From the sequence record NC_015251.1: a stretch of DNA of 64,000 nucleotides, one strand, 5' to 3'. The notes beneath the pieces were generated by a model that saw only the letters and a list, made by a program, of their open reading frames with translations, had not been told where the DNA came from and made no database searches. The translations under genes were made by a program, and so were the position numbers. The number at the start of each line of letters is the position of its first letter. The stretch's first letter is position 1. Below are positions 1 to 64,000 of the stretch, in pieces.

Positions 1-2235
1 TTAAGCCCCAGTAACCATATTGTTAATAGATTCCCAAACTTCATCGGAAATAGAAATATCTTTTACAGAATGAAGAAGTGTATACACAACCAGATGTTCT
101 TTCTTGAATATTTCAAGATTTGTTTTGTATTTCTCAACGGCAGCATCTTCAAAAGATGAAATATACTTCTTCAGTTCATCGTTTTCGTTATAAGAAGTAA
201 CGGAAAGCAAGTTCATATACTCTCGATATGTATCTTCATCCCAAGACTTTTTAGAAACTAAATCATAACGCTTTCTAATTGGGTCCGACAACAAAATATT
301 ATCAACCAATCGGCGATGTACATTAAAACCGACTGTATCTGAAGTCAATTTATGAAACGCATTTTTATACGTAGTTTCTTTAATGTCATTATAAACCAAA
401 CGGGAAAGGTTTGGATTCTTTTCTGCACGTTTTTTAAGTGCTGACGGAATACGATAAACCGGTTTTCCTAACCAATCTGCCATGCGACATAGGCTTGAGT
501 TTTCAAGAATCTGATCGAATTTTGTATCATCATCGTCATAATAATATCCACCCTTGACTATAACATAAAACCCATCAAACGAATCAACATCTTTTGCGTA
601 GATATTTTCATGATTAGTTTTATCAGAGTAGAACACCACAACGGAATGTCCAGCATCACGAACCCTATTGGATCTTGGTGCGTTTTTACGGGCTTCTTTG
701 CGGGCTAGTTCACGTTTCTCTTGAATTACAGGTCCATGTATACCCCAAAGCTTCTCAACGTCATACACGCATACATCGTCTTTGTGATAACGCTTTGCAA
801 TGGAGATCAGAACATCACGAATCATTTTATCGAATTTTTTATTCCAGCGCATACCCGACTGGTTAAACATCATAACGCCGTGACTATTCTTAGGAATGAT
901 TCCATGTTCTTGAAGTGAACGGATGTTCTTTTTGTATCCCTTTACTGAGTTATCAACAATCAACAATGGAATATTATACTTAGTCGTATGATGTTTTGGA
1001 TTGAATTTAGCTTCCAGTTTCACCTTATAATTTGAGTAATAACGAGATGAACGAGTGCGATCAAAAATCTTATAACTTGTATTGGAAAATCCATTCATAA
1101 AAGAAATAGAACGGTCCTTTAGATTATCTTCAATATATTTTAGATATTTGATAACCGCTGGATCAAATTCAATATTGTCATAAAAAATATCCCAGTCCTT
1201 CAGAGTCTTTTTATTATGATAGAACGTATTACTTACGAAATTAAAAATCGATGTACCAAAAGTAAGGTCTTTGATCTTATTTATCTTCTCCCGAGCATCC
1301 TTACAACCTTCAATTGCGAGCGTTACATCATCCCATACCTTATCAGCATGGGATTTAAAATACTTCTTAAGGGTTGTAATTGTATGCTCATCCAAACTCA
1401 ACTCTTCACGGTTAGGAAGAGGATTAAGAGAACCCATGGGAAAATCAATAAACTTGGTTGAGTTTTTAGGAAAGTAAATCTCACAAACTGTTCCATCGAT
1501 AAACTTTCTCGGAATGGAATATGATACACCCCCCATAATTGCATATGTGCCATGGTCATACAGACGAGGAACATTCTTTTGTTCATCTTTATATGTACAC
1601 AGACCCAAGTCGGTCCCGACAAAATTGGGGAAATATTCGTTTCGATTGAACGTGTAATAAACAAAACGACTTTCTTCTTGAATATCTGAAATATCTTCCT
1701 GATCTACAGGAACTACGATTTCAATACCCGTATGTTCGTCAGATGGACAGCTATGGACAGGAACACATGCAGGGATCCCGTTATTCATGTAGATACTATA
1801 AACCGTCTTTACACCATCAAACCAAGATGTAACTGTAAAGGTTGTGGTATAACAGAACGGACTTTTGGACCCCAAACCAAACGCACCAATAAAATCGTCA
1901 GATTCTTCTTTAGTTGATGCAAAGTAAGTTGTAAACAACGCATCAATACCTTCCGGAGAAAGACCAATACCATAATCCCGCAAACGCCATTGAAGGCTCA
2001 ATTCTGAAGGCAACTCTACATCAAAGTGTTTGCTTACCGGTTTACCCTGCAATGCAAGTGCAATATGACCATCAATCGCGTTACAACTCAGCTCTCGAAT
2101 AAATGCTCGGATCTTGAACTTATACAGCCCAGAAGACAGTATGGTATATGCCTTTGAAGATTGCACCATACCAAACTGTTTTACTTCTCCTTGAGTATCA
2201 CCATAAATTGGTGTCTTCATTTCAACCATCTTCAT
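1..2235 (-). CDS. rIIA: RIIA protector from prophage-induced early lysis
   Basis: 744 aa. N-terminal GHKL/HSP90-like ATPase motifs (IRELSCNAIDG, DYGIGLS, GAFGLGSKSPF) typical of RIIA; T4-like position downstream of gene 39. Confidence 0.92.
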   Translation of the reverse strand: MKMVEMKTPIYGDTQGEVKQFGMVQSSKAYTILSSGLYKFKIRAFIRELSCNAIDGHIALALQGKPVSKHFDVELPSELSLQWRLRDYGIGLSPEGIDALFTTYFASTKEESDDFIGAFGLGSKSPFCYTTTFTVTSWFDGVKTVYSIYMNNGIPACVPVHSCPSDEHTGIEIVVPVDQEDISDIQEESRFVYYTFNRNEYFPNFVGTDLGLCTYKDEQKNVPRLYDHGTYAIMGGVSYSIPRKFIDGTVCEIYFPKNSTKFIDFPMGSLNPLPNREELSLDEHTITTLKKYFKSHADKVWDDVTLAIEGCKDAREKINKIKDLTFGTSIFNFVSNTFYHNKKTLKDWDIFYDNIEFDPAVIKYLKYIEDNLKDRSISFMNGFSNTSYKIFDRTRSSRYYSNYKVKLEAKFNPKHHTTKYNIPLLIVDNSVKGYKKNIRSLQEHGIIPKNSHGVMMFNQSGMRWNKKFDKMIRDVLISIAKRYHKDDVCVYDVEKLWGIHGPVIQEKRELARKEARKNAPRSNRVRDAGHSVVVFYSDKTNHENIYAKDVDSFDGFYVIVKGGYYYDDDDTKFDQILENSSLCRMADWLGKPVYRIPSALKKRAEKNPNLSRLVYNDIKETTYKNAFHKLTSDTVGFNVHRRLVDNILLSDPIRKRYDLVSKKSWDEDTYREYMNLLSVTSYNENDELKKYISSFEDAAVEKYKTNLEIFKKEHLVVYTLLHSVKDISISDEVWESINNMVTGA

Positions 2236-2261
2236 ATTATAAAATCCTCATAACCCAAAAA

Positions 2262-2534
2262 TTAAACTTCTACCATGTATTCTTCGATATCTTCTTGGTA
2301 TAGATGGAAAATTAACGCTTCATCAAAATGCATTATAATTGCAGGAGAACCGTCAACCATAATCCACGCTTCATCGTCACACAGATCAATATAAAACTCT
2401 TCAATACCTTCTGTATCTAGAAATTCGATTACGGCTTGGTTATATGTTTTGAGATCTTCTTCTCCGGAGTGATTAAAACCATCACTTGCGAATTCTTGTT
2501 TATGATTTTCACTTTTAAAACGATATTTTTTCAT
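2262..2534 (-). CDS. small acidic hypothetical protein, paralogue of 2538-2801
   Basis: 90 aa ORF (MKKYRFKSE...) with visible similarity to the adjacent ORF. Confidence 0.75.
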   Translation of the reverse strand: MKKYRFKSENHKQEFASDGFNHSGEEDLKTYNQAVIEFLDTEGIEEFYIDLCDDEAWIMVDGSPAIIMHFDEALIFHLYQEDIEEYMVEV

Positions 2535-2537
2535 AAT

Positions 2538-2801
2538 TTATTCCACCATAGTTAGGAAATTTGAAATGTCAGAACTGGAAAAATGATAGAATAAGCTTTC
2601 CAATTCCACTGGGGTTTCTGGTTCCATGTCAATCACAAATTTATCTTCTTGATAATCAACTGACACTAGATAAAACTCATCATAACCGTATTTATCAAGA
2701 TAGTCAACTATTGTATGATTGGGATTATCTCCAATCTCATAGATCTGGTCCATGTTGAGAAATTGTTGTTTTTCTATATCACTTTTAAATCGAAATTTCA
2801 T
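2538..2801 (-). CDS. small acidic hypothetical protein, paralogue of 2262-2534
   Basis: 87 aa ORF (MKFRFKSD...); its ATG overlaps the TGA of the upstream frameshifted gene. Confidence 0.75.
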   Translation of the reverse strand: MKFRFKSDIEKQQFLNMDQIYEIGDNPNHTIVDYLDKYGYDEFYLVSVDYQEDKFVIDMEPETPVELESLFYHFSSSDISNFLTMVE

Positions 2802-3128
2802 TTCTTCACCTCAAAATCCAGATACAAATCCAACCAGTCTAGAGCTAATTTATCTAGATCCGGAGAATACCCCATAACAATCTTCCAGTCAACCGTTTTC
2901 TTTGTGATATAAGTTTCGGTCTTCAATGCATCAAGTAGTTTGTTTACTTCTCGCCAAACTTCATCAATGGGTTCGATCTCGTCTTCATCACACCATTCTT
3001 TCCATTCAATGATCGACTGTTCATACCATCCAACAATCTTATCACGGATGAACCATACAGGTTTCTTGTCGCCAATAGACAGAGTAGGACTTGTTTTATG
3101 TGAAATGTTACTTAAGTTGTTTTTTCAT
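2798..3128 (-). CDS. hypothetical protein (~109 aa) with a frameshift in an A6 run just after the start; absent from ORF track
   Basis: GAGG SD, then ATG AAA AAA CAA CTT AAG TAA. The shifted frame stays open ~105 codons (NLSNISHK...LYLDFEVKK*) and ends in an ATGA overlap with the next gene. Confidence 0.65.
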
Positions 3129-3153
3129 ATCAATTGCCTCATAATTTTTATCT

Positions 3154-3166
3154 ATTATACACAAGA
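3154..3166 (-). promoter_or_regulatory. extended -10 sigma70-type promoter (TGTGTATAAT)
   Basis: Minus strand CTTGTGTATAAT ~25 nt upstream of the ATG at 3128. Confidence 0.55.
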
Positions 3167-3201
3167 AAAAGAAAAAGGGAACAAAAATGTTCCCTTTATT
3201 T

Positions 3202-5205
3202 TTATTCATCCATCCAAGCTTTACGCAAGTCGGATTCGTTACCAAAGAACATCTCTAGAGATTCCCCAGCACTACCATCTATACTAACCCGCTCCATGTA
3301 CGGATCTCGGATACACTTCTTGTAATCTTCCTTGTTCAACTGACCCAATCCTTTAACATGTTCATGTTTCCAGCCAGTTCCCGCAAATTTCTTATTGTTA
3401 AATTCGACAGTATCATAACACCAAACAACATCCTTACCCTTCCTACTGATATATTCTGGGGTACGGCATACCAACAAACGCCCTTGGTCGATGTAGTGTT
3501 TCCAATACTTATGGAACAATGAAATAATCAGGTTGCTTATGTGTCCACGACCATCTGGATCCGCATCAACGAGAATAGAAACATAGTCATAATTCGCGGC
3601 GGTATTCCGTCTGACATTGGTTTGATTTCTATAATGAACCATATCAGGTTTTAGTTCATGAGTCCATTCATTTCCTGTAATGATATCTCGGGTCTGTACC
3701 CATTTACCATTAACAATCATTTCATCATTTTCAGCAACAACCAGATCTCCATTTCGATAAAAGTCACCACTTGGTAATTCTTTCGTATCATCAAGGGTTA
3801 TTCCCAAAATGGAAATGATATTGGTGATCTCTGCGTTTTTCAATACTTTGGTTTTGTCTGATATTTTGTGAACAGACAACATTTTACCACGAAGAGGGAA
3901 ACCCCCTTGTGTGTCGTGATCGCGAGTTGCACCAAGGAATCCCAATGCGGAATCACCCTCAGTCAAGAATAGGACCGTTTCGAATCCCTTCTTTCCATAC
4001 TTGTTAGCCTGAATATGTTTAGGAACGTTCGAGGTAAGAGCCTTCTTTTGTGCTTTTGTTGCGAGCGCCTTTTCTACTGCATCACGTTTTGCAATTGCAC
4101 TTTCAACAATAGGCATGATAACAGAATCATTGGATATCATCCGTTTTGCAATGGCTTTTAGATCAATACCACAATGATCCTTAATTTGTCCATTGGAATT
4201 ACTCAATCGCTCTTTTGTCTGACCATCGAACTTAGCACCTTCAAACCCACGAAGAGACATAAAAATCAATGTATTCTCTTTAATTCGTGATTTATTGATC
4301 TCAACCTTAAACTTTCGTTTAATCATTGGGGTTAGTTCATCACACAAACCATTGATCAAATATTCTACGTGGTTTCCGCCTTGCTTAGTATGTACACCAT
4401 TCACATAACTCAACTGACGGAATTCGTCAGAAGTACCTATGAAGAATGAACATTTTTCATTCTCAAAAATTACCGGATCACCAAAATCACTAGCAAATTT
4501 CTTGAACTTAGAATCTACTTTCTTTTTATTGAAAGTGAACTTAATTTGTGGAAACAATACCGACAAAATTTCTACGCGAGATTTAATAACATCTACAATG
4601 TCATTAGGAATACCACCAAATATACCGAACTTGTCTAGCAAATCTGGGATAAACTCAACAGTAGTACCTTGAGTTCCACCTTTTTTCTTTGTGTAAGATT
4701 GGTTTTCTGCGTTTTGGGTACAGTAGATTGTAACTGTATTTTTACCATCGCATGTGGTTGCTCGGAACATAGTAGAATATAGGTTAGTCAAAACGGAACC
4801 AACGCCATTTTTACCAATACCTTTACGCTCTTTCACGAAGTTACCGCCAGCCATTGCGCGAGTATAACACGCCAAGGGATACGGTACGACTTCACCCTCT
4901 GGGGTTGTTACATCATATTGCGGTATACCTCTACCGTTATCTGATATAGTTACTTGGTTTGTTTGATCATCGACTACGATATCAATTTTATTTGCATATT
5001 TAAAATCGGTTCTAATTGCTTCATCTACCGAGTTATCTACAATTTCATCAATCACTTTAGCAAGACCCGGAATATAGTTCTTGCTTACAAACTTACCATT
5101 TTCTAAAACTAAATGAGTTTCTTCTGATAAAGACCCAACATACATATCACTGTTTAGGAAAATATGTTCGTAGTGACTAAGAATTTTACCTTCCTGTTCT
5201 TTCAT
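3202..5205 (-). CDS. 39: type II DNA topoisomerase large (ATPase+TOPRIM) subunit, fused gp39+gp60
   Basis: GHKL motifs EIVDNSVDE, DNGRGIP, GKNGVGS; TOPRIM LTEGDSA and DADPDG; C-terminal KGLG segment matches T4 gp60. Confidence 0.95.
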   Translation of the reverse strand: MKEQEGKILSHYEHIFLNSDMYVGSLSEETHLVLENGKFVSKNYIPGLAKVIDEIVDNSVDEAIRTDFKYANKIDIVVDDQTNQVTISDNGRGIPQYDVTTPEGEVVPYPLACYTRAMAGGNFVKERKGIGKNGVGSVLTNLYSTMFRATTCDGKNTVTIYCTQNAENQSYTKKKGGTQGTTVEFIPDLLDKFGIFGGIPNDIVDVIKSRVEILSVLFPQIKFTFNKKKVDSKFKKFASDFGDPVIFENEKCSFFIGTSDEFRQLSYVNGVHTKQGGNHVEYLINGLCDELTPMIKRKFKVEINKSRIKENTLIFMSLRGFEGAKFDGQTKERLSNSNGQIKDHCGIDLKAIAKRMISNDSVIMPIVESAIAKRDAVEKALATKAQKKALTSNVPKHIQANKYGKKGFETVLFLTEGDSALGFLGATRDHDTQGGFPLRGKMLSVHKISDKTKVLKNAEITNIISILGITLDDTKELPSGDFYRNGDLVVAENDEMIVNGKWVQTRDIITGNEWTHELKPDMVHYRNQTNVRRNTAANYDYVSILVDADPDGRGHISNLIISLFHKYWKHYIDQGRLLVCRTPEYISRKGKDVVWCYDTVEFNNKKFAGTGWKHEHVKGLGQLNKEDYKKCIRDPYMERVSIDGSAGESLEMFFGNESDLRKAWMDE

Positions 5206-5548
5206 CTATTACGACCCCATGTTTCTTAAGAATATTTTGTACCGTTATATTTGTTATGTTAACCCACCCTCTAGAGTTTTGAATATTCAATTCTTTAAAA
5301 AGTTCTGTATATGAGTGTACCGGTACGTGAATATAATCAAGAAGTTCGAATGAAGGTTCATCATCAACCAAAGTACATTTATAATTTACTGTATCCAAAA
5401 ATTCTTCTGTTACCTTATGGTATGACCCATACCGTGCATAATCAACACCAAGAACTCCGATGAAATATGTACGATAACCTAGTTTTGATTCTCGGATCTG
5501 TTTCCTTGCTAGTTCAACCAATTTAGAATCAATCATTCGTTTCTCCAA
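5186..5548 (-). CDS. hypothetical protein
   Basis: 120 aa ORF in the operon with GGAG SD; start may be the second Met. Confidence 0.7.
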   Translation of the reverse strand: MEKRMIDSKLVELARKQIRESKLGYRTYFIGVLGVDYARYGSYHKVTEEFLDTVNYKCTLVDDEPSFELLDYIHVPVHSYTELFKELNIQNSRGWVNITNITVQNILKKHGVVIDERTGR

Positions 5549-5568
5549 AATGTGGGGGATTACTCCCC

Positions 5569-5967
5569 CTATTTTTCAATATAATATTCTGCAAAGCTCG
5601 GAGAACCCGTTACTTTAGTAACCAAATACCTCAATCTTCCGTCAGCTAGTTTATCATAGTGACGGAAAAATGTAAACTCACCCATAGGGACAACAATAAA
5701 CATTGGATCGGGGCCAATCATATTTTCATATTCTTGACTGGTGATTTTATAATGGAACCAAGAAATACACGGTTTTGATGTGGTTTTATCATCAACACCA
5801 ATATTAGTTGGTGTTGGTTTGTATCCACGATTAGGCATTCCCCAATCACCACCATTTTTCCAAACGTTTGGATCCCAAAAGTGATTGGGCCAATCTTGAT
5901 ATGATGGGCTGGTATATGGAACTCCAATCGGATCGTTCCACCATTCAAATTGCTTATGCATCGTCAT
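5569..5967 (-). CDS. hypothetical Trp/Pro-rich protein
   Basis: 132 aa ORF, co-oriented and tightly packed. Confidence 0.7.
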   Translation of the reverse strand: MTMHKQFEWWNDPIGVPYTSPSYQDWPNHFWDPNVWKNGGDWGMPNRGYKPTPTNIGVDDKTTSKPCISWFHYKITSQEYENMIGPDPMFIVVPMGEFTFFRHYDKLADGRLRYLVTKVTGSPSFAEYYIEK

Positions 5968-6127
5968 GTACCAGATATGCGTCTACATCATAGTTTTCAT
6001 AAACTGCTACAAGTTTACCATCCAAGTAAAAGTTTTGGGAAAACCCTTCTGGTTCGTAGCAAGTACGGGATACAACACCAGCAGCATACGCAACTTCTTC
6101 AAATACTTCAACAGATACTTGTTTCAT
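5954..6127 (-). CDS. small hypothetical protein (57 aa, MKQVSVEVFEE...HDDA); absent from ORF track
   Basis: Hand-translated; GAGG SD; fills the gap between dexA and the next gene. Confidence 0.65.
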   Translation of the reverse strand: MKQVSVEVFEEVAYAAGVVSRTCYEPEGFSQNFYLDGKLVAVYENYDVDAYLVHDDA

Positions 6128-6129
6128 TT

Positions 6130-6789
6130 TCAATAACCTCTTTTTGAGTTAGGATCTATTTCGGCTGGAATATCTTCAAGCCCATGAGAGTAACGTTTTG
6201 AATAGATTACCATCAATACATCGCGAGCGCAATCATGTAATGAGTTATGTTTTGTGAAATTTGGAAGACTTCCAACCGGCAAAGGACAATATGTTTGATC
6301 CCTTCCGAGGTTATCTTCAATGACGGTTCGAATCTCACGGAAATTGTTAAACATAACAGGAGCCTCGTTGGTTACTTCACTAGGAGGGATCCCCATAGCA
6401 GAAATTATCCAACTACGCAACCAAATTATATCCATTTCTCCCCGAGTCCAGAAATGTGACTTCTTGAAACTGATATCATTTTTGTTTAGGAATTCCTTAA
6501 GCTCTGCTAATCCTTCAACCATAGTCACATCTTCGTCTGATGGCTTCAGGAGAAGTTTTGCATCATCACCTTGACGTTTCCACCAATCGATTGTAGAAGC
6601 GCTGGTAGTGCGTCCTAGAGCTTTCTGAGACTTAATATCAAACTTAATTTTAATTCCGTTTGATACCAGACTATTAAATGTGGGAACATTTACTATATCC
6701 ATATGAAATGGAATTATAGACGCTTCAATCAAAATTGCAGATTCACATACATCTAACGATTCAAAGTCAATAATAAAGTCAGTAACCAT
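6130..6789 (-). CDS. dexA: exonuclease A (DnaQ-like 3'-5' exonuclease)
   Basis: DFIIDFES (Exo I), KHNSLHDCARD (Exo III) and a C-terminal RYSHGLED segment as in T4 DexA. Confidence 0.9.
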   Translation of the reverse strand: MVTDFIIDFESLDVCESAILIEASIIPFHMDIVNVPTFNSLVSNGIKIKFDIKSQKALGRTTSASTIDWWKRQGDDAKLLLKPSDEDVTMVEGLAELKEFLNKNDISFKKSHFWTRGEMDIIWLRSWIISAMGIPPSEVTNEAPVMFNNFREIRTVIEDNLGRDQTYCPLPVGSLPNFTKHNSLHDCARDVLMVIYSKRYSHGLEDIPAEIDPNSKRGY

Positions 6790-7280
6790 TACTTGGTCCC
6801 CGAAGAACCGATCCCAGCAGACCCACGAACTGTTTGTGTTTCAAAATCATCAACTCGATTAAACTTAATCTTGTTGAATACTGGGATAAACACCATCTGA
6901 CAAAACCGCTCACCTTTCGGGATATGAAGAACTTTGTTAAAAGTCATTGGGTCATCTTCATTCACAATATGTTCATTTCGAACTTTAACCATAATCTCGC
7001 CTTGATAATTTCCATCGATAAGACCGACAGTATTAGCAAGTCGAGTATAGAATTTAAATCCAAGACCAGAACGCGGGAGGATCATTGCCGCGATACCAAC
7101 CCCCGGAATATCAGTTTCAATTTGACTCATATCAAAACGCATACCGGTATTTACAATGATATCTTCTCCCGGTTTTAGCATGATCGCTTCTGGGGTTCGC
7201 AGATCAATAGCGGCATCACCTTCACGTTGAAAATCCGGCATTGCGTCATATTCGAAACCACTAATAAAATTCATTTCCAT
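6789..7280 (-). CDS. dut: trimeric dUTPase
   Basis: Motifs AAIDL, PRSGLG, VGLIDGNYQGEI, GERFCQMV, RGSAGIGSSG. Confidence 0.95.
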   Translation of the reverse strand: MEMNFISGFEYDAMPDFQREGDAAIDLRTPEAIMLKPGEDIIVNTGMRFDMSQIETDIPGVGIAAMILPRSGLGFKFYTRLANTVGLIDGNYQGEIMVKVRNEHIVNEDDPMTFNKVLHIPKGERFCQMVFIPVFNKIKFNRVDDFETQTVRGSAGIGSSGTK

Positions 7281-7282
7281 TT

Positions 7283-7642
7283 TTAAACCTCATTTAATTT
7301 TTCAGACAAAAATTGTGCTAGACGTTTTCGGCTTTCACCGTATGATCCATAGTAGTAATTATCTACTTCGACATATTCATCAAAGGGTGTCAACCCTCGC
7401 GGGGACTTTACCGGATAATTTATATTACCGGAATAATCATCCCAATATTCCACATGATTTTGAATTACATCAGTAAGGGAGTAATAACAATCAGTTTCGT
7501 ATTTTTTAAAATCTACACACAAATTCCAACTTTGGTTACACAAACCAATATCATAATCCCACCATTCTGGGAATTTACTATTTGATACATTTTGAAGAAC
7601 TTCAACAACTGTCAAAGTATAATCTAAATCATTATTTTCCAT
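7283..7642 (-). CDS. hypothetical protein
   Basis: 119 aa ORF between primase and dUTPase. Confidence 0.7.
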   Translation of the reverse strand: MENNDLDYTLTVVEVLQNVSNSKFPEWWDYDIGLCNQSWNLCVDFKKYETDCYYSLTDVIQNHVEYWDDYSGNINYPVKSPRGLTPFDEYVEVDNYYYGSYGESRKRLAQFLSEKLNEV

Positions 7643-7645
7643 AAA

Positions 7646-8692
7646 CTAAATCCTCTTGTGTCCAAATCTGCGCCACTTGCTAAGTGCAAGTTCCGCCCTT
7701 AGACCATAGTATGTATGTTCTTTTAGATAAGAAATTATATCTTCAATACGAGCGCCATCATTTTTTACCATATCATTTATATCTTTAGATTGCCATGGAC
7801 ATTCGTCCCATATGACAACCCGTTCACCAGCATGAACCAGATTTTCTATCCGTTTTATTGTATCATAAGAACGGTCTTCCTTGTCAAGTACCCAAACCCG
7901 TTTTTCCGGAAATGGAGCATCTTCAAGGGCCATCACACCCCCAACGATAGCACAAGCGTTAGGAATGAATACGCTATCAATTGGACCCTCTAACATCCAT
8001 ACGGTTTTGTTGGGATCCGCTCTTTCCATGCCATAAACCTTAGAAGCCTTATCATCTGCTTTGATAGTAAGGTATCGGCGGCTTTTATCTACATTTGGAT
8101 CTAGTGCGCGACCTTGTAATGAGGAATAAGTTCCATCCTTATTATAGATCGGGATAACTAGTCTATACTCTTTTTTGTCATCATACAAGTATGTTTCTGG
8201 TTTTATATTATTTGCTAGTTTCTTCCATTCGTCTGTGAAGAAAAATAGATGATATTGATGTTTGGGAATCTTTCGATTGGCAACCCATTTAACCGCTGGG
8301 TGATTTTCTGGAAGATCTGCAATGCAAGTTGAATATGGTATCACATTCTTCTTTATAATTTCAACTGGTTTTGGCTTTGGTTTCTCAACAGAAACCCAAC
8401 TATCGTCTTTATTTGAAAACTTTTCTTTTGCAAATTCTCTATACATTTCCGGTTCGTGGTCATATAGATAATTTGTTAGCTTAAAGTTCCGACCACAGTT
8501 GAAACAACCAAATCGAACGTGTCCATCATCTTCATATAACCATCCACGGGTTTTATAACCAGAATCACCATCACCACATAATGGACATTTGAAGTTATAA
8601 CGAACTTCAACACCACGGGCGTGATCGGTACACATCTCCATTCGATATGACAACCGTGTAGCGAAATCTCGTTCTATCGCAATAATGTTCAT
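7646..8692 (-). CDS. 61: DNA primase
   Basis: Zn finger CPLCGD...CFNCG; TOPRIM EGPIDSVF; SKDINDM. Confidence 0.95.
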   Translation of the reverse strand: MNIIAIERDFATRLSYRMEMCTDHARGVEVRYNFKCPLCGDGDSGYKTRGWLYEDDGHVRFGCFNCGRNFKLTNYLYDHEPEMYREFAKEKFSNKDDSWVSVEKPKPKPVEIIKKNVIPYSTCIADLPENHPAVKWVANRKIPKHQYHLFFFTDEWKKLANNIKPETYLYDDKKEYRLVIPIYNKDGTYSSLQGRALDPNVDKSRRYLTIKADDKASKVYGMERADPNKTVWMLEGPIDSVFIPNACAIVGGVMALEDAPFPEKRVWVLDKEDRSYDTIKRIENLVHAGERVVIWDECPWQSKDINDMVKNDGARIEDIISYLKEHTYYGLRAELALSKWRRFGHKRI

Positions 8693-8714
8693 AAAATACC
8701 CCCTAATTTTAAGT

Positions 8715-8727
8715 AGTATAACACAAG
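8715..8727 (-). promoter_or_regulatory. extended -10 promoter for primase (TGTGTTATACT)
   Basis: Same TGTGT+hexamer pattern as upstream of 41, 55 and nrdA. Confidence 0.5.
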
Positions 8728-8741
8728 TACCACATAAAAAT

Positions 8742-8764
8742 AAAGCCCCATAATTGGGGCTTTT
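8742..8764. terminator. intrinsic terminator
   Basis: AAAGCCCCA-TAAT-TGGGGCTTTT hairpin with A/T tails. Confidence 0.8.
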
Positions 8765-8820
8765 TGTAACATATCTAATACTAAAACGTGTATATTGTTA
8801 TAATTTGTAACGTATACGTA

Positions 8821-9262
8821 TCAATCTTCCAATGGACTTTTCATTTTCTTTTTAACAATTTTCTTACCTGAAGGTCCCTTACCAGTAACCGAACCGGTAG
8901 TTACTCCGGACGCTATATTAGAAACACTTCCGCCACTATCACCGGCTACCATAGCTTCACATAACTTTTCGATAGTCGTATCAGGAGTTCCGTATTGATC
9001 TGTTAAAGTATTCCATTTAGATTTAACTTCATGAAGATCAACCATCAATCGGGTATTACCATATGTATCAATACTCTGTTTAAGAGAATTCACAGATTCG
9101 TGAAATTTTGTATAAGCAGCAATATCCCTAACTGATTTGGGTTCTCCAATCTGGTTTCCCCTGTTCATCAATAATTCCTTGATCATATGCTTCCCAATCT
9201 CGGAAAGGCTTATTTAGCAAAGAAAACATACATTTAGAGTATGTAGATTCCATTTTGTTCAC
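8821..9262 (-). CDS. conserved T4-like protein (often annotated gp61.1), frameshifted near 9160
   Basis: AGGAG SD plus GTG at 9262 gives YSKCMFSLLNKPFRDWEAYDQGIIDEQG; removing one G from CAGGGGA joins the listed ORF (NQIGEPK...AAYTKFH...MVAGDSGG). Confidence 0.7.
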
Positions 9263-9307
9263 AATTATCTCCTAACAATAATGGGGCCACACAGCCCCGT
9301 TTATTAT

Positions 9308-10873
9308 TTAGTCCCAAGGGATATCATCGTCATTATCTTCTGGGATATCGAAATCGATCTTAATATCCACATTAGTCATAGCACGTTTAAACAATACATT
9401 ACCAAGTGGTTTTGTATCAATAATATCCTCAATCTCTGGATCCAATGCCACAGGGACCGAAGTGGAAGTATCACCCGTGCGAACTACAATTGAATCAGCT
9501 TTGATATCCGAACGTTCTTCAAGATCCTTTCTCTCAAATACAACGGTATAAGGAGTTGTTTCATCAAGATCTGACCAACGCATTTTAGACTTCTCAACCA
9601 CCATACAAAACTTGTTGTATGTATTGATATCACCATAGCGAGATTTTAGTTGTTTAAACAACTGTTGACCCATCCCAATAAGATCTTCATCTTCGGAAAT
9701 TGCTAGAACAAAATCACAACCATGGAGAAGCGCATATGAATCTGCGATATCAGCTTTATCAATCTCAAGACTATCAGACGAACCTCTATTAGTTTGAGCG
9801 CCAGACCAAGCAACTAGTTTTTTCTCAATTGCCAATCCACGAACTTCTTCTGAAATTGCTTTGATGAAAGCGTATGAATTATCTGAAAACTTCATGCGTG
9901 ATGAAGCCATGATACCAAGATAATCCACCATAATGATATCGGGTTTAAACCCCTTTTTCATTTCAAGTTCGTCAATCAAGTTTCTGATGTGGTTTACGTT
10001 AGCACCAGACGTTGGGAACTGTTTTACATATAGTTTACCAAGGGATTTACCAATAACCTTTTTGTTAAACCGGTTCATAAACTCAGTTTTTTGGATCAGT
10101 CCACTGTCAAGATCATCAAGTGTAAGATCCATCAAGTTCGCGTCTATGCGCTTACCTACGGTTTCTTCACTCATTTCAAAAGAGACGTAAAGAACGTTTA
10201 ATCCAAGTTGCATATACTCGGTCGCAAGGTGACATAAACCGATTGATTTACCTACGCCTGTTCCTGCAAGAATTACGTTCAAAGTACCAATTTCAACGCC
10301 ACCCTTGGTGATCCTATTCAACATATGATTCAAGAAAGGGATCTTGTTGGTCTTCTGATTATACGCTTCCCAACGGTCCTCGGCTTGTCCCATATAATCA
10401 TGACCGATATCGAAAGTAAAGCCAACAGACATGGCTTTTTTCATAATATCCTGCATCGCCCCAAGATCTTTAATCTTAGGGTCTTGTTCGTCTAGTGGCT
10501 TAGAGAAATTTTCACGGATCTGGATACACTCTGATAAAGCAATATCGATTGCACGTTCTTTACAGAACCGTTCAGTTTCTTCAATTAGCCAGTTTTTATC
10601 TTCTGGGGCTTGCTCTATACGACTTATAAGAATTTTGGTCTGGTCATATTCAACCTGACTCATATTTTGTTTACGCTCAACCATAACACTCAAAGCAGCC
10701 ACACTAGGGGCTTTGTTATGTTTTTTTGCATGTTCTCGGATCATATCAAAGGCGATTCGATATGGACCTTTAGAAAAATAGGACGATTCTAGGAAAGGAT
10801 ATACCTTTCCAAAATATTCACCGTTGTATATCAGATTATTGATAATAATCTGACTAATATTAATGCTCATCAA
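9308..10873 (-). CDS. 41: replicative DNA helicase (SF4) with acidic C-terminal extension
   Basis: Walker A AGTGVGKS, VSFEMSE, IMVDYLGI, AQTNR, KSRYGD; position between 40 and 61. Confidence 0.96.
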   Translation of the reverse strand: MMSINISQIIINNLIYNGEYFGKVYPFLESSYFSKGPYRIAFDMIREHAKKHNKAPSVAALSVMVERKQNMSQVEYDQTKILISRIEQAPEDKNWLIEETERFCKERAIDIALSECIQIRENFSKPLDEQDPKIKDLGAMQDIMKKAMSVGFTFDIGHDYMGQAEDRWEAYNQKTNKIPFLNHMLNRITKGGVEIGTLNVILAGTGVGKSIGLCHLATEYMQLGLNVLYVSFEMSEETVGKRIDANLMDLTLDDLDSGLIQKTEFMNRFNKKVIGKSLGKLYVKQFPTSGANVNHIRNLIDELEMKKGFKPDIIMVDYLGIMASSRMKFSDNSYAFIKAISEEVRGLAIEKKLVAWSGAQTNRGSSDSLEIDKADIADSYALLHGCDFVLAISEDEDLIGMGQQLFKQLKSRYGDINTYNKFCMVVEKSKMRWSDLDETTPYTVVFERKDLEERSDIKADSIVVRTGDTSTSVPVALDPEIEDIIDTKPLGNVLFKRAMTNVDIKIDFDIPEDNDDDIPWD

Positions 10874-10884
10874 AAACCTCTTAA

Positions 10885-10930
10885 AAAGAAAAACCCACGA
10901 CCGTATGATAACACATCTCGGGTCGTGGGT
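10885..10930 (-). terminator. terminator-like inverted repeat whose 18-nt loop contains an extended -10 promoter element
   Basis: Perfect arms ACCCACGACC (10893-10902) and GGTCGTGGGT (10921-10930); T-tract follows on the minus strand; loop reads CGAGATGTGTTATCATAC. Confidence 0.65.
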
Positions 10931-10939
10931 AAACTTATA

Positions 10940-11464
10940 TTATATCAATTTCGCGGAAACGTGCATGATATTACCGGGACCTCTATAAGGCTGGTCATTT
11001 TCAGTAATAACATTCATCCAAAAATCCGGTTTAAACTTAGGTGTAAGCTTAACTCGTTTGATCCGTTTAACAGGAACACCATTATATCCAATATAAGAAC
11101 CAGCATAATACGCTTGCGTTTCACGCTGGGGATTGAGTAGAATAGTTTTATGGTTCCAGCAACAAATAAACTTCTCTCCGCTCTCTAGATGAATTTCATA
11201 AACTTCACCGGCATCGAATTTAGGATCATCCCACTCGGTATCATTTAATCCAATAACTTTAACAAATTCACCGTCATTAATACCCGGCAAATAAGTTGGT
11301 TCGGTATAGATTAATTGCAATCGTTCATAAATAGTCTGTTGTATTGGATACATCACACCGGTTGTTTCGTGTGGCTGATACCAAGTGAATACCTGATCGA
11401 AGGGCCAACCATTAACGTCTCTACCTTGCTTGTGATCTACACGACTCATTACTTGATCTACCAT
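10940..11464 (-). CDS. hypothetical protein
   Basis: 174 aa ORF between 40 and 41. Confidence 0.75.
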   Translation of the reverse strand: MVDQVMSRVDHKQGRDVNGWPFDQVFTWYQPHETTGVMYPIQQTIYERLQLIYTEPTYLPGINDGEFVKVIGLNDTEWDDPKFDAGEVYEIHLESGEKFICCWNHKTILLNPQRETQAYYAGSYIGYNGVPVKRIKRVKLTPKFKPDFWMNVITENDQPYRGPGNIMHVSAKLI

Positions 11465-11467
11465 TTG

Positions 11468-11749
11468 TTAACCTCGTTTGAATATAGATAAGAACCTATC
11501 CCATAAAGAAGGTTTGAACTCACCAAGTTGCAATTTTACCATAGAACATACCAGAGGGTAAAGGATTTCTTTCTCGTCTTCGTGTGGAGTAGACCAGTCG
11601 AGTATAAGATTCCCGTTATCATACTGTATGTTATGGATAAACACAAGATATTTTTCACCATTATGTTCAATGATTGCTTCTTGAAGAACGTCCTTTAGTG
11701 CGGAATTGATAACATCTTTATATTTGTTTTCGTTGTACTCTTCTTCCAT
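11468..11749 (-). CDS. 40: head vertex assembly chaperone gp40
   Basis: VLQEAII...LVFIHNIQYDNGNLILDWS...LYPLV...MVKLQL resembles gp40; located between uvsX and 41. Confidence 0.8.
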   Translation of the reverse strand: MEEEYNENKYKDVINSALKDVLQEAIIEHNGEKYLVFIHNIQYDNGNLILDWSTPHEDEKEILYPLVCSMVKLQLGEFKPSLWDRFLSIFKRG

Positions 11750-11788
11750 AATTTATCTCGAAGAGTGGGAGTTAAATCCCACTTATAT

Positions 11789-12058
11789 TTAGGGTATGAT
11801 ACTTACCTTGGATGATCTACTAGCGGCAATTACAGGGTAAACATATTCGGAAAAATATTTTTGATCTTGAAATCCATCCTGAACTAGAAGATGACTAAAC
11901 CCCATCCCTTTCAGATCTAGAGGGGTTTTTATTACTTTAAAGTAAGAGAAGTTTTCTAGTTTCAAAGATTTTACATTATTTTTTATAATAGCTTGGTAAT
12001 TTAGAATTTTACCAAGCAGATCTATTTGATATTTTATCTCCCGAAAATATTTTACCAT
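11789..12058 (-). CDS. hypothetical protein
   Basis: 89 aa ORF overlapping the upstream ORF by 50 nt; true start uncertain. Confidence 0.45.
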   Translation of the reverse strand: MVKYFREIKYQIDLLGKILNYQAIIKNNVKSLKLENFSYFKVIKTPLDLKGMGFSHLLVQDGFQDQKYFSEYVYPVIAASRSSKVSIIP

Positions 12059-12218
12059 GATTCTGTTCCATTATGAGAGTCGTCTTACCCCTCATAGAAT
12101 TGAAATATCCTTCATATACAGCCAGAGAAGTTGGTGTATCTTCAAAACCCATATGAGTTAGATAATAACCATAATCTTTACTAAAGTCAATAAATAATTT
12201 TATTTGTTCATCGGTCAT
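12009..12218 (-). CDS. hypothetical protein
   Basis: 69 aa; ATGA overlap with the upstream gene. Confidence 0.65.
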   Translation of the reverse strand: MTDEQIKLFIDFSKDYGYYLTHMGFEDTPTSLAVYEGYFNSMRGKTTLIMEQNHGKIFSGDKISNRSAW

Positions 12219-12571
12219 ATACTTACCATTATTTGGTTAGATTCGGTACTTCTAATATTAAATCCATTTTCTCTCAGACGTTTAATCAATGCATTAAAAA
12301 CTGCAAGATCGTTTGCGATTTGTGCCGATTCCGTAATATACGGATGACATATAGATATAATTGAATGTCTAACATCATATATGTTACTGAAATTTGGATT
12401 ATCTACTCCAATTTCAATTTGACCACCACAAACAATCATTTCATTAATTAAAATTGGATATATAAAATCTACTTCGTTTTTATAATCATATTCTTTATGA
12501 CGTTTCACCATAGAAATTAGGTCTTTCGCTTTGGTATCAACGCTAACCATGAAATCTTTCAAGTCCTTCAT
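12215..12571 (-). CDS. hypothetical protein
   Basis: 118 aa with AAGGA SD. Confidence 0.7.
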   Translation of the reverse strand: MKDLKDFMVSVDTKAKDLISMVKRHKEYDYKNEVDFIYPILINEMIVCGGQIEIGVDNPNFSNIYDVRHSIISICHPYITESAQIANDLAVFNALIKRLRENGFNIRSTESNQIMVSI

Positions 12572-12585
12572 ATAATTTCCTTTGT

Positions 12586-12612
12586 GTAAAAGGGGGCTAT
12601 AAAAGCCCCTTC
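12586..12612 (-). terminator. intrinsic terminator after uvsX
   Basis: Minus strand AGGGGCTTTTATAGCCCCCTTTT. Confidence 0.75.
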
Positions 12613-12619
12613 ATAATAA

Positions 12620-13726
12620 TTAACCGAAAAGTTGATCGACTTCATCAAACACTTCCTGAGAAACTTCCACAGCTTTCAGTTTATATGCGTTAGAAACTGC
12701 ATCCATGAATGGTTTGTGAGAAAACATAGGTTTCCAGAATTCAAGACTGTCTGACTCTTCTTCGGTCCATTTCTTCTCATCTTCCGGAATAACCATCTCA
12801 CCGGGTTCAAGATCCAAGAAATTGCGCTGGTAACGTGCATTTTGAGGCTTAGTTACAAACCCAAGCTCTTGAGCAATTTTCAAAAGACCGGAATATGTGT
12901 TTATACCACCTTCAAAAGATACCATCAAATCCAGTTTGGATTTTTCTTTGATTGCCCGACTTTTCTCAGCATTCATCACGAAATTATAACCGAGAAGTTC
13001 TTTACCATCTTTGTCTTGCTGTTTACCAAGAATAATTACGGTATCAGCGGAATACATTGGACCAGTACCACCAGACATTACGGTTTTACTGAACATCTCT
13101 TGTGTTTCGTATGTGTGGTTAACTGCGATACATGGAATATCAAGTACGGTCAGATATGGAGTAACCATCCGGAACAGGCTCTTAATCTGCTTCGCTCGGG
13201 TCATATCCTGAGCAGACTTTTCATCCTTCGCATCTTGCAATTCTTTCTTAGATGCAACGTTACCAATAGAATCGATATAGATAATAACTTTATCGCCTCG
13301 GGTAATTGATTCGAGTTTTTTAACAATATCAAACTTCAACTCTTCCACATCAATGAATGGACAATGAACTACACGAGAAATATCAACACCCTGTGATGTG
13401 AAATAATCCGGAGTAGAACCAAATTCATTATCAAAGAATAGACATACAGCCTTTGGATATTTTCTCAAATATGCAGATACCATGACCAGACTGAGGTTAG
13501 ATTTAAAGTGTTTTGAAGGACCAGCAATACAGGTAAGACCCGGAGTGATGCCACCATCTAAGCGACCACTCATCATCAAGTTAATAATCGGTACTCGGGT
13601 TCGGATAGTGTCCTTTTCATTAAAGAAAATACTTTCAGCCAACATAGCACTCATTTTATTAGATGAAGTACCATTCAAACGTTCTAGCAGATCCCCACTA
13701 TTAACAACTTTAGCTTTTTTAGCCAT
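12620..13726 (-). CDS. uvsX: RecA-like recombinase UvsX
   Basis: IAGPSKHFKS Walker A, IDSIGN, DMTRAK, SGGTG. Confidence 0.97.
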   Translation of the reverse strand: MAKKAKVVNSGDLLERLNGTSSNKMSAMLAESIFFNEKDTIRTRVPIINLMMSGRLDGGITPGLTCIAGPSKHFKSNLSLVMVSAYLRKYPKAVCLFFDNEFGSTPDYFTSQGVDISRVVHCPFIDVEELKFDIVKKLESITRGDKVIIYIDSIGNVASKKELQDAKDEKSAQDMTRAKQIKSLFRMVTPYLTVLDIPCIAVNHTYETQEMFSKTVMSGGTGPMYSADTVIILGKQQDKDGKELLGYNFVMNAEKSRAIKEKSKLDLMVSFEGGINTYSGLLKIAQELGFVTKPQNARYQRNFLDLEPGEMVIPEDEKKWTEEESDSLEFWKPMFSHKPFMDAVSNAYKLKAVEVSQEVFDEVDQLFG

Positions 13727-13746
13727 TTTATATTTTTCCTGTTTAA

Positions 13747-14163
13747 TTATTTGAATTCAGATTCAAGAGTTTTATGTAATTTTATTAGATACTTATTATT
13801 TTTAAGTGTTTCGGTTGTAGGTTGTTCTAAATTGAGACGGATGTGGGTAGAATCACAAGTTACAAATATAGGAAAACTACGAACTTTAGTTTCAAATAAA
13901 ATCTTAACTACATCCCTAAGATTATTAGTAGTAATACTAAATGAATCTATTAAATTTTTATCATAATATTTTTCTATCACTTCCCGAAGTGAAATAAGAT
14001 ATTCTTCGGAATAACAATTGGTATCTTTATATTCTCTATTAAACAAATCATTTTTTATTACCAAACAAATCTCATCATTTATATGAGCCTTTATTCTTTT
14101 ATATTGTTTATCTTGAGAAACCAAAATTTCCAGTCGGTCTTTATTACTTTCTTGGTCTAGCAT
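13747..14163 (-). CDS. hypothetical protein
   Basis: Start re-assigned to MLDQESN (GAGGA SD); the track's start at 14190 overlaps a TATAAT hexamer. Confidence 0.7.
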   Translation of the reverse strand: MLDQESNKDRLEILVSQDKQYKRIKAHINDEICLVIKNDLFNREYKDTNCYSEEYLISLREVIEKYYDKNLIDSFSITTNNLRDVVKILFETKVRSFPIFVTCDSTHIRLNLEQPTTETLKNNKYLIKLHKTLESEFK

Positions 14164-14222
14164 CACGTTTCCTCTTTTAGTATGGGTCATTATACCACGA
14201 AATATAATGACCCATGAACATC

Positions 14223-15395
14223 TTAGAAGTCGAACAAATCTTCAAGAGAAACGGTTTTCTCTTGTTTCCAGCCAATAGCAGTACATATAGTATCTAGAGG
14301 CTTCTGGAAGCTCTTACAATACATCCCCACGTAATCAATGTCCTTCTTCAAGTCCAATCCAAACTCTTCGGGAATCTTATCCCCAGAGGGCCACGCAAGG
14401 GTTTCTGCATGATACACGTTAGGAACTTTCAACATCAGGAATTGAATCTTCTCACCTTGGCGGATCGGATCAACATGTTTACCCTGTGCGCTTAGAGCCG
14501 CAGCAATACGGTTATGGTTTATTGCCGCTTTTACATGCCCCGGACAACCGCTAACCGGTACAAAGTTTTCATGGCTACGGTCGATACTCTTAACACTACT
14601 AACTTGAGCAATCTTCCTATAATCCTGTTTTGAATATCCATCACGAACCGTCTCAACATATTCCTGAAGTTCCGATTCTTTACCAGTCAAAATAATCTCA
14701 ATACATTTCTCAAGACTAACTGACGCATGTGGCGGCGTACTACTCCTACGAGTTTCGATACCCATTATTTTGAGCTTAGGAACTACGTTACCATCTTTAT
14801 CTAGTTTACGTTTACCCTCGTTATCCCAAACCGATAGAGCATAACGTTTTTTCTTAGTCCAGAACCCACGGGTTGCTATTACTTCGCGGTCCATAAACAA
14901 TTTATGGTCGTAATAGTTCATGTAGTTCTTTAGATCTTGATACGACTTGTCGATATAAGGCTCTACGCGCTCTTTAGCGAACTTATCCAACATATCCACC
15001 CATTTGATAGGGGGGATATCATCAACTGCGATACCCTTCTTTTCAGCCATCATCTGAACGAATTTATCGACACAAAGATATTGAGAGTCGGTATCGCAAT
15101 AAATTACATACGGGTGTCCGTTCGTACCACAAAGCTTATCAAAATATGAATTGGTTTCCCGTGCAATCCATTTAATTGCAAGTTGACCACCCATGGTAAT
15201 TGATTCTGCCATTCGAAGGTCATAATAACGCCCGACCGGATGACCCAAAGAACCATAAAGAGAGTTGATCAATACCTTCTTTGCTTGTTGGTTTACGTTA
15301 GATACCTTTTCATACTTCCGACAATTAACAATTAACTGTTCTAATTCGGAGTCTGTCATAGACTCCAATTGTTCATCTGTATAATCCAAATTCAT
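14223..15395 (-). CDS. 43B: family B DNA polymerase, C-terminal subunit gp43B
   Basis: KVLINSLYG (motif B), YCDTDS (motif C), KKRYAL, C-terminal clamp-binding SLEDLFDF; AAGGA SD. Confidence 0.95.
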   Translation of the reverse strand: MNLDYTDEQLESMTDSELEQLIVNCRKYEKVSNVNQQAKKVLINSLYGSLGHPVGRYYDLRMAESITMGGQLAIKWIARETNSYFDKLCGTNGHPYVIYCDTDSQYLCVDKFVQMMAEKKGIAVDDIPPIKWVDMLDKFAKERVEPYIDKSYQDLKNYMNYYDHKLFMDREVIATRGFWTKKKRYALSVWDNEGKRKLDKDGNVVPKLKIMGIETRRSSTPPHASVSLEKCIEIILTGKESELQEYVETVRDGYSKQDYRKIAQVSSVKSIDRSHENFVPVSGCPGHVKAAINHNRIAAALSAQGKHVDPIRQGEKIQFLMLKVPNVYHAETLAWPSGDKIPEEFGLDLKKDIDYVGMYCKSFQKPLDTICTAIGWKQEKTVSLEDLFDF

Positions 15396-15397
15396 TT

Positions 15398-16921
15398 TTA
15401 TTCCTTATGATGACGCATAGCTAGGATCTTCGCGGCTCGGGTCGCTAGGGCATCCGCTCTAAATTCATCGGTCTTTGCAGCCTTACGCTGTTTAAATACC
15501 TTTTCAACCTCGATAGGAAGGAATCCCCGCATATCGGTCCGATACCGAACACCATTTGCTGCAAATGAATATTTACCTTCATGGGGTACATTATAAGTAC
15601 CATTTACCAAACCAACACCATCGATATCTGGAACCATACGGTCTTTAACCAAGATCCTCGGAATATCTATCTGGTCAACTAAAGTTTCTGGGGAGATATT
15701 TGTTCCCATGATTATATGTGGATACAATGAGGTCAAGTCGAACGAAAGGAGCCATTGATACATCCCCGGAATTGGGTCTTTAACATATGCACCCGCAAAC
15801 TTAGCCCGTTGCGCGTGTTTGTTCTCAGGAATGATAATACCTTGCGCTAAGAGACTGTTATATATGATTGCGTCCCAAGTCTTCAAAGGACTGAAAACGT
15901 CAGCAGCATTTACACCAGCATAATAAGATACAGATGCAATTAGATAAATCAAACTTAGTCGAATCTCAAGGTTTTTGATAATCTCAACGTCTCGAATAGA
16001 GTAATCGATATAAGTCTGAGGATCTTTTGTAGCAAAGTCCAAATATGTCCTATATGTCATTTCAACTTTATTAATGCCTAGTTCGGCTTCAGCGATTGTA
16101 TCTAGCTTATAGTTTGGTCGAGTTGTAAATGTAAATTTCTTATATGCTGCCATGAAGTCAATACAGTTAACGCCAGTGATATCATAGGTAATAACTTCAT
16201 CATCGTTATCATCTTTTGTAATGATTTCATTGACAGTACCGAACGGACTCAGTTTACTGAGGAATTTATCTCCCAATATTTTTTTAATACGTCTGGCAAT
16301 ATACGGAATATCAAACCCTTCTGAGTTCCAACCACTAACATAATGTGGAGTATTTTCTGTGAAGAATTGCAAAAACCGAATAAGGATTTCTTTTTCAGAT
16401 CCGTTTTTATGATATTCAACATGATCCAAAACTTCTTTATCTAGAATCGATTTATTCGGATCCCATTCACGGGTTGTCCAGATAAAGTATTTATTCATCT
16501 TGGTACTATAAATTTGGATAGTATCAATTTCATATGCACAATTTGTGGTGTCTGGGAAAGGTCCATCAGTTGGGACCTCAATATCAAAAAACATAATATC
16601 GAGCATAGAATAATCATATTGAGCATTAGCCCCATACGTATCAGATATATATTGGAAAGTATAGTTATCCATACCCAACACTTCTTTATCCATAGACTGC
16701 ATTTCTTTAAACCATTTTCTGGCTTCACCAATGGAATCAAGCGTCTTAGGTAAGCATTTTCGATCATATATATCTTTGAACTTGGTTTCAATATGATTTC
16801 CAACATGACGATATAGAGTCGGAGAGTATCGAACCTTTCTAATTTTATCGCTACCGTTTTCATCAAAATATCTATCGTAGATGGTGTTTCCATCCATCCA
16901 TACGTTAGTATAAAAACTCAT
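15398..16921 (-). CDS. 43A: family B DNA polymerase, N-terminal subunit gp43A (exonuclease plus motif A)
   Basis: FDIEV, GWNSEGFDIPY, YSIRDV, SFDLTSLYPHII; true start MSFYTNVW at 16921 (GGAG SD). Confidence 0.95.
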   Translation of the reverse strand: MSFYTNVWMDGNTIYDRYFDENGSDKIRKVRYSPTLYRHVGNHIETKFKDIYDRKCLPKTLDSIGEARKWFKEMQSMDKEVLGMDNYTFQYISDTYGANAQYDYSMLDIMFFDIEVPTDGPFPDTTNCAYEIDTIQIYSTKMNKYFIWTTREWDPNKSILDKEVLDHVEYHKNGSEKEILIRFLQFFTENTPHYVSGWNSEGFDIPYIARRIKKILGDKFLSKLSPFGTVNEIITKDDNDDEVITYDITGVNCIDFMAAYKKFTFTTRPNYKLDTIAEAELGINKVEMTYRTYLDFATKDPQTYIDYSIRDVEIIKNLEIRLSLIYLIASVSYYAGVNAADVFSPLKTWDAIIYNSLLAQGIIIPENKHAQRAKFAGAYVKDPIPGMYQWLLSFDLTSLYPHIIMGTNISPETLVDQIDIPRILVKDRMVPDIDGVGLVNGTYNVPHEGKYSFAANGVRYRTDMRGFLPIEVEKVFKQRKAAKTDEFRADALATRAAKILAMRHHKE

Positions 16922-16940
16922 TATATTCTCCATACAAAGA

Positions 16941-16960
16941 TGGGGGAGATTATCCCCCAT
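16941..16960 (-). promoter_or_regulatory. hairpin directly 5' of the gene 43A RBS (candidate autogenous translational operator)
   Basis: Minus strand ATGGGGGATAATCTCCCCCA, ~10 nt before GGAG; T4 gp43 represses its own mRNA through an analogous hairpin. Confidence 0.5.
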
Positions 16961-16989
16961 GTGTTATATCATTCTAACAAACAAATGGA

Positions 16990-17361
16990 TTAGCTATGAA
17001 CATTTTTCTTGAAAATGTATTTGCTCTTATGGATCCATTCAGATTTCTCTTTGTGAGAGATAACGTGGAACTCAAATCGGTTAGGTCGTTCCATAGTATC
17101 GATAACAGAACATAGATCCCAATCCTCAAGCAGATACGCGATATCATAACAGCGATCTACATCCTCTTGAGACATAACAACGTCTCTACCGTCTCGCCTC
17201 AAAAGCTCCTTAAAGTGAGCCACATAATAAAATCCATTTTTCTGGATGATATGACAGCTTTGCCAAATATGTTTAGTTTCGCGATTAGCAATACCAATGC
17301 GGGTTAAAGTTTCCCGAACCTTTAAAAAATCTTGTGGGTTATACAAACCAATTCGAATCAT
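16990..17361 (-). CDS. regA: translational repressor RegA
   Basis: FLKVRETLTRIGIAN...QSCHIIQK...HFKELL; start set at MIRIG. Confidence 0.95.
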   Translation of the reverse strand: MIRIGLYNPQDFLKVRETLTRIGIANRETKHIWQSCHIIQKNGFYYVAHFKELLRRDGRDVVMSQEDVDRCYDIAYLLEDWDLCSVIDTMERPNRFEFHVISHKEKSEWIHKSKYIFKKNVHS

Positions 17362-17368
17362 TTTATAT

Positions 17369-17956
17369 TTACCATTTTGTGGCGGTTTTATACAACCGCG
17401 CTTTTTCTGTTTTGCTAATATGCTTAGGAAGAACACTCATAAAAGGACAATCCGGTGACGTTATCAAGCCTCGCATATCTCTTAAAATACGCTTCATCTG
17501 TTCTTCCGTGTGTAAATCATGATATTCAACTGCCTTTTCATAACTAACATTATAATGATGTGCCAGTATATGAGTTATAAAAACAAAGTCCCAATCGTCA
17601 GAGGCTCGGGCATATGCAACATAAGGGAGTTTGCATTTCCGGACAGTGTAATAAAGATAATCATAATGCATCTGATCTGTAATATATCCAGCCCATTGGT
17701 TTAATTCGGACGCATATCCATTCATAGATGCATGTTGAGACAACCAGCTATTAATTGTGTATTGGTCGTAACTCTCAAATACCATTACATTTTTATGACC
17801 GGTTTTCTGAGTTACGTTATTGATTATCTCAAATGTACTTTTATCTTTATCTTTCTTGAATTCTTTACACAATTCCTTGACTTTATTCCAGTCTTTATTA
17901 TCCCATGCTAGTCGATGTTCATTAGGAACTTCTAATCCAAGAAAGTCTAGACTCAT
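17369..17956 (-). CDS. 62: clamp loader small subunit
   Basis: INSWLSQH, QMHYDYLYYTVRK; between 44 and regA. Confidence 0.9.
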   Translation of the reverse strand: MSLDFLGLEVPNEHRLAWDNKDWNKVKELCKEFKKDKDKSTFEIINNVTQKTGHKNVMVFESYDQYTINSWLSQHASMNGYASELNQWAGYITDQMHYDYLYYTVRKCKLPYVAYARASDDWDFVFITHILAHHYNVSYEKAVEYHDLHTEEQMKRILRDMRGLITSPDCPFMSVLPKHISKTEKARLYKTATKW

Positions 17957-18933
17957 TTCCAGTTAACCTCACAAGCAAGATCCGACAACATATCCATCAG
18001 GTGAATTTCAATATTCGGAACATCACCAACGGTCTTTTGGTTTTCGGCAAGAATCTTAATCAGCATACGATAAGATTGACCTTTAACTTGGGTAGTTGCA
18101 CGTTCATAAAACGCATTAATAAATGCGGGATAGTTGGTTGAGAAGTTAGGAATAAGACTGCGAATCTCGGGAAGATCTTTATTCTTCATCAACTCAAACA
18201 GTTTTTCCATATCCTTGGTGGATCGCATTGTTGAGGTCAATACACCTTCATCAATATATCCACAGGAACTATATTTATCCATTTCTGTAATTGCAGAACG
18301 GAAGTTAGGGAAGTTTTTAGATACCAGTGCCATCATCGCACGTTTATCCTTCACCTCAATTCCTTCAGCTTCGCATATCGCCATACACCGAACAAACATT
18401 TCCTTCTTCATACGGGTTTCATCGGCTTTGACCAGCTCGGGGGTTTCCTCCACTATGCGACCAAACTCAAACACTCGGAAACGTGATTTAAGAGCCTCTG
18501 GAATCACCTCTGCGTTGTTACATGTCATGATGATAGAGCAGTTATCACTATATGCCTCCATCCATGAGCGCAATTCCTCATGAACAGACCTCATATTGGT
18601 GTTATCGCCTTCATCAATGATGATAACCTTACCACCTTTCTTACGGGTTGAAGTATTTGCAAATTCGGTTAGTTGGGTCCGTAGATCGTTAATACGAAGT
18701 TGACCACCAGTAATAAACATCATTTCAGCGTCAATATCGTTAACCAATGCCATCGCTACAGTGGTTTTACCAGTACCCGGAGATTTGGAACACAAAAGAA
18801 GATGTGGGAACTTACCTTTCTTAACCAACCCATTAAACCGGTCCATATCATGGCGGGGAAGAATACATTCAGAGATTGATTGTGGGCGGTATTTTTGTTC
18901 TAGCATGTGTTGGGTATTATCAACAGACAACAT
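17953..18933 (-). CDS. 44: clamp loader AAA+ subunit
   Basis: EQKYRP, SPGTGKTT, IIIDEGD, ALKSRF, FPNFR. Confidence 0.96.
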   Translation of the reverse strand: MLSVDNTQHMLEQKYRPQSISECILPRHDMDRFNGLVKKGKFPHLLLCSKSPGTGKTTVAMALVNDIDAEMMFITGGQLRINDLRTQLTEFANTSTRKKGGKVIIIDEGDNTNMRSVHEELRSWMEAYSDNCSIIMTCNNAEVIPEALKSRFRVFEFGRIVEETPELVKADETRMKKEMFVRCMAICEAEGIEVKDKRAMMALVSKNFPNFRSAITEMDKYSSCGYIDEGVLTSTMRSTKDMEKLFELMKNKDLPEIRSLIPNFSTNYPAFINAFYERATTQVKGQSYRMLIKILAENQKTVGDVPNIEIHLMDMLSDLACEVNWK

Positions 18934-18959
18934 ATTTTATATTCCTCAATTGTTTTATA

Positions 18960-19271
18960 TTAATTTTTACGACTTTCAATATATTCATCGTAATTTTCTA
19001 TATGTTCAAACGACAATGAGCAGTTATCATATTCTTCATTGAAGTCTACATAACCGGACCATTTACCATTAACATATAAGCAATATTCTACTACAGGAGC
19101 GCACCAAGTAATATCTATGTATTTCTCAGGAACTCCCGACCGGTCAGATATTATTTTTCTAATTCGATTTATATTGGCGATTGGTTCAGGACCGGATTCG
19201 TCCCAAAAATAATCATCACAATCGCCACTCTCGAAATAGAAATTATCTATTTGCTCAAGAGATAATTTCAT
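18960..19271 (-). CDS. acidic hypothetical protein inserted between 45 and 44
   Basis: 103 aa ORF. Confidence 0.7.
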   Translation of the reverse strand: MKLSLEQIDNFYFESGDCDDYFWDESGPEPIANINRIRKIISDRSGVPEKYIDITWCAPVVEYCLYVNGKWSGYVDFNEEYDNCSLSFEHIENYDEYIESRKN

Positions 19272-19272
19272 A

Positions 19273-19965
19273 TTAGGTCAAGCTAGAAGCTTTATTCATG
19301 GAAATAACATAAGTTACATTCGGGCATGTAAATTGAGCGGCACCGCGAATACATTTGATTGTGGTATCACCTTCAAGGAAAGTCATATGCTTCATATCAA
19401 AACGCATATCAAATTCACCAGCATAATCAGTATCGGAAATAACTATATCGAACTGGTTACTTTCTTGGTCTGAAATACCACCAGATTTATCTACATAGAA
19501 AAGTCGAGCAACGATTTTACCATCTTCTTTGATAAACTTCAACATATTCAATTTCAAAGTAGATGACATAGCCTGCAAGCGGGACAGATCATCCGATTTA
19601 AGTTGAAACTCAACTTGTGGGGCAGGAAATACGATTGGTTTCTTTGGATATACAATCTTACTTTCAGGACTCATGATCAGGGTTGCTTTAGCGCCAGATT
19701 CGTGTTTCAGGTTAAGCTTGAGATCATCTTCGCCCGAATCTACAGACATTTCAACTTCACCCTTGAAGTTGTTAAGAACACCCAACATCTGATCCATAGC
19801 ATACAGACAAATTTTCTGTTCGAAGGTATCCTCTACAGTAGCTTCGGCATAGATGTTACCATCAGCGGTTCGGGTATTAATAAAATTACCCGGTTGAATC
19901 AAGATAGAAGGATTGATAGAAGAAAAAAGTTTCAGGATATCAATGGTGGATTTGTTGATTTTCAT
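19273..19965 (-). CDS. 45: sliding clamp
   Basis: MKINKSTIDILKLFSSINPSI..., YPKKPIVFP; synteny. Confidence 0.92.
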   Translation of the reverse strand: MKINKSTIDILKLFSSINPSILIQPGNFINTRTADGNIYAEATVEDTFEQKICLYAMDQMLGVLNNFKGEVEMSVDSGEDDLKLNLKHESGAKATLIMSPESKIVYPKKPIVFPAPQVEFQLKSDDLSRLQAMSSTLKLNMLKFIKEDGKIVARLFYVDKSGGISDQESNQFDIVISDTDYAGEFDMRFDMKHMTFLEGDTTIKCIRGAAQFTCPNVTYVISMNKASSLT

Positions 19966-20037
19966 TACTCATATTACCTTTTGGTTAGATTTTTTGGAAT
20001 GCATCCCAATATGGATGACGCCCATTCATGATTTTAA

Positions 20038-20172
20038 TTAATTCTTCAGGTTGAAATCGTTGTTGCATACTTCAATAGGAACAACAAATTCAACAGGTTC
20101 CTCAGATACTTTATTAGTTAATACCCAGAGGTTTTTAGCCTCTGGATACACTTCATGTAAATTTTCAAACAT
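20038..20172 (-). CDS. small hypothetical protein (44 aa, MFENLHEVY...); absent from ORF track
   Basis: TAATG overlap with the gene 46 stop; 45.2-like position. Confidence 0.5.
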   Translation of the reverse strand: MFENLHEVYPEAKNLWVLTNKVSEEPVEFVVPIEVCNNDFNLKN

Positions 20173-22499
20173 TATTCTCGTTCCATTTCGGTGAAACGAC
20201 CCTTTTTAGTCATTTTTATATGACTGGTAAAGCTATCGTCTCGGTTTTCTACTCTATGGGAAATAATGAAGGTATTACCACCAATCTCGTTTAGTAGACG
20301 ATTCACCGCATATACACCATCGGAATCCATACCACCATCAAAGATTTCATCTAGGATCAACATGGAAATGTTAGTACCAGAAACCATTGACGCGATATAT
20401 CTCCAAGTGAAAAGAAGCGCGATATTAATTCTTGCTTTTTCACCTTGAGAGAATGACATATAAGTGAATTCATCTCTACCACGGGATTTAATAGACTCTT
20501 CAAAAGATTCATTGAGGGAGAATACGTAATCAGCACCGGTTATAGACAGATATTCGTTGATTTTTGAATTGAAAATTGGGATATATCGTTTAACGATTTC
20601 ACCTTTAATCGCATCATCCTTCAACATGTCTTTCATTATACCACAACTGAACTTATCGTTGAACAAGTTTTCCCGTTCTTCCTGTTTAGTGGTGATTATA
20701 GAAACAACTTCGTCAAGACGAGCTGATGTAAAAGTTTTTTCCTTCAAACTATCAACAACGGATTTAATTTGCTTTGCCATTTCCGAGTTTTCGGAGATAG
20801 ATTTTTCCTCAGACTTAATAGAATGAGTTATAGCAGCCCTTCGAAGTTTGAGGTCTTCAACCAGTCTATTATGATCTGATTTCGCGGCGTTAATCTCGCG
20901 TTCTTTATCCAAATCAATCCTATCAAGTTTTGCTTGGTTTTCACTGATCCGAGTTTTAAGATCGATTACTTCTGATGACTTTGCAGTTTCAAGAGCGGAT
21001 ACTTTTCGGGAAGTTTCTCCGGAAATAGTCTCCAACCTAACCTTAATTTCCGATATCTTATTAGAGATTGAGCTATTGTGTTCTGATATCTCTCTCTGTT
21101 CTTTAAGAACGTCCCCAGATATAGCCTGATTGAATTTCTTTTCTCCATCCGACCACAACATCATCTTTGAATCGAAATCGATTATAGACTGTTCTACAGC
21201 GATTTTGTGGTCATCGCGAGCTTTAGTAGCATCTACATTTTTCTGTTCAGCAACAGAAAGCTTTTTCTCTGCTTCCGCCAAATCTTTACGAATTTCGTCA
21301 ACGTGATCATGACCGTCAGATACATCAGTACCACAGGTAGGACATACCCCGTTATCAAAGTTGGCAAGCGCCTTTTTCTTTTCTGTAATTTCGTATTGAA
21401 TCCGGAAAATTTCTCCTTGAATTTCACTTACGAGATCAGACAGAGACTTATCTTCTTTTATCCGAGTATCAGATGGTTTTTCTACATCAAAAACCTTACC
21501 TTGAATTTTATTAATTCGAGATTTAGTTTCTTCCTCTGAAATAAGACCAGATTTTAATTCTTCAATTTCCTTAACGAAAATCGATTCATCTACAACTTCA
21601 TTCTTTGCAATCTGAATAAGATTATCGTATTTTTCATTAACTAAGTCAAGAGCTTTATTATCAGACTCGATAGAACCTTTTAAAGAAATAGAATCCACTG
21701 AATAGTTAGTTTCTATTGCTTTAATTACTTCATCAATAACCGTAGAATCAATATCAACCAATCCATCAAGTTCGGTATTAAGCTTCTCTATGTTCTCTTT
21801 AGACAATTTAACCCGACTAACTAATGAGCGGATTTGGTTAGATTGATGTTCTATAACATCGTCATTTGATTTCTTTTGTTCTTCAATAGAATTCAAAATA
21901 GATTTACGTTCATTATCCAAACCACCAATTTCAACATCAACCAGATCCATTGCGGTACTAACACGCTTCAGCTCTACGTTGTTTAGCTTATTCATCTGAC
22001 CAAGTACAGACAATTGAAGAAGATCCTCAACCATTGTCCGGCGTTGTTCTGGCTTCAATTCCATGAATGGGGTGTATCCAGCAGTACCCAATACAATCAA
22101 CTGTTTGAAGCTTTCATGGGAAACGTTAAGAATATCCTCTTCCAAAATACGTTGATATTCGGTCGCGCTTGCGGCTTCTGGAATAGGTTCACCATCGATA
22201 GTCTTTGAAACGTTCGGCTTCATACCACGTTCGATATGTACCAATTTATTACCAATAGTGACTTCACCAGATACCAAAAGGTTTTTCTTGTTGATCTGGT
22301 TGATAAGCTGTTCTTTTTTGAGTTTACGATAAGACTTACCATACAGCAAAAAAGAAAGAGCCTCGATCATAGTAGACTTACCAGCACCATTAGTACCGGT
22401 TACTAGTGTCTTTTCAGTTAGGTCTAATTGTACCCGTATCGGGTTACTACCAACCGACATAATATTTTTGTATTCAATATAATTAAATGTAATATTCAT
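20172..22499 (-). CDS. 46: recombination exonuclease ATPase subunit (Rad50/SbcC-like), long coiled coil
   Basis: GTNGAGKS, Zn hook CPTC, signature FSQGEKAR, LILDEIFD, IISHR. Confidence 0.95.
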   Translation of the reverse strand: MNITFNYIEYKNIMSVGSNPIRVQLDLTEKTLVTGTNGAGKSTMIEALSFLLYGKSYRKLKKEQLINQINKKNLLVSGEVTIGNKLVHIERGMKPNVSKTIDGEPIPEAASATEYQRILEEDILNVSHESFKQLIVLGTAGYTPFMELKPEQRRTMVEDLLQLSVLGQMNKLNNVELKRVSTAMDLVDVEIGGLDNERKSILNSIEEQKKSNDDVIEHQSNQIRSLVSRVKLSKENIEKLNTELDGLVDIDSTVIDEVIKAIETNYSVDSISLKGSIESDNKALDLVNEKYDNLIQIAKNEVVDESIFVKEIEELKSGLISEEETKSRINKIQGKVFDVEKPSDTRIKEDKSLSDLVSEIQGEIFRIQYEITEKKKALANFDNGVCPTCGTDVSDGHDHVDEIRKDLAEAEKKLSVAEQKNVDATKARDDHKIAVEQSIIDFDSKMMLWSDGEKKFNQAISGDVLKEQREISEHNSSISNKISEIKVRLETISGETSRKVSALETAKSSEVIDLKTRISENQAKLDRIDLDKEREINAAKSDHNRLVEDLKLRRAAITHSIKSEEKSISENSEMAKQIKSVVDSLKEKTFTSARLDEVVSIITTKQEERENLFNDKFSCGIMKDMLKDDAIKGEIVKRYIPIFNSKINEYLSITGADYVFSLNESFEESIKSRGRDEFTYMSFSQGEKARINIALLFTWRYIASMVSGTNISMLILDEIFDGGMDSDGVYAVNRLLNEIGGNTFIISHRVENRDDSFTSHIKMTKKGRFTEMERE

Positions 22500-22732
22500 T
22501 TATTAATTACCTTCATAAGTTCATCATCAATATTTGATATCATTTCTTTAATAACTTTGTCATATGAAACATTTAATTTAGAAATATCCGCTATTGATAT
22601 TACGGTAGTATATTCGTATCCATATAAGGTTGCAGATATACGAATATTGTCACCAACTAAAAATATTGATTTATAAGCATCTGGATGCAATCGATCATCC
22701 ATCCAAATAGATATTTTATAAAAGTCTATCAT
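22496..22732 (-). CDS. hypothetical protein between 47 and 46
   Basis: 78 aa with ATGA overlaps on both sides. Confidence 0.7.
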   Translation of the reverse strand: MIDFYKISIWMDDRLHPDAYKSIFLVGDNIRISATLYGYEYTTVISIADISKLNVSYDKVIKEMISNIDDELMKVINK

Positions 22733-23754
22733 ATACTAGATTCCATATATAGACGATTTGCATAATCAAGAACCCTAGATTTTTCTATTGATTCCAAATC
22801 CATCGATTCAATATATTCTGTAATCATCTGGTTTATTTTCTTAATTTCAACTTCGGTATCCGCGCTATCAAGGGAACCACCAAAATCTTCAAGATATTTC
22901 ACACTCAATTTTTCTACAACTTCTTCAAGTGCAACCAATGTGGCATCTAGATTTTTATCAGATTTATCAACAATTAGCATTACACTCTTATTAGCATACA
23001 TACTAACGTCTTTCTTGTCAACTTTATTATAATTGACCTTGACATGCCAAACGGTTTCATTCGGGATCATTTCGATAGATTCATCTTCCGTATCGAATAC
23101 ATAGAATCCTCTAATATCGTTACAATCATTCATTGTAATTGTATATGGAGTACCCAGATAATGAACGTTACCTTTCTTACTAGCGGCGTGATAGTGTCCA
23201 GAGAATGCAGTCTTATAGCCACTCAGGAAGTCCTTAGATTCACCGGACATTGCCGGTATACCTGTGTAGAAGTCAAAGCCCACAAGCTCCCAGTGACCGA
23301 TTGAGTAAGGAGAATCGCTGTTTTTAATAAACTCTCGGATCTGTTCTTTGTTCTCCTTACATTCCCATGGGATCATATCAATCATAACACTACCAACGCT
23401 GATAGTTGTCGGTTCGTTATGTACATGGAAAAGTGGGTCTTTATGGAAATTCTCATGAACAGAGTTAGGCATGATCTTATTTTTGTAATGTAGATCATGG
23501 TTACCCGGAATTAATTCTATTCGGTCGAATGCGTCAGCCAACATAGGTCGAATTTCTTCACGCATAAACCGTTGGGTTTCTTGAGTGATACCACTACGAA
23601 CATCAAACCAGTCCCCAGCTTGAAGAAGGATTTTAATCCCGTTCGCTTTTGCATAATCACACATCTGTTTGAAGAAAGAACGTTGGATCTGTTGGATCCA
23701 TTTACTATCTTTATTTTCGCCTAAGTGAGTATCACCAATCTTGATTGCTTTCAT
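22729..23754 (-). CDS. 47: recombination nuclease subunit (Mre11/SbcD-like)
   Basis: GDTHLG, AGDWFD, GNHD, GHWE, SGHYH metallophosphoesterase motifs. Confidence 0.96.
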   Translation of the reverse strand: MKAIKIGDTHLGENKDSKWIQQIQRSFFKQMCDYAKANGIKILLQAGDWFDVRSGITQETQRFMREEIRPMLADAFDRIELIPGNHDLHYKNKIMPNSVHENFHKDPLFHVHNEPTTISVGSVMIDMIPWECKENKEQIREFIKNSDSPYSIGHWELVGFDFYTGIPAMSGESKDFLSGYKTAFSGHYHAASKKGNVHYLGTPYTITMNDCNDIRGFYVFDTEDESIEMIPNETVWHVKVNYNKVDKKDVSMYANKSVMLIVDKSDKNLDATLVALEEVVEKLSVKYLEDFGGSLDSADTEVEIKKINQMITEYIESMDLESIEKSRVLDYANRLYMESSI

Positions 23755-23767
23755 TCATTATTCCTCA

Positions 23768-23787
23768 TAAAGGGGCTTTCACCCCTA
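23768..23787 (-). terminator. intrinsic terminator
   Basis: Minus strand AGGGG-TGAAAG-CCCCTTTT. Confidence 0.65.
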
Positions 23788-23794
23788 ATCTATT

Positions 23795-24169
23795 TTATAC
23801 AGAACAAACCGGAACAGTCTTACCGGTTGTTCGTGGAACATTATATTGCTGTTGTTCTTGAATTTTAATAGCACCCAAAATAATTTCATCGGTTTGCTTT
23901 TTTGAAGTAATCCAGAGACTATGAAGAGTTTCAGAATCCAGAGGACTTTGTTGACAGATATTACGCAATTTCGTAATAGCATATTTATATCCATCTTCAT
24001 TGCAGGAGATTAGACATTCACGGGAATGTGCTGTGAGTCGGTCAATCTCTTTCTTATTCTTTTTATAATGCTTAGAAGCCATTTTATTAATTGCTTGTTT
24101 TTGTACTTCAGAAAGACTCACTTCGTCATTAGCTTTCACATGCATTTGAATTTCTTGATTATCAGTCAT
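23795..24169 (-). CDS. a-gt.4: T4 a-gt.4-like conserved protein
   Basis: KKEIDRL...YKYAITKLRNI...LW.TS.KQ pattern; synteny. Confidence 0.8.
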   Translation of the reverse strand: MTDNQEIQMHVKANDEVSLSEVQKQAINKMASKHYKKNKKEIDRLTAHSRECLISCNEDGYKYAITKLRNICQQSPLDSETLHSLWITSKKQTDEIILGAIKIQEQQQYNVPRTTGKTVPVCSV

Positions 24170-24177
24170 TTTATGCC

Positions 24178-24393
24178 TTAATTATAATGTTTGTATTCTA
24201 TGTTAATACCATCAACGCACGTAGTGGATATTTTTCCAAATATTACAGTCGGCATCGGATTTTTAGGATTTACAAAATCAAAATCAATAGGGAAACCTGC
24301 CGATTTCATTTCAACCAACATAATATATTGTAGAGCTGAATAGTCGTAATTTGTAATTTCCAACATATCCAATAAATTAAGATTCAGTTTCAT
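24178..24393 (-). CDS. small conserved protein in the a-gt.5 position
   Basis: Start re-assigned to MKLNLNLL, overlapping the gene 55 end. Confidence 0.6.
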   Translation of the reverse strand: MKLNLNLLDMLEITNYDYSALQYIMLVEMKSAGFPIDFDFVNPKNPMPTVIFGKISTTCVDGINIEYKHYN

Positions 24394-24913
24394 CTTCGGA
24401 TTCCTCCAAATCATATAACCAATCCAGTTCTCCAATATCTTCGTCTTTATCTTTTTGCTTTTTCTTTACAGATTCCTCATATGAGGAAACTTTATCAACC
24501 AGATCAAGATAAAAATCAGGGTCAACCATTTCTCCCATATCTTCATCGTCTCCATCATAAACACATTCGATGAAGTATCTGTTTTTGGTTGCTTCTTTCT
24601 TTTTCTCTTTCCGTAGTTCATCAAAGAAACAACGGGCGGCAATCATAGTAACATAAGCATGTGCATTGTCAAATTTATTTTCATCAAACTTATGAATCTT
24701 TCTTACTAGGATCTCTTGGGCTTCTGAAACCATATTTTCTTTCCAAACGTCAGTATAACGTCTGAATCTATAATATTCAGTAAGACCATTAACAATGTTC
24801 ATAATAGCCAATCCGAGGCTATCCGACATTTTTTTGGGCGGGTCTTCCGCTCTATCTTTTTTCCACTGAACTATATCAGCGATTAGTTTGTCATTGTCAA
24901 CATATACAGTCAT
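24377..24913 (-). CDS. 55: late transcription sigma factor
   Basis: YVDNDKL...FRRYT...ENMVSEA...FDENKFDNAHAYVT; C-terminal LDWLY clamp motif. Confidence 0.95.
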   Translation of the reverse strand: MTVYVDNDKLIADIVQWKKDRAEDPPKKMSDSLGLAIMNIVNGLTEYYRFRRYTDVWKENMVSEAQEILVRKIHKFDENKFDNAHAYVTMIAARCFFDELRKEKKKEATKNRYFIECVYDGDDEDMGEMVDPDFYLDLVDKVSSYEESVKKKQKDKDEDIGELDWLYDLEESEDETES

Positions 24914-24938
24914 TGCTTAACCTCGTTATCTTTGTCCT

Positions 24939-24951
24939 ATTATAACACAAA
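24939..24951 (-). promoter_or_regulatory. extended -10 promoter for gene 55 (TGTGTTATAAT)
   Basis: Direct motif ~25 nt upstream of the ATG. Confidence 0.6.
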
Positions 24952-24963
24952 GACACATGTTCC

Positions 24964-26409
24964 TTATACTTTTCTTCTTGCATTTATCCACTCCCTCACC
25001 TCTACAATATCGCTAGGTTCAAGAATAGAATATTTCTTACCTATCTTTTTTTGATGATAAGATAATGCAGATTGTTCTTTATTATCCAGATCAAACATAG
25101 ACTTGAAACTTTCTTTTCTAATACGAGGAACCGTTTCTTTCTTTCTTGGTTTACTCTCCTTAGTGGAGTCAATCATCAAAGAATAATCTATTTTAGCATC
25201 AGGGAGATATTTATCTTTTAGATAGTTCGCTACCCGTAGATCCGGAACAATAAGACGAACCATCGACATACTTTTGTTATTCCGGATATCTGTACGTAAA
25301 CAAAGCTGGAAAGCAGGTTCTAGATACTTAGACACCAGAAACGCATTTGTAAGGCGATCTACATCAAGACCCTGATTATAACTGAGGGATCTTAATAGTT
25401 CTAATTGCCATGGACTTGGGTTGTATGAGAATAATGCAACGGCGGTCGTAAAGTTCATATAATTGTTCATCCCGTGTGGATTGTATGGGATACGACTTCC
25501 TCCCGACAATGGTCCACGGTAAGAATTTGTTGTGTATATGTAATTTACATTACCAACTATATTCAAGACCCAAATCTTAACTTTATAAAACGTTTCACCT
25601 TCTATCTCGGTATCTGCTGCATACCTAGACCAATTCCCATCATAAACAGGAACAATCTCAATACGTTGTGTATTCTTATAATTTCTAAAATCCAAACGGG
25701 ATACTAACGGACTTTCTACAAACTCCCATCCGGAATATTCCTTTAGTACAGTTCCCGTGAAGGTTTCACTAAAATTAGCACACGCAATTGTTATTTTAGA
25801 AAACATATTCCAAGACTGAGTGCTCATATCTTCAACAAAATAAGCACAATTCTCTTTAACTACTACGGGGATCCCTACCAGTAAAGCCTTAACTAGAGGA
25901 AATACACTATTAGAAACAACGTCTAGATTATACAATCCATCCTTTGCAATATCTTCTAGTTGTTTTCTGTTCTTCTCAATTAGAACCATCCGACCTTTTT
26001 CTGAGATTTCACAGTATTTTGAAACAACTTCAATATTAGTTTTGAACTGTATCTGACGAAGATCTACCATATCAGGTACTTCGTCAATATAAAGTTCATG
26101 ACCCTCAAACATATCAAAATATGGGAAGTTCATTAGTGCTGAGTGAGTAATAAAAATTACTCTATGGTTTCCAATAGCATCTTTAATCGATTCAAAAACA
26201 GATGCCTTTCTTTTTATATTATCAGTATCAATAACAATAGCGTCAGTATATCCAAGAGTCATTGTATAAAAATCGAATGACTGCTTAGACAACTGACAAG
26301 AAATAGAAGCTATGATGGTAGGCTTTTTATTCCTACCAACATGTTTTAAAATCGCTTTAGTTTTACCGCTACCGGGAACTGAGGTTAAAACTTCAACCTT
26401 TAATCCCAT
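24964..26409 (-). CDS. superfamily 2-like helicase/ATPase, function unknown
   Basis: 481 aa; Walker A PGSGKT near the N-terminus, FITHSAL, Walker B LYIDEVP, QLCLRTDIR (motif VI-like); basic C-terminus. Confidence 0.75.
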   Translation of the reverse strand: MGLKVEVLTSVPGSGKTKAILKHVGRNKKPTIIASISCQLSKQSFDFYTMTLGYTDAIVIDTDNIKRKASVFESIKDAIGNHRVIFITHSALMNFPYFDMFEGHELYIDEVPDMVDLRQIQFKTNIEVVSKYCEISEKGRMVLIEKNRKQLEDIAKDGLYNLDVVSNSVFPLVKALLVGIPVVVKENCAYFVEDMSTQSWNMFSKITIACANFSETFTGTVLKEYSGWEFVESPLVSRLDFRNYKNTQRIEIVPVYDGNWSRYAADTEIEGETFYKVKIWVLNIVGNVNYIYTTNSYRGPLSGGSRIPYNPHGMNNYMNFTTAVALFSYNPSPWQLELLRSLSYNQGLDVDRLTNAFLVSKYLEPAFQLCLRTDIRNNKSMSMVRLIVPDLRVANYLKDKYLPDAKIDYSLMIDSTKESKPRKKETVPRIRKESFKSMFDLDNKEQSALSYHQKKIGKKYSILEPSDIVEVREWINARRKV

Positions 26410-26650
26410 TATCTACTCCAAAAACTGATGCATCGTGATATTCAAGTATATACCCAACTGCGATTTCACGCAAGCGGTTTTTATGAATACTGCCTATATG
26501 TGCGGTTTCTCGCTGCATATAATCCACAATGATATCAAGGAATTTAGGAGTAATTTCCCTTTTATTTTCTACACGAACATCAACACTATCTAATATATTC
26601 TTTTTACATAGATTTTGAATACTAATATAATTTTCACGGGTTAGTTTCAT
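26393..26650 (-). CDS. hypothetical protein
   Basis: 85 aa, overlapping both neighbours. Confidence 0.7.
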   Translation of the reverse strand: MKLTRENYISIQNLCKKNILDSVDVRVENKREITPKFLDIIVDYMQRETAHIGSIHKNRLREIAVGYILEYHDASVFGVDNGIKG

Positions 26651-27225
26651 TTTACAATTTCCATAAGTTTAAGATCCTGCTTTAGGCCCTTTTCAACTAA
26701 ATTCCAGTAACGATAGCCCATCTTTCTTAGTGCGCTATATAGTTGATCATCTGTTATTTTATTGCTGTTTAGACGTTTAGCATCTTTTATAATTTTATAC
26801 TTGTATCCACGATGGTCTTTATCTATATAGATCAACCCAGCAAACTTAGGTATATCTTCAACAGTCACCATATCTTTTGGTACAATATACCAGAAATAGT
26901 TTAGAAGTCTACCTTTTTCTAGAGCTTCATACTTAGGAAGACACTCATATGAGTATCTTTCTCCATCTTTTGGTAATCTTACAGTTTTTGATGCATCATT
27001 TTTGAAATCTGCAACCGTAAGTTTTATTTCAAATTCATCAACAAATCCCGACTTACGGACCCCCATTAGGTCAGCTTCAAGATCCCATCTATAAAAGCAG
27101 TTAGGGACAATTGGACAATATTTCTTTTGAAGCTTAATAGAGGTCCCAATAATGGCTTGTACCTTAGATTCAGTTAATTCTCCTTTTTCAAAGGGAATAC
27201 TGGTTATTCTTTTAATCATCGCCAT
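26647..27225 (-). CDS. MmcB-like PD-(D/E)xK nuclease
   Basis: EADL...EFEIK...ADFKND, NYFWYIVP, IPKFAGL pattern typical of MmcB-like proteins. Confidence 0.7.
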   Translation of the reverse strand: MAMIKRITSIPFEKGELTESKVQAIIGTSIKLQKKYCPIVPNCFYRWDLEADLMGVRKSGFVDEFEIKLTVADFKNDASKTVRLPKDGERYSYECLPKYEALEKGRLLNYFWYIVPKDMVTVEDIPKFAGLIYIDKDHRGYKYKIIKDAKRLNSNKITDDQLYSALRKMGYRYWNLVEKGLKQDLKLMEIVK

Positions 27226-27493
27226 ATAAATCCTTAAATTGCTTCAAGGAGCCTATATATTGCCCATCAACAAATATACGTGGAAACGAGGTTGGCCTAG
27301 TCTGCATATTTGCTCTTGCTTTACATTCATCGAACTTTTCAAGGATATAATCAAATCCTAATTGGTTATTTGCTTTTTTAAGAACGGGTATGATTTCGTA
27401 ATCATACCCTTTTTCAAAACACAACCTAATAGCAGATATACATCCCGAACATTTCGCAACGTCTTCCGGAATTCCATATATCTCTACTTTCAA
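27212..27493 (-). CDS. nrdH: glutaredoxin (NrdH-like)
   Basis: CSGC redox motif; SFPRIFVDGQYIG. Confidence 0.85.
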   Translation of the reverse strand: MKVEIYGIPEDVAKCSGCISAIRLCFEKGYDYEIIPVLKKANNQLGFDYILEKFDECKARANMQTRPTSFPRIFVDGQYIGSLKQFKDLYGDD

Positions 27494-27729
27494 AGTTCAC
27501 CTCTCGATACAAAACCCCTACGAAGAGTAGAAAACCAAGATTCAATCTTTTCTAATTCACTAGTATCTGCGGGATTCAATTCTTTAACTTTTTTGATAAT
27601 TGCATCCAATGTATGCAATTCATTTAGTTTAAACGATTTACCATAAAAATAACAAAATACTTGATCGTAAGTTAGACGATCATAATTTAGATTAGGCAAT
27701 ATAACTACGGAACTCATCAAAACCTCCAA
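27490..27729 (-). CDS. hypothetical protein
   Basis: 79 aa between the two glutaredoxins. Confidence 0.65.
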   Translation of the reverse strand: MEVLMSSVVILPNLNYDRLTYDQVFCYFYGKSFKLNELHTLDAIIKKVKELNPADTSELEKIESWFSTLRRGFVSRGEL

Positions 27730-27961
27730 TCAACTCATTACCTTTGAAAATCTGTGGCATGGTGAAACCTGTCATTGGAAGGTCTAGAGATTTTCTAAGT
27801 TCACCAAGAGTTTTTTTATTTTCTCTGGATTCTTCGGAAGTTCCTTCTTTAAGAATAGGTTTAAATTCAAAATCAATACCGCGAGATTCAGCCAACATTT
27901 TTGCTTTAATGCATGGCTTACATTTATAATTGTCTGGGTCGAAACCGAAAATAGTAATCAC
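27692..27961 (-). CDS. nrdC: glutaredoxin/thioredoxin NrdC
   Basis: IFGFD...CKPC, TMPQIF, IGGFDEF as in T4 NrdC. Confidence 0.9.
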   Translation of the reverse strand: MITIFGFDPDNYKCKPCIKAKMLAESRGIDFEFKPILKEGTSEESRENKKTLGELRKSLDLPMTGFTMPQIFKGNELIGGFDEFRSYIA

Positions 27962-27971
27962 TTATTTTTCC

Positions 27972-28334
27972 TTATAGAGAAGCTGTAAAAGTACGAGAAA
28001 CAACATCGCGTTGTTGTTCTGGGGTTAGAGAATTAAATCTAACGGCATAACCAGATACTCGAATTGTCAATTGTGGGTATTTTTCTGGAAATTTAATTGC
28101 ATCTTCTAAAGTTTCTTTATTCAAGACATTTACATTTAAATGTTGACCCCCTTCAACCAAAGGAACTTGTTCAACATTAACTGATACCATATTATCAGGT
28201 TCGTACTCTTTAAAATATTCTACATTAATTTTTACGCCTTCCAATGATGGATCGCTCTTACAAATAGAAATAACTCCGAATACATCATCTTCAGTCAATA
28301 TTACAATATCGTTGTCGTAAATATAACCTTTCAT
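27972..28334 (-). CDS. grcA: autonomous glycyl radical cofactor (GrcA/YfiD, T4 vs.6)
   Basis: [11 protein letters not shown]...[31 protein letters not shown]. Confidence 0.96.
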
Positions 28335-28335
28335 T

Positions 28336-28806
28336 TTATACCTCTTTAAGAAAATGAATTATTTGATTGGATGAACCTCTCCATATGAGATAGATATCTT
28401 TTTTATCTTCATCGAATTTACCATCGATCAATACATCCACGTAATCAAGTATACCACACATCAAGGGATCCTGAATACATTGGGCTTTGGTGTACCCAGT
28501 CCATAACCATACAGTTTTATTTGGGAAATTAGACTTAAACCATACAAGAAAATCATGAAGCCCTTGTCGATTTTTTATGAACATAGGATCGCCGCCGAGA
28601 AGAGATATCCCGTCTCGGTTAACCTTACTATCTGTCATATCACGTTCAACCATGGGTTTAATGTCTATAAATCTCCCATTATCATATGACCATGTGTGTT
28701 TAGAAAAACATCCCTTACACATATGGTCACATCCGGAAAACCAAATACTCGAACGGGTTCCAAACCCGTTCGACATATCAGTTTTTTTATAGTCTAAAAT
28801 CTTCAT
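28336..28806 (-). CDS. nrdG: anaerobic RNR activase (radical SAM)
   Basis: GCDHMCKGC (CxxxCxxC), LLGGDP, WRGSSNQ. Confidence 0.95.
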
Positions 28807-30644
28807 AGATGTTTTACTCTACGAATCGACTCATTATGTTTACCGTCATTAAATGGTCTTACATCCAATGCTCCGATATACCCACATACTCTACGCCTTA
28901 CGTGTAGCTTTTTCTGATCGCGATTTCCACAAGAAGGACACTCATAACCTTTACTTGTAGGGACGGTTTCCCCATTATAGCCACATACTAAGCATTTATC
29001 AACTGGGATATTTGAACCATAGTACGGGGTTGTTTTGTAAGCATAATCCCACACATCTTCAAGGGCTTTAAGATTATTCTTTACATCTGGGAATTCCCCG
29101 TAAGAAATAAATCCACCCGTACTATATTTTATAAACTGTCTTTCAAAATCGATCTTCTCGTATGGGTCACAATTATACTCTACATCTAGATGGAAACTAT
29201 TCTGATAATAACCCTTTTCATGTACGGAATTATTATATAGTTTACTATCTATATTACAGAACCTCTCACACAGGGATTCAGAAGGAGTTGCATAGAGAGA
29301 GAATGAAAATCCGGTGTCTTCTGTCCACACATCAACAATCGATTTCATCTTTCTTAATACCGCAAGAGCAAATTCTTGTTTTTCTGTATTTTCGAATATG
29401 TGAGATTCATCATTAAATTTTATAATCTGACATACTTCATGTAATCCAATATATCCACAAGAAACACTAGCTCGACCATTCTCAAACAATTGCATAATCT
29501 CATCATCTGCGTTTAAACGTGCCATAGCGCCATGCATGTATAGGATAGGTGCAACTGATGCCTTTATTCCTCGGAACCGCTCTATGCGCTGCATAAGTCC
29601 ATTCCTGACGATCTCCATTCGTTCTGTTAGCAAAGCCATAAATTTCTGCTTATCACCACCACAATCTAGTGCAATTCTAGGAAGATTCAGAGTAATCACA
29701 CCCAAGTTTTGACGACCATCGTGGATCTCTTCACCATGTTCATTTTCCCATCGACCCAAGAATGAACGACAACCCATGGGGGATTTATAAGAACCTGTGA
29801 CCTTTACCACTTGATCGTAACTCATAATATCCGGATATATACGCTTAGACGAACACTCAAGAGCAAGTTGTTTTATATCGTAATGAGGATCCCAAGGATT
29901 CAGATTAAGACCGTCTTTAAGAGTGAATACAAGTTTAGGAAATACAGCAGTTTCTTTATCTTCACCAAGTCCATCAATACGGACTCTCAAGATCATTTCC
30001 TGAACTAGTTTAGCCTCTGGACTAGAACCAATACCAAACGTAACGGTTGTGAATGGAGTCTGACCTTGACCGGTAGTTAATGAGTTCAATTGATACTCAA
30101 GCGTTTGGATAGAATCATAAACCATTTTACGGATTTTAATATTCGCATACGATTCAACGTCCGGAATTTTAAAATACCTAGCTTCTGAAACTAATTTGTC
30201 ATAACTCATCTTAACATATGGAGCCAGAACAACATCAAGATCGCCTACAGTGGTTCCACCATACTGATGATTTGATACATTGATAAGAATTTGGGAAATA
30301 ATATTAGATGCAGTTTGTACGTTTGTTGGTTGTGTAATATGAGCTGATGACATGACAAACCCATTTTTTAACATATCAGAGACATTAACCAAACAGCAAT
30401 TGGTCATAGGTAGCAGGGGACTATATCCAAGATCATGAAAATGGATAATACCTGAATAGTGGGCTGAAAGAATATCTTCGGAAATAAATTTACCGGCAAA
30501 CTCTTTAGATATAGCAGACGCGAGCATATCACGCTTTGTAGGAATTACTTTAGAATCTTTATTGGCATTTTCTTTAGATAGGGAATCGTTTTTATCATCT
30601 ACGATATCACAAACTTCATTATAAAGATGTGTATTACTTACCAT
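28803..30644 (-). CDS. nrdD: class III anaerobic ribonucleotide reductase
   Basis: KENANKD, MTNCCL, MGCRSFL, Zn sites CLVC/CPSC, glycyl loop RRVCGY; no intron. Confidence 0.97.
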   Translation of the reverse strand: MVSNTHLYNEVCDIVDDKNDSLSKENANKDSKVIPTKRDMLASAISKEFAGKFISEDILSAHYSGIIHFHDLGYSPLLPMTNCCLVNVSDMLKNGFVMSSAHITQPTNVQTASNIISQILINVSNHQYGGTTVGDLDVVLAPYVKMSYDKLVSEARYFKIPDVESYANIKIRKMVYDSIQTLEYQLNSLTTGQGQTPFTTVTFGIGSSPEAKLVQEMILRVRIDGLGEDKETAVFPKLVFTLKDGLNLNPWDPHYDIKQLALECSSKRIYPDIMSYDQVVKVTGSYKSPMGCRSFLGRWENEHGEEIHDGRQNLGVITLNLPRIALDCGGDKQKFMALLTERMEIVRNGLMQRIERFRGIKASVAPILYMHGAMARLNADDEIMQLFENGRASVSCGYIGLHEVCQIIKFNDESHIFENTEKQEFALAVLRKMKSIVDVWTEDTGFSFSLYATPSESLCERFCNIDSKLYNNSVHEKGYYQNSFHLDVEYNCDPYEKIDFERQFIKYSTGGFISYGEFPDVKNNLKALEDVWDYAYKTTPYYGSNIPVDKCLVCGYNGETVPTSKGYECPSCGNRDQKKLHVRRRVCGYIGALDVRPFNDGKHNESIRRVKHL

Positions 30645-30663
30645 TTCAACTTCTCCAAATAAA

Positions 30664-30685
30664 TAAAGGAACCCGTAGGTTCCTT
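30664..30685 (-). terminator. intrinsic terminator after nrdB (cUACGg loop)
   Basis: Minus strand AAGGAACC-TACG-GGTTCCTTT. Confidence 0.75.
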
Positions 30686-30695
30686 CATGATAAAA

Positions 30696-31826
30696 TTAAA
30701 TATCCAATTTACTAAGGATTTCGGTTGTTAGATCCGCTTCAATAGCACCAGTAAGGTAGGAATCAACCTCAACCTCTTGGGGTGCAACCTGAACAGAATC
30801 AGAATTCAACCACTTAGTTACCCATGGAAGCGGGTTTTTGCGCTTGGCGTAAGAACTGGGAAGACCTGCGGATCTCATACGGTTATCTGCCAGATATTCG
30901 ATGTAGTTGCATAGAACATCTCGATTAAGACCGTTGAGTGACTTATCACCCATTAGGTATTCTGCCCATTCTTTTTCTTGAGCAACAACTTCTTCAAAAA
31001 TACTTACGGCTTTACCTTCAAGACGCTTGGCGATTTCTACCATTTCCGGATCGTCTTTTCCAGTTTGCCACCGACTAATTATAGTCTGAGTTGCTTTAAG
31101 ATGCAAGTTTTCATCCCGAGCAATGAACTTCATTATTTTTGCACTACCTTCCATAGTTCCAGAAAATTCTGGGAAAGAGAAGTTGCAAATAAAACTAACA
31201 TAGAAACGAATAGCTTCCAGAGCATTTATTGTATGTACACACAGATAAAGAGACTCTTTAAGTTTAGTTAATTGGGAATTTAGAACAGATTCATCAAGAT
31301 TCAAAAATTTCATCGCTGAAAGTTTGTCAGATTCTAGAAGAACTGCATCGTAATATTTAGTGATCGCCTCCGCCCGTTTCATAATTTCGGGAGTTAGCAT
31401 AACCTGATCAAAAACTTCTGTAGGGTTTGGATATACAGCCCGTACCATATGTGTATATGAATCAGAGTGAATAGTACCTTCAACCATAGTCCATGCAGTA
31501 ATGAAGTTTTCTAGGGTTACATCACTAACATGGGGCAGCAAAACCAAATTAGGTCCCCGACCTTGGATTGAATCAAGAAGAGATTGAACAAACAGGTTTT
31601 GAGTATATACATGTTTTGCATGATCACTCAATTGATGAAATTGAATTGAATCCTTACTCATATCAATTTCAGTTGGACGCCAAAAGAATGACAATTGACG
31701 ATCCATCAGATCATAGAAAACCCGAGTTTTCATTGTATCAAATCGTTGTACGTTTGGTTCTTCACCAAAGAACATGTGTTGGTTTGTATGATCAACTATA
31801 TTGGTATTAAAAACGGTAGAACTCAT
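30696..31826 (-). CDS. nrdB: class Ia RNR small subunit
   Basis: FFWRPTE, LLDSIQ, EGTIHSDSY, EAIRFY, RDENLH, APQEVE; no intron. Confidence 0.97.
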   Translation of the reverse strand: MSSTVFNTNIVDHTNQHMFFGEEPNVQRFDTMKTRVFYDLMDRQLSFFWRPTEIDMSKDSIQFHQLSDHAKHVYTQNLFVQSLLDSIQGRGPNLVLLPHVSDVTLENFITAWTMVEGTIHSDSYTHMVRAVYPNPTEVFDQVMLTPEIMKRAEAITKYYDAVLLESDKLSAMKFLNLDESVLNSQLTKLKESLYLCVHTINALEAIRFYVSFICNFSFPEFSGTMEGSAKIMKFIARDENLHLKATQTIISRWQTGKDDPEMVEIAKRLEGKAVSIFEEVVAQEKEWAEYLMGDKSLNGLNRDVLCNYIEYLADNRMRSAGLPSSYAKRKNPLPWVTKWLNSDSVQVAPQEVEVDSYLTGAIEADLTTEILSKLDI

Positions 31827-31880
31827 TTGGTATAGATTCCTTTAATGCATGAGAATGGGGGATTTTACTCCCCCGTTTAT

Positions 31881-34136
31881 TTATACAGAACAGCCTGCGC
31901 AATCTGCTTCTTTAACCATTTCGATATCAGACTCATTACCATCCCGGGTATTGTGATAATACATCGCCTTCAATCCATATTTCTGAGCAAATACAAGGTC
32001 CTTTAGCATTACACTAACCGGAACTTTGCCAGATTTATAACTTTGAGGAATGTAGCTAGTGTTTACACTGATTCCTTGATCAAAGAATTTCTGAATTACT
32101 GCACATATTGAAAGATAACCAGTCATTCCGTTTTCACGTACCATAGCCCAAAGAGTTTGATATTCATCACTTAGGATATCAACATCAGGAACTAGCTGGT
32201 TAAACGCACCATCTTTTGACGCTTTGGTTGACAGTAGAGCACGAACCGGCTCAACGCCATTAGTTGCATTCAGAAGCTGTGAGCTGCTTTCTGACGGCAT
32301 CTGAGCGGTCAGGGTATCATTACGAAGACCATACTTAAGAATCTCGGTACGAAGCCATTCCCAGTCCTGTTTAAGAACGTTAGGGGTCAACAGATCCACA
32401 TTCTTATTATACCAATCGATAGGCAACAGACCTTTAGACCATTTGGTACGATCATGCCACTCACTCGCACCACGTTCTTTAGCTAGTTCCATAGACGCTC
32501 TAATGTGGGAGAATTGGATAGCTTCAAAATGTTCGTGTACTAGGGCCAACGCTTCCGGACTATTATAATTGACGAAGTTTTTAGCCAAGAAATAAGCTAG
32601 GTTAACAACACCAATACCAAGAGAGCGGCGTTTCTTTGCTTTCTCTGCGGCTTTAACAGGATAATCCTGATAATCCAACAGGTTATCTAGTGCCCGTACA
32701 ATAATACGACTAAGGCGAATATAATCAGAAGTGGTTTTAATCTTACCCAAGTTTATTGCACTCAGAGTACACAGTGCGATTTCTTCATCCTTATCAGCCA
32801 TCGGATTATGTCGGGAAGATTTAATCTCAACACAAAGATTCGTCATTTTAATTGGTTCGATATATGGAGTTTGCTTATTTACGTTATCAACAAACATTGC
32901 ATAAATTCGACCAGTCCCAGCCCGTTCGGTCAACATAGTGGTAAACAAATCGGCGGCTTTAATTCGCTTCTTACGGATAACATGATTCATTTCAAGCTTT
33001 TTATAACGCTCTATAAACTTGGAACTATCCGAATCATAAAAATCTTTATAAAGAAGACCATTATCTATATCCGGACTAAACAGTGTGATATAACCATCTT
33101 CTTTAAGTCTTTCAATAAAGAACTTGTTAATATGTACTGTATAATCAATATTACGAATACGGGTTTCTTCAGTACCTTTATTATTTTTCAATACCAGAAG
33201 CTTTTCAACTTCCAAATGCCACATAGGATAGTTAATATTACCACTACCACCACGAACACCACCTTGGCTACAGCTCTTAACACCGGTAGTAAAATGTTTC
33301 CAGAATGGAATGACCCCAGTGTGGGAAACTTCCCCCGAGCGGATACGAGATCCTTCAGCACGAATAGCACCACCATTAATACCAATACCGGCACGGCGGG
33401 AAATATATTTCATTATCGCTTTTGATGTTTCTCCGATAGATTCAAGAGAGTCACCGGATTCAATTTTAACGCATGAGCTAAATTGACGAGTTGGAGTTCT
33501 TACACCAGAAAGAATTGGTGTCGGTAGAGAAATTTCAAAATTACTAGCGGCATTATAAAAATCGATAACATATTCCAAACGTTTGGAAACGTCTTCTTCT
33601 TGATGAAGACACATAGCTTGTAACATATATGCAAACTGTGGAGTTTCATAAATTGTACCGTTAGAACGGTCTTTTACAAGATATTTTTCTTTATACTGCA
33701 TAGCACCAGCATAAGTGAAATTCATATCTCGGGTGTGATCGATAATACCTTGTAGAATTTCATATTCTTTTTCAGAATATTTATATATCAGATCTCGATC
33801 ATAATGACCACTAGCAACCAAACCTTTAACATGATCATAAATATGTGGGGGGTCGAACTGATTGTATACTTTCTTACGCAAAGCGTACATAGTCAAACGA
33901 CCAGCAACATATTGATAATCCGGCTCATCTACCGATATAAGGTCAACAGCGGCTTTGATAACCAATTTCTGGATATCCTTAGTGCTCATACCTTCCATAA
34001 TAGCGGGTTTTGCTGCTTCAAGAATTGTGTGTGGATCTGCCTCTAACCCTTGACAGGCAAAGTCAACAACTTTGAAAATTTTATCGAATGAAAATTCTTC
34101 GGTTATACCGGACGACTTCAAAACGGTGTTAATCAT
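31881..34136 (-). CDS. nrdA: class Ia RNR large subunit
   Basis: N-terminal ATP cone, TPTRQFSSC, SQGGVRGG, NLCVE, CTLSA, PSESSS, C-terminal CAGC. Confidence 0.97.
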   Translation of the reverse strand: MINTVLKSSGITEEFSFDKIFKVVDFACQGLEADPHTILEAAKPAIMEGMSTKDIQKLVIKAAVDLISVDEPDYQYVAGRLTMYALRKKVYNQFDPPHIYDHVKGLVASGHYDRDLIYKYSEKEYEILQGIIDHTRDMNFTYAGAMQYKEKYLVKDRSNGTIYETPQFAYMLQAMCLHQEEDVSKRLEYVIDFYNAASNFEISLPTPILSGVRTPTRQFSSCVKIESGDSLESIGETSKAIMKYISRRAGIGINGGAIRAEGSRIRSGEVSHTGVIPFWKHFTTGVKSCSQGGVRGGSGNINYPMWHLEVEKLLVLKNNKGTEETRIRNIDYTVHINKFFIERLKEDGYITLFSPDIDNGLLYKDFYDSDSSKFIERYKKLEMNHVIRKKRIKAADLFTTMLTERAGTGRIYAMFVDNVNKQTPYIEPIKMTNLCVEIKSSRHNPMADKDEEIALCTLSAINLGKIKTTSDYIRLSRIIVRALDNLLDYQDYPVKAAEKAKKRRSLGIGVVNLAYFLAKNFVNYNSPEALALVHEHFEAIQFSHIRASMELAKERGASEWHDRTKWSKGLLPIDWYNKNVDLLTPNVLKQDWEWLRTEILKYGLRNDTLTAQMPSESSSQLLNATNGVEPVRALLSTKASKDGAFNQLVPDVDILSDEYQTLWAMVRENGMTGYLSICAVIQKFFDQGISVNTSYIPQSYKSGKVPVSVMLKDLVFAQKYGLKAMYYHNTRDGNESDIEMVKEADCAGCSV

Positions 34137-34168
34137 TACTTATTATTTCCTTTATTTTCCTTTCGTTC

Positions 34169-34209
34169 ATTATAACACAGAACCTAAATACCTATATACA
34201 TTATAAATA
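34169..34209. promoter_or_regulatory. divergent promoters: extended -10 for nrdA (minus); late boxes CCTAAATA (34183-34190) and TATAAATA (34202-34209) on plus
   Basis: Motifs read directly in the 87-bp intergenic gap. Confidence 0.6.
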
Positions 34210-34223
34210 TTGAGGATATTAAA

Positions 34224-35120
34224 ATGATCAATTATGGACACTGGGTAACAGATTGTAAATTTGACCCAAGAGAAGTTTTGGGATTTGTTTACATGATCAC
34301 ATTTAGCAACGGTAAAAAATACATCGGAGCTAAACGAGTATGGAAAAACTTAAAGAGGCCCCCAGCCACATACAAACGACAAGGTAAAACCGAATTCATA
34401 GAATCCGATTGGAGATCTTATCGTAGTAGCAGTAACGAGGTTGTCGAACTTGAAACCCAAGGCATTCAGATTACAGAAATGCGGATTCTGGCACAATACG
34501 ACACATGGGGAAAAGTCCTTCTCTTGGAATGTATGCTTCAATTCTCTTTAAACGCATTGACCTCTGATGTATACCTTAACAAGCAGATTGAAGGTATGTT
34601 TACGGCTTCATGCTTTGATAAAGCGGTATATGACGATGTAGCACGATTAGTTGCTATCGAGCAATACGATGAATCGGTCGCACAGGTGATCGTTTACAGA
34701 GGTGGAGATAGAAGCGTTATATGCGACAAACCCACCGCTAAGGAATATATCAGAGCGGGATGGTCGGTTGCATCTCTACCTAACACGTATCAAAGAGAAA
34801 GTCATCCTATGACACCTTACACAATCAAGTGTAAGGAATCTGGAAAAGAGTATACCATTACAGATTTCAAAAAACAATATGAAATTGCAAATGAAATTGA
34901 ATGTCCTGCTGGGGATTTGAGTCGTCTTCGTTCTGGTGAGATTTTGAACATCGGAACCTATACCATGAAAGATCAACGAGAACCCCAGAAGTGGGTTAAA
35001 GATGGTGTATGTTACTATAATGCAGCCGAAATGAAAGCCGCAAAGGTTGATAAATCTGAATGCGAACACTTCCCAGCCGAAGACAGGGAAGCATATCGGA
35101 TCCGGTTATCCCTTCTATGA
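34224..35120 (+). CDS. free-standing GIY-YIG (Seg-like) putative homing endonuclease
   Basis: GFVY...KKYIG, ESDWRSY, LLLEC catalytic region; C-terminal putative DNA-binding extension; opposite strand to both neighbours with its own late promoter. Confidence 0.75.
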   Translation: MINYGHWVTDCKFDPREVLGFVYMITFSNGKKYIGAKRVWKNLKRPPATYKRQGKTEFIESDWRSYRSSSNEVVELETQGIQITEMRILAQYDTWGKVLLLECMLQFSLNALTSDVYLNKQIEGMFTASCFDKAVYDDVARLVAIEQYDESVAQVIVYRGGDRSVICDKPTAKEYIRAGWSVASLPNTYQRESHPMTPYTIKCKESGKEYTITDFKKQYEIANEIECPAGDLSRLRSGEILNIGTYTMKDQREPQKWVKDGVCYYNAAEMKAAKVDKSECEHFPAEDREAYRIRLSLL

Positions 35121-35299
35121 TAGAAGGAAATACGCAGCAAAAACCCACTCAAACCAAACGGTAATAAGTTGTGGGTGTACCTTCATAAAGAAGGGTACTA
35201 GAGGTATAGTGATTTTAAATTGTTTTTGCATTTTAATTTACCTTGTATATGATTTAAAATGATCATACACCAACTCACGGAAGATGTAAACTAAAATCT

Positions 35300-35408
35300 T
35301 TCGAACGTAGTGAGACGGCGCAGCCGGTTCGTTTCACTCACATTTCTAATTATAAAGTTTCTATTAATATATTATAGAACTCTATAATTTGATTGCACTT
35401 GAAACTAT
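35300..35408 (-). repeat. copy 1 of a ~110-bp dispersed intergenic element
   Basis: Reverse complement aligns with 59265-59377; 39-nt identical core AGTTCTATAATATATTAATAGAAACTTTATAATTAGAAA. Confidence 0.9.
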
Positions 35409-35420
35409 CCTACAGACACA

Positions 35421-35455
35421 AAGAGCCTATCCCGAAATGGATAGGCTCTTTTATT
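35421..35455. terminator. intrinsic terminator after gene 35
   Basis: AAGAGCCTATCC-CGAAAT-GGATAGGCTCTT. Confidence 0.85.
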
Positions 35456-35456
35456 T

Positions 35457-38400
35457 TTAGTAGATTGCAGGTTTCCATATAGGAGACGTTATATTTAGAC
35501 CAACACCAATCGGTCTGAATGATATCACCTTATAACTGGTAGGTTTCATCCAATCTTCAAGCTCTTGAGATTTTTGAACAACATAATTTCCGTTACCTTT
35601 TGAAGCAAATACCTTCAATGGAACTTTACCCATAAAAACTACCTCAATTTCAGTAAATGGAGTAACGTTACCTTCAAACTCTATAATAACTCCGTTTGAA
35701 GGAAGTCCCTCTACTATCTTAGTTAATTTATAATTATGGATATAAAAGTCGTCTTTTAATCTTCCGTTACTTGCTACATCACCATAAGAACCATCCCATC
35801 CAATTATACCAGACGGTAATGTGGTTGTTCTGATCTTCTTATTATAAACTAGTGTGTTCTGTATTGTAGCGTCTATTGGTTGTACAAATCCAGTTTTAAC
35901 TAATTCATATCTTCTGGAATCATCTCTGGTAAGTGATGTTTCTGTTAATTCTACGGTATCTAATTGTCCCGTGAAGTTAACACCACATCGATCCGATAAG
36001 CTCCCATAAATGTGAGTGTAGTTTGTACTCGTTCTTGCTTTATTAGCTGTAATTATTACGTTTGGATATACATAATCTACAACAATATCAAATGGAGATC
36101 CTAATGCAATTCCGTGAGTCAAATTAAGATTAACCCTTTGGGTGTTTGCATTCCTAATGTTAAAGTTTAATGTAGTATTAGTCACTGTTAATTTAATAGC
36201 ATTCGCAACATCCGAGCAATTTAATAATTCCCCAGCAGAAAAGCTTTTTCCAGTAAATCTAATTCTGTATGCTTTCTCATTAGGGATCCAACTAGGAAGA
36301 ATATCCATATATTTTCCTGATATATTCGGAACCCATGCGCTCATGTTATTACCTATCATTTGCGGTTCGTAAAACTCATCAAAGAAGTAACTTTCGGATT
36401 GAACATTACTACCTATTCCATCTGTATTGGTTACATATACAACCATACTTCTCAGAATTACAGTATCCCCAATTCGCGCATTCGGAACACAAATATAAAC
36501 TCCAGAATCATAGTTGGTCGCGGTATGATCTGATATCAATATACCTTTATATCTTCCGGCTCCCAATGATTTCATAGTATCGCCAACACCAACAGACGTA
36601 CCATAAACATCTTTCAACAATACAGGCTTTGTAGATTCTATATCATATTCTATTCTAAATTTTCCCCGAGAAGGTAAATTTAAATGGTATGACATTCCAC
36701 CCTCAGAAACATCCTTAGTAAATCTGAAACTATTATTACTTAGAATGGTTATTGGATTATTTATAGAATCGCTCATTTTCCATTTACGGACGTCTACAAA
36801 ACTATATACTTTGCTTGACTGACCATTTAAGTCAACCATACCAGTTGAGTAAGAGTTTAATCTAGATTCATATATGTTCTTATATTGTCTTAGGTCTTTA
36901 TCCGCAGATATTGAAATATCCCATATTTTACCTCTCAGTATATTAACACCGTTATATCTTGCACCGATTCTTCTAACTACGGAATTTAGGTCCATTTCAA
37001 TAACTAAGCTATATGGAATACCGTTTTCTATTACAACCACGTCACCAGATGCCGAAGTTGGAGACTTTCCATTAATAGACACGATTTTATAGTTTGCCGA
37101 AGTGTTTATAGTGTTATTGGATTTTATATATACCCACCCACCTTGCAACTCTTGGGTATTACTGCTTCTACCCTCGATTATATACCCAGTAGTTGATTGA
37201 TATTGAATAAACTTTAAAGTTATATATCCTTTATTATTGATAGAATATACCGGGGGAATATCAACCCAAGAACTTCCATCAAAATTAAAAGAAAAGTTTC
37301 TATTCTTAACCCAGTCAATATTACTTGGTTTTGTTCCGTGCAATACCGGATCAGTTATACAGTCAACATCAAATTCTAGCTGGGCCATGCTTCCCGCAGT
37401 TATCCAATTATCAGCACCAGCTTTAAATGCGGTTAGATGCCAAGTATTTAAAAATCCTGCGTTTGTATTTTTAAATGCAGTAACTTCGTATCTATGATTC
37501 ATTTTTACGTTGGGATGTAAAGTTGCACCATTGTTTTTAACTATAGTGACAAACGCCTTAGCACCTTCTTTCATTCCAGCGGGTATTAAATTCGAACCAG
37601 TACCACAATATAGCCACCCAGAACCACCATTAGGAACTATGTTACTTCCAGAATAACTCATATTCCCACCGGGGCTAGTTCCCTTAACGAAATCAAGTTT
37701 TTCAGATGAACTATAATTGTAATATCTTGAGTTATTCGGATCACTCATATCTTGGTAATCTGAGGATATTACATATCCGTCCATTTCATTACCAACCAAT
37801 ATTGATTCTAATGTCCTAATTCTGGTTGCTGTAATTGTTGTAGTTCCTACTAAAACGTCATCAACATAAAAATCAACGTTAGTGTTATCAACAACCATTT
37901 TATATAGGTATTCTTTATTACAAGAAACATTTGCCTCTTTGAATATAGTTATACCATTAAAAATCAATAGGTGACCCATACCGTTCGTATATTTCTCAGA
38001 CGTACTGCCAATGAAAAATGTATCATCGGTGCCTGAACCATTACGAATTCCAGAAACATCTGTATTTGAATATACAACAGAAGTTAAATATGTAAATTTC
38101 AGACCCAATATAAGAGTTGGTAGAGTTATATATTTTCCAGACCCATAAGTGAAATGAGGAAAACTAACCGGTTCCCAATTACCATATTCAAAAGAAGTTA
38201 CGTTTTTCTCTAAAAAACTTCCAACTATATTACCGGATGTTTCTTTAGCGTCTTCTGTAATAAATCCCCATCGACCAAAGGATCCTTTCCCCGGCTTTGA
38301 TATATTTGGTTTTTTCCTATAAACAGAAATACATCTAGTACCAAATGTTCCTTGATATGAAGATTTTATAGGCCATGCGGTTGCGTATATTCTCATATTA

Positions 38401-39242
38401 TCAATTGTACTAGGGATGACTATTTCGCCGTATTTATATACCCAACTACCAGACGAGTCAGATAGATCAACGAAATCAGAAGTAACTGATGTATTCCCTC
38501 TATATCCCATAAAATACAATCTTATGGATTCTCCGGAATCCGCAGCCAAATCGTTTCTATACATATCGACACTAATTCTTAAAGTTTCTCCGGTATTAAC
38601 TACCAGACTAGCCAAACTTTGAGAACCGTTCATATATCTAACAATTTCCGGATTTGTTGGGGTTTCAGATATATATTCGTTTTGATCATACACCAAAGCA
38701 TTTCCGTAACCAGCAACACCAATATCAGAAAATGTATCAAATATAGATTCTAGCGAAACTTTAATATCACTGGATACTCCAATCATTTCTACCATAATTT
38801 TCTTTAGTCCGGTATCGAATATTGCACAATACCTTGTTGAAGATGTACCATTAGATGAATTCCAATGGTTTTCCCATCCAATATTACCAATCTTTTTAAA
38901 TACCGCATTTATTGTACTATTTGTGGTATTTGTCCCTTTTGACTTCATAAGGACAATACCAGCACTCAAAGATGTTAGCCAGCTATCAAACCGATTTACG
39001 TCAGTTTGAATAGAGAAATCAAATACATCTCGAACCCCTACAGATAGGTCCGGTAATATCTGTATACACTCAAGACCATTTCGATCTGAAGGTATAACAG
39101 AGAACCCGTCTATTGATACGATTTGGGGTTCTGTTCCATTTTCGGGAAATATCTTAATTTGATGCAATCCAGAAAAATTTTCTGATAGTGCATTCGCCTT
39201 TATGCCAGCACCTGACACACTCGAAATAATAAGTTCCGCCAT
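35457..39242 (-). CDS. 35: long tail fibre hinge gp35 fused to ~900 aa of repeated beta-rich (LamG/lectin-like) modules
   Basis: N-terminal ~330 aa resembles T4 gp35 (LESIFDTFSDIGVAGY; GSWVYKYGEIVIP; GSFGRWGF); directly downstream of 34. Confidence 0.75.
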   Translation of the reverse strand: MAELIISSVSGAGIKANALSENFSGLHQIKIFPENGTEPQIVSIDGFSVIPSDRNGLECIQILPDLSVGVRDVFDFSIQTDVNRFDSWLTSLSAGIVLMKSKGTNTTNSTINAVFKKIGNIGWENHWNSSNGTSSTRYCAIFDTGLKKIMVEMIGVSSDIKVSLESIFDTFSDIGVAGYGNALVYDQNEYISETPTNPEIVRYMNGSQSLASLVVNTGETLRISVDMYRNDLAADSGESIRLYFMGYRGNTSVTSDFVDLSDSSGSWVYKYGEIVIPSTIDNMRIYATAWPIKSSYQGTFGTRCISVYRKKPNISKPGKGSFGRWGFITEDAKETSGNIVGSFLEKNVTSFEYGNWEPVSFPHFTYGSGKYITLPTLILGLKFTYLTSVVYSNTDVSGIRNGSGTDDTFFIGSTSEKYTNGMGHLLIFNGITIFKEANVSCNKEYLYKMVVDNTNVDFYVDDVLVGTTTITATRIRTLESILVGNEMDGYVISSDYQDMSDPNNSRYYNYSSSEKLDFVKGTSPGGNMSYSGSNIVPNGGSGWLYCGTGSNLIPAGMKEGAKAFVTIVKNNGATLHPNVKMNHRYEVTAFKNTNAGFLNTWHLTAFKAGADNWITAGSMAQLEFDVDCITDPVLHGTKPSNIDWVKNRNFSFNFDGSSWVDIPPVYSINNKGYITLKFIQYQSTTGYIIEGRSSNTQELQGGWVYIKSNNTINTSANYKIVSINGKSPTSASGDVVVIENGIPYSLVIEMDLNSVVRRIGARYNGVNILRGKIWDISISADKDLRQYKNIYESRLNSYSTGMVDLNGQSSKVYSFVDVRKWKMSDSINNPITILSNNSFRFTKDVSEGGMSYHLNLPSRGKFRIEYDIESTKPVLLKDVYGTSVGVGDTMKSLGAGRYKGILISDHTATNYDSGVYICVPNARIGDTVILRSMVVYVTNTDGIGSNVQSESYFFDEFYEPQMIGNNMSAWVPNISGKYMDILPSWIPNEKAYRIRFTGKSFSAGELLNCSDVANAIKLTVTNTTLNFNIRNANTQRVNLNLTHGIALGSPFDIVVDYVYPNVIITANKARTSTNYTHIYGSLSDRCGVNFTGQLDTVELTETSLTRDDSRRYELVKTGFVQPIDATIQNTLVYNKKIRTTTLPSGIIGWDGSYGDVASNGRLKDDFYIHNYKLTKIVEGLPSNGVIIEFEGNVTPFTEIEVVFMGKVPLKVFASKGNGNYVVQKSQELEDWMKPTSYKVISFRPIGVGLNITSPIWKPAIY

Positions 39243-39258
39243 TTTAAATCCCCAATTA

Positions 39259-39284
39259 AAAAGCCACCCCGAAGGATGGCTTTT
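39259..39284 (-). terminator. intrinsic terminator between 34 and 35 (cUUCGg loop)
   Basis: Minus strand AAAAGCCATCC-TTCG-GGGTGGCTTTT. Confidence 0.8.
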
Positions 39285-39286
39285 GT

Positions 39287-42200
39287 TTAACTAATCCAAA
39301 CAAAGTCTACAGACTTGGTTACTGGGTTTGCTCTTATCTCTAAGAATTCCCCGTTACCAACTGCTATCCTAAGTTTATTTAGGGTTGTAGTTCCAGAAAC
39401 CGCAACGTCTCCATTTGCAGTCAATGCCTTTATAGAGTTGATGATCAACTCTCCGGTCATAGTATCACCGCCCTTGAATACCCGAGTTCCGGATGTGTTA
39501 TTAACATCATCGATCACAGAGTCGAGGTAATCTTTACGGATCGCGTCTTCTGGTTCAACTGGGGTAGTGGTCATTATTTTAACCTGACCAGAAACCCGTA
39601 GATCTCCGTTAGGTTCAAATCGACTCACGTTTGCAGGAGAAGCCAATCCGTTTGGACGGATAGACAATCCATTTAGAGAACCAAATGATATACTTTCATC
39701 AAGACCTATACTTATTCCACTCTTAGATGTATTACCCATCCAGATATTGTGAACACCATTTTTCTTAAAGTAAGTATCTGCGTTGAATGTTTTCTGACCA
39801 GTAATAGTTTCGTTAACTCCACCCGCAGCCTTAACATAACGAATTTCGGTGTAACCGTAACGAGTTAAGTGATCATTATGAGTCGGGTCAAATCCACCAT
39901 TTGAAACGTTATTTGTAAATACCGCATTACCATTTCTGTTTAGTGTCCATACTCGGTAATATGAACCTCCGGCATCTTTAGCGTTAACAACTAACGGACC
40001 ATCAACCGCATTAACACCTATATCAAGTTGTTGGCTAGTTACCCCACCTTTATAGGTCAACATGGTTATCTGTGAAGTACCACGTTCATCCACCAATGTA
40101 AGGGCTGCACCATTACCAGATATTAACGGGTTAGCACTAAATGTCATAACTCCGGTAATTGTCTGAGCGATAGTTCTACGAACCCAATCTGAAGAAGGAA
40201 CTCTAACACCACCCTCATCCATTGCATCCGCACTAACCGCAACAGCCCGTTTAGGTAAAAAGTTCATAAGAGCTGTGTTTAATCCTCTAGGAGATACAAC
40301 AATGTCCCCATGGGCATAACTTGAAAGAGTCCGAGTAGAACCAGCAATGTCGTTACCTTCAAACACGGAATTCGCCACGTTATTGTTCGTCAATACCGCA
40401 GTCATACCAACACCATATCTGGCATCTGTCATTCGGTAACTAGTACCGGATCTGACCGAGTTCAGATTAGTCAAAGGTGTTACTGCCTTGGTGTTATTTG
40501 TACCGGTATCAACATCACCTTGTGTGGCTAAGTACAATATACCAGTCTGGCTTGTTGAAGCCATACGCGCCGAAAGCTTTCTAGGAGTCAAGATCACATC
40601 GTCTCTAGAACCAACAGACATATCATTTGACTCTGCTTGTGTGGCGATTCTAGCAGTTCCTCTTTGGATTTCTGTAGGTACAACAACACCAAACTGTTGA
40701 CCTTGCCAGATATTTCCTGTAGAAGTAAGACCGTCATCCGCGACAACAGTTAGACGCTCACGAACCAACCAGTTTCCAAAAGTTTTAGGAGACACAAAGA
40801 ATCTATCGTGTAGGGTTCCTGCATCTACTTCTGCTTGGGTAGAGGTTTCACCCAAACCGGTTCTGGTTTCTGTTGCGGTACGGCTAACCAAACCTTTCGG
40901 GGTTACATGCACGTTGTCATCAGCCGGTGGAGCCATGCTAATCACTTCAGCCGCAGTTGCTGCCCGAGTCAAACCGGTCATGGCTGACGTTGCTTGACGA
41001 CCGTTTAAAGTGGTTGCAGTAACTACCAACGGACCATTTGCATTATCAGCCGCACCTGTGTTAACCTCGTTTTGGTTACCAACGAATACCATCCCTTGGG
41101 AGAATTCAGTTGCTACCTTTTCAAACAGGGTTTTAGGAGTTACTGCATTAGAATGGTCTGTGAAGTCATGAACCCCAGTACCTTTAGTGGTTCTAGTTGG
41201 TTGTTTTGTTCCACCAAAATTGACAAGACCAATCAAACCCGGCATAGTCTCGGTAGATATACGACCTGCTAATGTTTGTGGAGTAATTGCAACCTGACCC
41301 CAGTTTTCGCCAGATCCTGACTGCGCGTTAGCTTGTGCTTGAGTAGCAACCTTAAACACACCTCTCATTGAGGTAGTTCCTAACCGGTCATTTAGTAGAA
41401 ACGGGGTAATTGCTACACCCGACCAAGCTTCATCATTCAGGTTTCCGGTAGTTGCTTTTGATTCTAGGTTAGTAGATAATCTAATTATACCACGTCTGGT
41501 TCCTGTTGCCGTTTTGTTAGCTAAAGGTTTCTGAAGTAACGAAATCCTCACAATCTGGGTTTTGACCAGTGGAATATCTTCTTTATTTTTGTTAACACTA
41601 GCTTGTGATGCAATCGAAGCCATACCATAAAAATCTGGAACGGTTCTATCTACTCGGTATGGAATTGTTGTCATGGTCACTAGTGCCCACACATCATTTC
41701 CAGATCCTAACGCATTTTTAAAGTATACAAATTCCATCTGTTCGCCACGGTTATTAATGGCAAATGTCTGGGTTTTTGTAATGTGACTAGGAAGGTCGGT
41801 AAGTAGATCTCTATATGCACTAATTCTAGGATTTGTCAACGTATTTCCATCAGGTAAGAAATAATCGTTGGTACTTCCTGCATCAATAGACAAGGTTAAG
41901 CTAGAACCGTTGACCATATATCGTGTGTCAACAAACAGACTATCCCCGTTTGCCGCATCTTTTGGAAAAGTTATCTTTACTTCAGTTGAGGTTTGTGTGT
42001 ATACTACCAACTGGTCATTCGGAGAAGAACTGTAAGTTGCGGTTTTTACACTTTTCCAACGACTCATACTGTCAGAGTCGAAAACTCTCCAAGCGTTAGC
42101 GTTACGGTCAAAAACTAGGATACCCCAATCGGTGGAATCAAATTGAGCAGTTTTAACAGATGGTTGACCTGCAATAACAATTATGTTATGCGTACTATCT

Positions 42201-42982
42201 GGATGAACTGATATTGTTGTTTTCGTTACAGGGTTCATACCATCGAGATCGTAAGTTGTTACGGTATCTCCATGATTTGCATATTTGGGCAAACCTATCT
42301 TTATTCCTCCGGAATATTGGGTTTCCCGCATTAGTTGATCCCCGACCATAGCCTTGTAGTAAGAACCTGCCAGATATGAACTATTGCTTATAATTTTCTT
42401 GTTTGTGTCGCCTCGGTACTCTACTTGTGCGATCCACTCACTACCACTCAAAATAAAATATACCGCAGAATATGGAGCGGTGATTTTGAATACCGCAACG
42501 CCAGAAATGGTTCTTCCATTTCCATCAACATCAACGGTAAAATCGTGTAGGTTTGTTCCATTATCACGGATAACTACCATATCACCATTAAGAGCTTGAG
42601 CCGGTAGCGTAAATCTTATGTCTTGTACTGTAGATTGAACTATGATATGCTCGCCCGATTGAATCGTTGTAAGAGCTGGTGCGTTAGTTGTTACAAGTCT
42701 CCAAGATGGATCGGTACGAACCGGACGCCATCTAATAGGGTTAAAATCTTCTGGGGTTGTAATATTTACCAAACTAACATAAACTCGGTTGTTATAAATA
42801 ACCGCAAAGTCCTTCTTATACGTGCGGGCTTTGTCATATTGTTGAATTGTATTTTCATCAATAAAAAACTTTACGTTAACTCCATCTAAAGGAGCTGTTA
42901 TATCTGGGTAACCAACGTTTATGATAGACTTACCAGCGGCATCTAAGCCATCCGTAACTCTAAAAGCAATGTTTGCTGCCAT
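39287..42982 (-). CDS. 34: long tail fibre proximal subunit
   Basis: N-terminal FRVTDGLDAAGKSIINV; multiple ATxxxxG...ATQ.E...VTP repeats; divergent from rnh as in T4. Confidence 0.93.
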   Translation of the reverse strand: MAANIAFRVTDGLDAAGKSIINVGYPDITAPLDGVNVKFFIDENTIQQYDKARTYKKDFAVIYNNRVYVSLVNITTPEDFNPIRWRPVRTDPSWRLVTTNAPALTTIQSGEHIIVQSTVQDIRFTLPAQALNGDMVVIRDNGTNLHDFTVDVDGNGRTISGVAVFKITAPYSAVYFILSGSEWIAQVEYRGDTNKKIISNSSYLAGSYYKAMVGDQLMRETQYSGGIKIGLPKYANHGDTVTTYDLDGMNPVTKTTISVHPDSTHNIIVIAGQPSVKTAQFDSTDWGILVFDRNANAWRVFDSDSMSRWKSVKTATYSSSPNDQLVVYTQTSTEVKITFPKDAANGDSLFVDTRYMVNGSSLTLSIDAGSTNDYFLPDGNTLTNPRISAYRDLLTDLPSHITKTQTFAINNRGEQMEFVYFKNALGSGNDVWALVTMTTIPYRVDRTVPDFYGMASIASQASVNKNKEDIPLVKTQIVRISLLQKPLANKTATGTRRGIIRLSTNLESKATTGNLNDEAWSGVAITPFLLNDRLGTTSMRGVFKVATQAQANAQSGSGENWGQVAITPQTLAGRISTETMPGLIGLVNFGGTKQPTRTTKGTGVHDFTDHSNAVTPKTLFEKVATEFSQGMVFVGNQNEVNTGAADNANGPLVVTATTLNGRQATSAMTGLTRAATAAEVISMAPPADDNVHVTPKGLVSRTATETRTGLGETSTQAEVDAGTLHDRFFVSPKTFGNWLVRERLTVVADDGLTSTGNIWQGQQFGVVVPTEIQRGTARIATQAESNDMSVGSRDDVILTPRKLSARMASTSQTGILYLATQGDVDTGTNNTKAVTPLTNLNSVRSGTSYRMTDARYGVGMTAVLTNNNVANSVFEGNDIAGSTRTLSSYAHGDIVVSPRGLNTALMNFLPKRAVAVSADAMDEGGVRVPSSDWVRRTIAQTITGVMTFSANPLISGNGAALTLVDERGTSQITMLTYKGGVTSQQLDIGVNAVDGPLVVNAKDAGGSYYRVWTLNRNGNAVFTNNVSNGGFDPTHNDHLTRYGYTEIRYVKAAGGVNETITGQKTFNADTYFKKNGVHNIWMGNTSKSGISIGLDESISFGSLNGLSIRPNGLASPANVSRFEPNGDLRVSGQVKIMTTTPVEPEDAIRKDYLDSVIDDVNNTSGTRVFKGGDTMTGELIINSIKALTANGDVAVSGTTTLNKLRIAVGNGEFLEIRANPVTKSVDFVWIS

Positions 42983-43019
42983 TGTGTAAATCCTCGTATT
43001 AAAAATATATCCACTTATG

Positions 43020-43027
43020 TATTTAGG
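43020..43027 (-). promoter_or_regulatory. late promoter CCTAAATA for gene 34
   Basis: Same octamer precedes 23, 24, uvsW, inh and 40. Confidence 0.7.
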
Positions 43028-43037
43028 AGAAAGATAA

Positions 43038-43958
43038 ATGTCGTTGTTTGACGCATTTCCAGACTCGATGAATGATGGAGTTCAAAATCTCCAATTAATC
43101 GATTATAGTCAAATTGTTATTTCAAATTTAATGTATTATTTCAGTCCGGGTGATATTATAGAACCCATTAACGCCAGAAAGATAATTATTGATGCTTTAC
43201 GTTCTCATGTCCTTAAGCATAAAAATGAGTATCCGAATATCGTCATTGCGGTGGATTCCGTTGATGGATATTGGCGAAGGGATCGTGTTGCACCGTATTA
43301 CAAAAAACACCGAGAGAAGATTAAAGACGATTCCGGTTGGGATTGGAATGCTATTTACTCTGCTATGAATCTGGTTCGACAAGAGTTGATCAACCATCTT
43401 CCATACAAAACCCTGTATATTCCGGGGGCAGAGGCAGATGATATCTTTGGTGTTCTGGTAAAACACTTGAAATCGGTAGATCCTTCTGTTAAGATACATA
43501 TCACATCAGCAGATGGAGATTTTACCCAACTACAAAAATATGATGGTGTCCGTCAATGGAACCCAATGCATAAAAAGTGGGTGAAACCTGAGTATGGTTC
43601 CCCTGAACGGGATCTTTTGGTTAAAATTATCAAGGGCGATAGAAAAGATACTATTTCTAATATCTTCTCTGTATCCGATCATATTATTTCATCTGATAAG
43701 AATCAAAAACAGGTTAGAAAACAGTTACTTTCTTCTGTATTTGAATCTAAAGACCCGAGAAGTTTGTTCACAGGTGACGAACTTAAGAGATATAATGAAA
43801 ATGAGATTCTGGTTGATTTAGATAAAATCCCAGACGATATATCCAAAAAGATTATCGAAGCATATAATACATATAAACCAGCTCCCCGTGGTCGATTGAC
43901 TAACTATTTCATTACCCATGGAATGGCTGATTTGATTGGTAAAGAATCTGAATTTTAA
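43038..43958 (+). CDS. rnh: RNase H / 5'-3' exonuclease (FEN family)
   Basis: LIDYSQI, YWRRD...YKKHR, EADDIFG, ADGDFTQLQKY, KGDRKDTI. Confidence 0.95.
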   Translation: MSLFDAFPDSMNDGVQNLQLIDYSQIVISNLMYYFSPGDIIEPINARKIIIDALRSHVLKHKNEYPNIVIAVDSVDGYWRRDRVAPYYKKHREKIKDDSGWDWNAIYSAMNLVRQELINHLPYKTLYIPGAEADDIFGVLVKHLKSVDPSVKIHITSADGDFTQLQKYDGVRQWNPMHKKWVKPEYGSPERDLLVKIIKGDRKDTISNIFSVSDHIISSDKNQKQVRKQLLSSVFESKDPRSLFTGDELKRYNENEILVDLDKIPDDISKKIIEAYNTYKPAPRGRLTNYFITHGMADLIGKESEF

Positions 43959-43976
43959 CAATAGGAATTAATTAAA

Positions 43977-44288
43977 ATGGCTAAAGAAAAGAAAGAAAAA
44001 CCCGTATTTAATATCAATTCATCCAAACAAAATCTACTGGAACTGGTTCGTGAATGTTCTGAGCGGATGATGAAAATTGAAATCGAACGAGAAGCAATTA
44101 AAGCGGCTAAAGATGCAGCTAAAGAACTTGGTGTGGAGATTAAAGATTTTAATGTAACTGTATCCATGTATCATAAAAAGAACCGTGATGAAGTAGAAGA
44201 GAATAATAATCGGGCTGTAGAGCTGTTTGATAAACTGTTCTCCGATGGGTTTAAAGAAGTTCATGATGATGGTGAGGATGATGTATAA
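43977..44288 (+). CDS. dsbA: double-stranded DNA binding protein DsbA
   Basis: AKEKKEK...LVRECSERMMKIE...AAKELGV...MYHK; synteny rnh-dsbA-33. Confidence 0.88.
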   Translation: MAKEKKEKPVFNINSSKQNLLELVRECSERMMKIEIEREAIKAAKDAAKELGVEIKDFNVTVSMYHKKNRDEVEENNNRAVELFDKLFSDGFKEVHDDGEDDV

Positions 44289-44528
44289 TGGCTACAGATA
44301 TCGATAAAGTTGAATTCTCAAAGAGAGTTGAAGAAATCGCTATAGAAACTGGGGCATCCCTTGTCGAATCTTGTTTTGTAGTTGCTGACGAAATGCAAGT
44401 AGACGAGGAACATATTCCCGCACATATTCATACTGTTCTTAAGGAGAAGATCCGAATCGAAGCTGTATTCTAATCGTACATTACGAGTAGAACAAGATAA
44501 CAATTTGGATTTCTTGTTTACCCAATGA
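44288..44528 (+). CDS. 33: late transcription co-activator gp33, frameshifted near 44468
   Basis: The listed 61-aa ORF stops early; the shifted frame continues NRTLRVEQDNNLDFLFTQ*, restoring the LDFL clamp-binding tail and an ATGA overlap with 59. Confidence 0.85.
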
Positions 44529-45191
44529 TAAAACTAATTCTTCCGCCCAAACCGAAAATTACGATTGATGGGAGAAGCTGTTACAGACTCTACCGTTCCT
44601 TAAAAACTCAATTTTCTAACCCTAAATATAGGGTAGTCAAAGGCGGGGAATGGAAACTCTTATTAACCACCTGAAGCCGCATATAATAAAATGGCGAGAC
44701 GATTCATTTATGAGCGTTTAGCAAAAAAGTATTCACTTGGCGTTTTATGCGGTATAATGATTACTAACTTTAGCTCAAATCCCGATATGTGGGGCGGTGA
44801 TATAGCAAATGAAGATGCTCACGATCACTACCTAAAAACTATAGGTAAATATGAGCGTATGAAGTCGGTTTTTAAATCCGAAGTAGAAGGATTATTGAGA
44901 AAATCAAAATCAAAAGGTATTACCTTTCGACAATTGCTTTCTCCCAATGATGGTCAACCATGGATATTTAAATATGTTCAGCAGGATGTTATTAGTTATG
45001 AAACTATGCTTCTGTTAGATTCTATATTCAACTTTATAGATTCTTATGATGATTTAAATGACCATGTGTGGATGAACGGTTATTCTAGCCGTATCAAAGC
45101 TTATAGAAGCTTAGTTAAAATAGATAAAGAAAAAGTAATGCAAAACTTTAAAAAAATAATCGAAGATTATAAAGAACTAAACAATATCTAA
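44525..45191 (+). CDS. 59: helicase loader gp59, frameshifted at ~44640-44670
   Basis: MIKLILPPKPKITIDGRSCYRLY... matches the T4 gp59 N-terminus; joins EAAYNKMARRFIYERLAKKY in the listed ORF. Confidence 0.88.
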
Positions 45192-45212
45192 AACATACTC
45201 AAGGAAATTAAA

Positions 45213-46159
45213 ATGTCTCAATTTATTCGTCGTAAAGCTGATCCGTCCAAACTGCAAGCTCAACTGGAAGCCGTTTCCGGTAATGGTGGTTTCAAACAAG
45301 ACCTGACAGAATGGAAACTTACCGTTGACCAGAAGACCAAAGAAGGCACCGCAGTTATTCGTTTCCTGCAACCTTCAGATCTGGAAGGGATGGAAGAGTG
45401 GCCCACCTTTGTGACTATCTCTAACCACTTCATTAAGCGTGATGGTAAGTTCTACGTAGAAAACTGTACCGGTGGTACACACAAAAATTACGATGGTTGC
45501 CCTGTGTGTCAATGGCGTAATGCTCAAGGTTGGGATTGGTCTAACGAGGCTGACAAAAAAGCCGCTCGCGAAACCGGAACCGGTATCAATACCAGCTACT
45601 GGGCGAACATCATGGTTATCAAGGATCCAGCGAACCCAGATAACGATGGTAAAGTGTTTAAGTACAAGTTCACCAATACTGTTCTTAAAATGATTATCAG
45701 TGCTCAAAAGGGTGATGAAGAAGTGGGTGAAGCACCTATTGTAATCACTGACTTTGATAATGGCGCAAACTTCCTTGTACGTAGTACCAAAAAGGATAAG
45801 TTCGGTACTCTGGAAACTTCCAAGTTCCAAGCACCTAGCCAACTGCCGGGTATTGATACCCCAGAAGTACAAAAAGTGATTCTGGAAGGTATGCAAGATC
45901 TCCGTACTATTGTAGCACCGACCCAGTTTAAGCCATATGATGAGCTGAAAAAGAAATTTGACAAAATCATGGGTATCCGTGGTGGTGATGAAAAGGTTGC
46001 TCGTAAGGCTGAAGAAGAACTCGATTCCTTCGCGGCTGATATGGCAGATTTCAATGAAAAAGAATCAGCCCCGAGTAAAGAGTAGATGAACCTTTGGTAA
46101 AATCAGATAGCGATAATAGCGAAACTGATGACCTAGATGACCTGCTTGCCGGTCTGTAA
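45213..46159 (+). CDS. 32: single-stranded DNA binding protein gp32, frameshifted near 46080
   Basis: HFIKRDGKFYVENC...CPVC, YWANIMVIKDP; acidic tail DEPLVKSDSDNSETDDLDDLLAGL* lies in the shifted frame. Confidence 0.95.
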
Positions 46160-46169
46160 TTAAAATATG

Positions 46170-46197
46170 AAGGAGTCCAATTTGGACTCCTTTTTTG
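46170..46197 (+). terminator. intrinsic terminator after gene 32
   Basis: AAGGAGTCCA-ATT-TGGACTCCTTTTTT. Confidence 0.85.
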
Positions 46198-46256
46198 TTG
46201 TATACATTGTCTAAAAACCGTAGTATACTCTATGAAACTAATATGAAAGGTGAAAA

Positions 46257-46871
46257 ATGAAAAATAAACCGGTATTTACAACCGATATAGATGGTGTTGT
46301 TGTTCAATGGCAATCGAATCTACCATTCTTTGCAGCAGAGCATAACCTACCAACTGAAGTCATTATTGAGATGATGCAGGATGAGAAGTTCAGACCCATG
46401 CATGAAATTTTTAATTGTTCCCCTGCATTTGGTGAACAGTTACTTTTGAAATATAATGAGAGTAAATGGATCCGTGGCCTTAAACCTTACAATGATGCAT
46501 TACGTTTTATTAACGATAATAAGCACAAATACGACTTTGTAGGCATTACTGCTCTAGGAACTAAATTTGACGTTGCCGCGAACCGTATGTCAAATTTGAA
46601 TGTGTTGTTTCCCAATGCATTCAGAGAAGTTCTAATTTGCAATCATAACGAAAGCAAACGTGAATTATTTGAACAGGCATATTCACATTATGGAGATCGG
46701 ATTGTTACTTACGTAGACGACCTATCTCATCACTGTGTAGTTGCTGATGAAGTATTCAATAAACAGTGCAACTTGAATATTCCTATTTTTCAAATAAACC
46801 GTAGAGGTGATGAAAAGTCTGATTTTTTAATCAGTAGCTTTAGCGAACTACAAGGTAAATTGTATGAGTGA
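46257..46871 (+). CDS. 30.2: gp30.2-like HAD-superfamily hydrolase
   Basis: TDIDGV..WQSNLPFFA..., YVDDLSHH; close resemblance to T4 30.2. Confidence 0.85.
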   Translation: MKNKPVFTTDIDGVVVQWQSNLPFFAAEHNLPTEVIIEMMQDEKFRPMHEIFNCSPAFGEQLLLKYNESKWIRGLKPYNDALRFINDNKHKYDFVGITALGTKFDVAANRMSNLNVLFPNAFREVLICNHNESKRELFEQAYSHYGDRIVTYVDDLSHHCVVADEVFNKQCNLNIPIFQINRRGDEKSDFLISSFSELQGKLYE

Positions 46872-47448
46872 ATATTTTGATATAGAATATAAAACTAGAA
46901 GTAAAGTAGAAAACGGAATTCTTTTTGTAAAAGATGAAAGTGATAATTGGGTAAAACCGGATCTTTATAATTACAATAGTGATTGTGAAGTATTACAGTT
47001 TGTAAAAGATATGGTATATGAAGGAAAATGGAAAGATATGACTACAGTAATTAAAGATATCCCACTTAAAGGATATGTGTTTGTACATCGTGGATTGTCC
47101 GGTATGTACGCCGGTATTCAGGCGGCTCATGCAATGATCCGACTGGTTCATAATCAATATGCCAATCCGGATATGATTGATTGGGTGACTGTTCATGAAA
47201 CGTTGGTTATTCTTGATGGTGGTAATTCCCAGAATATGGATCAAATTTCTGGTATTTTGAGTGGTGCAGATAATTCTATGGAGTATTTCAGAGAGCCGGA
47301 TATGGATAATATGATGACTGCCATCGCATATGTTCCTTCCGCAGATGAAGCCTCTGAGATTGAGTTTTTCAAAACCAACGATGGTATTGGTGATAGTGAC
47401 AATCCGGTGGTTAATCTTCTTCTAAAATCCCGTACACATAAAGGGTGA
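46864..47448 (+). CDS. protein with C-terminal peptidyl-tRNA hydrolase 2 (PTH2)-like domain
   Basis: YVFVHRGLS...GIQAAHA...W...TLVILDG...FREPDMDNMMTAIA pattern. Confidence 0.65.
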   Translation: MSEYFDIEYKTRSKVENGILFVKDESDNWVKPDLYNYNSDCEVLQFVKDMVYEGKWKDMTTVIKDIPLKGYVFVHRGLSGMYAGIQAAHAMIRLVHNQYANPDMIDWVTVHETLVILDGGNSQNMDQISGILSGADNSMEYFREPDMDNMMTAIAYVPSADEASEIEFFKTNDGIGDSDNPVVNLLLKSRTHKG

Positions 47449-47451
47449 TAT

Positions 47452-49008
47452 ATGATTCTTGATATTCTTAATCAAATTAATTCTGCGCGTGGTAGTGCAA
47501 AACTACAAGTTCTGAAATCTCAAGAGAATAATGAACTTCTTAAAAAAGTTTGTTACATGACATATAGCAAACAGATCACTTTTGGAATCAGTAAAAAGAC
47601 TTTTCCAGAAAGATTGTTGGGGGAAAAAGAAACCATAACTCTAGAAGATGCTCTTTTGAATCTCAATATGTTGTATGCAACTCGCAAACTAACTGGTAAT
47701 AATGCTATTATTGCGCTGAAATGTATGATTTCTAGTTTGTCTATTGATGATGCTGAAGTGGTCAAACGTATACTTTTTGGGGATCTCGATGTTGGAATCA
47801 ACGTATCCACAATTAACAAGGTGTGGAAAGGGTTGGTTAAAGAACAGCCCCAGATGTTGAGTAGTCCAGAGGACCCCAAGCTAATCGATAAGATTTTAAA
47901 GCTTGGTAATGCATATGCCGAACTTAAAGCTGATGGTGCCCGTGGTTTTGGTGATATTTCCGGACACTCTAGTGTAGGTGGCATAAACTTTTACACCCGT
48001 AGCTCTAACGAGTATACCGGTCTAGAACGCATTATGAGAGCCATTGATAAAATGGAAGCCCATGGTTGGGTATTTGATGGGGAATTCGTTGTACGTGAAT
48101 CTAGCGCGGTAGAAATTGATGTTATGGCTTCACTGATGGGTGACGTTGAAGAAGTTGAACTATCTAAGAGTGATAAATACAAAACTGTTTTCGACCGTGA
48201 ATCCGGTAATGGAATTATGAACAAATCACTCAAGGCTAGTATCTCGCCGGAAGATGCGGATCGGGTTGTGTATCAGGTATGGGATATTGTTCCTCGAAAT
48301 GTGTATTATGGTGAGGTTCCTTGTCCTCCTGATCTGACTCAACAAAAACGCAGAAAAATCCTTATTGACTTCTTGAGTAAAATCGATGATGATTGTATTC
48401 AGATCATTGAATCAACCCCAGTTAAAACGATTGAAGATGTTCGCCGGGTTTATCAGGCATATGTTCAAGATGGATATGAAGGTATCATTCTGAAACATGG
48501 GGATTCTTTGTGGGAAGACAAACGAAGTAAACTATTTGTTAAATTTAAGGAAAAATATCCTTTCGACCTTGGTATTGTTGAAGTATACGAACACGATAAG
48601 GATCCTAACAAAGTCGGTGGTTTCGTTATGGTTTCCGATTGTGGTACAATCAAGACTCGGGGCGGTAGCGGTCTTACCGATACTACCCACAAGAAATCTT
48701 ATAGTGCGATTGATATGTTTAATCACCCCGAACTAGAAAGGTTTGAGGACAAAGGCGGTCAGTTTATCGAGATCTATATCCCGTTAGAAGAACGTGACGA
48801 ATTGGATCGAGAAAAGCTAATGCAGATGTATCGAAATGGTGAACTTGATGATATGATTGTAGAATGTGAGGTTAACGCCCCAACTACATCGAAGACCCGC
48901 AAAGCTGGGGATCCCGAGTTTAGTTTCTTCTTGCCAATCATTAAAAAGTTGCGTTGGGACAAAAACAAAGCAAATCGTTATGAAGATGTTTTTGTGATAA
49001 ACAGTTGA
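47452..49008 (+). CDS. 30: ATP-dependent DNA ligase
   Basis: ELKADGAR (KxDG), FDGEF, EGIILK, KRSKLFVKFKE. Confidence 0.96.
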   Translation: MILDILNQINSARGSAKLQVLKSQENNELLKKVCYMTYSKQITFGISKKTFPERLLGEKETITLEDALLNLNMLYATRKLTGNNAIIALKCMISSLSIDDAEVVKRILFGDLDVGINVSTINKVWKGLVKEQPQMLSSPEDPKLIDKILKLGNAYAELKADGARGFGDISGHSSVGGINFYTRSSNEYTGLERIMRAIDKMEAHGWVFDGEFVVRESSAVEIDVMASLMGDVEEVELSKSDKYKTVFDRESGNGIMNKSLKASISPEDADRVVYQVWDIVPRNVYYGEVPCPPDLTQQKRRKILIDFLSKIDDDCIQIIESTPVKTIEDVRRVYQAYVQDGYEGIILKHGDSLWEDKRSKLFVKFKEKYPFDLGIVEVYEHDKDPNKVGGFVMVSDCGTIKTRGGSGLTDTTHKKSYSAIDMFNHPELERFEDKGGQFIEIYIPLEERDELDREKLMQMYRNGELDDMIVECEVNAPTTSKTRKAGDPEFSFFLPIIKKLRWDKNKANRYEDVFVINS

Positions 49009-49061
49009 CATTCAATATACGGGGGAGTAAAATCCCCCATACATTCAAAGAGGAATATATT

Positions 49062-49238
49062 ATGAAAGGTTATATCTCATACATGGGTAAAGTTGTTGAT
49101 GTTGAACTGGATTCTGATGGAAACATCGATTTTGAATCTCTGGGGATCCCAGTTGTTGGAATTGTTCCTACCAAATTCAACCAAAATACGTTTGTAGACA
49201 CATACGGAAATGTTATCCACTTCAACGTATATCGTTAA
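49062..49238 (+). CDS. small hypothetical protein (58 aa)
   Basis: Start re-assigned to MKGYISY (GAGGA SD after a G5/C5 hairpin). Confidence 0.65.
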   Translation: MKGYISYMGKVVDVELDSDGNIDFESLGIPVVGIVPTKFNQNTFVDTYGNVIHFNVYR

Positions 49239-49248
49239 GGATATAAAT

Positions 49249-49851
49249 ATGAGTATTCGTAAATTCAAATTCAAGAACGTAGAATTTTTCAAGTCTTTCA
49301 TTAGTAAACATGATGAACTTCGTGGGGTTTTGTATTGGCATCATCCATTTGAAGTGGAATATGACGAAGATTTTGGTTCTATTCATAATATTAAAGATCT
49401 TATGGACCAATGGCACACAACCGAGTTTGGAACTCCTTTCTTCGGACATAACGAGATCAAAGAAAATCTTATTGAGATTTACGACTGCGAATATATGAAT
49501 AATATAGGTATGTCTCGGGATGATTATTGGAAAGAGGTAATGAATCGCCGTCAGCCCGAATGGTGTGAACTCGACAGATTGAATATGATAGCTTCTCACT
49601 TCTTCCATGAAGATGAATCAAAAGATTTTTATTATGGTGGGAAATTGTCTACATTTCTTCGGGAAGCAAAGCGCCCATATGGTAATAAAGATAAACCGCA
49701 ATCAATTGCATACACCCTTGGTTGGGATTGGGCTCGAAATTTGTGTCATGATATGAAAGGGCTTCCTGATGATGTTAAAGAAGCCGCAGAAAACCTACAT
49801 AAAAAACTTATAGAACAAGTAGAAGAGAAGGAAAAGGATGAGCGAGAGTGA
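49249..49851 (+). CDS. hypothetical protein; N-terminus related to the 2262/2538 family
   Basis: Start MSIRKFKFK with AAGGA SD. Confidence 0.7.
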   Translation: MSIRKFKFKNVEFFKSFISKHDELRGVLYWHHPFEVEYDEDFGSIHNIKDLMDQWHTTEFGTPFFGHNEIKENLIEIYDCEYMNNIGMSRDDYWKEVMNRRQPEWCELDRLNMIASHFFHEDESKDFYYGGKLSTFLREAKRPYGNKDKPQSIAYTLGWDWARNLCHDMKGLPDDVKEAAENLHKKLIEQVEEKEKDERE

Positions 49852-51142
49852 AATCACACTAACCCCAAGTCAGAATATGGCAGTAAATGAAGTAAAGAAC
49901 GGGACCGGACATATCACTATTTCCGGTCCTCCCGGTAGTGGGAAAACTTTTTTGGTAAAATATTTGATAAAGATGTTGGGTGATGAATTGGGGACGGTTC
50001 TTGCCGCACCAACACACCAAGCCAAAATTGTATTAACCGAAATGTCTGGGATTGAAGCATGTACGATCCATAGTTTGATGAAAATCCATCCAGAAACTCT
50101 GGAAGATATTCAAATATTCGACCAAAGCAAATTACCCGATTTGAGTAATATTCGTTATTTGATCGTTGAAGAAGCTTCGATGCATTCAAAAACCTTATTC
50201 AAAATCACTATGAAATCTATCCCTCCTACTTGTCGTATAATCGCAATTGGAGATAAGGACCAGATTCAGCCGGAAGAACACGCTCAAGGTGAACTTAGTC
50301 CATATTTTACAGATCCTAGATTCTCGCAGATTCGTCTTACTGATATTATGAGGCAATCACTGGATAATCCTATTATTCAGGTTGCAACTAAGATCCGTGA
50401 AGGTGGGTGGATTGAACCTAATTGGAATAGAGATACCAAAACTGGGGTTTATAAAGTCTCCGGTATCACGGATCTCGTTAATTCATATCTTCGTGCAGTG
50501 AAGACACCCGAGGATTTAACCAAGTATCGGTTTTTGGCATACACTAATAAAGTTGTAAACAAGGTTAATTCTATTGTTCGGGAACATGTATATAAAACCA
50601 AGTTACCATTTATTGAAGGTGAAAAAATAGTTCTTCAAGAGCCGGTAATGGTTGAACATGAAGATGACACCATAGAAACCATTTTTACAAATGGTGAAGT
50701 GGTAACTATCAATGAAATTGAAGTATTTGATAGGACAATTCGAATTGACGGATCCCCAGAATTTAAAGTCAATGCTGCTAAATTATCAGTATCTTCTGAT
50801 TATTCTGGTATAGAACATGATTTTTGTGTATTATATGGGTCTGAATCCCGACTCGAATTTGAATATCAACTAAGTGAATCTGCCGGAAATATTAAACAAA
50901 TGGGTAAAGGTGGAAATCAACGTTCCGCTTGGAAGTCATTTTGGGCAGCTAAAAAGATGTTTATAGAGACTAAATCTCTTGGGGCATCAACCATTCATAA
51001 GAGCCAAGGTAGTACGGTTAAAGGTGTTTGGTTGGCATTACATGATATACATTATGCTGATGAAGAACTGAAACAACAGTTGGTTTATGTTGGTGTTACA
51101 CGCCCTACCGATTTTTGTTTGTACTTTGACGGCACTAAATAA
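49838..51142 (+). CDS. dda: Dda DNA helicase (SF1B)
   Basis: GPPGSGKT, APTHQAK, TIHSLMKI, VEEASM, GDKDQIQP, TIHKSQGST, YVGVTR. Confidence 0.96.
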   Translation: MSESEITLTPSQNMAVNEVKNGTGHITISGPPGSGKTFLVKYLIKMLGDELGTVLAAPTHQAKIVLTEMSGIEACTIHSLMKIHPETLEDIQIFDQSKLPDLSNIRYLIVEEASMHSKTLFKITMKSIPPTCRIIAIGDKDQIQPEEHAQGELSPYFTDPRFSQIRLTDIMRQSLDNPIIQVATKIREGGWIEPNWNRDTKTGVYKVSGITDLVNSYLRAVKTPEDLTKYRFLAYTNKVVNKVNSIVREHVYKTKLPFIEGEKIVLQEPVMVEHEDDTIETIFTNGEVVTINEIEVFDRTIRIDGSPEFKVNAAKLSVSSDYSGIEHDFCVLYGSESRLEFEYQLSESAGNIKQMGKGGNQRSAWKSFWAAKKMFIETKSLGASTIHKSQGSTVKGVWLALHDIHYADEELKQQLVYVGVTRPTDFCLYFDGTK

Positions 51143-51184
51143 TATAAAGGGGGAGATAATCCCCCAAAATAAAGAGGATCTATA

Positions 51185-51358
51185 ATGGATAAGTGTATTG
51201 TTTGTAAACAAGAAGTAAAAGCCCACGAAGTTGCTATGACTCCCCATGGAATTGTTCATGCTGGGGTATGTCTATCTTTCTATGATGAGAAGGCAAAGAC
51301 TCCCTTTCTGAGTGAATCTGATATCGGTAAAGAATTAGAACAGGTGCAAATTCTGTGA
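51185..51358 (+). CDS. uvsY.-2: UvsY.-2-like small protein (57 aa); absent from ORF track
   Basis: MDKCIVCK...TPHGIVHAGVC...LSES matches the T4 uvsY.-2 pattern; overlaps the uvsY start. Confidence 0.8.
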   Translation: MDKCIVCKQEVKAHEVAMTPHGIVHAGVCLSFYDEKAKTPFLSESDIGKELEQVQIL

Positions 51359-51771
51359 GTCATTCATTGGAATCATTACAGGAAGAATTGGATAAAGACC
51401 TTATTATTGATAGGACTAATATCCAAAGTGCGGCTGTGAGTAATCCGGTAATCTATGGGAAGTGGATCAAGTATAAAGCGGATCTGTGTCGTCAACGAAT
51501 TGGGTTGGAAGCAGAACGACTAACCGTTACTCGGGATAGCCTAATGCATAATACCGGTCGTGGTGATGATGTGTGTATGTTTGAGTTTAGTTCTACAGAA
51601 TTAAAAGTAATCATACCCGCAGAAGACGAAGTTATGAAATGTAACAAGAAAGTAGATTATATTGATGTAATGATCAAATTTTGTGATGGTGCTATTGAAT
51701 CCGTTAGACAACGAGGGTTTAGTATCAGAGCAATTATCGATCATCAAGCTCTTATGGCTGGTATAAAATAA
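51355..51771 (+). CDS. uvsY: recombination mediator UvsY
   Basis: LESLQEELDKDLIID...IYGKW...GRGDDVC...RGFSIRAII. Confidence 0.92.
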   Translation: MSHSLESLQEELDKDLIIDRTNIQSAAVSNPVIYGKWIKYKADLCRQRIGLEAERLTVTRDSLMHNTGRGDDVCMFEFSSTELKVIIPAEDEVMKCNKKVDYIDVMIKFCDGAIESVRQRGFSIRAIIDHQALMAGIK

Positions 51772-51808
51772 AAAATCCCAAGAGATTCAATCTCTTGGGA
51801 TTTTTGTT
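51770..51808. terminator. bidirectional terminator between uvsY and uvsW.1
   Basis: AAAAATCCCAAGAGATT-C-AATCTCTTGGGATTTTT near-perfect palindrome. Confidence 0.85.
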
Positions 51809-51809
51809 T

Positions 51810-52082
51810 TTAGAAGTCTTCCACTTCTTGACCATCTTCTTCGGCGGCAAACGCTTCACGGCGACCATCTATGGCATCACGAATTTGAATGTCGTCTGTA
51901 TCCGAAATGGTAACGTTCTTGATACGAGAGGTGTAATAACTTTCAAGTTCATCAAGTCCCTTTGGAGTTAGACAAGACATAATCTTACCCAAGAACTTTT
52001 CTATACTAACTGATGGTTTATCAGAACCTTCAACCTCTTCCTCAACTTCTTCTTTTATAAGCATATAATCTTTGAAATACAT
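51810..52082 (-). CDS. uvsW.1: UvsW.1
   Basis: SIEKFLGKIMSCLTPKGLDELESYY...DDIQIRDAIDGR. Confidence 0.88.
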   Translation of the reverse strand: MYFKDYMLIKEEVEEEVEGSDKPSVSIEKFLGKIMSCLTPKGLDELESYYTSRIKNVTISDTDDIQIRDAIDGRREAFAAEEDGQEVEDF

Positions 52083-53587
52083 TACAGTATAACCTCTTTA
52101 ATTTGATATTCGAAATGTTCAGAATTGTACCGTTCAATGCGATTCAATCCATGTTTGTACAAAAAGTTTTTATGATTATACTTGACAGAACCGGGTTTAC
52201 TATTTTTTGATTCCGTACAAAGGTTATCTATAATATCCCACAGATGAGCAAGTAGTTTAGAATCGTGTTTTCTTAAAACCCGACCTATAGACTGCAACGT
52301 TAATACTTTGGATTTCAAACCAGAGCCAAATATAACGTGATGTAATTTCTTTATAGAAATACCGGTCGCAAATATACCATAAGACGCAACGATGATAATT
52401 CCGTCCCCAGCTTCGGCGGCAACTTTTAGCGCGTCCCGATCAACAGTCTTAGTATCACCATTAGCAAAGAATACCTTATCATGCTTCTTACATAGTGCCT
52501 CATAAAGTTTCTTTCCATGGGCTTTATGTCTAAAAAGTATTAAGGTATTTTCATTATTTACCTTGCTTAATTTAAGAGCCAGCTTACATACAAACGCATT
52601 ACGCTTTGTATGTTCTTCCATAAATGTCACTTCTTGTTGATACTCAATACCTTTAGTAACTACACAATCTTCTTTAGGATATCTCAGGAACAGACAATTA
52701 ATTTTTAGGTCTGTTACTTGTCCCTCTTCCATAAGCTGTTTTGTACTTACCGGCTTATATACATCACCAAATACCCCTACATACGACATAATATTACATT
52801 TACCGTCTTTAAGGGACCCACTCATACCAAACTTAAAAGGGCATTCGTTTAGATTTGTTATGATATTCTTTATCTCAGATCCTACGTTATGACATTCGTC
52901 AATCATAAGCATACCGAATTGTTTAAACCAATGAGCCGGTTGTTTAGATGCACTTTGCCAAGTAGAAACGTAGATAGGGCACTCTGAATCTTTTCTCTTA
53001 CCTGCCATAATACCATGAGTAAATGACGGGCTTATGAATCCATAATCGTTGAAGTCATCCAACATCTGAGTAACCAACGATGTTGTAGGAACGATTAATA
53101 GAACTTTCCCGCTATAATTAGTGATATACCAATAGCAAAGTAAAGCAGCGATTAGAGATTTACCCGCAGACGTTGGAAGGTTTAATATTCCACGATTTTT
53201 TGTGATCGCATAATAAACTGCATCCGCCTGATACCAATGAGGGGTAATAGGTTCACCTTTGCTCATAATTTGGATACCATTCAACCATGCATCAAATTCT
53301 TCTCTACTTACAAAATTAGGTTCTGGATTGAAATCAGAATCCTTTGTGAAGTCGTATTCATTTTTAGCGCAATATTTTTCTAGGTGATTAACCAAACCGT
53401 ATGGAAATTTACCATCAGGTTGTAATAGCCGGATCCTTCCGTCCCAACTACTATATTTAAATTTAGGGTTGAACCTCGCACCGCCATCCATTTCAAAAGA
53501 GTAATATTCTCTCAATTCTCTAAAAATGTCTTGATCGGTTTCAATTTCAGCATGACTATAATCATGGAATTTTACGTTAACTTTCAT
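52082..53587 (-). CDS. uvsW: UvsW RNA-DNA/branch-migration helicase (SF2)
   Basis: PHWYQ, LPTSAGKS, STWQS, IDECH, SGSL, LQSIGRVLR. Confidence 0.97.
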   Translation of the reverse strand: MKVNVKFHDYSHAEIETDQDIFRELREYYSFEMDGGARFNPKFKYSSWDGRIRLLQPDGKFPYGLVNHLEKYCAKNEYDFTKDSDFNPEPNFVSREEFDAWLNGIQIMSKGEPITPHWYQADAVYYAITKNRGILNLPTSAGKSLIAALLCYWYITNYSGKVLLIVPTTSLVTQMLDDFNDYGFISPSFTHGIMAGKRKDSECPIYVSTWQSASKQPAHWFKQFGMLMIDECHNVGSEIKNIITNLNECPFKFGMSGSLKDGKCNIMSYVGVFGDVYKPVSTKQLMEEGQVTDLKINCLFLRYPKEDCVVTKGIEYQQEVTFMEEHTKRNAFVCKLALKLSKVNNENTLILFRHKAHGKKLYEALCKKHDKVFFANGDTKTVDRDALKVAAEAGDGIIIVASYGIFATGISIKKLHHVIFGSGLKSKVLTLQSIGRVLRKHDSKLLAHLWDIIDNLCTESKNSKPGSVKYNHKNFLYKHGLNRIERYNSEHFEYQIKEVIL

Positions 53588-53618
53588 GTGAATCTCTCAT
53601 TATATTCTAATACTATAT

Positions 53619-53638
53619 TATTTAGGGATCTCTAAATA
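53619..53638. promoter_or_regulatory. back-to-back late promoters (CCTAAATA minus for uvsW; TCTAAATA plus for 53686 gene)
   Basis: TATTTAGG at 53619-53626 and TCTAAATA at 53631-53638. Confidence 0.65.
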
Positions 53639-53685
53639 AAGTAGGGAATGAGAACTCATTCCTTCCTATAAGTAGGGGAATAATC

Positions 53686-54051
53686 ATGTTAATAAACAAT
53701 AAATTGTTTAAGGACACCCTACCCGTACTATCAGTTGTCATTGCAATTTGGGCCTCGATATTCTCATATAATGAGTTTATTGCAGACGCTCGCCAAGTTG
53801 CATTGAAAGAGCAGATCACAACCCACATGGACAAGTCTATAGACAACCTTAGAACGGAGATTAAAAGTCTCCCAAATAAGGAGTCGGTGGAAACTGCCCA
53901 ACTAAGGGCTATGCTATACAGTAAAGACTTGATCGATGAGGCTAATCGGGGGAACCGACTTGAGATTGCTGAACTGGAAAAGCGTATTGGTGATATGGAA
54001 AGCGCAAGTATCGAATCGAAAGATCGTAAAAAGCGTAGAGAAGACGGTTAA
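53686..54051 (+). CDS. late single-pass membrane protein with coiled coil
   Basis: 121 aa; hydrophobic LPVLSVVIAIWASIFSY followed by a helical region. Confidence 0.7.
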   Translation: MLINNKLFKDTLPVLSVVIAIWASIFSYNEFIADARQVALKEQITTHMDKSIDNLRTEIKSLPNKESVETAQLRAMLYSKDLIDEANRGNRLEIAELEKRIGDMESASIESKDRKKRREDG

Positions 54052-54068
54052 AGGGTTTGTCTAAGTGG

Positions 54069-54099
54069 GTCACACGCGAGAGCATGTGACCTTTTTTTA
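54069..54099 (+). terminator. intrinsic terminator
   Basis: GGTCACA...TGTGACC followed by TTTTTTT. Confidence 0.7.
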
Positions 54100-54108
54100 T
54101 AAAAAGTG

Positions 54109-54137
54109 TTGACCTATCCATCTGGTTTAGGTATTAT
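54109..54137 (+). promoter_or_regulatory. sigma70-like early promoter
   Basis: TTGACC-17 bp-TATTAT with an upstream A-tract. Confidence 0.7.
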
Positions 54138-54168
54138 CTATCTCGTTGAGACGCAAAAGGAATCAAGA

Positions 54169-54651
54169 ATGATGAACAAAGAATTTGAATTTATGTTTGA
54201 TATGGATGGTGTTCAGGCCGATTGGTGCCATTCATTTGATGTTGTGTACGGTTCCGGTGCCTCTGAAATTTTTGATAGTCTTGGAAAAGAAGAAAAGAAT
54301 GTTGTTAAGGCAGAGCTTGCAAATGGTGATTTTTATCGTCACCTTCCAGTAATGGAGAAAGGTGTGGCTCTGGTGATAGAACTGGTTCGGCGCGGTCGTA
54401 AAGTTAGATCCTGACCAGTGTTGGTCGTCAGAACCCAAAAAACGTAGTTCGTCAGAAGAGAGCATGGATCTCTGATGTGTACCCCTGCTGACGTTGCTGT
54501 TGTTCTTCTGGAAAATTTCTATTATACTCTGTGTAGTGAAGATAAAGCAGCGTTTGCCCGTCCTAATGTGTGTCTGGTAGATGACCGAGCGAAAAGCCGT
54601 GAACCTTTCATTGCTGCCGGTGGCGTTGCTGTTGATATTGTTGACCTTTAA
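54169..54651 (+). CDS. HAD-family 5'(3')-deoxyribonucleotidase-like protein, two frameshifts
   Basis: FDMDGV (motif I) in the listed ORF; ILTSVG and LVDDR (motif IV) recovered in shifted frames. Confidence 0.75.
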
Positions 54652-54663
54652 GAGGAATTTGTT

Positions 54664-54981
54664 ATGTTGATTGAAAGTCTGTCTGTTGGTGCGGTTTGTC
54701 TTGGTCTTGCCTATGGTCTTGACAAATTTATGGGAACTGGGTTGTTTAAATGGAAAGAGACCCCAAAAGATATCAATTTAGTTATCTCTAAGGAAGACCA
54801 AAATCGAAAATTGAAGAATGAACTCAATTTGGGTAAGATTGTTAATGAACAAAAAGTTAAAAACAAAAATTATTACGGTGGTCATAAAGCAAAGGTTATC
54901 CATAAAGAGCATAAGCTTAATAAACCGCATCCAGTAATTGTTAATTTTGTAAATAAATTGTATAAGGAAAACCAAAAATGA
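54664..54981 (+). CDS. hypothetical protein with N-terminal membrane anchor
   Basis: 105 aa; GAGGA SD. Confidence 0.7.
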   Translation: MLIESLSVGAVCLGLAYGLDKFMGTGLFKWKETPKDINLVISKEDQNRKLKNELNLGKIVNEQKVKNKNYYGGHKAKVIHKEHKLNKPHPVIVNFVNKLYKENQK

Positions 54982-55295
54982 ACCAAGAACAATACCAACA
55001 CATCTATTTTTCAAAATGTAGCACATCGATCTGGCGAAACAATAACGGTCGTGATGCAGAGGCTTTGCCTAAAAACAAACCACTCGACTTTTTGAATGAA
55101 CAATGTGAACTTGTAAATTCTGGTAAAAAGTATTTTGTATGTACCTGTTGTGGTACAGCAAAAGATAAAGAGCAACTTATCGGAAATGTATTTGCAGGAT
55201 ATTACTGTTATGAATGTCACGATAAAACCCCGCAGATCCAACGGAACCTTCGTGATAGTAAAAATCTGGATTTTATGACTAATTTAATTATATGA
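54978..55295 (+). CDS. hypothetical Zn-ribbon protein
   Basis: CTCC...CYEC motifs; ATGA overlap. Confidence 0.7.
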   Translation: MNQEQYQHIYFSKCSTSIWRNNNGRDAEALPKNKPLDFLNEQCELVNSGKKYFVCTCCGTAKDKEQLIGNVFAGYYCYECHDKTPQIQRNLRDSKNLDFMTNLII

Positions 55296-55305
55296 GGAAG
55301 AATAA

Positions 55306-56313
55306 ATGATTTTTGTAAAATATAACTCTCTGGAAAACCACTATCGTCAGAACGTAATTGATGCATTCGTTAATGCTGGGTACACCGCCCCCGGAGTTGA
55401 TTGGGTAGTAATGAAAAACCTCCACGGAACTAATTTTCAACTGGCAGTAGATGAATCCCATGTACAGGCTGGGCGGCGAACCGACCTTCTTGGAGATTTC
55501 GACCAGTTCTTTGAAGCGGATCTCATTGTAAAACGTTATGAAGAAAAGGCTAGGGAAGTATTCAACGAAATTAAACTGTGTATTGATAACGTAACACAAA
55601 TTACCATTTTCGGGGAATATGCGGGTAATCTTACCTCTGGTAAGAAGATCCAAAAAGAAGTAGAATATGGGGATCAAGATTTCTACGTATTCGATATCAT
55701 GGTTTTTGTAGAAGGGGAAGAGTCTGGTTACTACCTACACCATGATGCAGTTATGGAGCTTATTAAAAATAAATTCAAACATGCACCAGTGATCTATATT
55801 GGGAGTTTTGATGGTGTTACCAAACTTCCGAATGACTTCCAATCCATAGTAATCCCGTCAAACAAGGCTGGTAAATTTGGATTGGTTGAAGGGACTGATA
55901 ACATTGCAGAGGGTTTTGTTGCAAAAACTGCTAATGTGGTGTATACCCGATTTGGTCGGGCAATCTTCAAATCTAAAAACTCCAAATTTACCGAGAAAGG
56001 TAAATCTGATAAACCTGTTAAGGTGAAGGAACCTCTTGGAGAATCCGACCTTGAAATGGTACATGAGATCTCAGAATATCTAAATGTAAATCGTCTCAAA
56101 AACGTCCTTAGTAAGATTGGGATCCCGACTACCAAGGAATTTGGTAAGGTTGCTGGTAACCTATCCAAAGACGCAATTGAAGATTACACCAAGGACACAG
56201 AAAAGAGTCTCCGCGATGCAGATCGCCCGTCTGATGTAGGTAAAGCAGTGAACAACCTTGCAGGGGAACTTGTTCGGGATAACTGGATGAACATTTTGGA
56301 CGGAAATTTCTAA
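55306..56313 (+). CDS. rnlB: RNA ligase 2
   Basis: FVKYNSLENHY, HGTNF, IFGEYAG, FYVFDI, EGFV, IFKSKNSKFTEK; motif I reads KNLHG instead of EKxHG. Confidence 0.93.
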   Translation: MIFVKYNSLENHYRQNVIDAFVNAGYTAPGVDWVVMKNLHGTNFQLAVDESHVQAGRRTDLLGDFDQFFEADLIVKRYEEKAREVFNEIKLCIDNVTQITIFGEYAGNLTSGKKIQKEVEYGDQDFYVFDIMVFVEGEESGYYLHHDAVMELIKNKFKHAPVIYIGSFDGVTKLPNDFQSIVIPSNKAGKFGLVEGTDNIAEGFVAKTANVVYTRFGRAIFKSKNSKFTEKGKSDKPVKVKEPLGESDLEMVHEISEYLNVNRLKNVLSKIGIPTTKEFGKVAGNLSKDAIEDYTKDTEKSLRDADRPSDVGKAVNNLAGELVRDNWMNILDGNF

Positions 56314-56332
56314 AATAAATTAAAAAAAGGGG

Positions 56333-56361
56333 TTGCATCGGTCAGCCCCTTTTGGTATCTT
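56333..56361 (+). promoter_or_regulatory. sigma70-like early promoter overlapping the rnlB terminator hairpin
   Basis: TTGCAT-17 bp-TATCTT; AAAAGGGG...CCCCTTTT inverted repeat spans the -35. Confidence 0.6.
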
Positions 56362-56398
56362 ATTCATATCGAAACAAGAGATGAAAAGGAAGAGAATC

Positions 56399-57025
56399 AT
56401 GAACAACGAAAAATTCGAAATTCTGATGAGTGAAGCGGTTGAGATGGTTGAAGCTGGTTTTGTTTCTAAAGCCGGTCAAAAAAGAGCCCTCGCACTTTGC
56501 ACATCAATGATGGATATGATTCGTGCGGAATTCTCCGGTGCATATCTCGACCTTTACAACTACGAAGAACGTGACTTGCCAGAAAATCAAGCGGCTTGTG
56601 ACCTGTATTATGCCCAACCGAACACCGCGACTTTCGCAAAGTATTTGGTAAAGGCAGAAACCGCAGTGGGTCGTATGGATAAAGAGGTTGTTAACTCCCT
56701 GATTGCTCTTGGTGAACAAGTTGTTGCGATGATAGCAACAATCAAGGCCGCAGAAATCAAAGCTCCCGAGCCGAAAGTAAGCGAGCGCGAGATTGCAGTT
56801 AAGGAATCCATCATGGACCTGATGAAACGCCGTGGTGAACAATATAACCGTTGTCTGCGCCTTGATGAAATGTTCGGGACTATGGGTATCACCGCGAACG
56901 TTCACATTGTTCACGGTCACAAAGGAACTGTGTTTCTTCGCGCCTTCTACTACATTCTCGGTCATCTGACCCCCCTGAGTGTGATTATCGCAGCGATTGA
57001 AGAAGCTAATAAGCGTAATAAATAA
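56399..57025 (+). CDS. early hypothetical protein (208 aa)
   Basis: Start re-assigned to MNNEKF downstream of the early promoter. Confidence 0.75.
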   Translation: MNNEKFEILMSEAVEMVEAGFVSKAGQKRALALCTSMMDMIRAEFSGAYLDLYNYEERDLPENQAACDLYYAQPNTATFAKYLVKAETAVGRMDKEVVNSLIALGEQVVAMIATIKAAEIKAPEPKVSEREIAVKESIMDLMKRRGEQYNRCLRLDEMFGTMGITANVHIVHGHKGTVFLRAFYYILGHLTPLSVIIAAIEEANKRNK

Positions 57026-57033
57026 GAAGACAA

Positions 57034-57065
57034 GAAACGTTGGCTTGAAAAGGTCAACGTTTCTT
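57034..57065 (+). terminator. terminator-like hairpin
   Basis: GAAACGTTGGC...GGTCAACGTTTC inverted repeat. Confidence 0.55.
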
Positions 57066-57095
57066 GACAATTAACTTAAAAGGTAATTTTCAAAA

Positions 57096-57757
57096 ATGAA
57101 AAAACTAATGATTGCTGTCATGTTTGCTTTTCCAATGTTTTCACATGCGGCATCATTTGATTGTGCGAATGCTTCAACTACGGTAGAACTGACGATCTGT
57201 GATGACGAAAAACTGAGTAAACTTGACGAAGAACTTAATAAAGTATATAAACTTGCACGTATACACGACCCGTCAATTGTAAAGTCACAAATTGATTGGG
57301 TTAAAATTAGAAATAAAGCACTTCAGTTGAGCAACTTGATGATCTACATGAATCAAGAATTGCGATTCTAAAGTCTGTTGTAAAACCCACAATCAAACCA
57401 GTTATGATTCGTAATGAATCAGCAGAAATATCATCTTTCTCTACATCGGATAATATAAATACAGTTATTGAGTCCGTTAAAAATAACAAGAGCGATAATA
57501 TTTCAGTTGATGGTTTCGTTTTTAATACAAAGAAAGTAGATTACAAATCCCCCGAGTGGTTGAGTAATTGCGTTAAAGATGAAATAAAAATGACTTATAA
57601 AGTTAACTTTTCCGGAAGAACTGATAAAATGACGGAATATAAAATTATCAACGCACTAACAAACGCAAAATTGAAACAAACCATGGATAGTATCAATGGC
57701 GGTTATGTGACAAAAGACGAACTGTTTAACAATTGTATGTCTGGGATAGGTTTCTGA
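57096..57757 (+). CDS. secreted LprI-like (lysozyme-inhibitor-type) protein, frameshifted near 57320
   Basis: Sec signal MKKLMIAVMFAFPMFSHA, then ASFDC...ELTICDDEKLSKLD..L...Y...SQIDWVKIRN; the shifted frame is continuous with ORF 57404-57757. Confidence 0.7.
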
Positions 57758-58020
57758 TGAACAAGAAAGCCCGTGAGCTGATGATAGAGCTAATTGGAAG
57801 AGGTATTGATTGTAGGGTACTAACTTCAAACACAAGCACGTATATAGACGTACAGGGGCATTTGGTGAGGGTTTCTGACCATAGGGGTCATTCGAAATTC
57901 AAAGGTACTCAGATAAGAAAAGATATCGGGTACTCACGAACTAAATATGGTATGATATTTGGTTATGGTGAAATTCACATGGCTATAAAACATATCATTA
58001 AGGAAATAACACCTAAATAA
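57757..58020 (+). CDS. hypothetical basic protein
   Basis: Start MNKKAR overlapping the previous stop; VRVSDH motif. Confidence 0.65.
   Translation: MNKKARELMIELIGRGIDCRVLTSNTSTYIDVQGHLVRVSDHRGHSKFKGTQIRKDIGYSRTKYGMIFGYGEIHMAIKHIIKEITPK
58012..58019 (+). promoter_or_regulatory. late promoter CCTAAATA for inh
   Basis: Octamer 25 nt upstream of the ATG. Confidence 0.7.
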
Positions 58021-58044
58021 TATAACAAAAGAGGAAAAATCCTA

Positions 58045-58848
58045 ATGGCACGTAAAAAAGAAGAAGAACTTAAAGAACTAGATCTGGGTGTAATTAATGA
58101 AATTATAGAAGAAAATAGCGCCCCAGACGCAAAGGTTAAAATTCAAGTTTATGCAAAAGAATGCGGTTTCAAGATCGGTAAATCTAATATTTCGGTTGAT
58201 GATATGGTAGTCAAACTTCTTGAAATGGCTGACGCAAAGGAAAATCAAAAACTAGAATATAGCCCACTAAACAAGATCAAGACTCCCGAGGTATATTCTG
58301 AGGTAAAACAGATTACTCCGGAAGAAGAACTCGAACTGGCAGAAGATATTGAACAATTCGATCCTGTTGTTGAAGAAAAAGAACCGTTCCTCAATCCGGG
58401 GGAGGTAGTATCAATTAATGATATTCCGGAAGATATTAAAACTGAAATTGTTGATGCTATTAAATCTGGTGAGGTTGTCATTACGGCACCGACAAGCCCA
58501 ATTGAAGAGGTGATTACAGGTATTCACTCATATGTTCCTTCATTAGGAACAAGTCCATGGTTTCCACCAGAACAACCAAAAGAAATAGAAATTAATTTTG
58601 AACCTGATCTTTCTGGATTCACTCCACGTATTAACTTGATTGGGGCTGTTGGTCAACAATATATGAACTGTCCTTATTGGATTTTGGATTGGATTTTGGA
58701 AAATGGAAAGGATTGGAAAACTAAAATCGAAACACATCCGAGAGAAACAGATCATCCTATTCTGAAAACTGTTTTATACTATATTCAGATCCATGGTAGT
58801 GTTACTGTTAGGGAAAGTCGAAACTCACGTTACCATACTCTTTATTGA
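58045..58848 (+). CDS. inh: inhibitor of prohead protease Inh
   Basis: N-terminal YAKECGFKI...DDMV; C-terminal YMNCPYWILDWI...LKTVLYYIQIHGSVTVRESRNSRY as in T4 Inh. Confidence 0.88.
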   Translation: MARKKEEELKELDLGVINEIIEENSAPDAKVKIQVYAKECGFKIGKSNISVDDMVVKLLEMADAKENQKLEYSPLNKIKTPEVYSEVKQITPEEELELAEDIEQFDPVVEEKEPFLNPGEVVSINDIPEDIKTEIVDAIKSGEVVITAPTSPIEEVITGIHSYVPSLGTSPWFPPEQPKEIEINFEPDLSGFTPRINLIGAVGQQYMNCPYWILDWILENGKDWKTKIETHPRETDHPILKTVLYYIQIHGSVTVRESRNSRYHTLY

Positions 58849-58852
58849 TGAT

Positions 58853-58880
58853 TAAGCCATCCTTTTTAGGGTGGCTTTTT
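58853..58880 (+). terminator. intrinsic terminator after inh
   Basis: AAGCCATCC-TTTTTA-GGGTGGCTTTTT. Confidence 0.8.
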
Positions 58881-58930
58881 AATATCCCTAAATAAAAAGG
58901 CCATATTTGGCTATAACAAGGGTATTAAAA

Positions 58931-59200
58931 ATGAATTATAGATTCATAAAGATTGACAACAATTTTGTATTACTTCTTGGTTATAAAGGTGGGATACAAA
59001 TGATTAGAAAATTGAGGGATGGGATTGTATCTGACAATATCTATGAGTTTATTCGTTTGATAAGCCAGTACCTAGATGATGGGTTTATTGTGATCGTGTA
59101 TGATCTGGAAGAGAATAGATTCATTAAGATAAATGAAGAAAAGATTGATATTTTTTTAATTTTCATTATATCATGTAAAATGATGGTTTATGAACTATAA
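58931..59200 (+). CDS. small late hypothetical protein
   Basis: CCTAAATA at 58887-58894; start re-assigned to MNYRFIKID. Confidence 0.6.
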   Translation: MNYRFIKIDNNFVLLLGYKGGIQMIRKLRDGIVSDNIYEFIRLISQYLDDGFIVIVYDLEENRFIKINEEKIDIFLIFIISCKMMVYEL

Positions 59201-59205
59201 GTTAA

Positions 59206-59230
59206 CAGGAACCTTTTGGTTCCTTTTTTG
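59206..59230 (+). terminator. intrinsic terminator
   Basis: AGGAACC-TTTT-GGTTCCTTTTTT. Confidence 0.85.
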
Positions 59231-59264
59231 TATGTATTTTAACCTAATAATGGTTAAAAAGTAT

Positions 59265-59377
59265 ATAGTTTCAAGTGTAATCAAAGTATAAAGTTCTATA
59301 ATATATTAATAGAAACTTTATAATTAGAAAATGTGTGAGTGAAACGAACACGGCTCCGCCGACTCGCTTTGCTCGAA
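59265..59377 (+). repeat. copy 2 of the ~110-bp dispersed intergenic element
   Basis: Aligns with the reverse complement of 35300-35408 along its full length. Confidence 0.9.
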
Positions 59378-59418
59378 TCTAGTTTCTGTTATGTATTTAG
59401 ATATGGTATAATTTGGAT

Positions 59419-59975
59419 ATGAAAAGAAAAATTGTAACTCTTATCGGGACACGAGAACCCGAGCCCCAATATATTGATCTTATGATCCGTATTGGTAAAG
59501 CCTTTTCTGATAAAGGGTATTGGTGCAAGGTCTGGTGATGCAATAGGATCTGACCAAAAATTCCTAAAGAACTATGACCCCTAATTATGTATAAAATATC
59601 CGCCTGATGATAGGGCCGGATGTGTAAATGTAATGAATCATAAAAATTATTATGAGTTCGAATTAATAAGCTTCACGATTTCCATGTAGCTTGGGAATTT
59701 ATGATAATTGGTCATCAGGAATTACATGCTAGAAAACGTCCCCAAGTTATGGGTTTGAATCTTGATACATATTCAAATCTAGTTGTGTTCTGTGCAAATG
59801 AAGATAGTAGAGGTGTAGTTTCCGGGAGGTCCTGCAAACGGCGGTTAAACTTTCCAGAAGCCTAAATATACCTACACTAAACATTATGAATCCAGTACAG
59901 AGATCTAAGCTGTGTAAATGGCTTGGAATTGAAGATATACCGATATTCGAAAAGGTTGACATTTTTAATCTCTAA
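59419..59975 (+). pseudogene. SLOG/DprA-like nucleotide-binding protein gene broken by several indels and a stop (pseudogene or sequencing artefact)
   Basis: Hand reconstruction: MKRKIVTLIGTREP...GKAFSDKGY.ARSGDAIGSD...LHARN..QVMGLNL...LVVFCA...GG.ATAVKLSRSLNIPTLNI. Confidence 0.7.
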
Positions 59976-60014
59976 ATATTGTTGTGGAATAACAATAATA
60001 AACAGAGGTTTGGA

Positions 60015-60357
60015 ATGAAAAGCTCGCCACGGAAAATAGCACATAGGGGCACATGACGCAATAAGACGTTTTAATTTGGTATTAGGTGATACTGATACTT
60101 TATGGAAAGATGAACCAGAAAAAGTTAAAAGGGTTTGGACAAAACACGTTAACTACATAATCGACCATCCGGATTCAGATTCCCAAACTGTTCATAATCT
60201 TTGGCGCACATATAAGAATGGGCAAGGATGGATATTTGGTGAAGAGAAATCTACGGAAGATAAAACACATCCATGTCTTGTGCCTTATGAAAAACTTCAT
60301 GAAATAGAACATATGAAATATTTTATTTTCATGGAGACTGTTAGAGAGCAACAATAA
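60015..60357 (+). CDS. RyR (ryanodine receptor repeat) domain protein, frameshifted near the N-terminus
   Basis: VHNLWRTYKNGQGWIFGEEKSTEDKTHPCLVPYEKL is the RyR signature; GAGG SD and ATG at 60015; TCTAAATA at 59971. Confidence 0.8.
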
Positions 60358-60392
60358 AAAAGCCCCGTCCTAAATTGGATGGGGCTTTTATT
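60356..60392. terminator. bidirectional terminator between RyR gene and 24
   Basis: AAAAAGCCCCGTCC-TAAATT-GGATGGGGCTTTT. Confidence 0.85.
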
Positions 60393-60394
60393 TT

Positions 60395-61618
60395 TTATTG
60401 AGTATAATCTTTAAGTTGTACCATACACATACGAGCTAGTTGTGATTTGTTAGCAGCAGCAACCCAATCTTCACCGTCATATATTTTAGATGGTTCTGCA
60501 TCTATAACCCTAAAATCGGGAGAAGTAGATAGAGCATAACGATTTATTACACCGACAACTGGTTGTAATGCATGTGGATCCGCAGTGATCATGAAAGTTC
60601 CGGCGTCATCGTCTTCGATATACGGAGAGTAATAAACCGCACTAACTGTATCCAGACCTTCTAGATTTGCCTTAACACCGACCAACATATAATGAACTGG
60701 GGTTTTTGTATCTATAACCAATTTCATATGTGTACCAACCACACGATGTTCGTCATCAACCAACCCAGACGCTTGTATAAGCGCACCAACGTGAGTTGAG
60801 GTAAGTATATAGGTAGGCTTGAAAGTCGTGTCTAGCGTGATCTGAGCAGCCATACGACACGCCCGAGCAACCAGATCCCGACCTGCAAAATACTCTGTAG
60901 TGTCATGAAGATAAGGAATCGCAATTTGCTCTTTAGTAGCAACAGTTACTAACTTAGAAATAATATCTGAGTTTACTTCTTCTGCAATAGCTACAGACAA
61001 TAGATCTTCAACCGCAGCATCTCCATCCATATTCATACCGCCCATATCTTGAAGTAGTTCAAGAGATATTTGGCTTCTTAATTTACGACTACGAACTGTA
61101 GATTTCCATTTGTTCATAACAAATCGAACGTCTTGGATATCGTCAGATTCTTGAGTGCTATGTTCTATTGCATCGGCAACTAAACGAATCTCTCCGGTAT
61201 ATGCCATTTTAAAAACGTCATCAAATGCACCGGTGTAATCCCCCGGTTTGATTACTTGAAATACATAACCATTAAGAGTGAAATAGTCGCCTGCTACCAT
61301 TGTAGCGGTAGGTGCTGGGATACTACTATCCATATGATACTGACCGCCGAAGTTTTTATAATCTAGGCTGATATCATAAGTCTCTGTAGGTTTTGATTTA
61401 CTTTCATATTGATATCTAACACCAAATACGTTAGCAATTTGGGTTCTGGTAGGTTGAACTCCTGCCAATTGATCATAAATCTTGTTGAATGTTTTTCTTG
61501 TCAATGCTACTAGAGTAGGGCGACTGGTTACCATATCTCCGGTATCAGTTTCCTGAATAAGCCTAGCGGAAGACTGTGATTCAGAAATCAGCTTTGCTAT
61601 GGTATTTTTCTTTTCCAT
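60395..61618 (-). CDS. 24: capsid vertex protein
   Basis: IAKLISES...SRPTLVALTR...GVQPT...VRSRKLR...EEVNSDII; CCTAAATA at 61660-61667. Confidence 0.92.
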   Translation of the reverse strand: MEKKNTIAKLISESQSSARLIQETDTGDMVTSRPTLVALTRKTFNKIYDQLAGVQPTRTQIANVFGVRYQYESKSKPTETYDISLDYKNFGGQYHMDSSIPAPTATMVAGDYFTLNGYVFQVIKPGDYTGAFDDVFKMAYTGEIRLVADAIEHSTQESDDIQDVRFVMNKWKSTVRSRKLRSQISLELLQDMGGMNMDGDAAVEDLLSVAIAEEVNSDIISKLVTVATKEQIAIPYLHDTTEYFAGRDLVARACRMAAQITLDTTFKPTYILTSTHVGALIQASGLVDDEHRVVGTHMKLVIDTKTPVHYMLVGVKANLEGLDTVSAVYYSPYIEDDDAGTFMITADPHALQPVVGVINRYALSTSPDFRVIDAEPSKIYDGEDWVAAANKSQLARMCMVQLKDYTQ

Positions 61619-61679
61619 TTAGGTTTTCCTCAATATGTTTTAATGTTCCTTACTGTAATTATTTAGGGAACATATAAAA

Positions 61680-61712
61680 GAAAAGGGTCTGCAATTAAGC
61701 AGACCCTTTTTT
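61680..61712 (-). terminator. intrinsic terminator after gene 23
   Basis: AAAAGGGTCTGC-AATTAA-GCAGACCCTTTT. Confidence 0.85.
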
Positions 61713-61726
61713 GTTTTCAGGAGATA

Positions 61727-63409
61727 TTAAGCACCCAGAACACGTACTCTACGGAAGAATGAGTTCTTACCGAAGATAGCAGCACTTGGCATACCGGACT
61801 TGATCTTATCAAATCCACGGTTCTTAGCACCATCAGCGAACGGGTGCAGTTTAACACCGTAACGAGTCTTGAAGCCAAGAATGGTCTGGAATGACTTAGG
61901 ATCAGTACCACGGAGCGGGGTCAACGGTACATATGGGCAGTAGTAGATACCGGCATCCATTTCACTGGAACCCTTGTAACCTACAGTGAAGTAATCTTCT
62001 ACAGCGTACTGGTCGATATAGACACGATACTTACCAGCCAGAACACCAGCAAACACAGATACAGATGTATCGGTATTCATGGTAGTTGTACCAGCATTAG
62101 CTGGGCTGATCAGTTGCTCACTCGAACCAAGGATAACTGCAACGTTACGGGAACAGATTACAAAGTTACCGTTACCACGACCAGTCTGACGACCGATTTC
62201 AGCAGCTTCTTTGTCAATCTGGGTTACCATAGATTTGGCACTTTCACCAGCCCAACGAGCACCACGTACATCATTCGGGTCACCGAAGTTGAATACACCG
62301 GTAGCACCGCCATGCTTATTGGTCCAACCGGTTTTACCGATTTGAGCAGTAGCGTTAATCCACAGGATCATTTCGCGGTTGATTTCCAGCATGATTTCGT
62401 TAGCCAGAATAGAACTCAGTTCGCTATCAGCATCCAGACCGTGAACGTTACGCAGATCTTGCGCCAGTTCGATGGAGTATTGAGCTTTCAGTTGACGAGC
62501 TTTGGCTTCAACAACCTGCTTGTCAATACGGAAACTCATTTCGTTCCATGGGTTATCGCTAGAACCGTTAAAGTTTTCTTGCAGTTCTGCCAGAGAGGTA
62601 GCCATACCTTCACCGATTTCAACAGCCAGACGGTCACCGATTACTTTCTGATAGCCAGCAGTTTTAACATCGGTAGCAGTACCAGCAACATAAGCAGCGA
62701 TAAACTGAACGATCTTAGTACCAGAAGCAGAATAATTATCAACTTCTTCGTCCAGTTGGAAACGAGCCAGATCACCCACGCTATAAGCGGTATCCTTATC
62801 GAAAGCTGGGATCAGGGGCTTGGTAGCACCGCGACCAGAGAAGCTTGCGTCAGGACCGTACATCGGATGGAAGGCTTCGCGAGCTTGTGCATCCAGAGCG
62901 TCATCACCGTAGATAGCACGGAGAGTAAACACTTGACCGGTAGAACTTACCATCGGCTGAACACCACAGATATCAAAGGCGATCAGGTTAGCAATGGCAC
63001 GGCGAGCCAGACCCATAACAGCAGGACCAACGGTAGTAATGTTACCGGAAGCTTCACCAGAGGCAATCTTCACAGCGTCATAGCCATGGTCACCAACGAT
63101 GTTAGCCTCGGTCAGAACTTCTTGCATTTGGCTTTCATTCAGGGTTTCGCCGTTTGCTTCAGCATTAGATTTAGCTTCATCAAGCAGGGCTTTGGCTTCT
63201 GCGATACGTGCGGTACGACCGGCAACGTCAATCATAGAATCAACTACAGAACGGTCGGTATAAATACCGCCTTCGTTGGTACTGATATCAACCAGTTGGT
63301 TTTCCATCAGACGAGCAACGATATCTTTGCGTTTCAGAGAGGCGATTTCCGGTGCGCCTTCTTTTTCCAGAAGCGGCTTCCACTTAGCAATTAGATTAGC
63401 TTTAGACAT
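61727..63409 (-). CDS. 23: major capsid protein
   Basis: LIAKWKPLLE, TEANIVGDHGY, AFDICGVQPM, MATSLAELQE, EAKARQLKAQYSIELAQDL, GFKTRYG. Confidence 0.98.
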   Translation of the reverse strand: MSKANLIAKWKPLLEKEGAPEIASLKRKDIVARLMENQLVDISTNEGGIYTDRSVVDSMIDVAGRTARIAEAKALLDEAKSNAEANGETLNESQMQEVLTEANIVGDHGYDAVKIASGEASGNITTVGPAVMGLARRAIANLIAFDICGVQPMVSSTGQVFTLRAIYGDDALDAQAREAFHPMYGPDASFSGRGATKPLIPAFDKDTAYSVGDLARFQLDEEVDNYSASGTKIVQFIAAYVAGTATDVKTAGYQKVIGDRLAVEIGEGMATSLAELQENFNGSSDNPWNEMSFRIDKQVVEAKARQLKAQYSIELAQDLRNVHGLDADSELSSILANEIMLEINREMILWINATAQIGKTGWTNKHGGATGVFNFGDPNDVRGARWAGESAKSMVTQIDKEAAEIGRQTGRGNGNFVICSRNVAVILGSSEQLISPANAGTTTMNTDTSVSVFAGVLAGKYRVYIDQYAVEDYFTVGYKGSSEMDAGIYYCPYVPLTPLRGTDPKSFQTILGFKTRYGVKLHPFADGAKNRGFDKIKSGMPSAAIFGKNSFFRRVRVLGA

Positions 63410-63481
63410 TTTTATTTTTCCTTTTGGATTTTAAGATAAAACTTTCGGAGTGAAGAACCATTTCCTCATCACCTTCAAATA

Positions 63482-63489
63482 TATTTAGG
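63482..63489 (-). promoter_or_regulatory. late promoter CCTAAATA for gene 23
   Basis: Octamer in the 22-23 intergenic region. Confidence 0.75.
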
Positions 63490-63533
63490 GGTGTAAAAAT
63501 ACTTTATTTTTATGATTACACCCCAAAGCTGGA

Positions 63534-64000
63534 TTACATCCAATTCATAAGATTGGCAACTGATTCGTCAATCTTTTTCTCAGGTTTCTTTTTAGGGTCT
63601 TTCTTATCTTTGGCGTCTTTATCTTCCTTTTTCTCACCCTTATCATCTTCGTCTTCATCCGCCTTAAAATTCAAGCCATCACCGGCTTCATTAATAGGCT
63701 TTGAAGTGGGCTCTACTTTTTGAGCAACCATTTCAACGAGAGATTCTACACGGGTTTTAAATTGGTCAGATTTACCAAAAGAAATACCTTCACTCAGAGA
63801 AAGAACTTGTTCCTGTTGAACAACGGTAAGGTCCTTAATTGCTTCAGCGATAATATTACCGCGCTCTTGTTTCTGTACAGATTCCAGCAGTTCGGAATTT
63901 TTTGTAAGAAGAACATTAATTTCATCGCGAGCTTCAGAAAGTTCGGATTCCATTTCTTCTACAACATTAATAGACTCTTCAGGAATATGGACATTATGAG
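63534..64000 (-). CDS. 22: prohead core scaffold protein, 5'-truncated by the window edge
   Basis: Open frame from the edge: HNVHIPEESINVVEEMESEL...QQEQVLSLSEGISF...FKTRVESLVEMV, as in T4 gp22. Confidence 0.9.
   Translation of the reverse strand, partial: HNVHIPEESINVVEEMESELSEARDEINVLLTKNSELLESVQKQERGNIIAEAIKDLTVVQQEQVLSLSEGISFGKSDQFKTRVESLVEMVAQKVEPTSKPINEAGDGLNFKADEDEDDKGEKKEDKDAKDKKDPKKKPEKKIDESVANLMNWM

Follow-up and report, generated by a model that had tools for sequence, protein, structure and literature searches.

Bacteriophage T4 has at least five replication origins; oriF and oriG each pair a promoter with an unwinding element, and oriE carries iterons (PMC3016281). The first two, ori(uvsY) and ori(34), are about 100 bp long, with a promoter followed by an easily melted AT-rich stretch, and are R-loop primed from MotA-dependent middle promoters; the known T4 origins lie at several sites round the genome and have no shared sequence or repeated motif. 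OriE lies inside gene 5 and uses 12-nt iterons, RepEA/RepEB and an antisense primer RNA, which the T4 record annotates as antisense to gene 5. T4-type genomes also carry PeSLs, or promoter-early stem-loops, similarly about 100 bp long, with an AT-rich region, a promoter and a stem-loop (PMC2839356, PMC4122927). Found in RB49/phi1, T4/PST and KVP40/nt-1, these are conserved intergenic composites, numerous, gene-oriented and concentrated in hyperplastic regions, with terminating or attenuating stem-loops and a link to indels between close relatives; their early promoter is near consensus (-35, N17, -10), and a Shine-Dalgarno sequence and ATG stand at the 3' end. REP/BIME, RIP and Correia-type MITEs are chromosomal hairpin mosaics present in tens to hundreds of copies, some of them RAYT- or transposase-dependent.

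We analysed a window of 64,000 nucleotides, bases 1-64000 of Aeromonas phage 65, in which a first-pass annotation had described two inverted copies of a composite element. Both copies are real and non-coding, and they lie where they had been placed, with 88.5% identity across 113 bp (E = 2e-35, blastn against the 235-kb genome) and a 39-nt identical core at 35343-35381 in copy 1 and 59292-59330 in copy 2. Each is found 3' of a terminator-like hairpin and 5' of a promoter-like site and a tiny ORF, as follows:

35420-35451, unstranded: terminator-like hairpin after gp35, directly upstream of copy 1 (context, outside the repeat)
35300-35408, minus strand: copy 1 of the element (locus 1), flanked by gp35 and its terminator on one side and by ORF p047 on the other
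35381-35407, minus strand: copy 1 L arm (TAGTTTCAAGTGCAATCAAATTATAGA), with -35-like GTGCAA at 35393-35398
35348-35389, minus strand: copy 1 imperfect AT-rich dyad, its outer arms 12 bp long
35327-35341, minus strand: copy 1 box H (GTGAGTGAAACGAAC)
35316-35326, minus strand: copy 1 GC mini-hairpin, CGGC-TGC-GCCG
35302-35314, minus strand: copy 1 box T (CTCACTACGTTCG)
35262-35290, minus strand: promoter-like TTTACA-17-TATGAT downstream of copy 1, before the 38-aa ORF p047 (context)
59207-59224, plus strand: terminator-like hairpin upstream of copy 2 (context)
59265-59377, plus strand: copy 2 of the element (locus 2), flanked by ORF p076 and its terminator on one side and by ORF p077 on the other
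59266-59292, plus strand: copy 2 L arm, with -35-like GTGTAA at 59275-59280
59284-59325, plus strand: copy 2 AT-rich dyad, first TATAAT within 59294-59304, second TATAAT and TAGAAA at 59317-59330
59335-59349, plus strand: copy 2 box H
59351-59361, plus strand: copy 2 GC mini-hairpin, CGGC-TCC-GCCG
59363-59375, plus strand: copy 2 box T variant (CTCGCTTTGCTCG), in which all four substitutions improve pairing with box H
59383-59412, plus strand: promoter-like TTTCTG-18-TATAAT downstream of copy 2, before ORF p077 (seen by eye, unflagged by the scan)

Mis-assembly of the copies was considered and rejected, since the window element is present in contigs from three of four public runs; these contigs (not raw reads in any run, and in one case labelled RNA) have a summed depth of about 10-fold and break at the element.

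Each element combines a conserved 27-bp arm bearing a weak, sigma-70-like -35, an AT-rich dyad that gives TATAAT, and a third module where a purine-rich and a pyrimidine-rich box flank the GC mini-hairpin. The two short boxes are GTGAG[C/T]GAA[G/A]CGAAC and CTCACT[A/T]CGTTCG, with one box H and one box T per element in opposite senses. The imperfect AT palindrome, its flanks, ATAGTTTCAAGTG(C/T)AATCAAA and GTGAGTGAAACGAAC, the CGGC-nnn-GCCG stem and the TCGAA end are found in both window copies as first described. In copy 1, the first TATAAT, the -10 of a putative promoter P1, is in the left half of the dyad, and the second is in the right half, with TAGAAA after it (35343-35356). The L arm is the best-conserved part across genera and in a prophage copy; within it is a short dyad, TTTCA-NN-TGAAA, which is free of mismatches in copies 102a and 102b, and the whole element is a set of nested inverted repeats. 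Dyads of the family make up five of the 18 most AT-rich 44-bp stretches genome-wide, a measure of composition and not of melting, and the AT-rich 42-bp dyad lies downstream of the -35, as an unwinding element would.

P1 is promoter-like and in register in all lineages, although its -35 is weak in most copies. It reads TTGAAA-16-TATAAT in copy 102b (11/12) and TTGCAA-18-TATAGT in the prophage copy (9/12), and the window copies score 9/12 with a -35 of 3/6 by our own count. No MotA box was found at the element, and no MotA domain in the ORFs beside asiA; a by-eye comparison with the IHF consensus gave no match in the element, and TGnAATCAA is not a general promoter motif in the phage 65 genome. 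No terminator-like site was called inside any scanned copy, the hairpins having no T-run in element orientation.

The count of two copies reflected the limits of the window: genome-wide the family has seven copies at six intergenic loci, with no partial copies elsewhere in phage 65. The five further copies lie outside the window:

102148-102217, plus strand: further copy
102352-102289, minus strand: further copy
136609-136521, minus strand: further copy
174542-174429, minus strand: further copy
226931-227046, plus strand: further copy

Three of the six loci fall in core or late-gene regions, and locus 3 is an inverted pair of copies. On the circular map the loci are over-dispersed (minimum gap, P = 0.006-0.009) and evenly spaced (P = 0.001-0.002), both tests being post hoc; such regularity could also come from close direct repeats deleting the DNA between them. 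Orientation relative to neighbouring genes varies, with four loci sense, two antisense and one locus carrying both. The sense position just past a terminator, correctly described for the window copies, does not extend to the whole family, in which one copy begins on the stop codon of the upstream gene. Mixed orientation is compatible with a site that acts at the level of DNA, or with an origin transcript.

The element is conserved in relatives. It occupies the same six loci in the CC2 group, a sister genus, the loci being orthologous in 65, CC2 and Aszh-1, and it is present in ZPAH1 at both loci examined (1 and 3). Between genera, the arm and boxes keep about 90% identity, against just 35-90% for the orthologous proteins in tblastx pieces. 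Copies within one genome are 91-94% identical, against 80% between orthologous sites; as paralogues are more alike than orthologues, the family appears to undergo concerted evolution, which implies frequent exchange between copies.

The boxes also occur beyond Emmerichvirinae. RB43-type phages carry them at a single intergenic locus as inverted arrays on either side of an AT dyad, with four boxes in RB43; most of the listed records (Cronobacter, Enterobacter, Citrobacter and Klebsiella phages) share a 42-nt core at 100% identity, and for RB43/RB16-type coliphages the match is longer, at 94-100%. The element is found in an unrelated temperate prophage of Aeromonas, with no recognisable replication gene next to it; what phage 65 and this prophage share is limited to a lysozyme and a generic GIY-YIG domain. 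Unrelated phage contigs carry the box pair in the 5' leaders of sigma-factor, invertase and integrase genes, a placement more suggestive of an RNA or leader signal than of an origin.

The build of the element suggests a replication start site or a promoter cassette. We tentatively favour the first, in which promoter-plus-unwinding modules act as dispersed replication origins of the T4 oriF/oriG/oriE kind, at somewhat less than even confidence. What we infer is that the internal promoter is transcribed, that the DNA opens there and that the element takes part in replication: host RNA polymerase would start a short transcript within the AT dyad, the transcript or a box-binding protein would hold the dyad open, and the phage helicase-primase would be loaded there. 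The origin-like architecture proposed at first pass is strengthened by the six conserved, evenly spaced loci, the independence of orientation, the very AT-rich dyad and the iteron-like boxes that flank an AT dyad in RB43-type phages; a promoter and leader cassette explains nearly as much. GC skew shows no switch at the elements, which is uninformative for a T4-like phage and lends no support, and a non-exhaustive search of neighbouring ORFs and prophage-shared genes gave no candidate for a cognate initiator. A broader proposal, which we hold more loosely and consider rather doubtful as a whole, is that the box pair CTCACT(A/T)CGTTCG / GTTCGCT(A/T)CGCTCAC with its AT dyad would be an undescribed cis signal common to Emmerichvirinae, RB43/RB16-type phages of enterobacteria, the prophage and unrelated environmental phages, read by a conserved host or phage factor, with the six homogenised, evenly spaced copies of Emmerichvirinae serving as replication origins.

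Nearly as likely as the origin reading, and a real possibility, is a PeSL-like cassette in which a promoter (P1 and/or the second TATAAT) and a structured leader (box H, hairpin, box T) would set the expression or stability of the downstream transcript, with recombination incidental and no role in replication. The register of P1 and TATAAT across lineages agrees with it, as does locus 5, the only locus where the element runs right up to the Shine-Dalgarno sequence and ATG of the gene that follows, which it does in both genera. In three unrelated contigs, moreover, consensus TTGACA-N16-18-TATAAT promoters stand 20-60 nt upstream of the box pair, which in two of them precedes a sigma-factor gene. 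This cassette would nevertheless leave the regular spacing unexplained, and two conserved loci are antisense to every neighbouring gene. A second, better promoter follows copies 1 and 2, the stem-loops are without U-tracts, and the spacer and arm are conserved far beyond the needs of a promoter. Six fixed loci, with no link to indels between relatives, also differ from dozens of copies in hyperplastic regions.

A site for a dimeric DNA-binding protein with a genome-scale role other than an origin is unlikely, although the arm dyad, the nested inverted repeats, the regular spacing and the irrelevance of orientation would all agree with it. Such a site might serve topoisomerase or gyrase, a domain boundary or clamp- or condensin-type loading, or be a recombination hot spot where cutting of a cruciform starts recombination-dependent replication. 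The extended palindromes of ZPAH1 locus 1 and of the locus 3 pair of phage 65 could extrude, and the copy exchange implied by concerted evolution also agrees with this reading; most copies, however, lack the length at which a palindrome is cleaved efficiently. A candidate reader protein was found neither beside any of the copies nor among the features shared with the prophage, and the reading is purely inferential.

Somewhat less probable again is a structured RNA: the AT palindrome might fold into a processing hairpin of RNase III type, or the copies might give a multi-copy small RNA with box H as its seed. Folding of the elements is better than that of shuffled sequences (z = -1.5 to -3.2; z = -6 for ZPAH1 locus 1), in most copies module B forms an irregular hairpin some 40 nt long, and its apical stem shows compensating forms (CGGC/GCCG and CGCC/GGCG, with CCC/GGG and CAUGC/GCAUG in unalignable copies), to which the pairing-improving substitutions of copy 2 may be added. 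Covariation is nevertheless weak, as both sides change at one pair only and 42 of 500 shuffles show likewise. The two strands fold equally well, orientation is mixed, no intrinsic terminator is present, and in RB43-type and other phages, where both boxes sit side by side, no consistent fold was found. Against Rfam 15, the window and 15 related loci gave no match at gathering score, permissive matches being far below threshold, which speaks against the ncRNA listed among the first-pass alternatives.

The small mobile element listed there fares worse, and we consider it improbable that these are selfish MITE-like elements, or relics of such elements, that passed from one Aeromonas phage to another, stay alike through gene conversion and do nothing for the phage. 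High similarity within the genome and presence in an unrelated prophage of the same host genus would suit such an origin, as would inverted ends, which only some copies have: repeats of roughly 40 bp made of box H and hairpin in the prophage copy, inverted arms with an extended palindrome at ZPAH1 locus 1, and the locus 3 pair. It is contradicted by the identity of the six loci in two genera, with no insertion polymorphism in the mapped loci (65, CC2 and Aszh-1 in full, ZPAH1 at two), and by the lack of target-site duplications flanking any copy and of a transposase in Pfam scans of ten further ORFs, including two annotated endonucleases; conservation of the arm between genera with such divergent proteins is also unlike relics. 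What looks like a TAGTTT repeat at two loci is not a duplication, since TAGTTT there begins the early-type promoter that follows.

That the 24-kb segment between copies 1 and 2 is flipped by their recombination, as a regulated switch of the Hin/Gin type, an inversion possible in principle, as the first-pass annotation had noted, is very improbable: the copies are inverted, a run of 39 identical nt in 113 bp at 88% may suffice for phage recombination and PeSL pairs are reported to recombine (PMC2839356), but neither copy has a recombinase gene, order and orientation are the same in every mapped relative, with no sign of inversion in phage 65.2, avDM6, CC2 or Aszh-1, no junction evidence was found, and loose ends in metagenome contigs are flanks of other copies. 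AP1, the sole record with swapped flanks, was treated as an assembly artefact because it is scrambled at many places unrelated to the element.

Compared with known systems, the family resembles REP/BIME, RIP and Correia-type repeats as a modular hairpin mosaic that sits at gene ends, has an AT-rich or protein-binding segment in its centre and is homogenised in each genome; it differs in having 6-7 copies, in a virulent phage, with no RAYT-like or transposase enzyme. With PeSLs it shares a conserved intergenic composite of about 100 bp with an AT tract, sigma-70-like hexamers and a GC stem-loop, and an expectation of recombination between copies; unlike them it has six fixed loci, mixed orientation, a non-terminator stem and a long, conserved, non-consensus arm. 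The likeness to oriF and oriG lies in the size, in the order of putative promoter and AT-rich stretch and in the spread of several sites round a T4-type genome, whereas the phage 65 element is without a MotA box, adds the GC hairpin and box motifs, and is one homogenised sequence at all its sites. From oriE it differs in being intergenic and in that no RepE-like protein was identified for it; neither the phage 65 boxes nor any exact 10-mer repeated at least three times occurs in the T4 stretch read. As in oriE, short repeated boxes stand beside the putative initiation region, and some phage 65 copies would yield transcripts antisense to their neighbours.

The sequence of the window is exactly that of Aeromonas phage 65 (NC_015251/GU459069, 235,229 bp; Straboviridae, Emmerichvirinae, Ishigurovirus) from base 1 to base 64000, and the two copies of the ~110-bp element that the first-pass annotation had described there were found at the same coordinates and strands, with the same identical 39-nt core (35343-35381 and 59292-59330). 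In a blastn search within the genome, the copies share 88.5% identity over 113 bp (E = 2e-35). As had also been stated, both are non-coding and unannotated and each lies just past a terminator-like hairpin; a promoter-like site and a tiny ORF follow. The pair is, however, only part of a family, since blastn and an nhmmer profile recovered exactly seven copies at six loci of the whole phage 65 genome and no partial copies, and the element's sub-motifs were found at no other place in that genome.

Copies of the element in phage 65
35408-35300, minus strand: copy 1, at locus 1 (35.3 kb), after gp35
59265-59377, plus strand: copy 2, at locus 2 (59.3 kb)
102.1-102.4 kb: locus 3, an inverted pair (copies 102a and 102b) between genes 54 and 26
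136.5 kb: locus 4
174.5 kb: locus 5
227.0 kb: locus 6

Four loci (1, 2, 4 and 5) are sense with respect to the genes around them and two (3 and 6) are antisense, with both orientations present at locus 3. On the circular map the loci are separated by 24, 43, 34, 38, 52.5 and 43.6 kb. In post hoc comparisons with random placement, a minimum gap as large has P = 0.009 under a uniform null and P = 0.006 when only gene boundaries are allowed, and the evenness of the gaps has P = 0.002 and 0.001, respectively; deletion-driven loss of close direct repeats could contribute to this pattern.

The possibility that one copy is a mis-assembly was not borne out by contigs assembled from four public runs, which, rather than raw reads, are the read evidence used here. 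Contigs of three runs (a horse metagenome, an unspecified metagenome and an RNA-labelled run) have a summed depth of ~10-fold over 35313-35413, and they break at the element with loose ends that are the flanks of other copies; the fourth run has zero depth over the element, and the RNA-labelled runs that hold the phage behave like DNA. The repeat is thus genuine, and wild relatives carry it in multiple copies. It also breaks short-read assemblies, several public genomes of the group being truncated or N-containing exactly at element sites; the Aszh-1 and AS-zj assemblies have Ns, a poly-T replacement and truncations inside element copies.

Several features lie close to the window copies. Beside copy 1, the ORF at 34224-35120 (plus strand) encodes a SegE-type GIY-YIG homing endonuclease (Pfam E = 7e-30), and in two metagenomes the contigs part from the window sequence precisely at the boundary of nrdA and this gene (loose ends at 34151 and 34263), which makes the junction upstream of the gene a polymorphic one in nature. 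The region 3' of copy 2 (59413-60060) holds only short broken ORFs, namely the annotated 39-aa p077 followed by 30-aa and 54-aa pieces in other frames, with ~540 bp unannotated. It looks like a decayed gene; the pieces gave no Pfam match, and the gene may have encoded a DprA/SLOG-like protein. Next to it, p078 (60076-60357, plus strand) carries a RyR domain (Pfam E = 2e-11).

The element is a composite of two modules. Module A (~66 bp) comprises a 27-bp L arm, TAGTTTCA-NN-TG-N-AATCAAA-N-TATA, then an AT-rich imperfect dyad with 12-bp outer arms (AATTATAAAGTT and AACTTTATAATT), then TATAATTAGAAA; in module B, two short boxes, box H (GTGAGTGAAACGAAC) and box T (CTCACTACGTTCG), flank a GC mini-hairpin with a variable loop. 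A sigma-70-like putative promoter, P1, keeps a constant register in all lineages: its -35 lies inside the L arm (TTGAAA, TTGCAA or GTGCAA), the spacer is 16-18 nt, and the place of the -10 is taken in phage 65 by the first TATAAT, for which the CC2 group has TATAAG and the copy of an Aeromonas prophage TATAGT. P1 scored 11/12 in copy 102b and 9/12 in the prophage copy; the scan did not flag it in the window copies, where the -35 matches at 3/6 positions by our own count.

Other identities were tried and rejected. A tRNA or tmRNA remnant, prompted by the GTTCGAA end, was negative in ARAGORN. A MotA-type middle promoter was set aside because the ORFs beside asiA lack a MotA domain and other TGnAATCAA sites in the genome are random or coding. 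IHF, CRP, parS, SlmA, sigma-54, sigma-32, dif and RfaH ops motifs, group II intron domain 5 and the d(GCGAAGC) mini-hairpin were compared by eye with the element and were rejected or left open. A late promoter was discarded as well, since the late motif of phage 65, CTAAATA, is not in the element. This motif mostly follows C/T-rich bases and is not the T4 TATAAATA, which has just 24 exact occurrences in the genome and, among the 28 late-gene upstream regions listed, is found before wac alone.

Examples of late-gene upstream regions with the CTAAATA motif in the window
42983-43037: g34
57990-58044: inh
61619-61730: g24
63410-63530: g23

The first-pass annotation had left it to relatives to speak for or against the element, and there it proved to be conserved. 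Matches occur in 21 INPHARED records, all Emmerichvirinae phages of Aeromonas, at 3-8 places per record. With flanks mapped by tblastx and copies read directly, CC2 has the same six loci with one copy apiece, Aszh-1 has five copies, and loci 1 and 3 of ZPAH1, those examined, are both occupied. Module A is 94% identical within phage 65 and 91% within CC2, while between the two phages orthologous pairs (80%) are no closer than non-orthologous ones (79.8%); such homogenised copies point to concerted evolution, or to co-evolution with a reader. Between genera, by contrast, the L arm and boxes are near-constant, which argues for purifying selection on them, and the dyad centre has a lineage-specific sequence, yet stays AT-rich and symmetric throughout. 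Module order varies: L arm, centre, inverted L arm and B at ZPAH1 locus 1 (RNA fold z = -6), A, spacer and inverted A at phage 65 locus 3, and inverted B, A and B in the prophage copy. A long hairpin stands just 5' of locus 5 in both genera; its stem has ~11 bp in phage 65 (genome 174.55-174.64 kb, or 24545-24640 of genome piece L004) but ~20 bp in the CC2 group. As the two hairpins are unrelated in sequence, structure appears to be kept without it. We conclude that this composite cis element is under selection, that its copies are homogenised and that its six regularly spaced positions are fixed.

Across 185,579 genomes of bacterial and archaeal species, the only match to the pattern of the L arm lies in the Aeromonas rivipollensis chromosome, in one temperate prophage that is present in IMG/VR too, and a host repeat was thus rejected. 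The prophage carries genes for TerS, TerL, portal, protease, lysozyme, Ant/Rha, an H-NS-like protein and tail, and has only the lysozyme and a generic GIY-YIG domain in common with phage 65. Its element lies within a 1.2-kb non-coding region, flanked by ~40-bp inverted repeats made of box H and its hairpin; this region is probably a regulatory hub and possibly an origin. The same region (7400-7460 and 8060-8200 of the prophage sequence L042) has three direct ATGACACTAT repeats and 2-3 copies of the palindrome TTCCGAA-N-AATATTCGATTT, and a short SegE_GIY-YIG gene is 2.7 kb off. A 30-bp stretch of the otherwise unrelated prophage (L042 11876-11905) matches the terminator-like gp34-gp35 intergenic region of the window (39258-39286) with 97% identity (E = 4e-5).

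Judged from a scan of IMG/VR, the boxes are part of a wider, previously undescribed phage motif. The box pair, CTCACT(A/T)CGTTCG, 2-17 nt, GTTCGCT(A/T)CGCTC, is carried by RB43-, RB16-, Lw1- and CfP1-type T4-like phages, by two distant T4-like contigs and by unrelated contigs. In the RB43 group it occupies one unannotated locus upstream of gene 3, with 64 matching records in total; a 42-nt core is 100% identical in most records listed, the phages with this core having Cronobacter, Enterobacter, Citrobacter and Klebsiella as hosts, and in RB43/RB16-type coliphage records a longer stretch is matched, at 94-100%. The RB43 intergenic region runs through two purine boxes, an L-arm-like GATAGTTAACA, an AT-rich dyad and two pyrimidine boxes, and is thus an AT dyad flanked by inverted box arrays; a late promoter and then gene 3 follow. 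In three unrelated contigs the pair lies 20-60 nt 3' of consensus sigma-70 promoters, preceding a sigma-factor gene in two of them, and in others it stands before an invertase, integrase or HNH gene. No common fold was predicted for the pair in these phages. T4 has no such boxes at 72-84 kb, including the gene 3-gene 2 gap, and no similarity to the T4 oriE iterons was seen. Our literature search met these sequences in no relevant setting, and such a repeat goes unmentioned in the papers on phage 65 and P19 that were consulted.

As to function, which we infer, a role in replication initiation modelled on T4 ranks first, as a tentative choice. The origin-like architecture proposed in the first-pass annotation is plausible, and an origin would account for the number, spacing and orientation independence of the loci, as well as for the AT dyad, the putative promoter inside the element and the inverted arrays of boxes. 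Against it, no GC-skew switches were seen at the elements, no initiator protein was found, other phages have the boxes in 5' leaders of ordinary genes too, and no recognisable replication gene lies near the prophage copy.

A promoter/leader cassette akin to the promoter-early stem-loops (PeSLs) of T4-type phages comes close behind. It would account for the promoter, for boxes in leader position and for the way locus 5 is laid out, but not for copies that are few and fixed, for loci in antisense, for the redundant promoters further downstream or for the spacing. The element also lacks two traits by which PeSLs are defined, namely a stem that acts as a terminator and numerous copies, linked to indels, in hyperplastic regions (PMC2839356, PMC4122927).

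Another DNA-binding or recombination role is unlikely. We regard a structured RNA, raised earlier as an ncRNA, as improbable. The element folds better than shuffles (z -1.5 to -3.2), and module B is predicted to form an irregular hairpin of ~40 nt in most copies, with an apical stem that changes in a compensating manner from CGGC/GCCG to CGCC/GGCG in aligned copies and reads CCC/GGG or CAUGC/GCAUG in copies too divergent to align; in copy 2, four substitutions in box T all improve pairing with box H. However, covariation, suggested earlier as a check, is weak, with a single pair changed on both sides among 6 alignable sequences, a result equalled by 42/500 shuffles; Rfam gave no match, and forward and reverse strands fold equally well, which discounts a strand-specific structure.

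A selfish MITE-like element, the small mobile element of the first-pass annotation, is more improbable still: the loci are orthologous, and neither a target duplication nor a transposase or RAYT partner was found, the two annotated 'endonucleases' being a CapR/DUF723 protein and UvdE. The former, p326 (genome 189.2-190.2 kb; L004 39200-40171), has four CapR-homology domains plus DUF723 and is a possible multi-domain DNA binder; the latter, p360, is a UvdE UV-endonuclease. That copies 1 and 2 form a switch flipping the ~24-kb segment between them is very improbable, as the public contigs gave no sign of an inversion isomer, relatives with mapped flanks are collinear, and the sole discordant record, AP1 (254 kb), has a scrambled gene order with joins at two elements and at many element-unrelated sites (asiA beside a truncated gp35, for example), so that it was rejected as evidence of an element-mediated rearrangement.

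To our knowledge, the replication origins of T4-type phages outside T4 are essentially unmapped, and those of T4 have no common motif. If the element is an origin, one recognisable element would mark six evenly spaced sites in one subfamily, along with one ultra-conserved site in the RB43 group, which grows on E. coli, and origin choice and the coupling of transcription, unwinding and helicase loading would become testable. If it is a promoter/leader cassette, the conserved box pair would be a new regulatory signal across unrelated phages. Of the systems concerned, RB43 with its E. coli host is the easiest to work with.

T4 has at least five origins spread round its genome, of which oriF and oriG consist of a promoter and then an unwinding element (PMC3016281), and oriE has iterons (PMC3016281) and an antisense primer RNA (T4 annotation). 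The element is like oriF and oriG in joining a promoter, here a putative one, to an AT-rich stretch of a kind that may unwind, at several sites round the genome. It is a variant of a phage origin module or of a regulatory cassette, to which the shared box pair is an unexpected addition.
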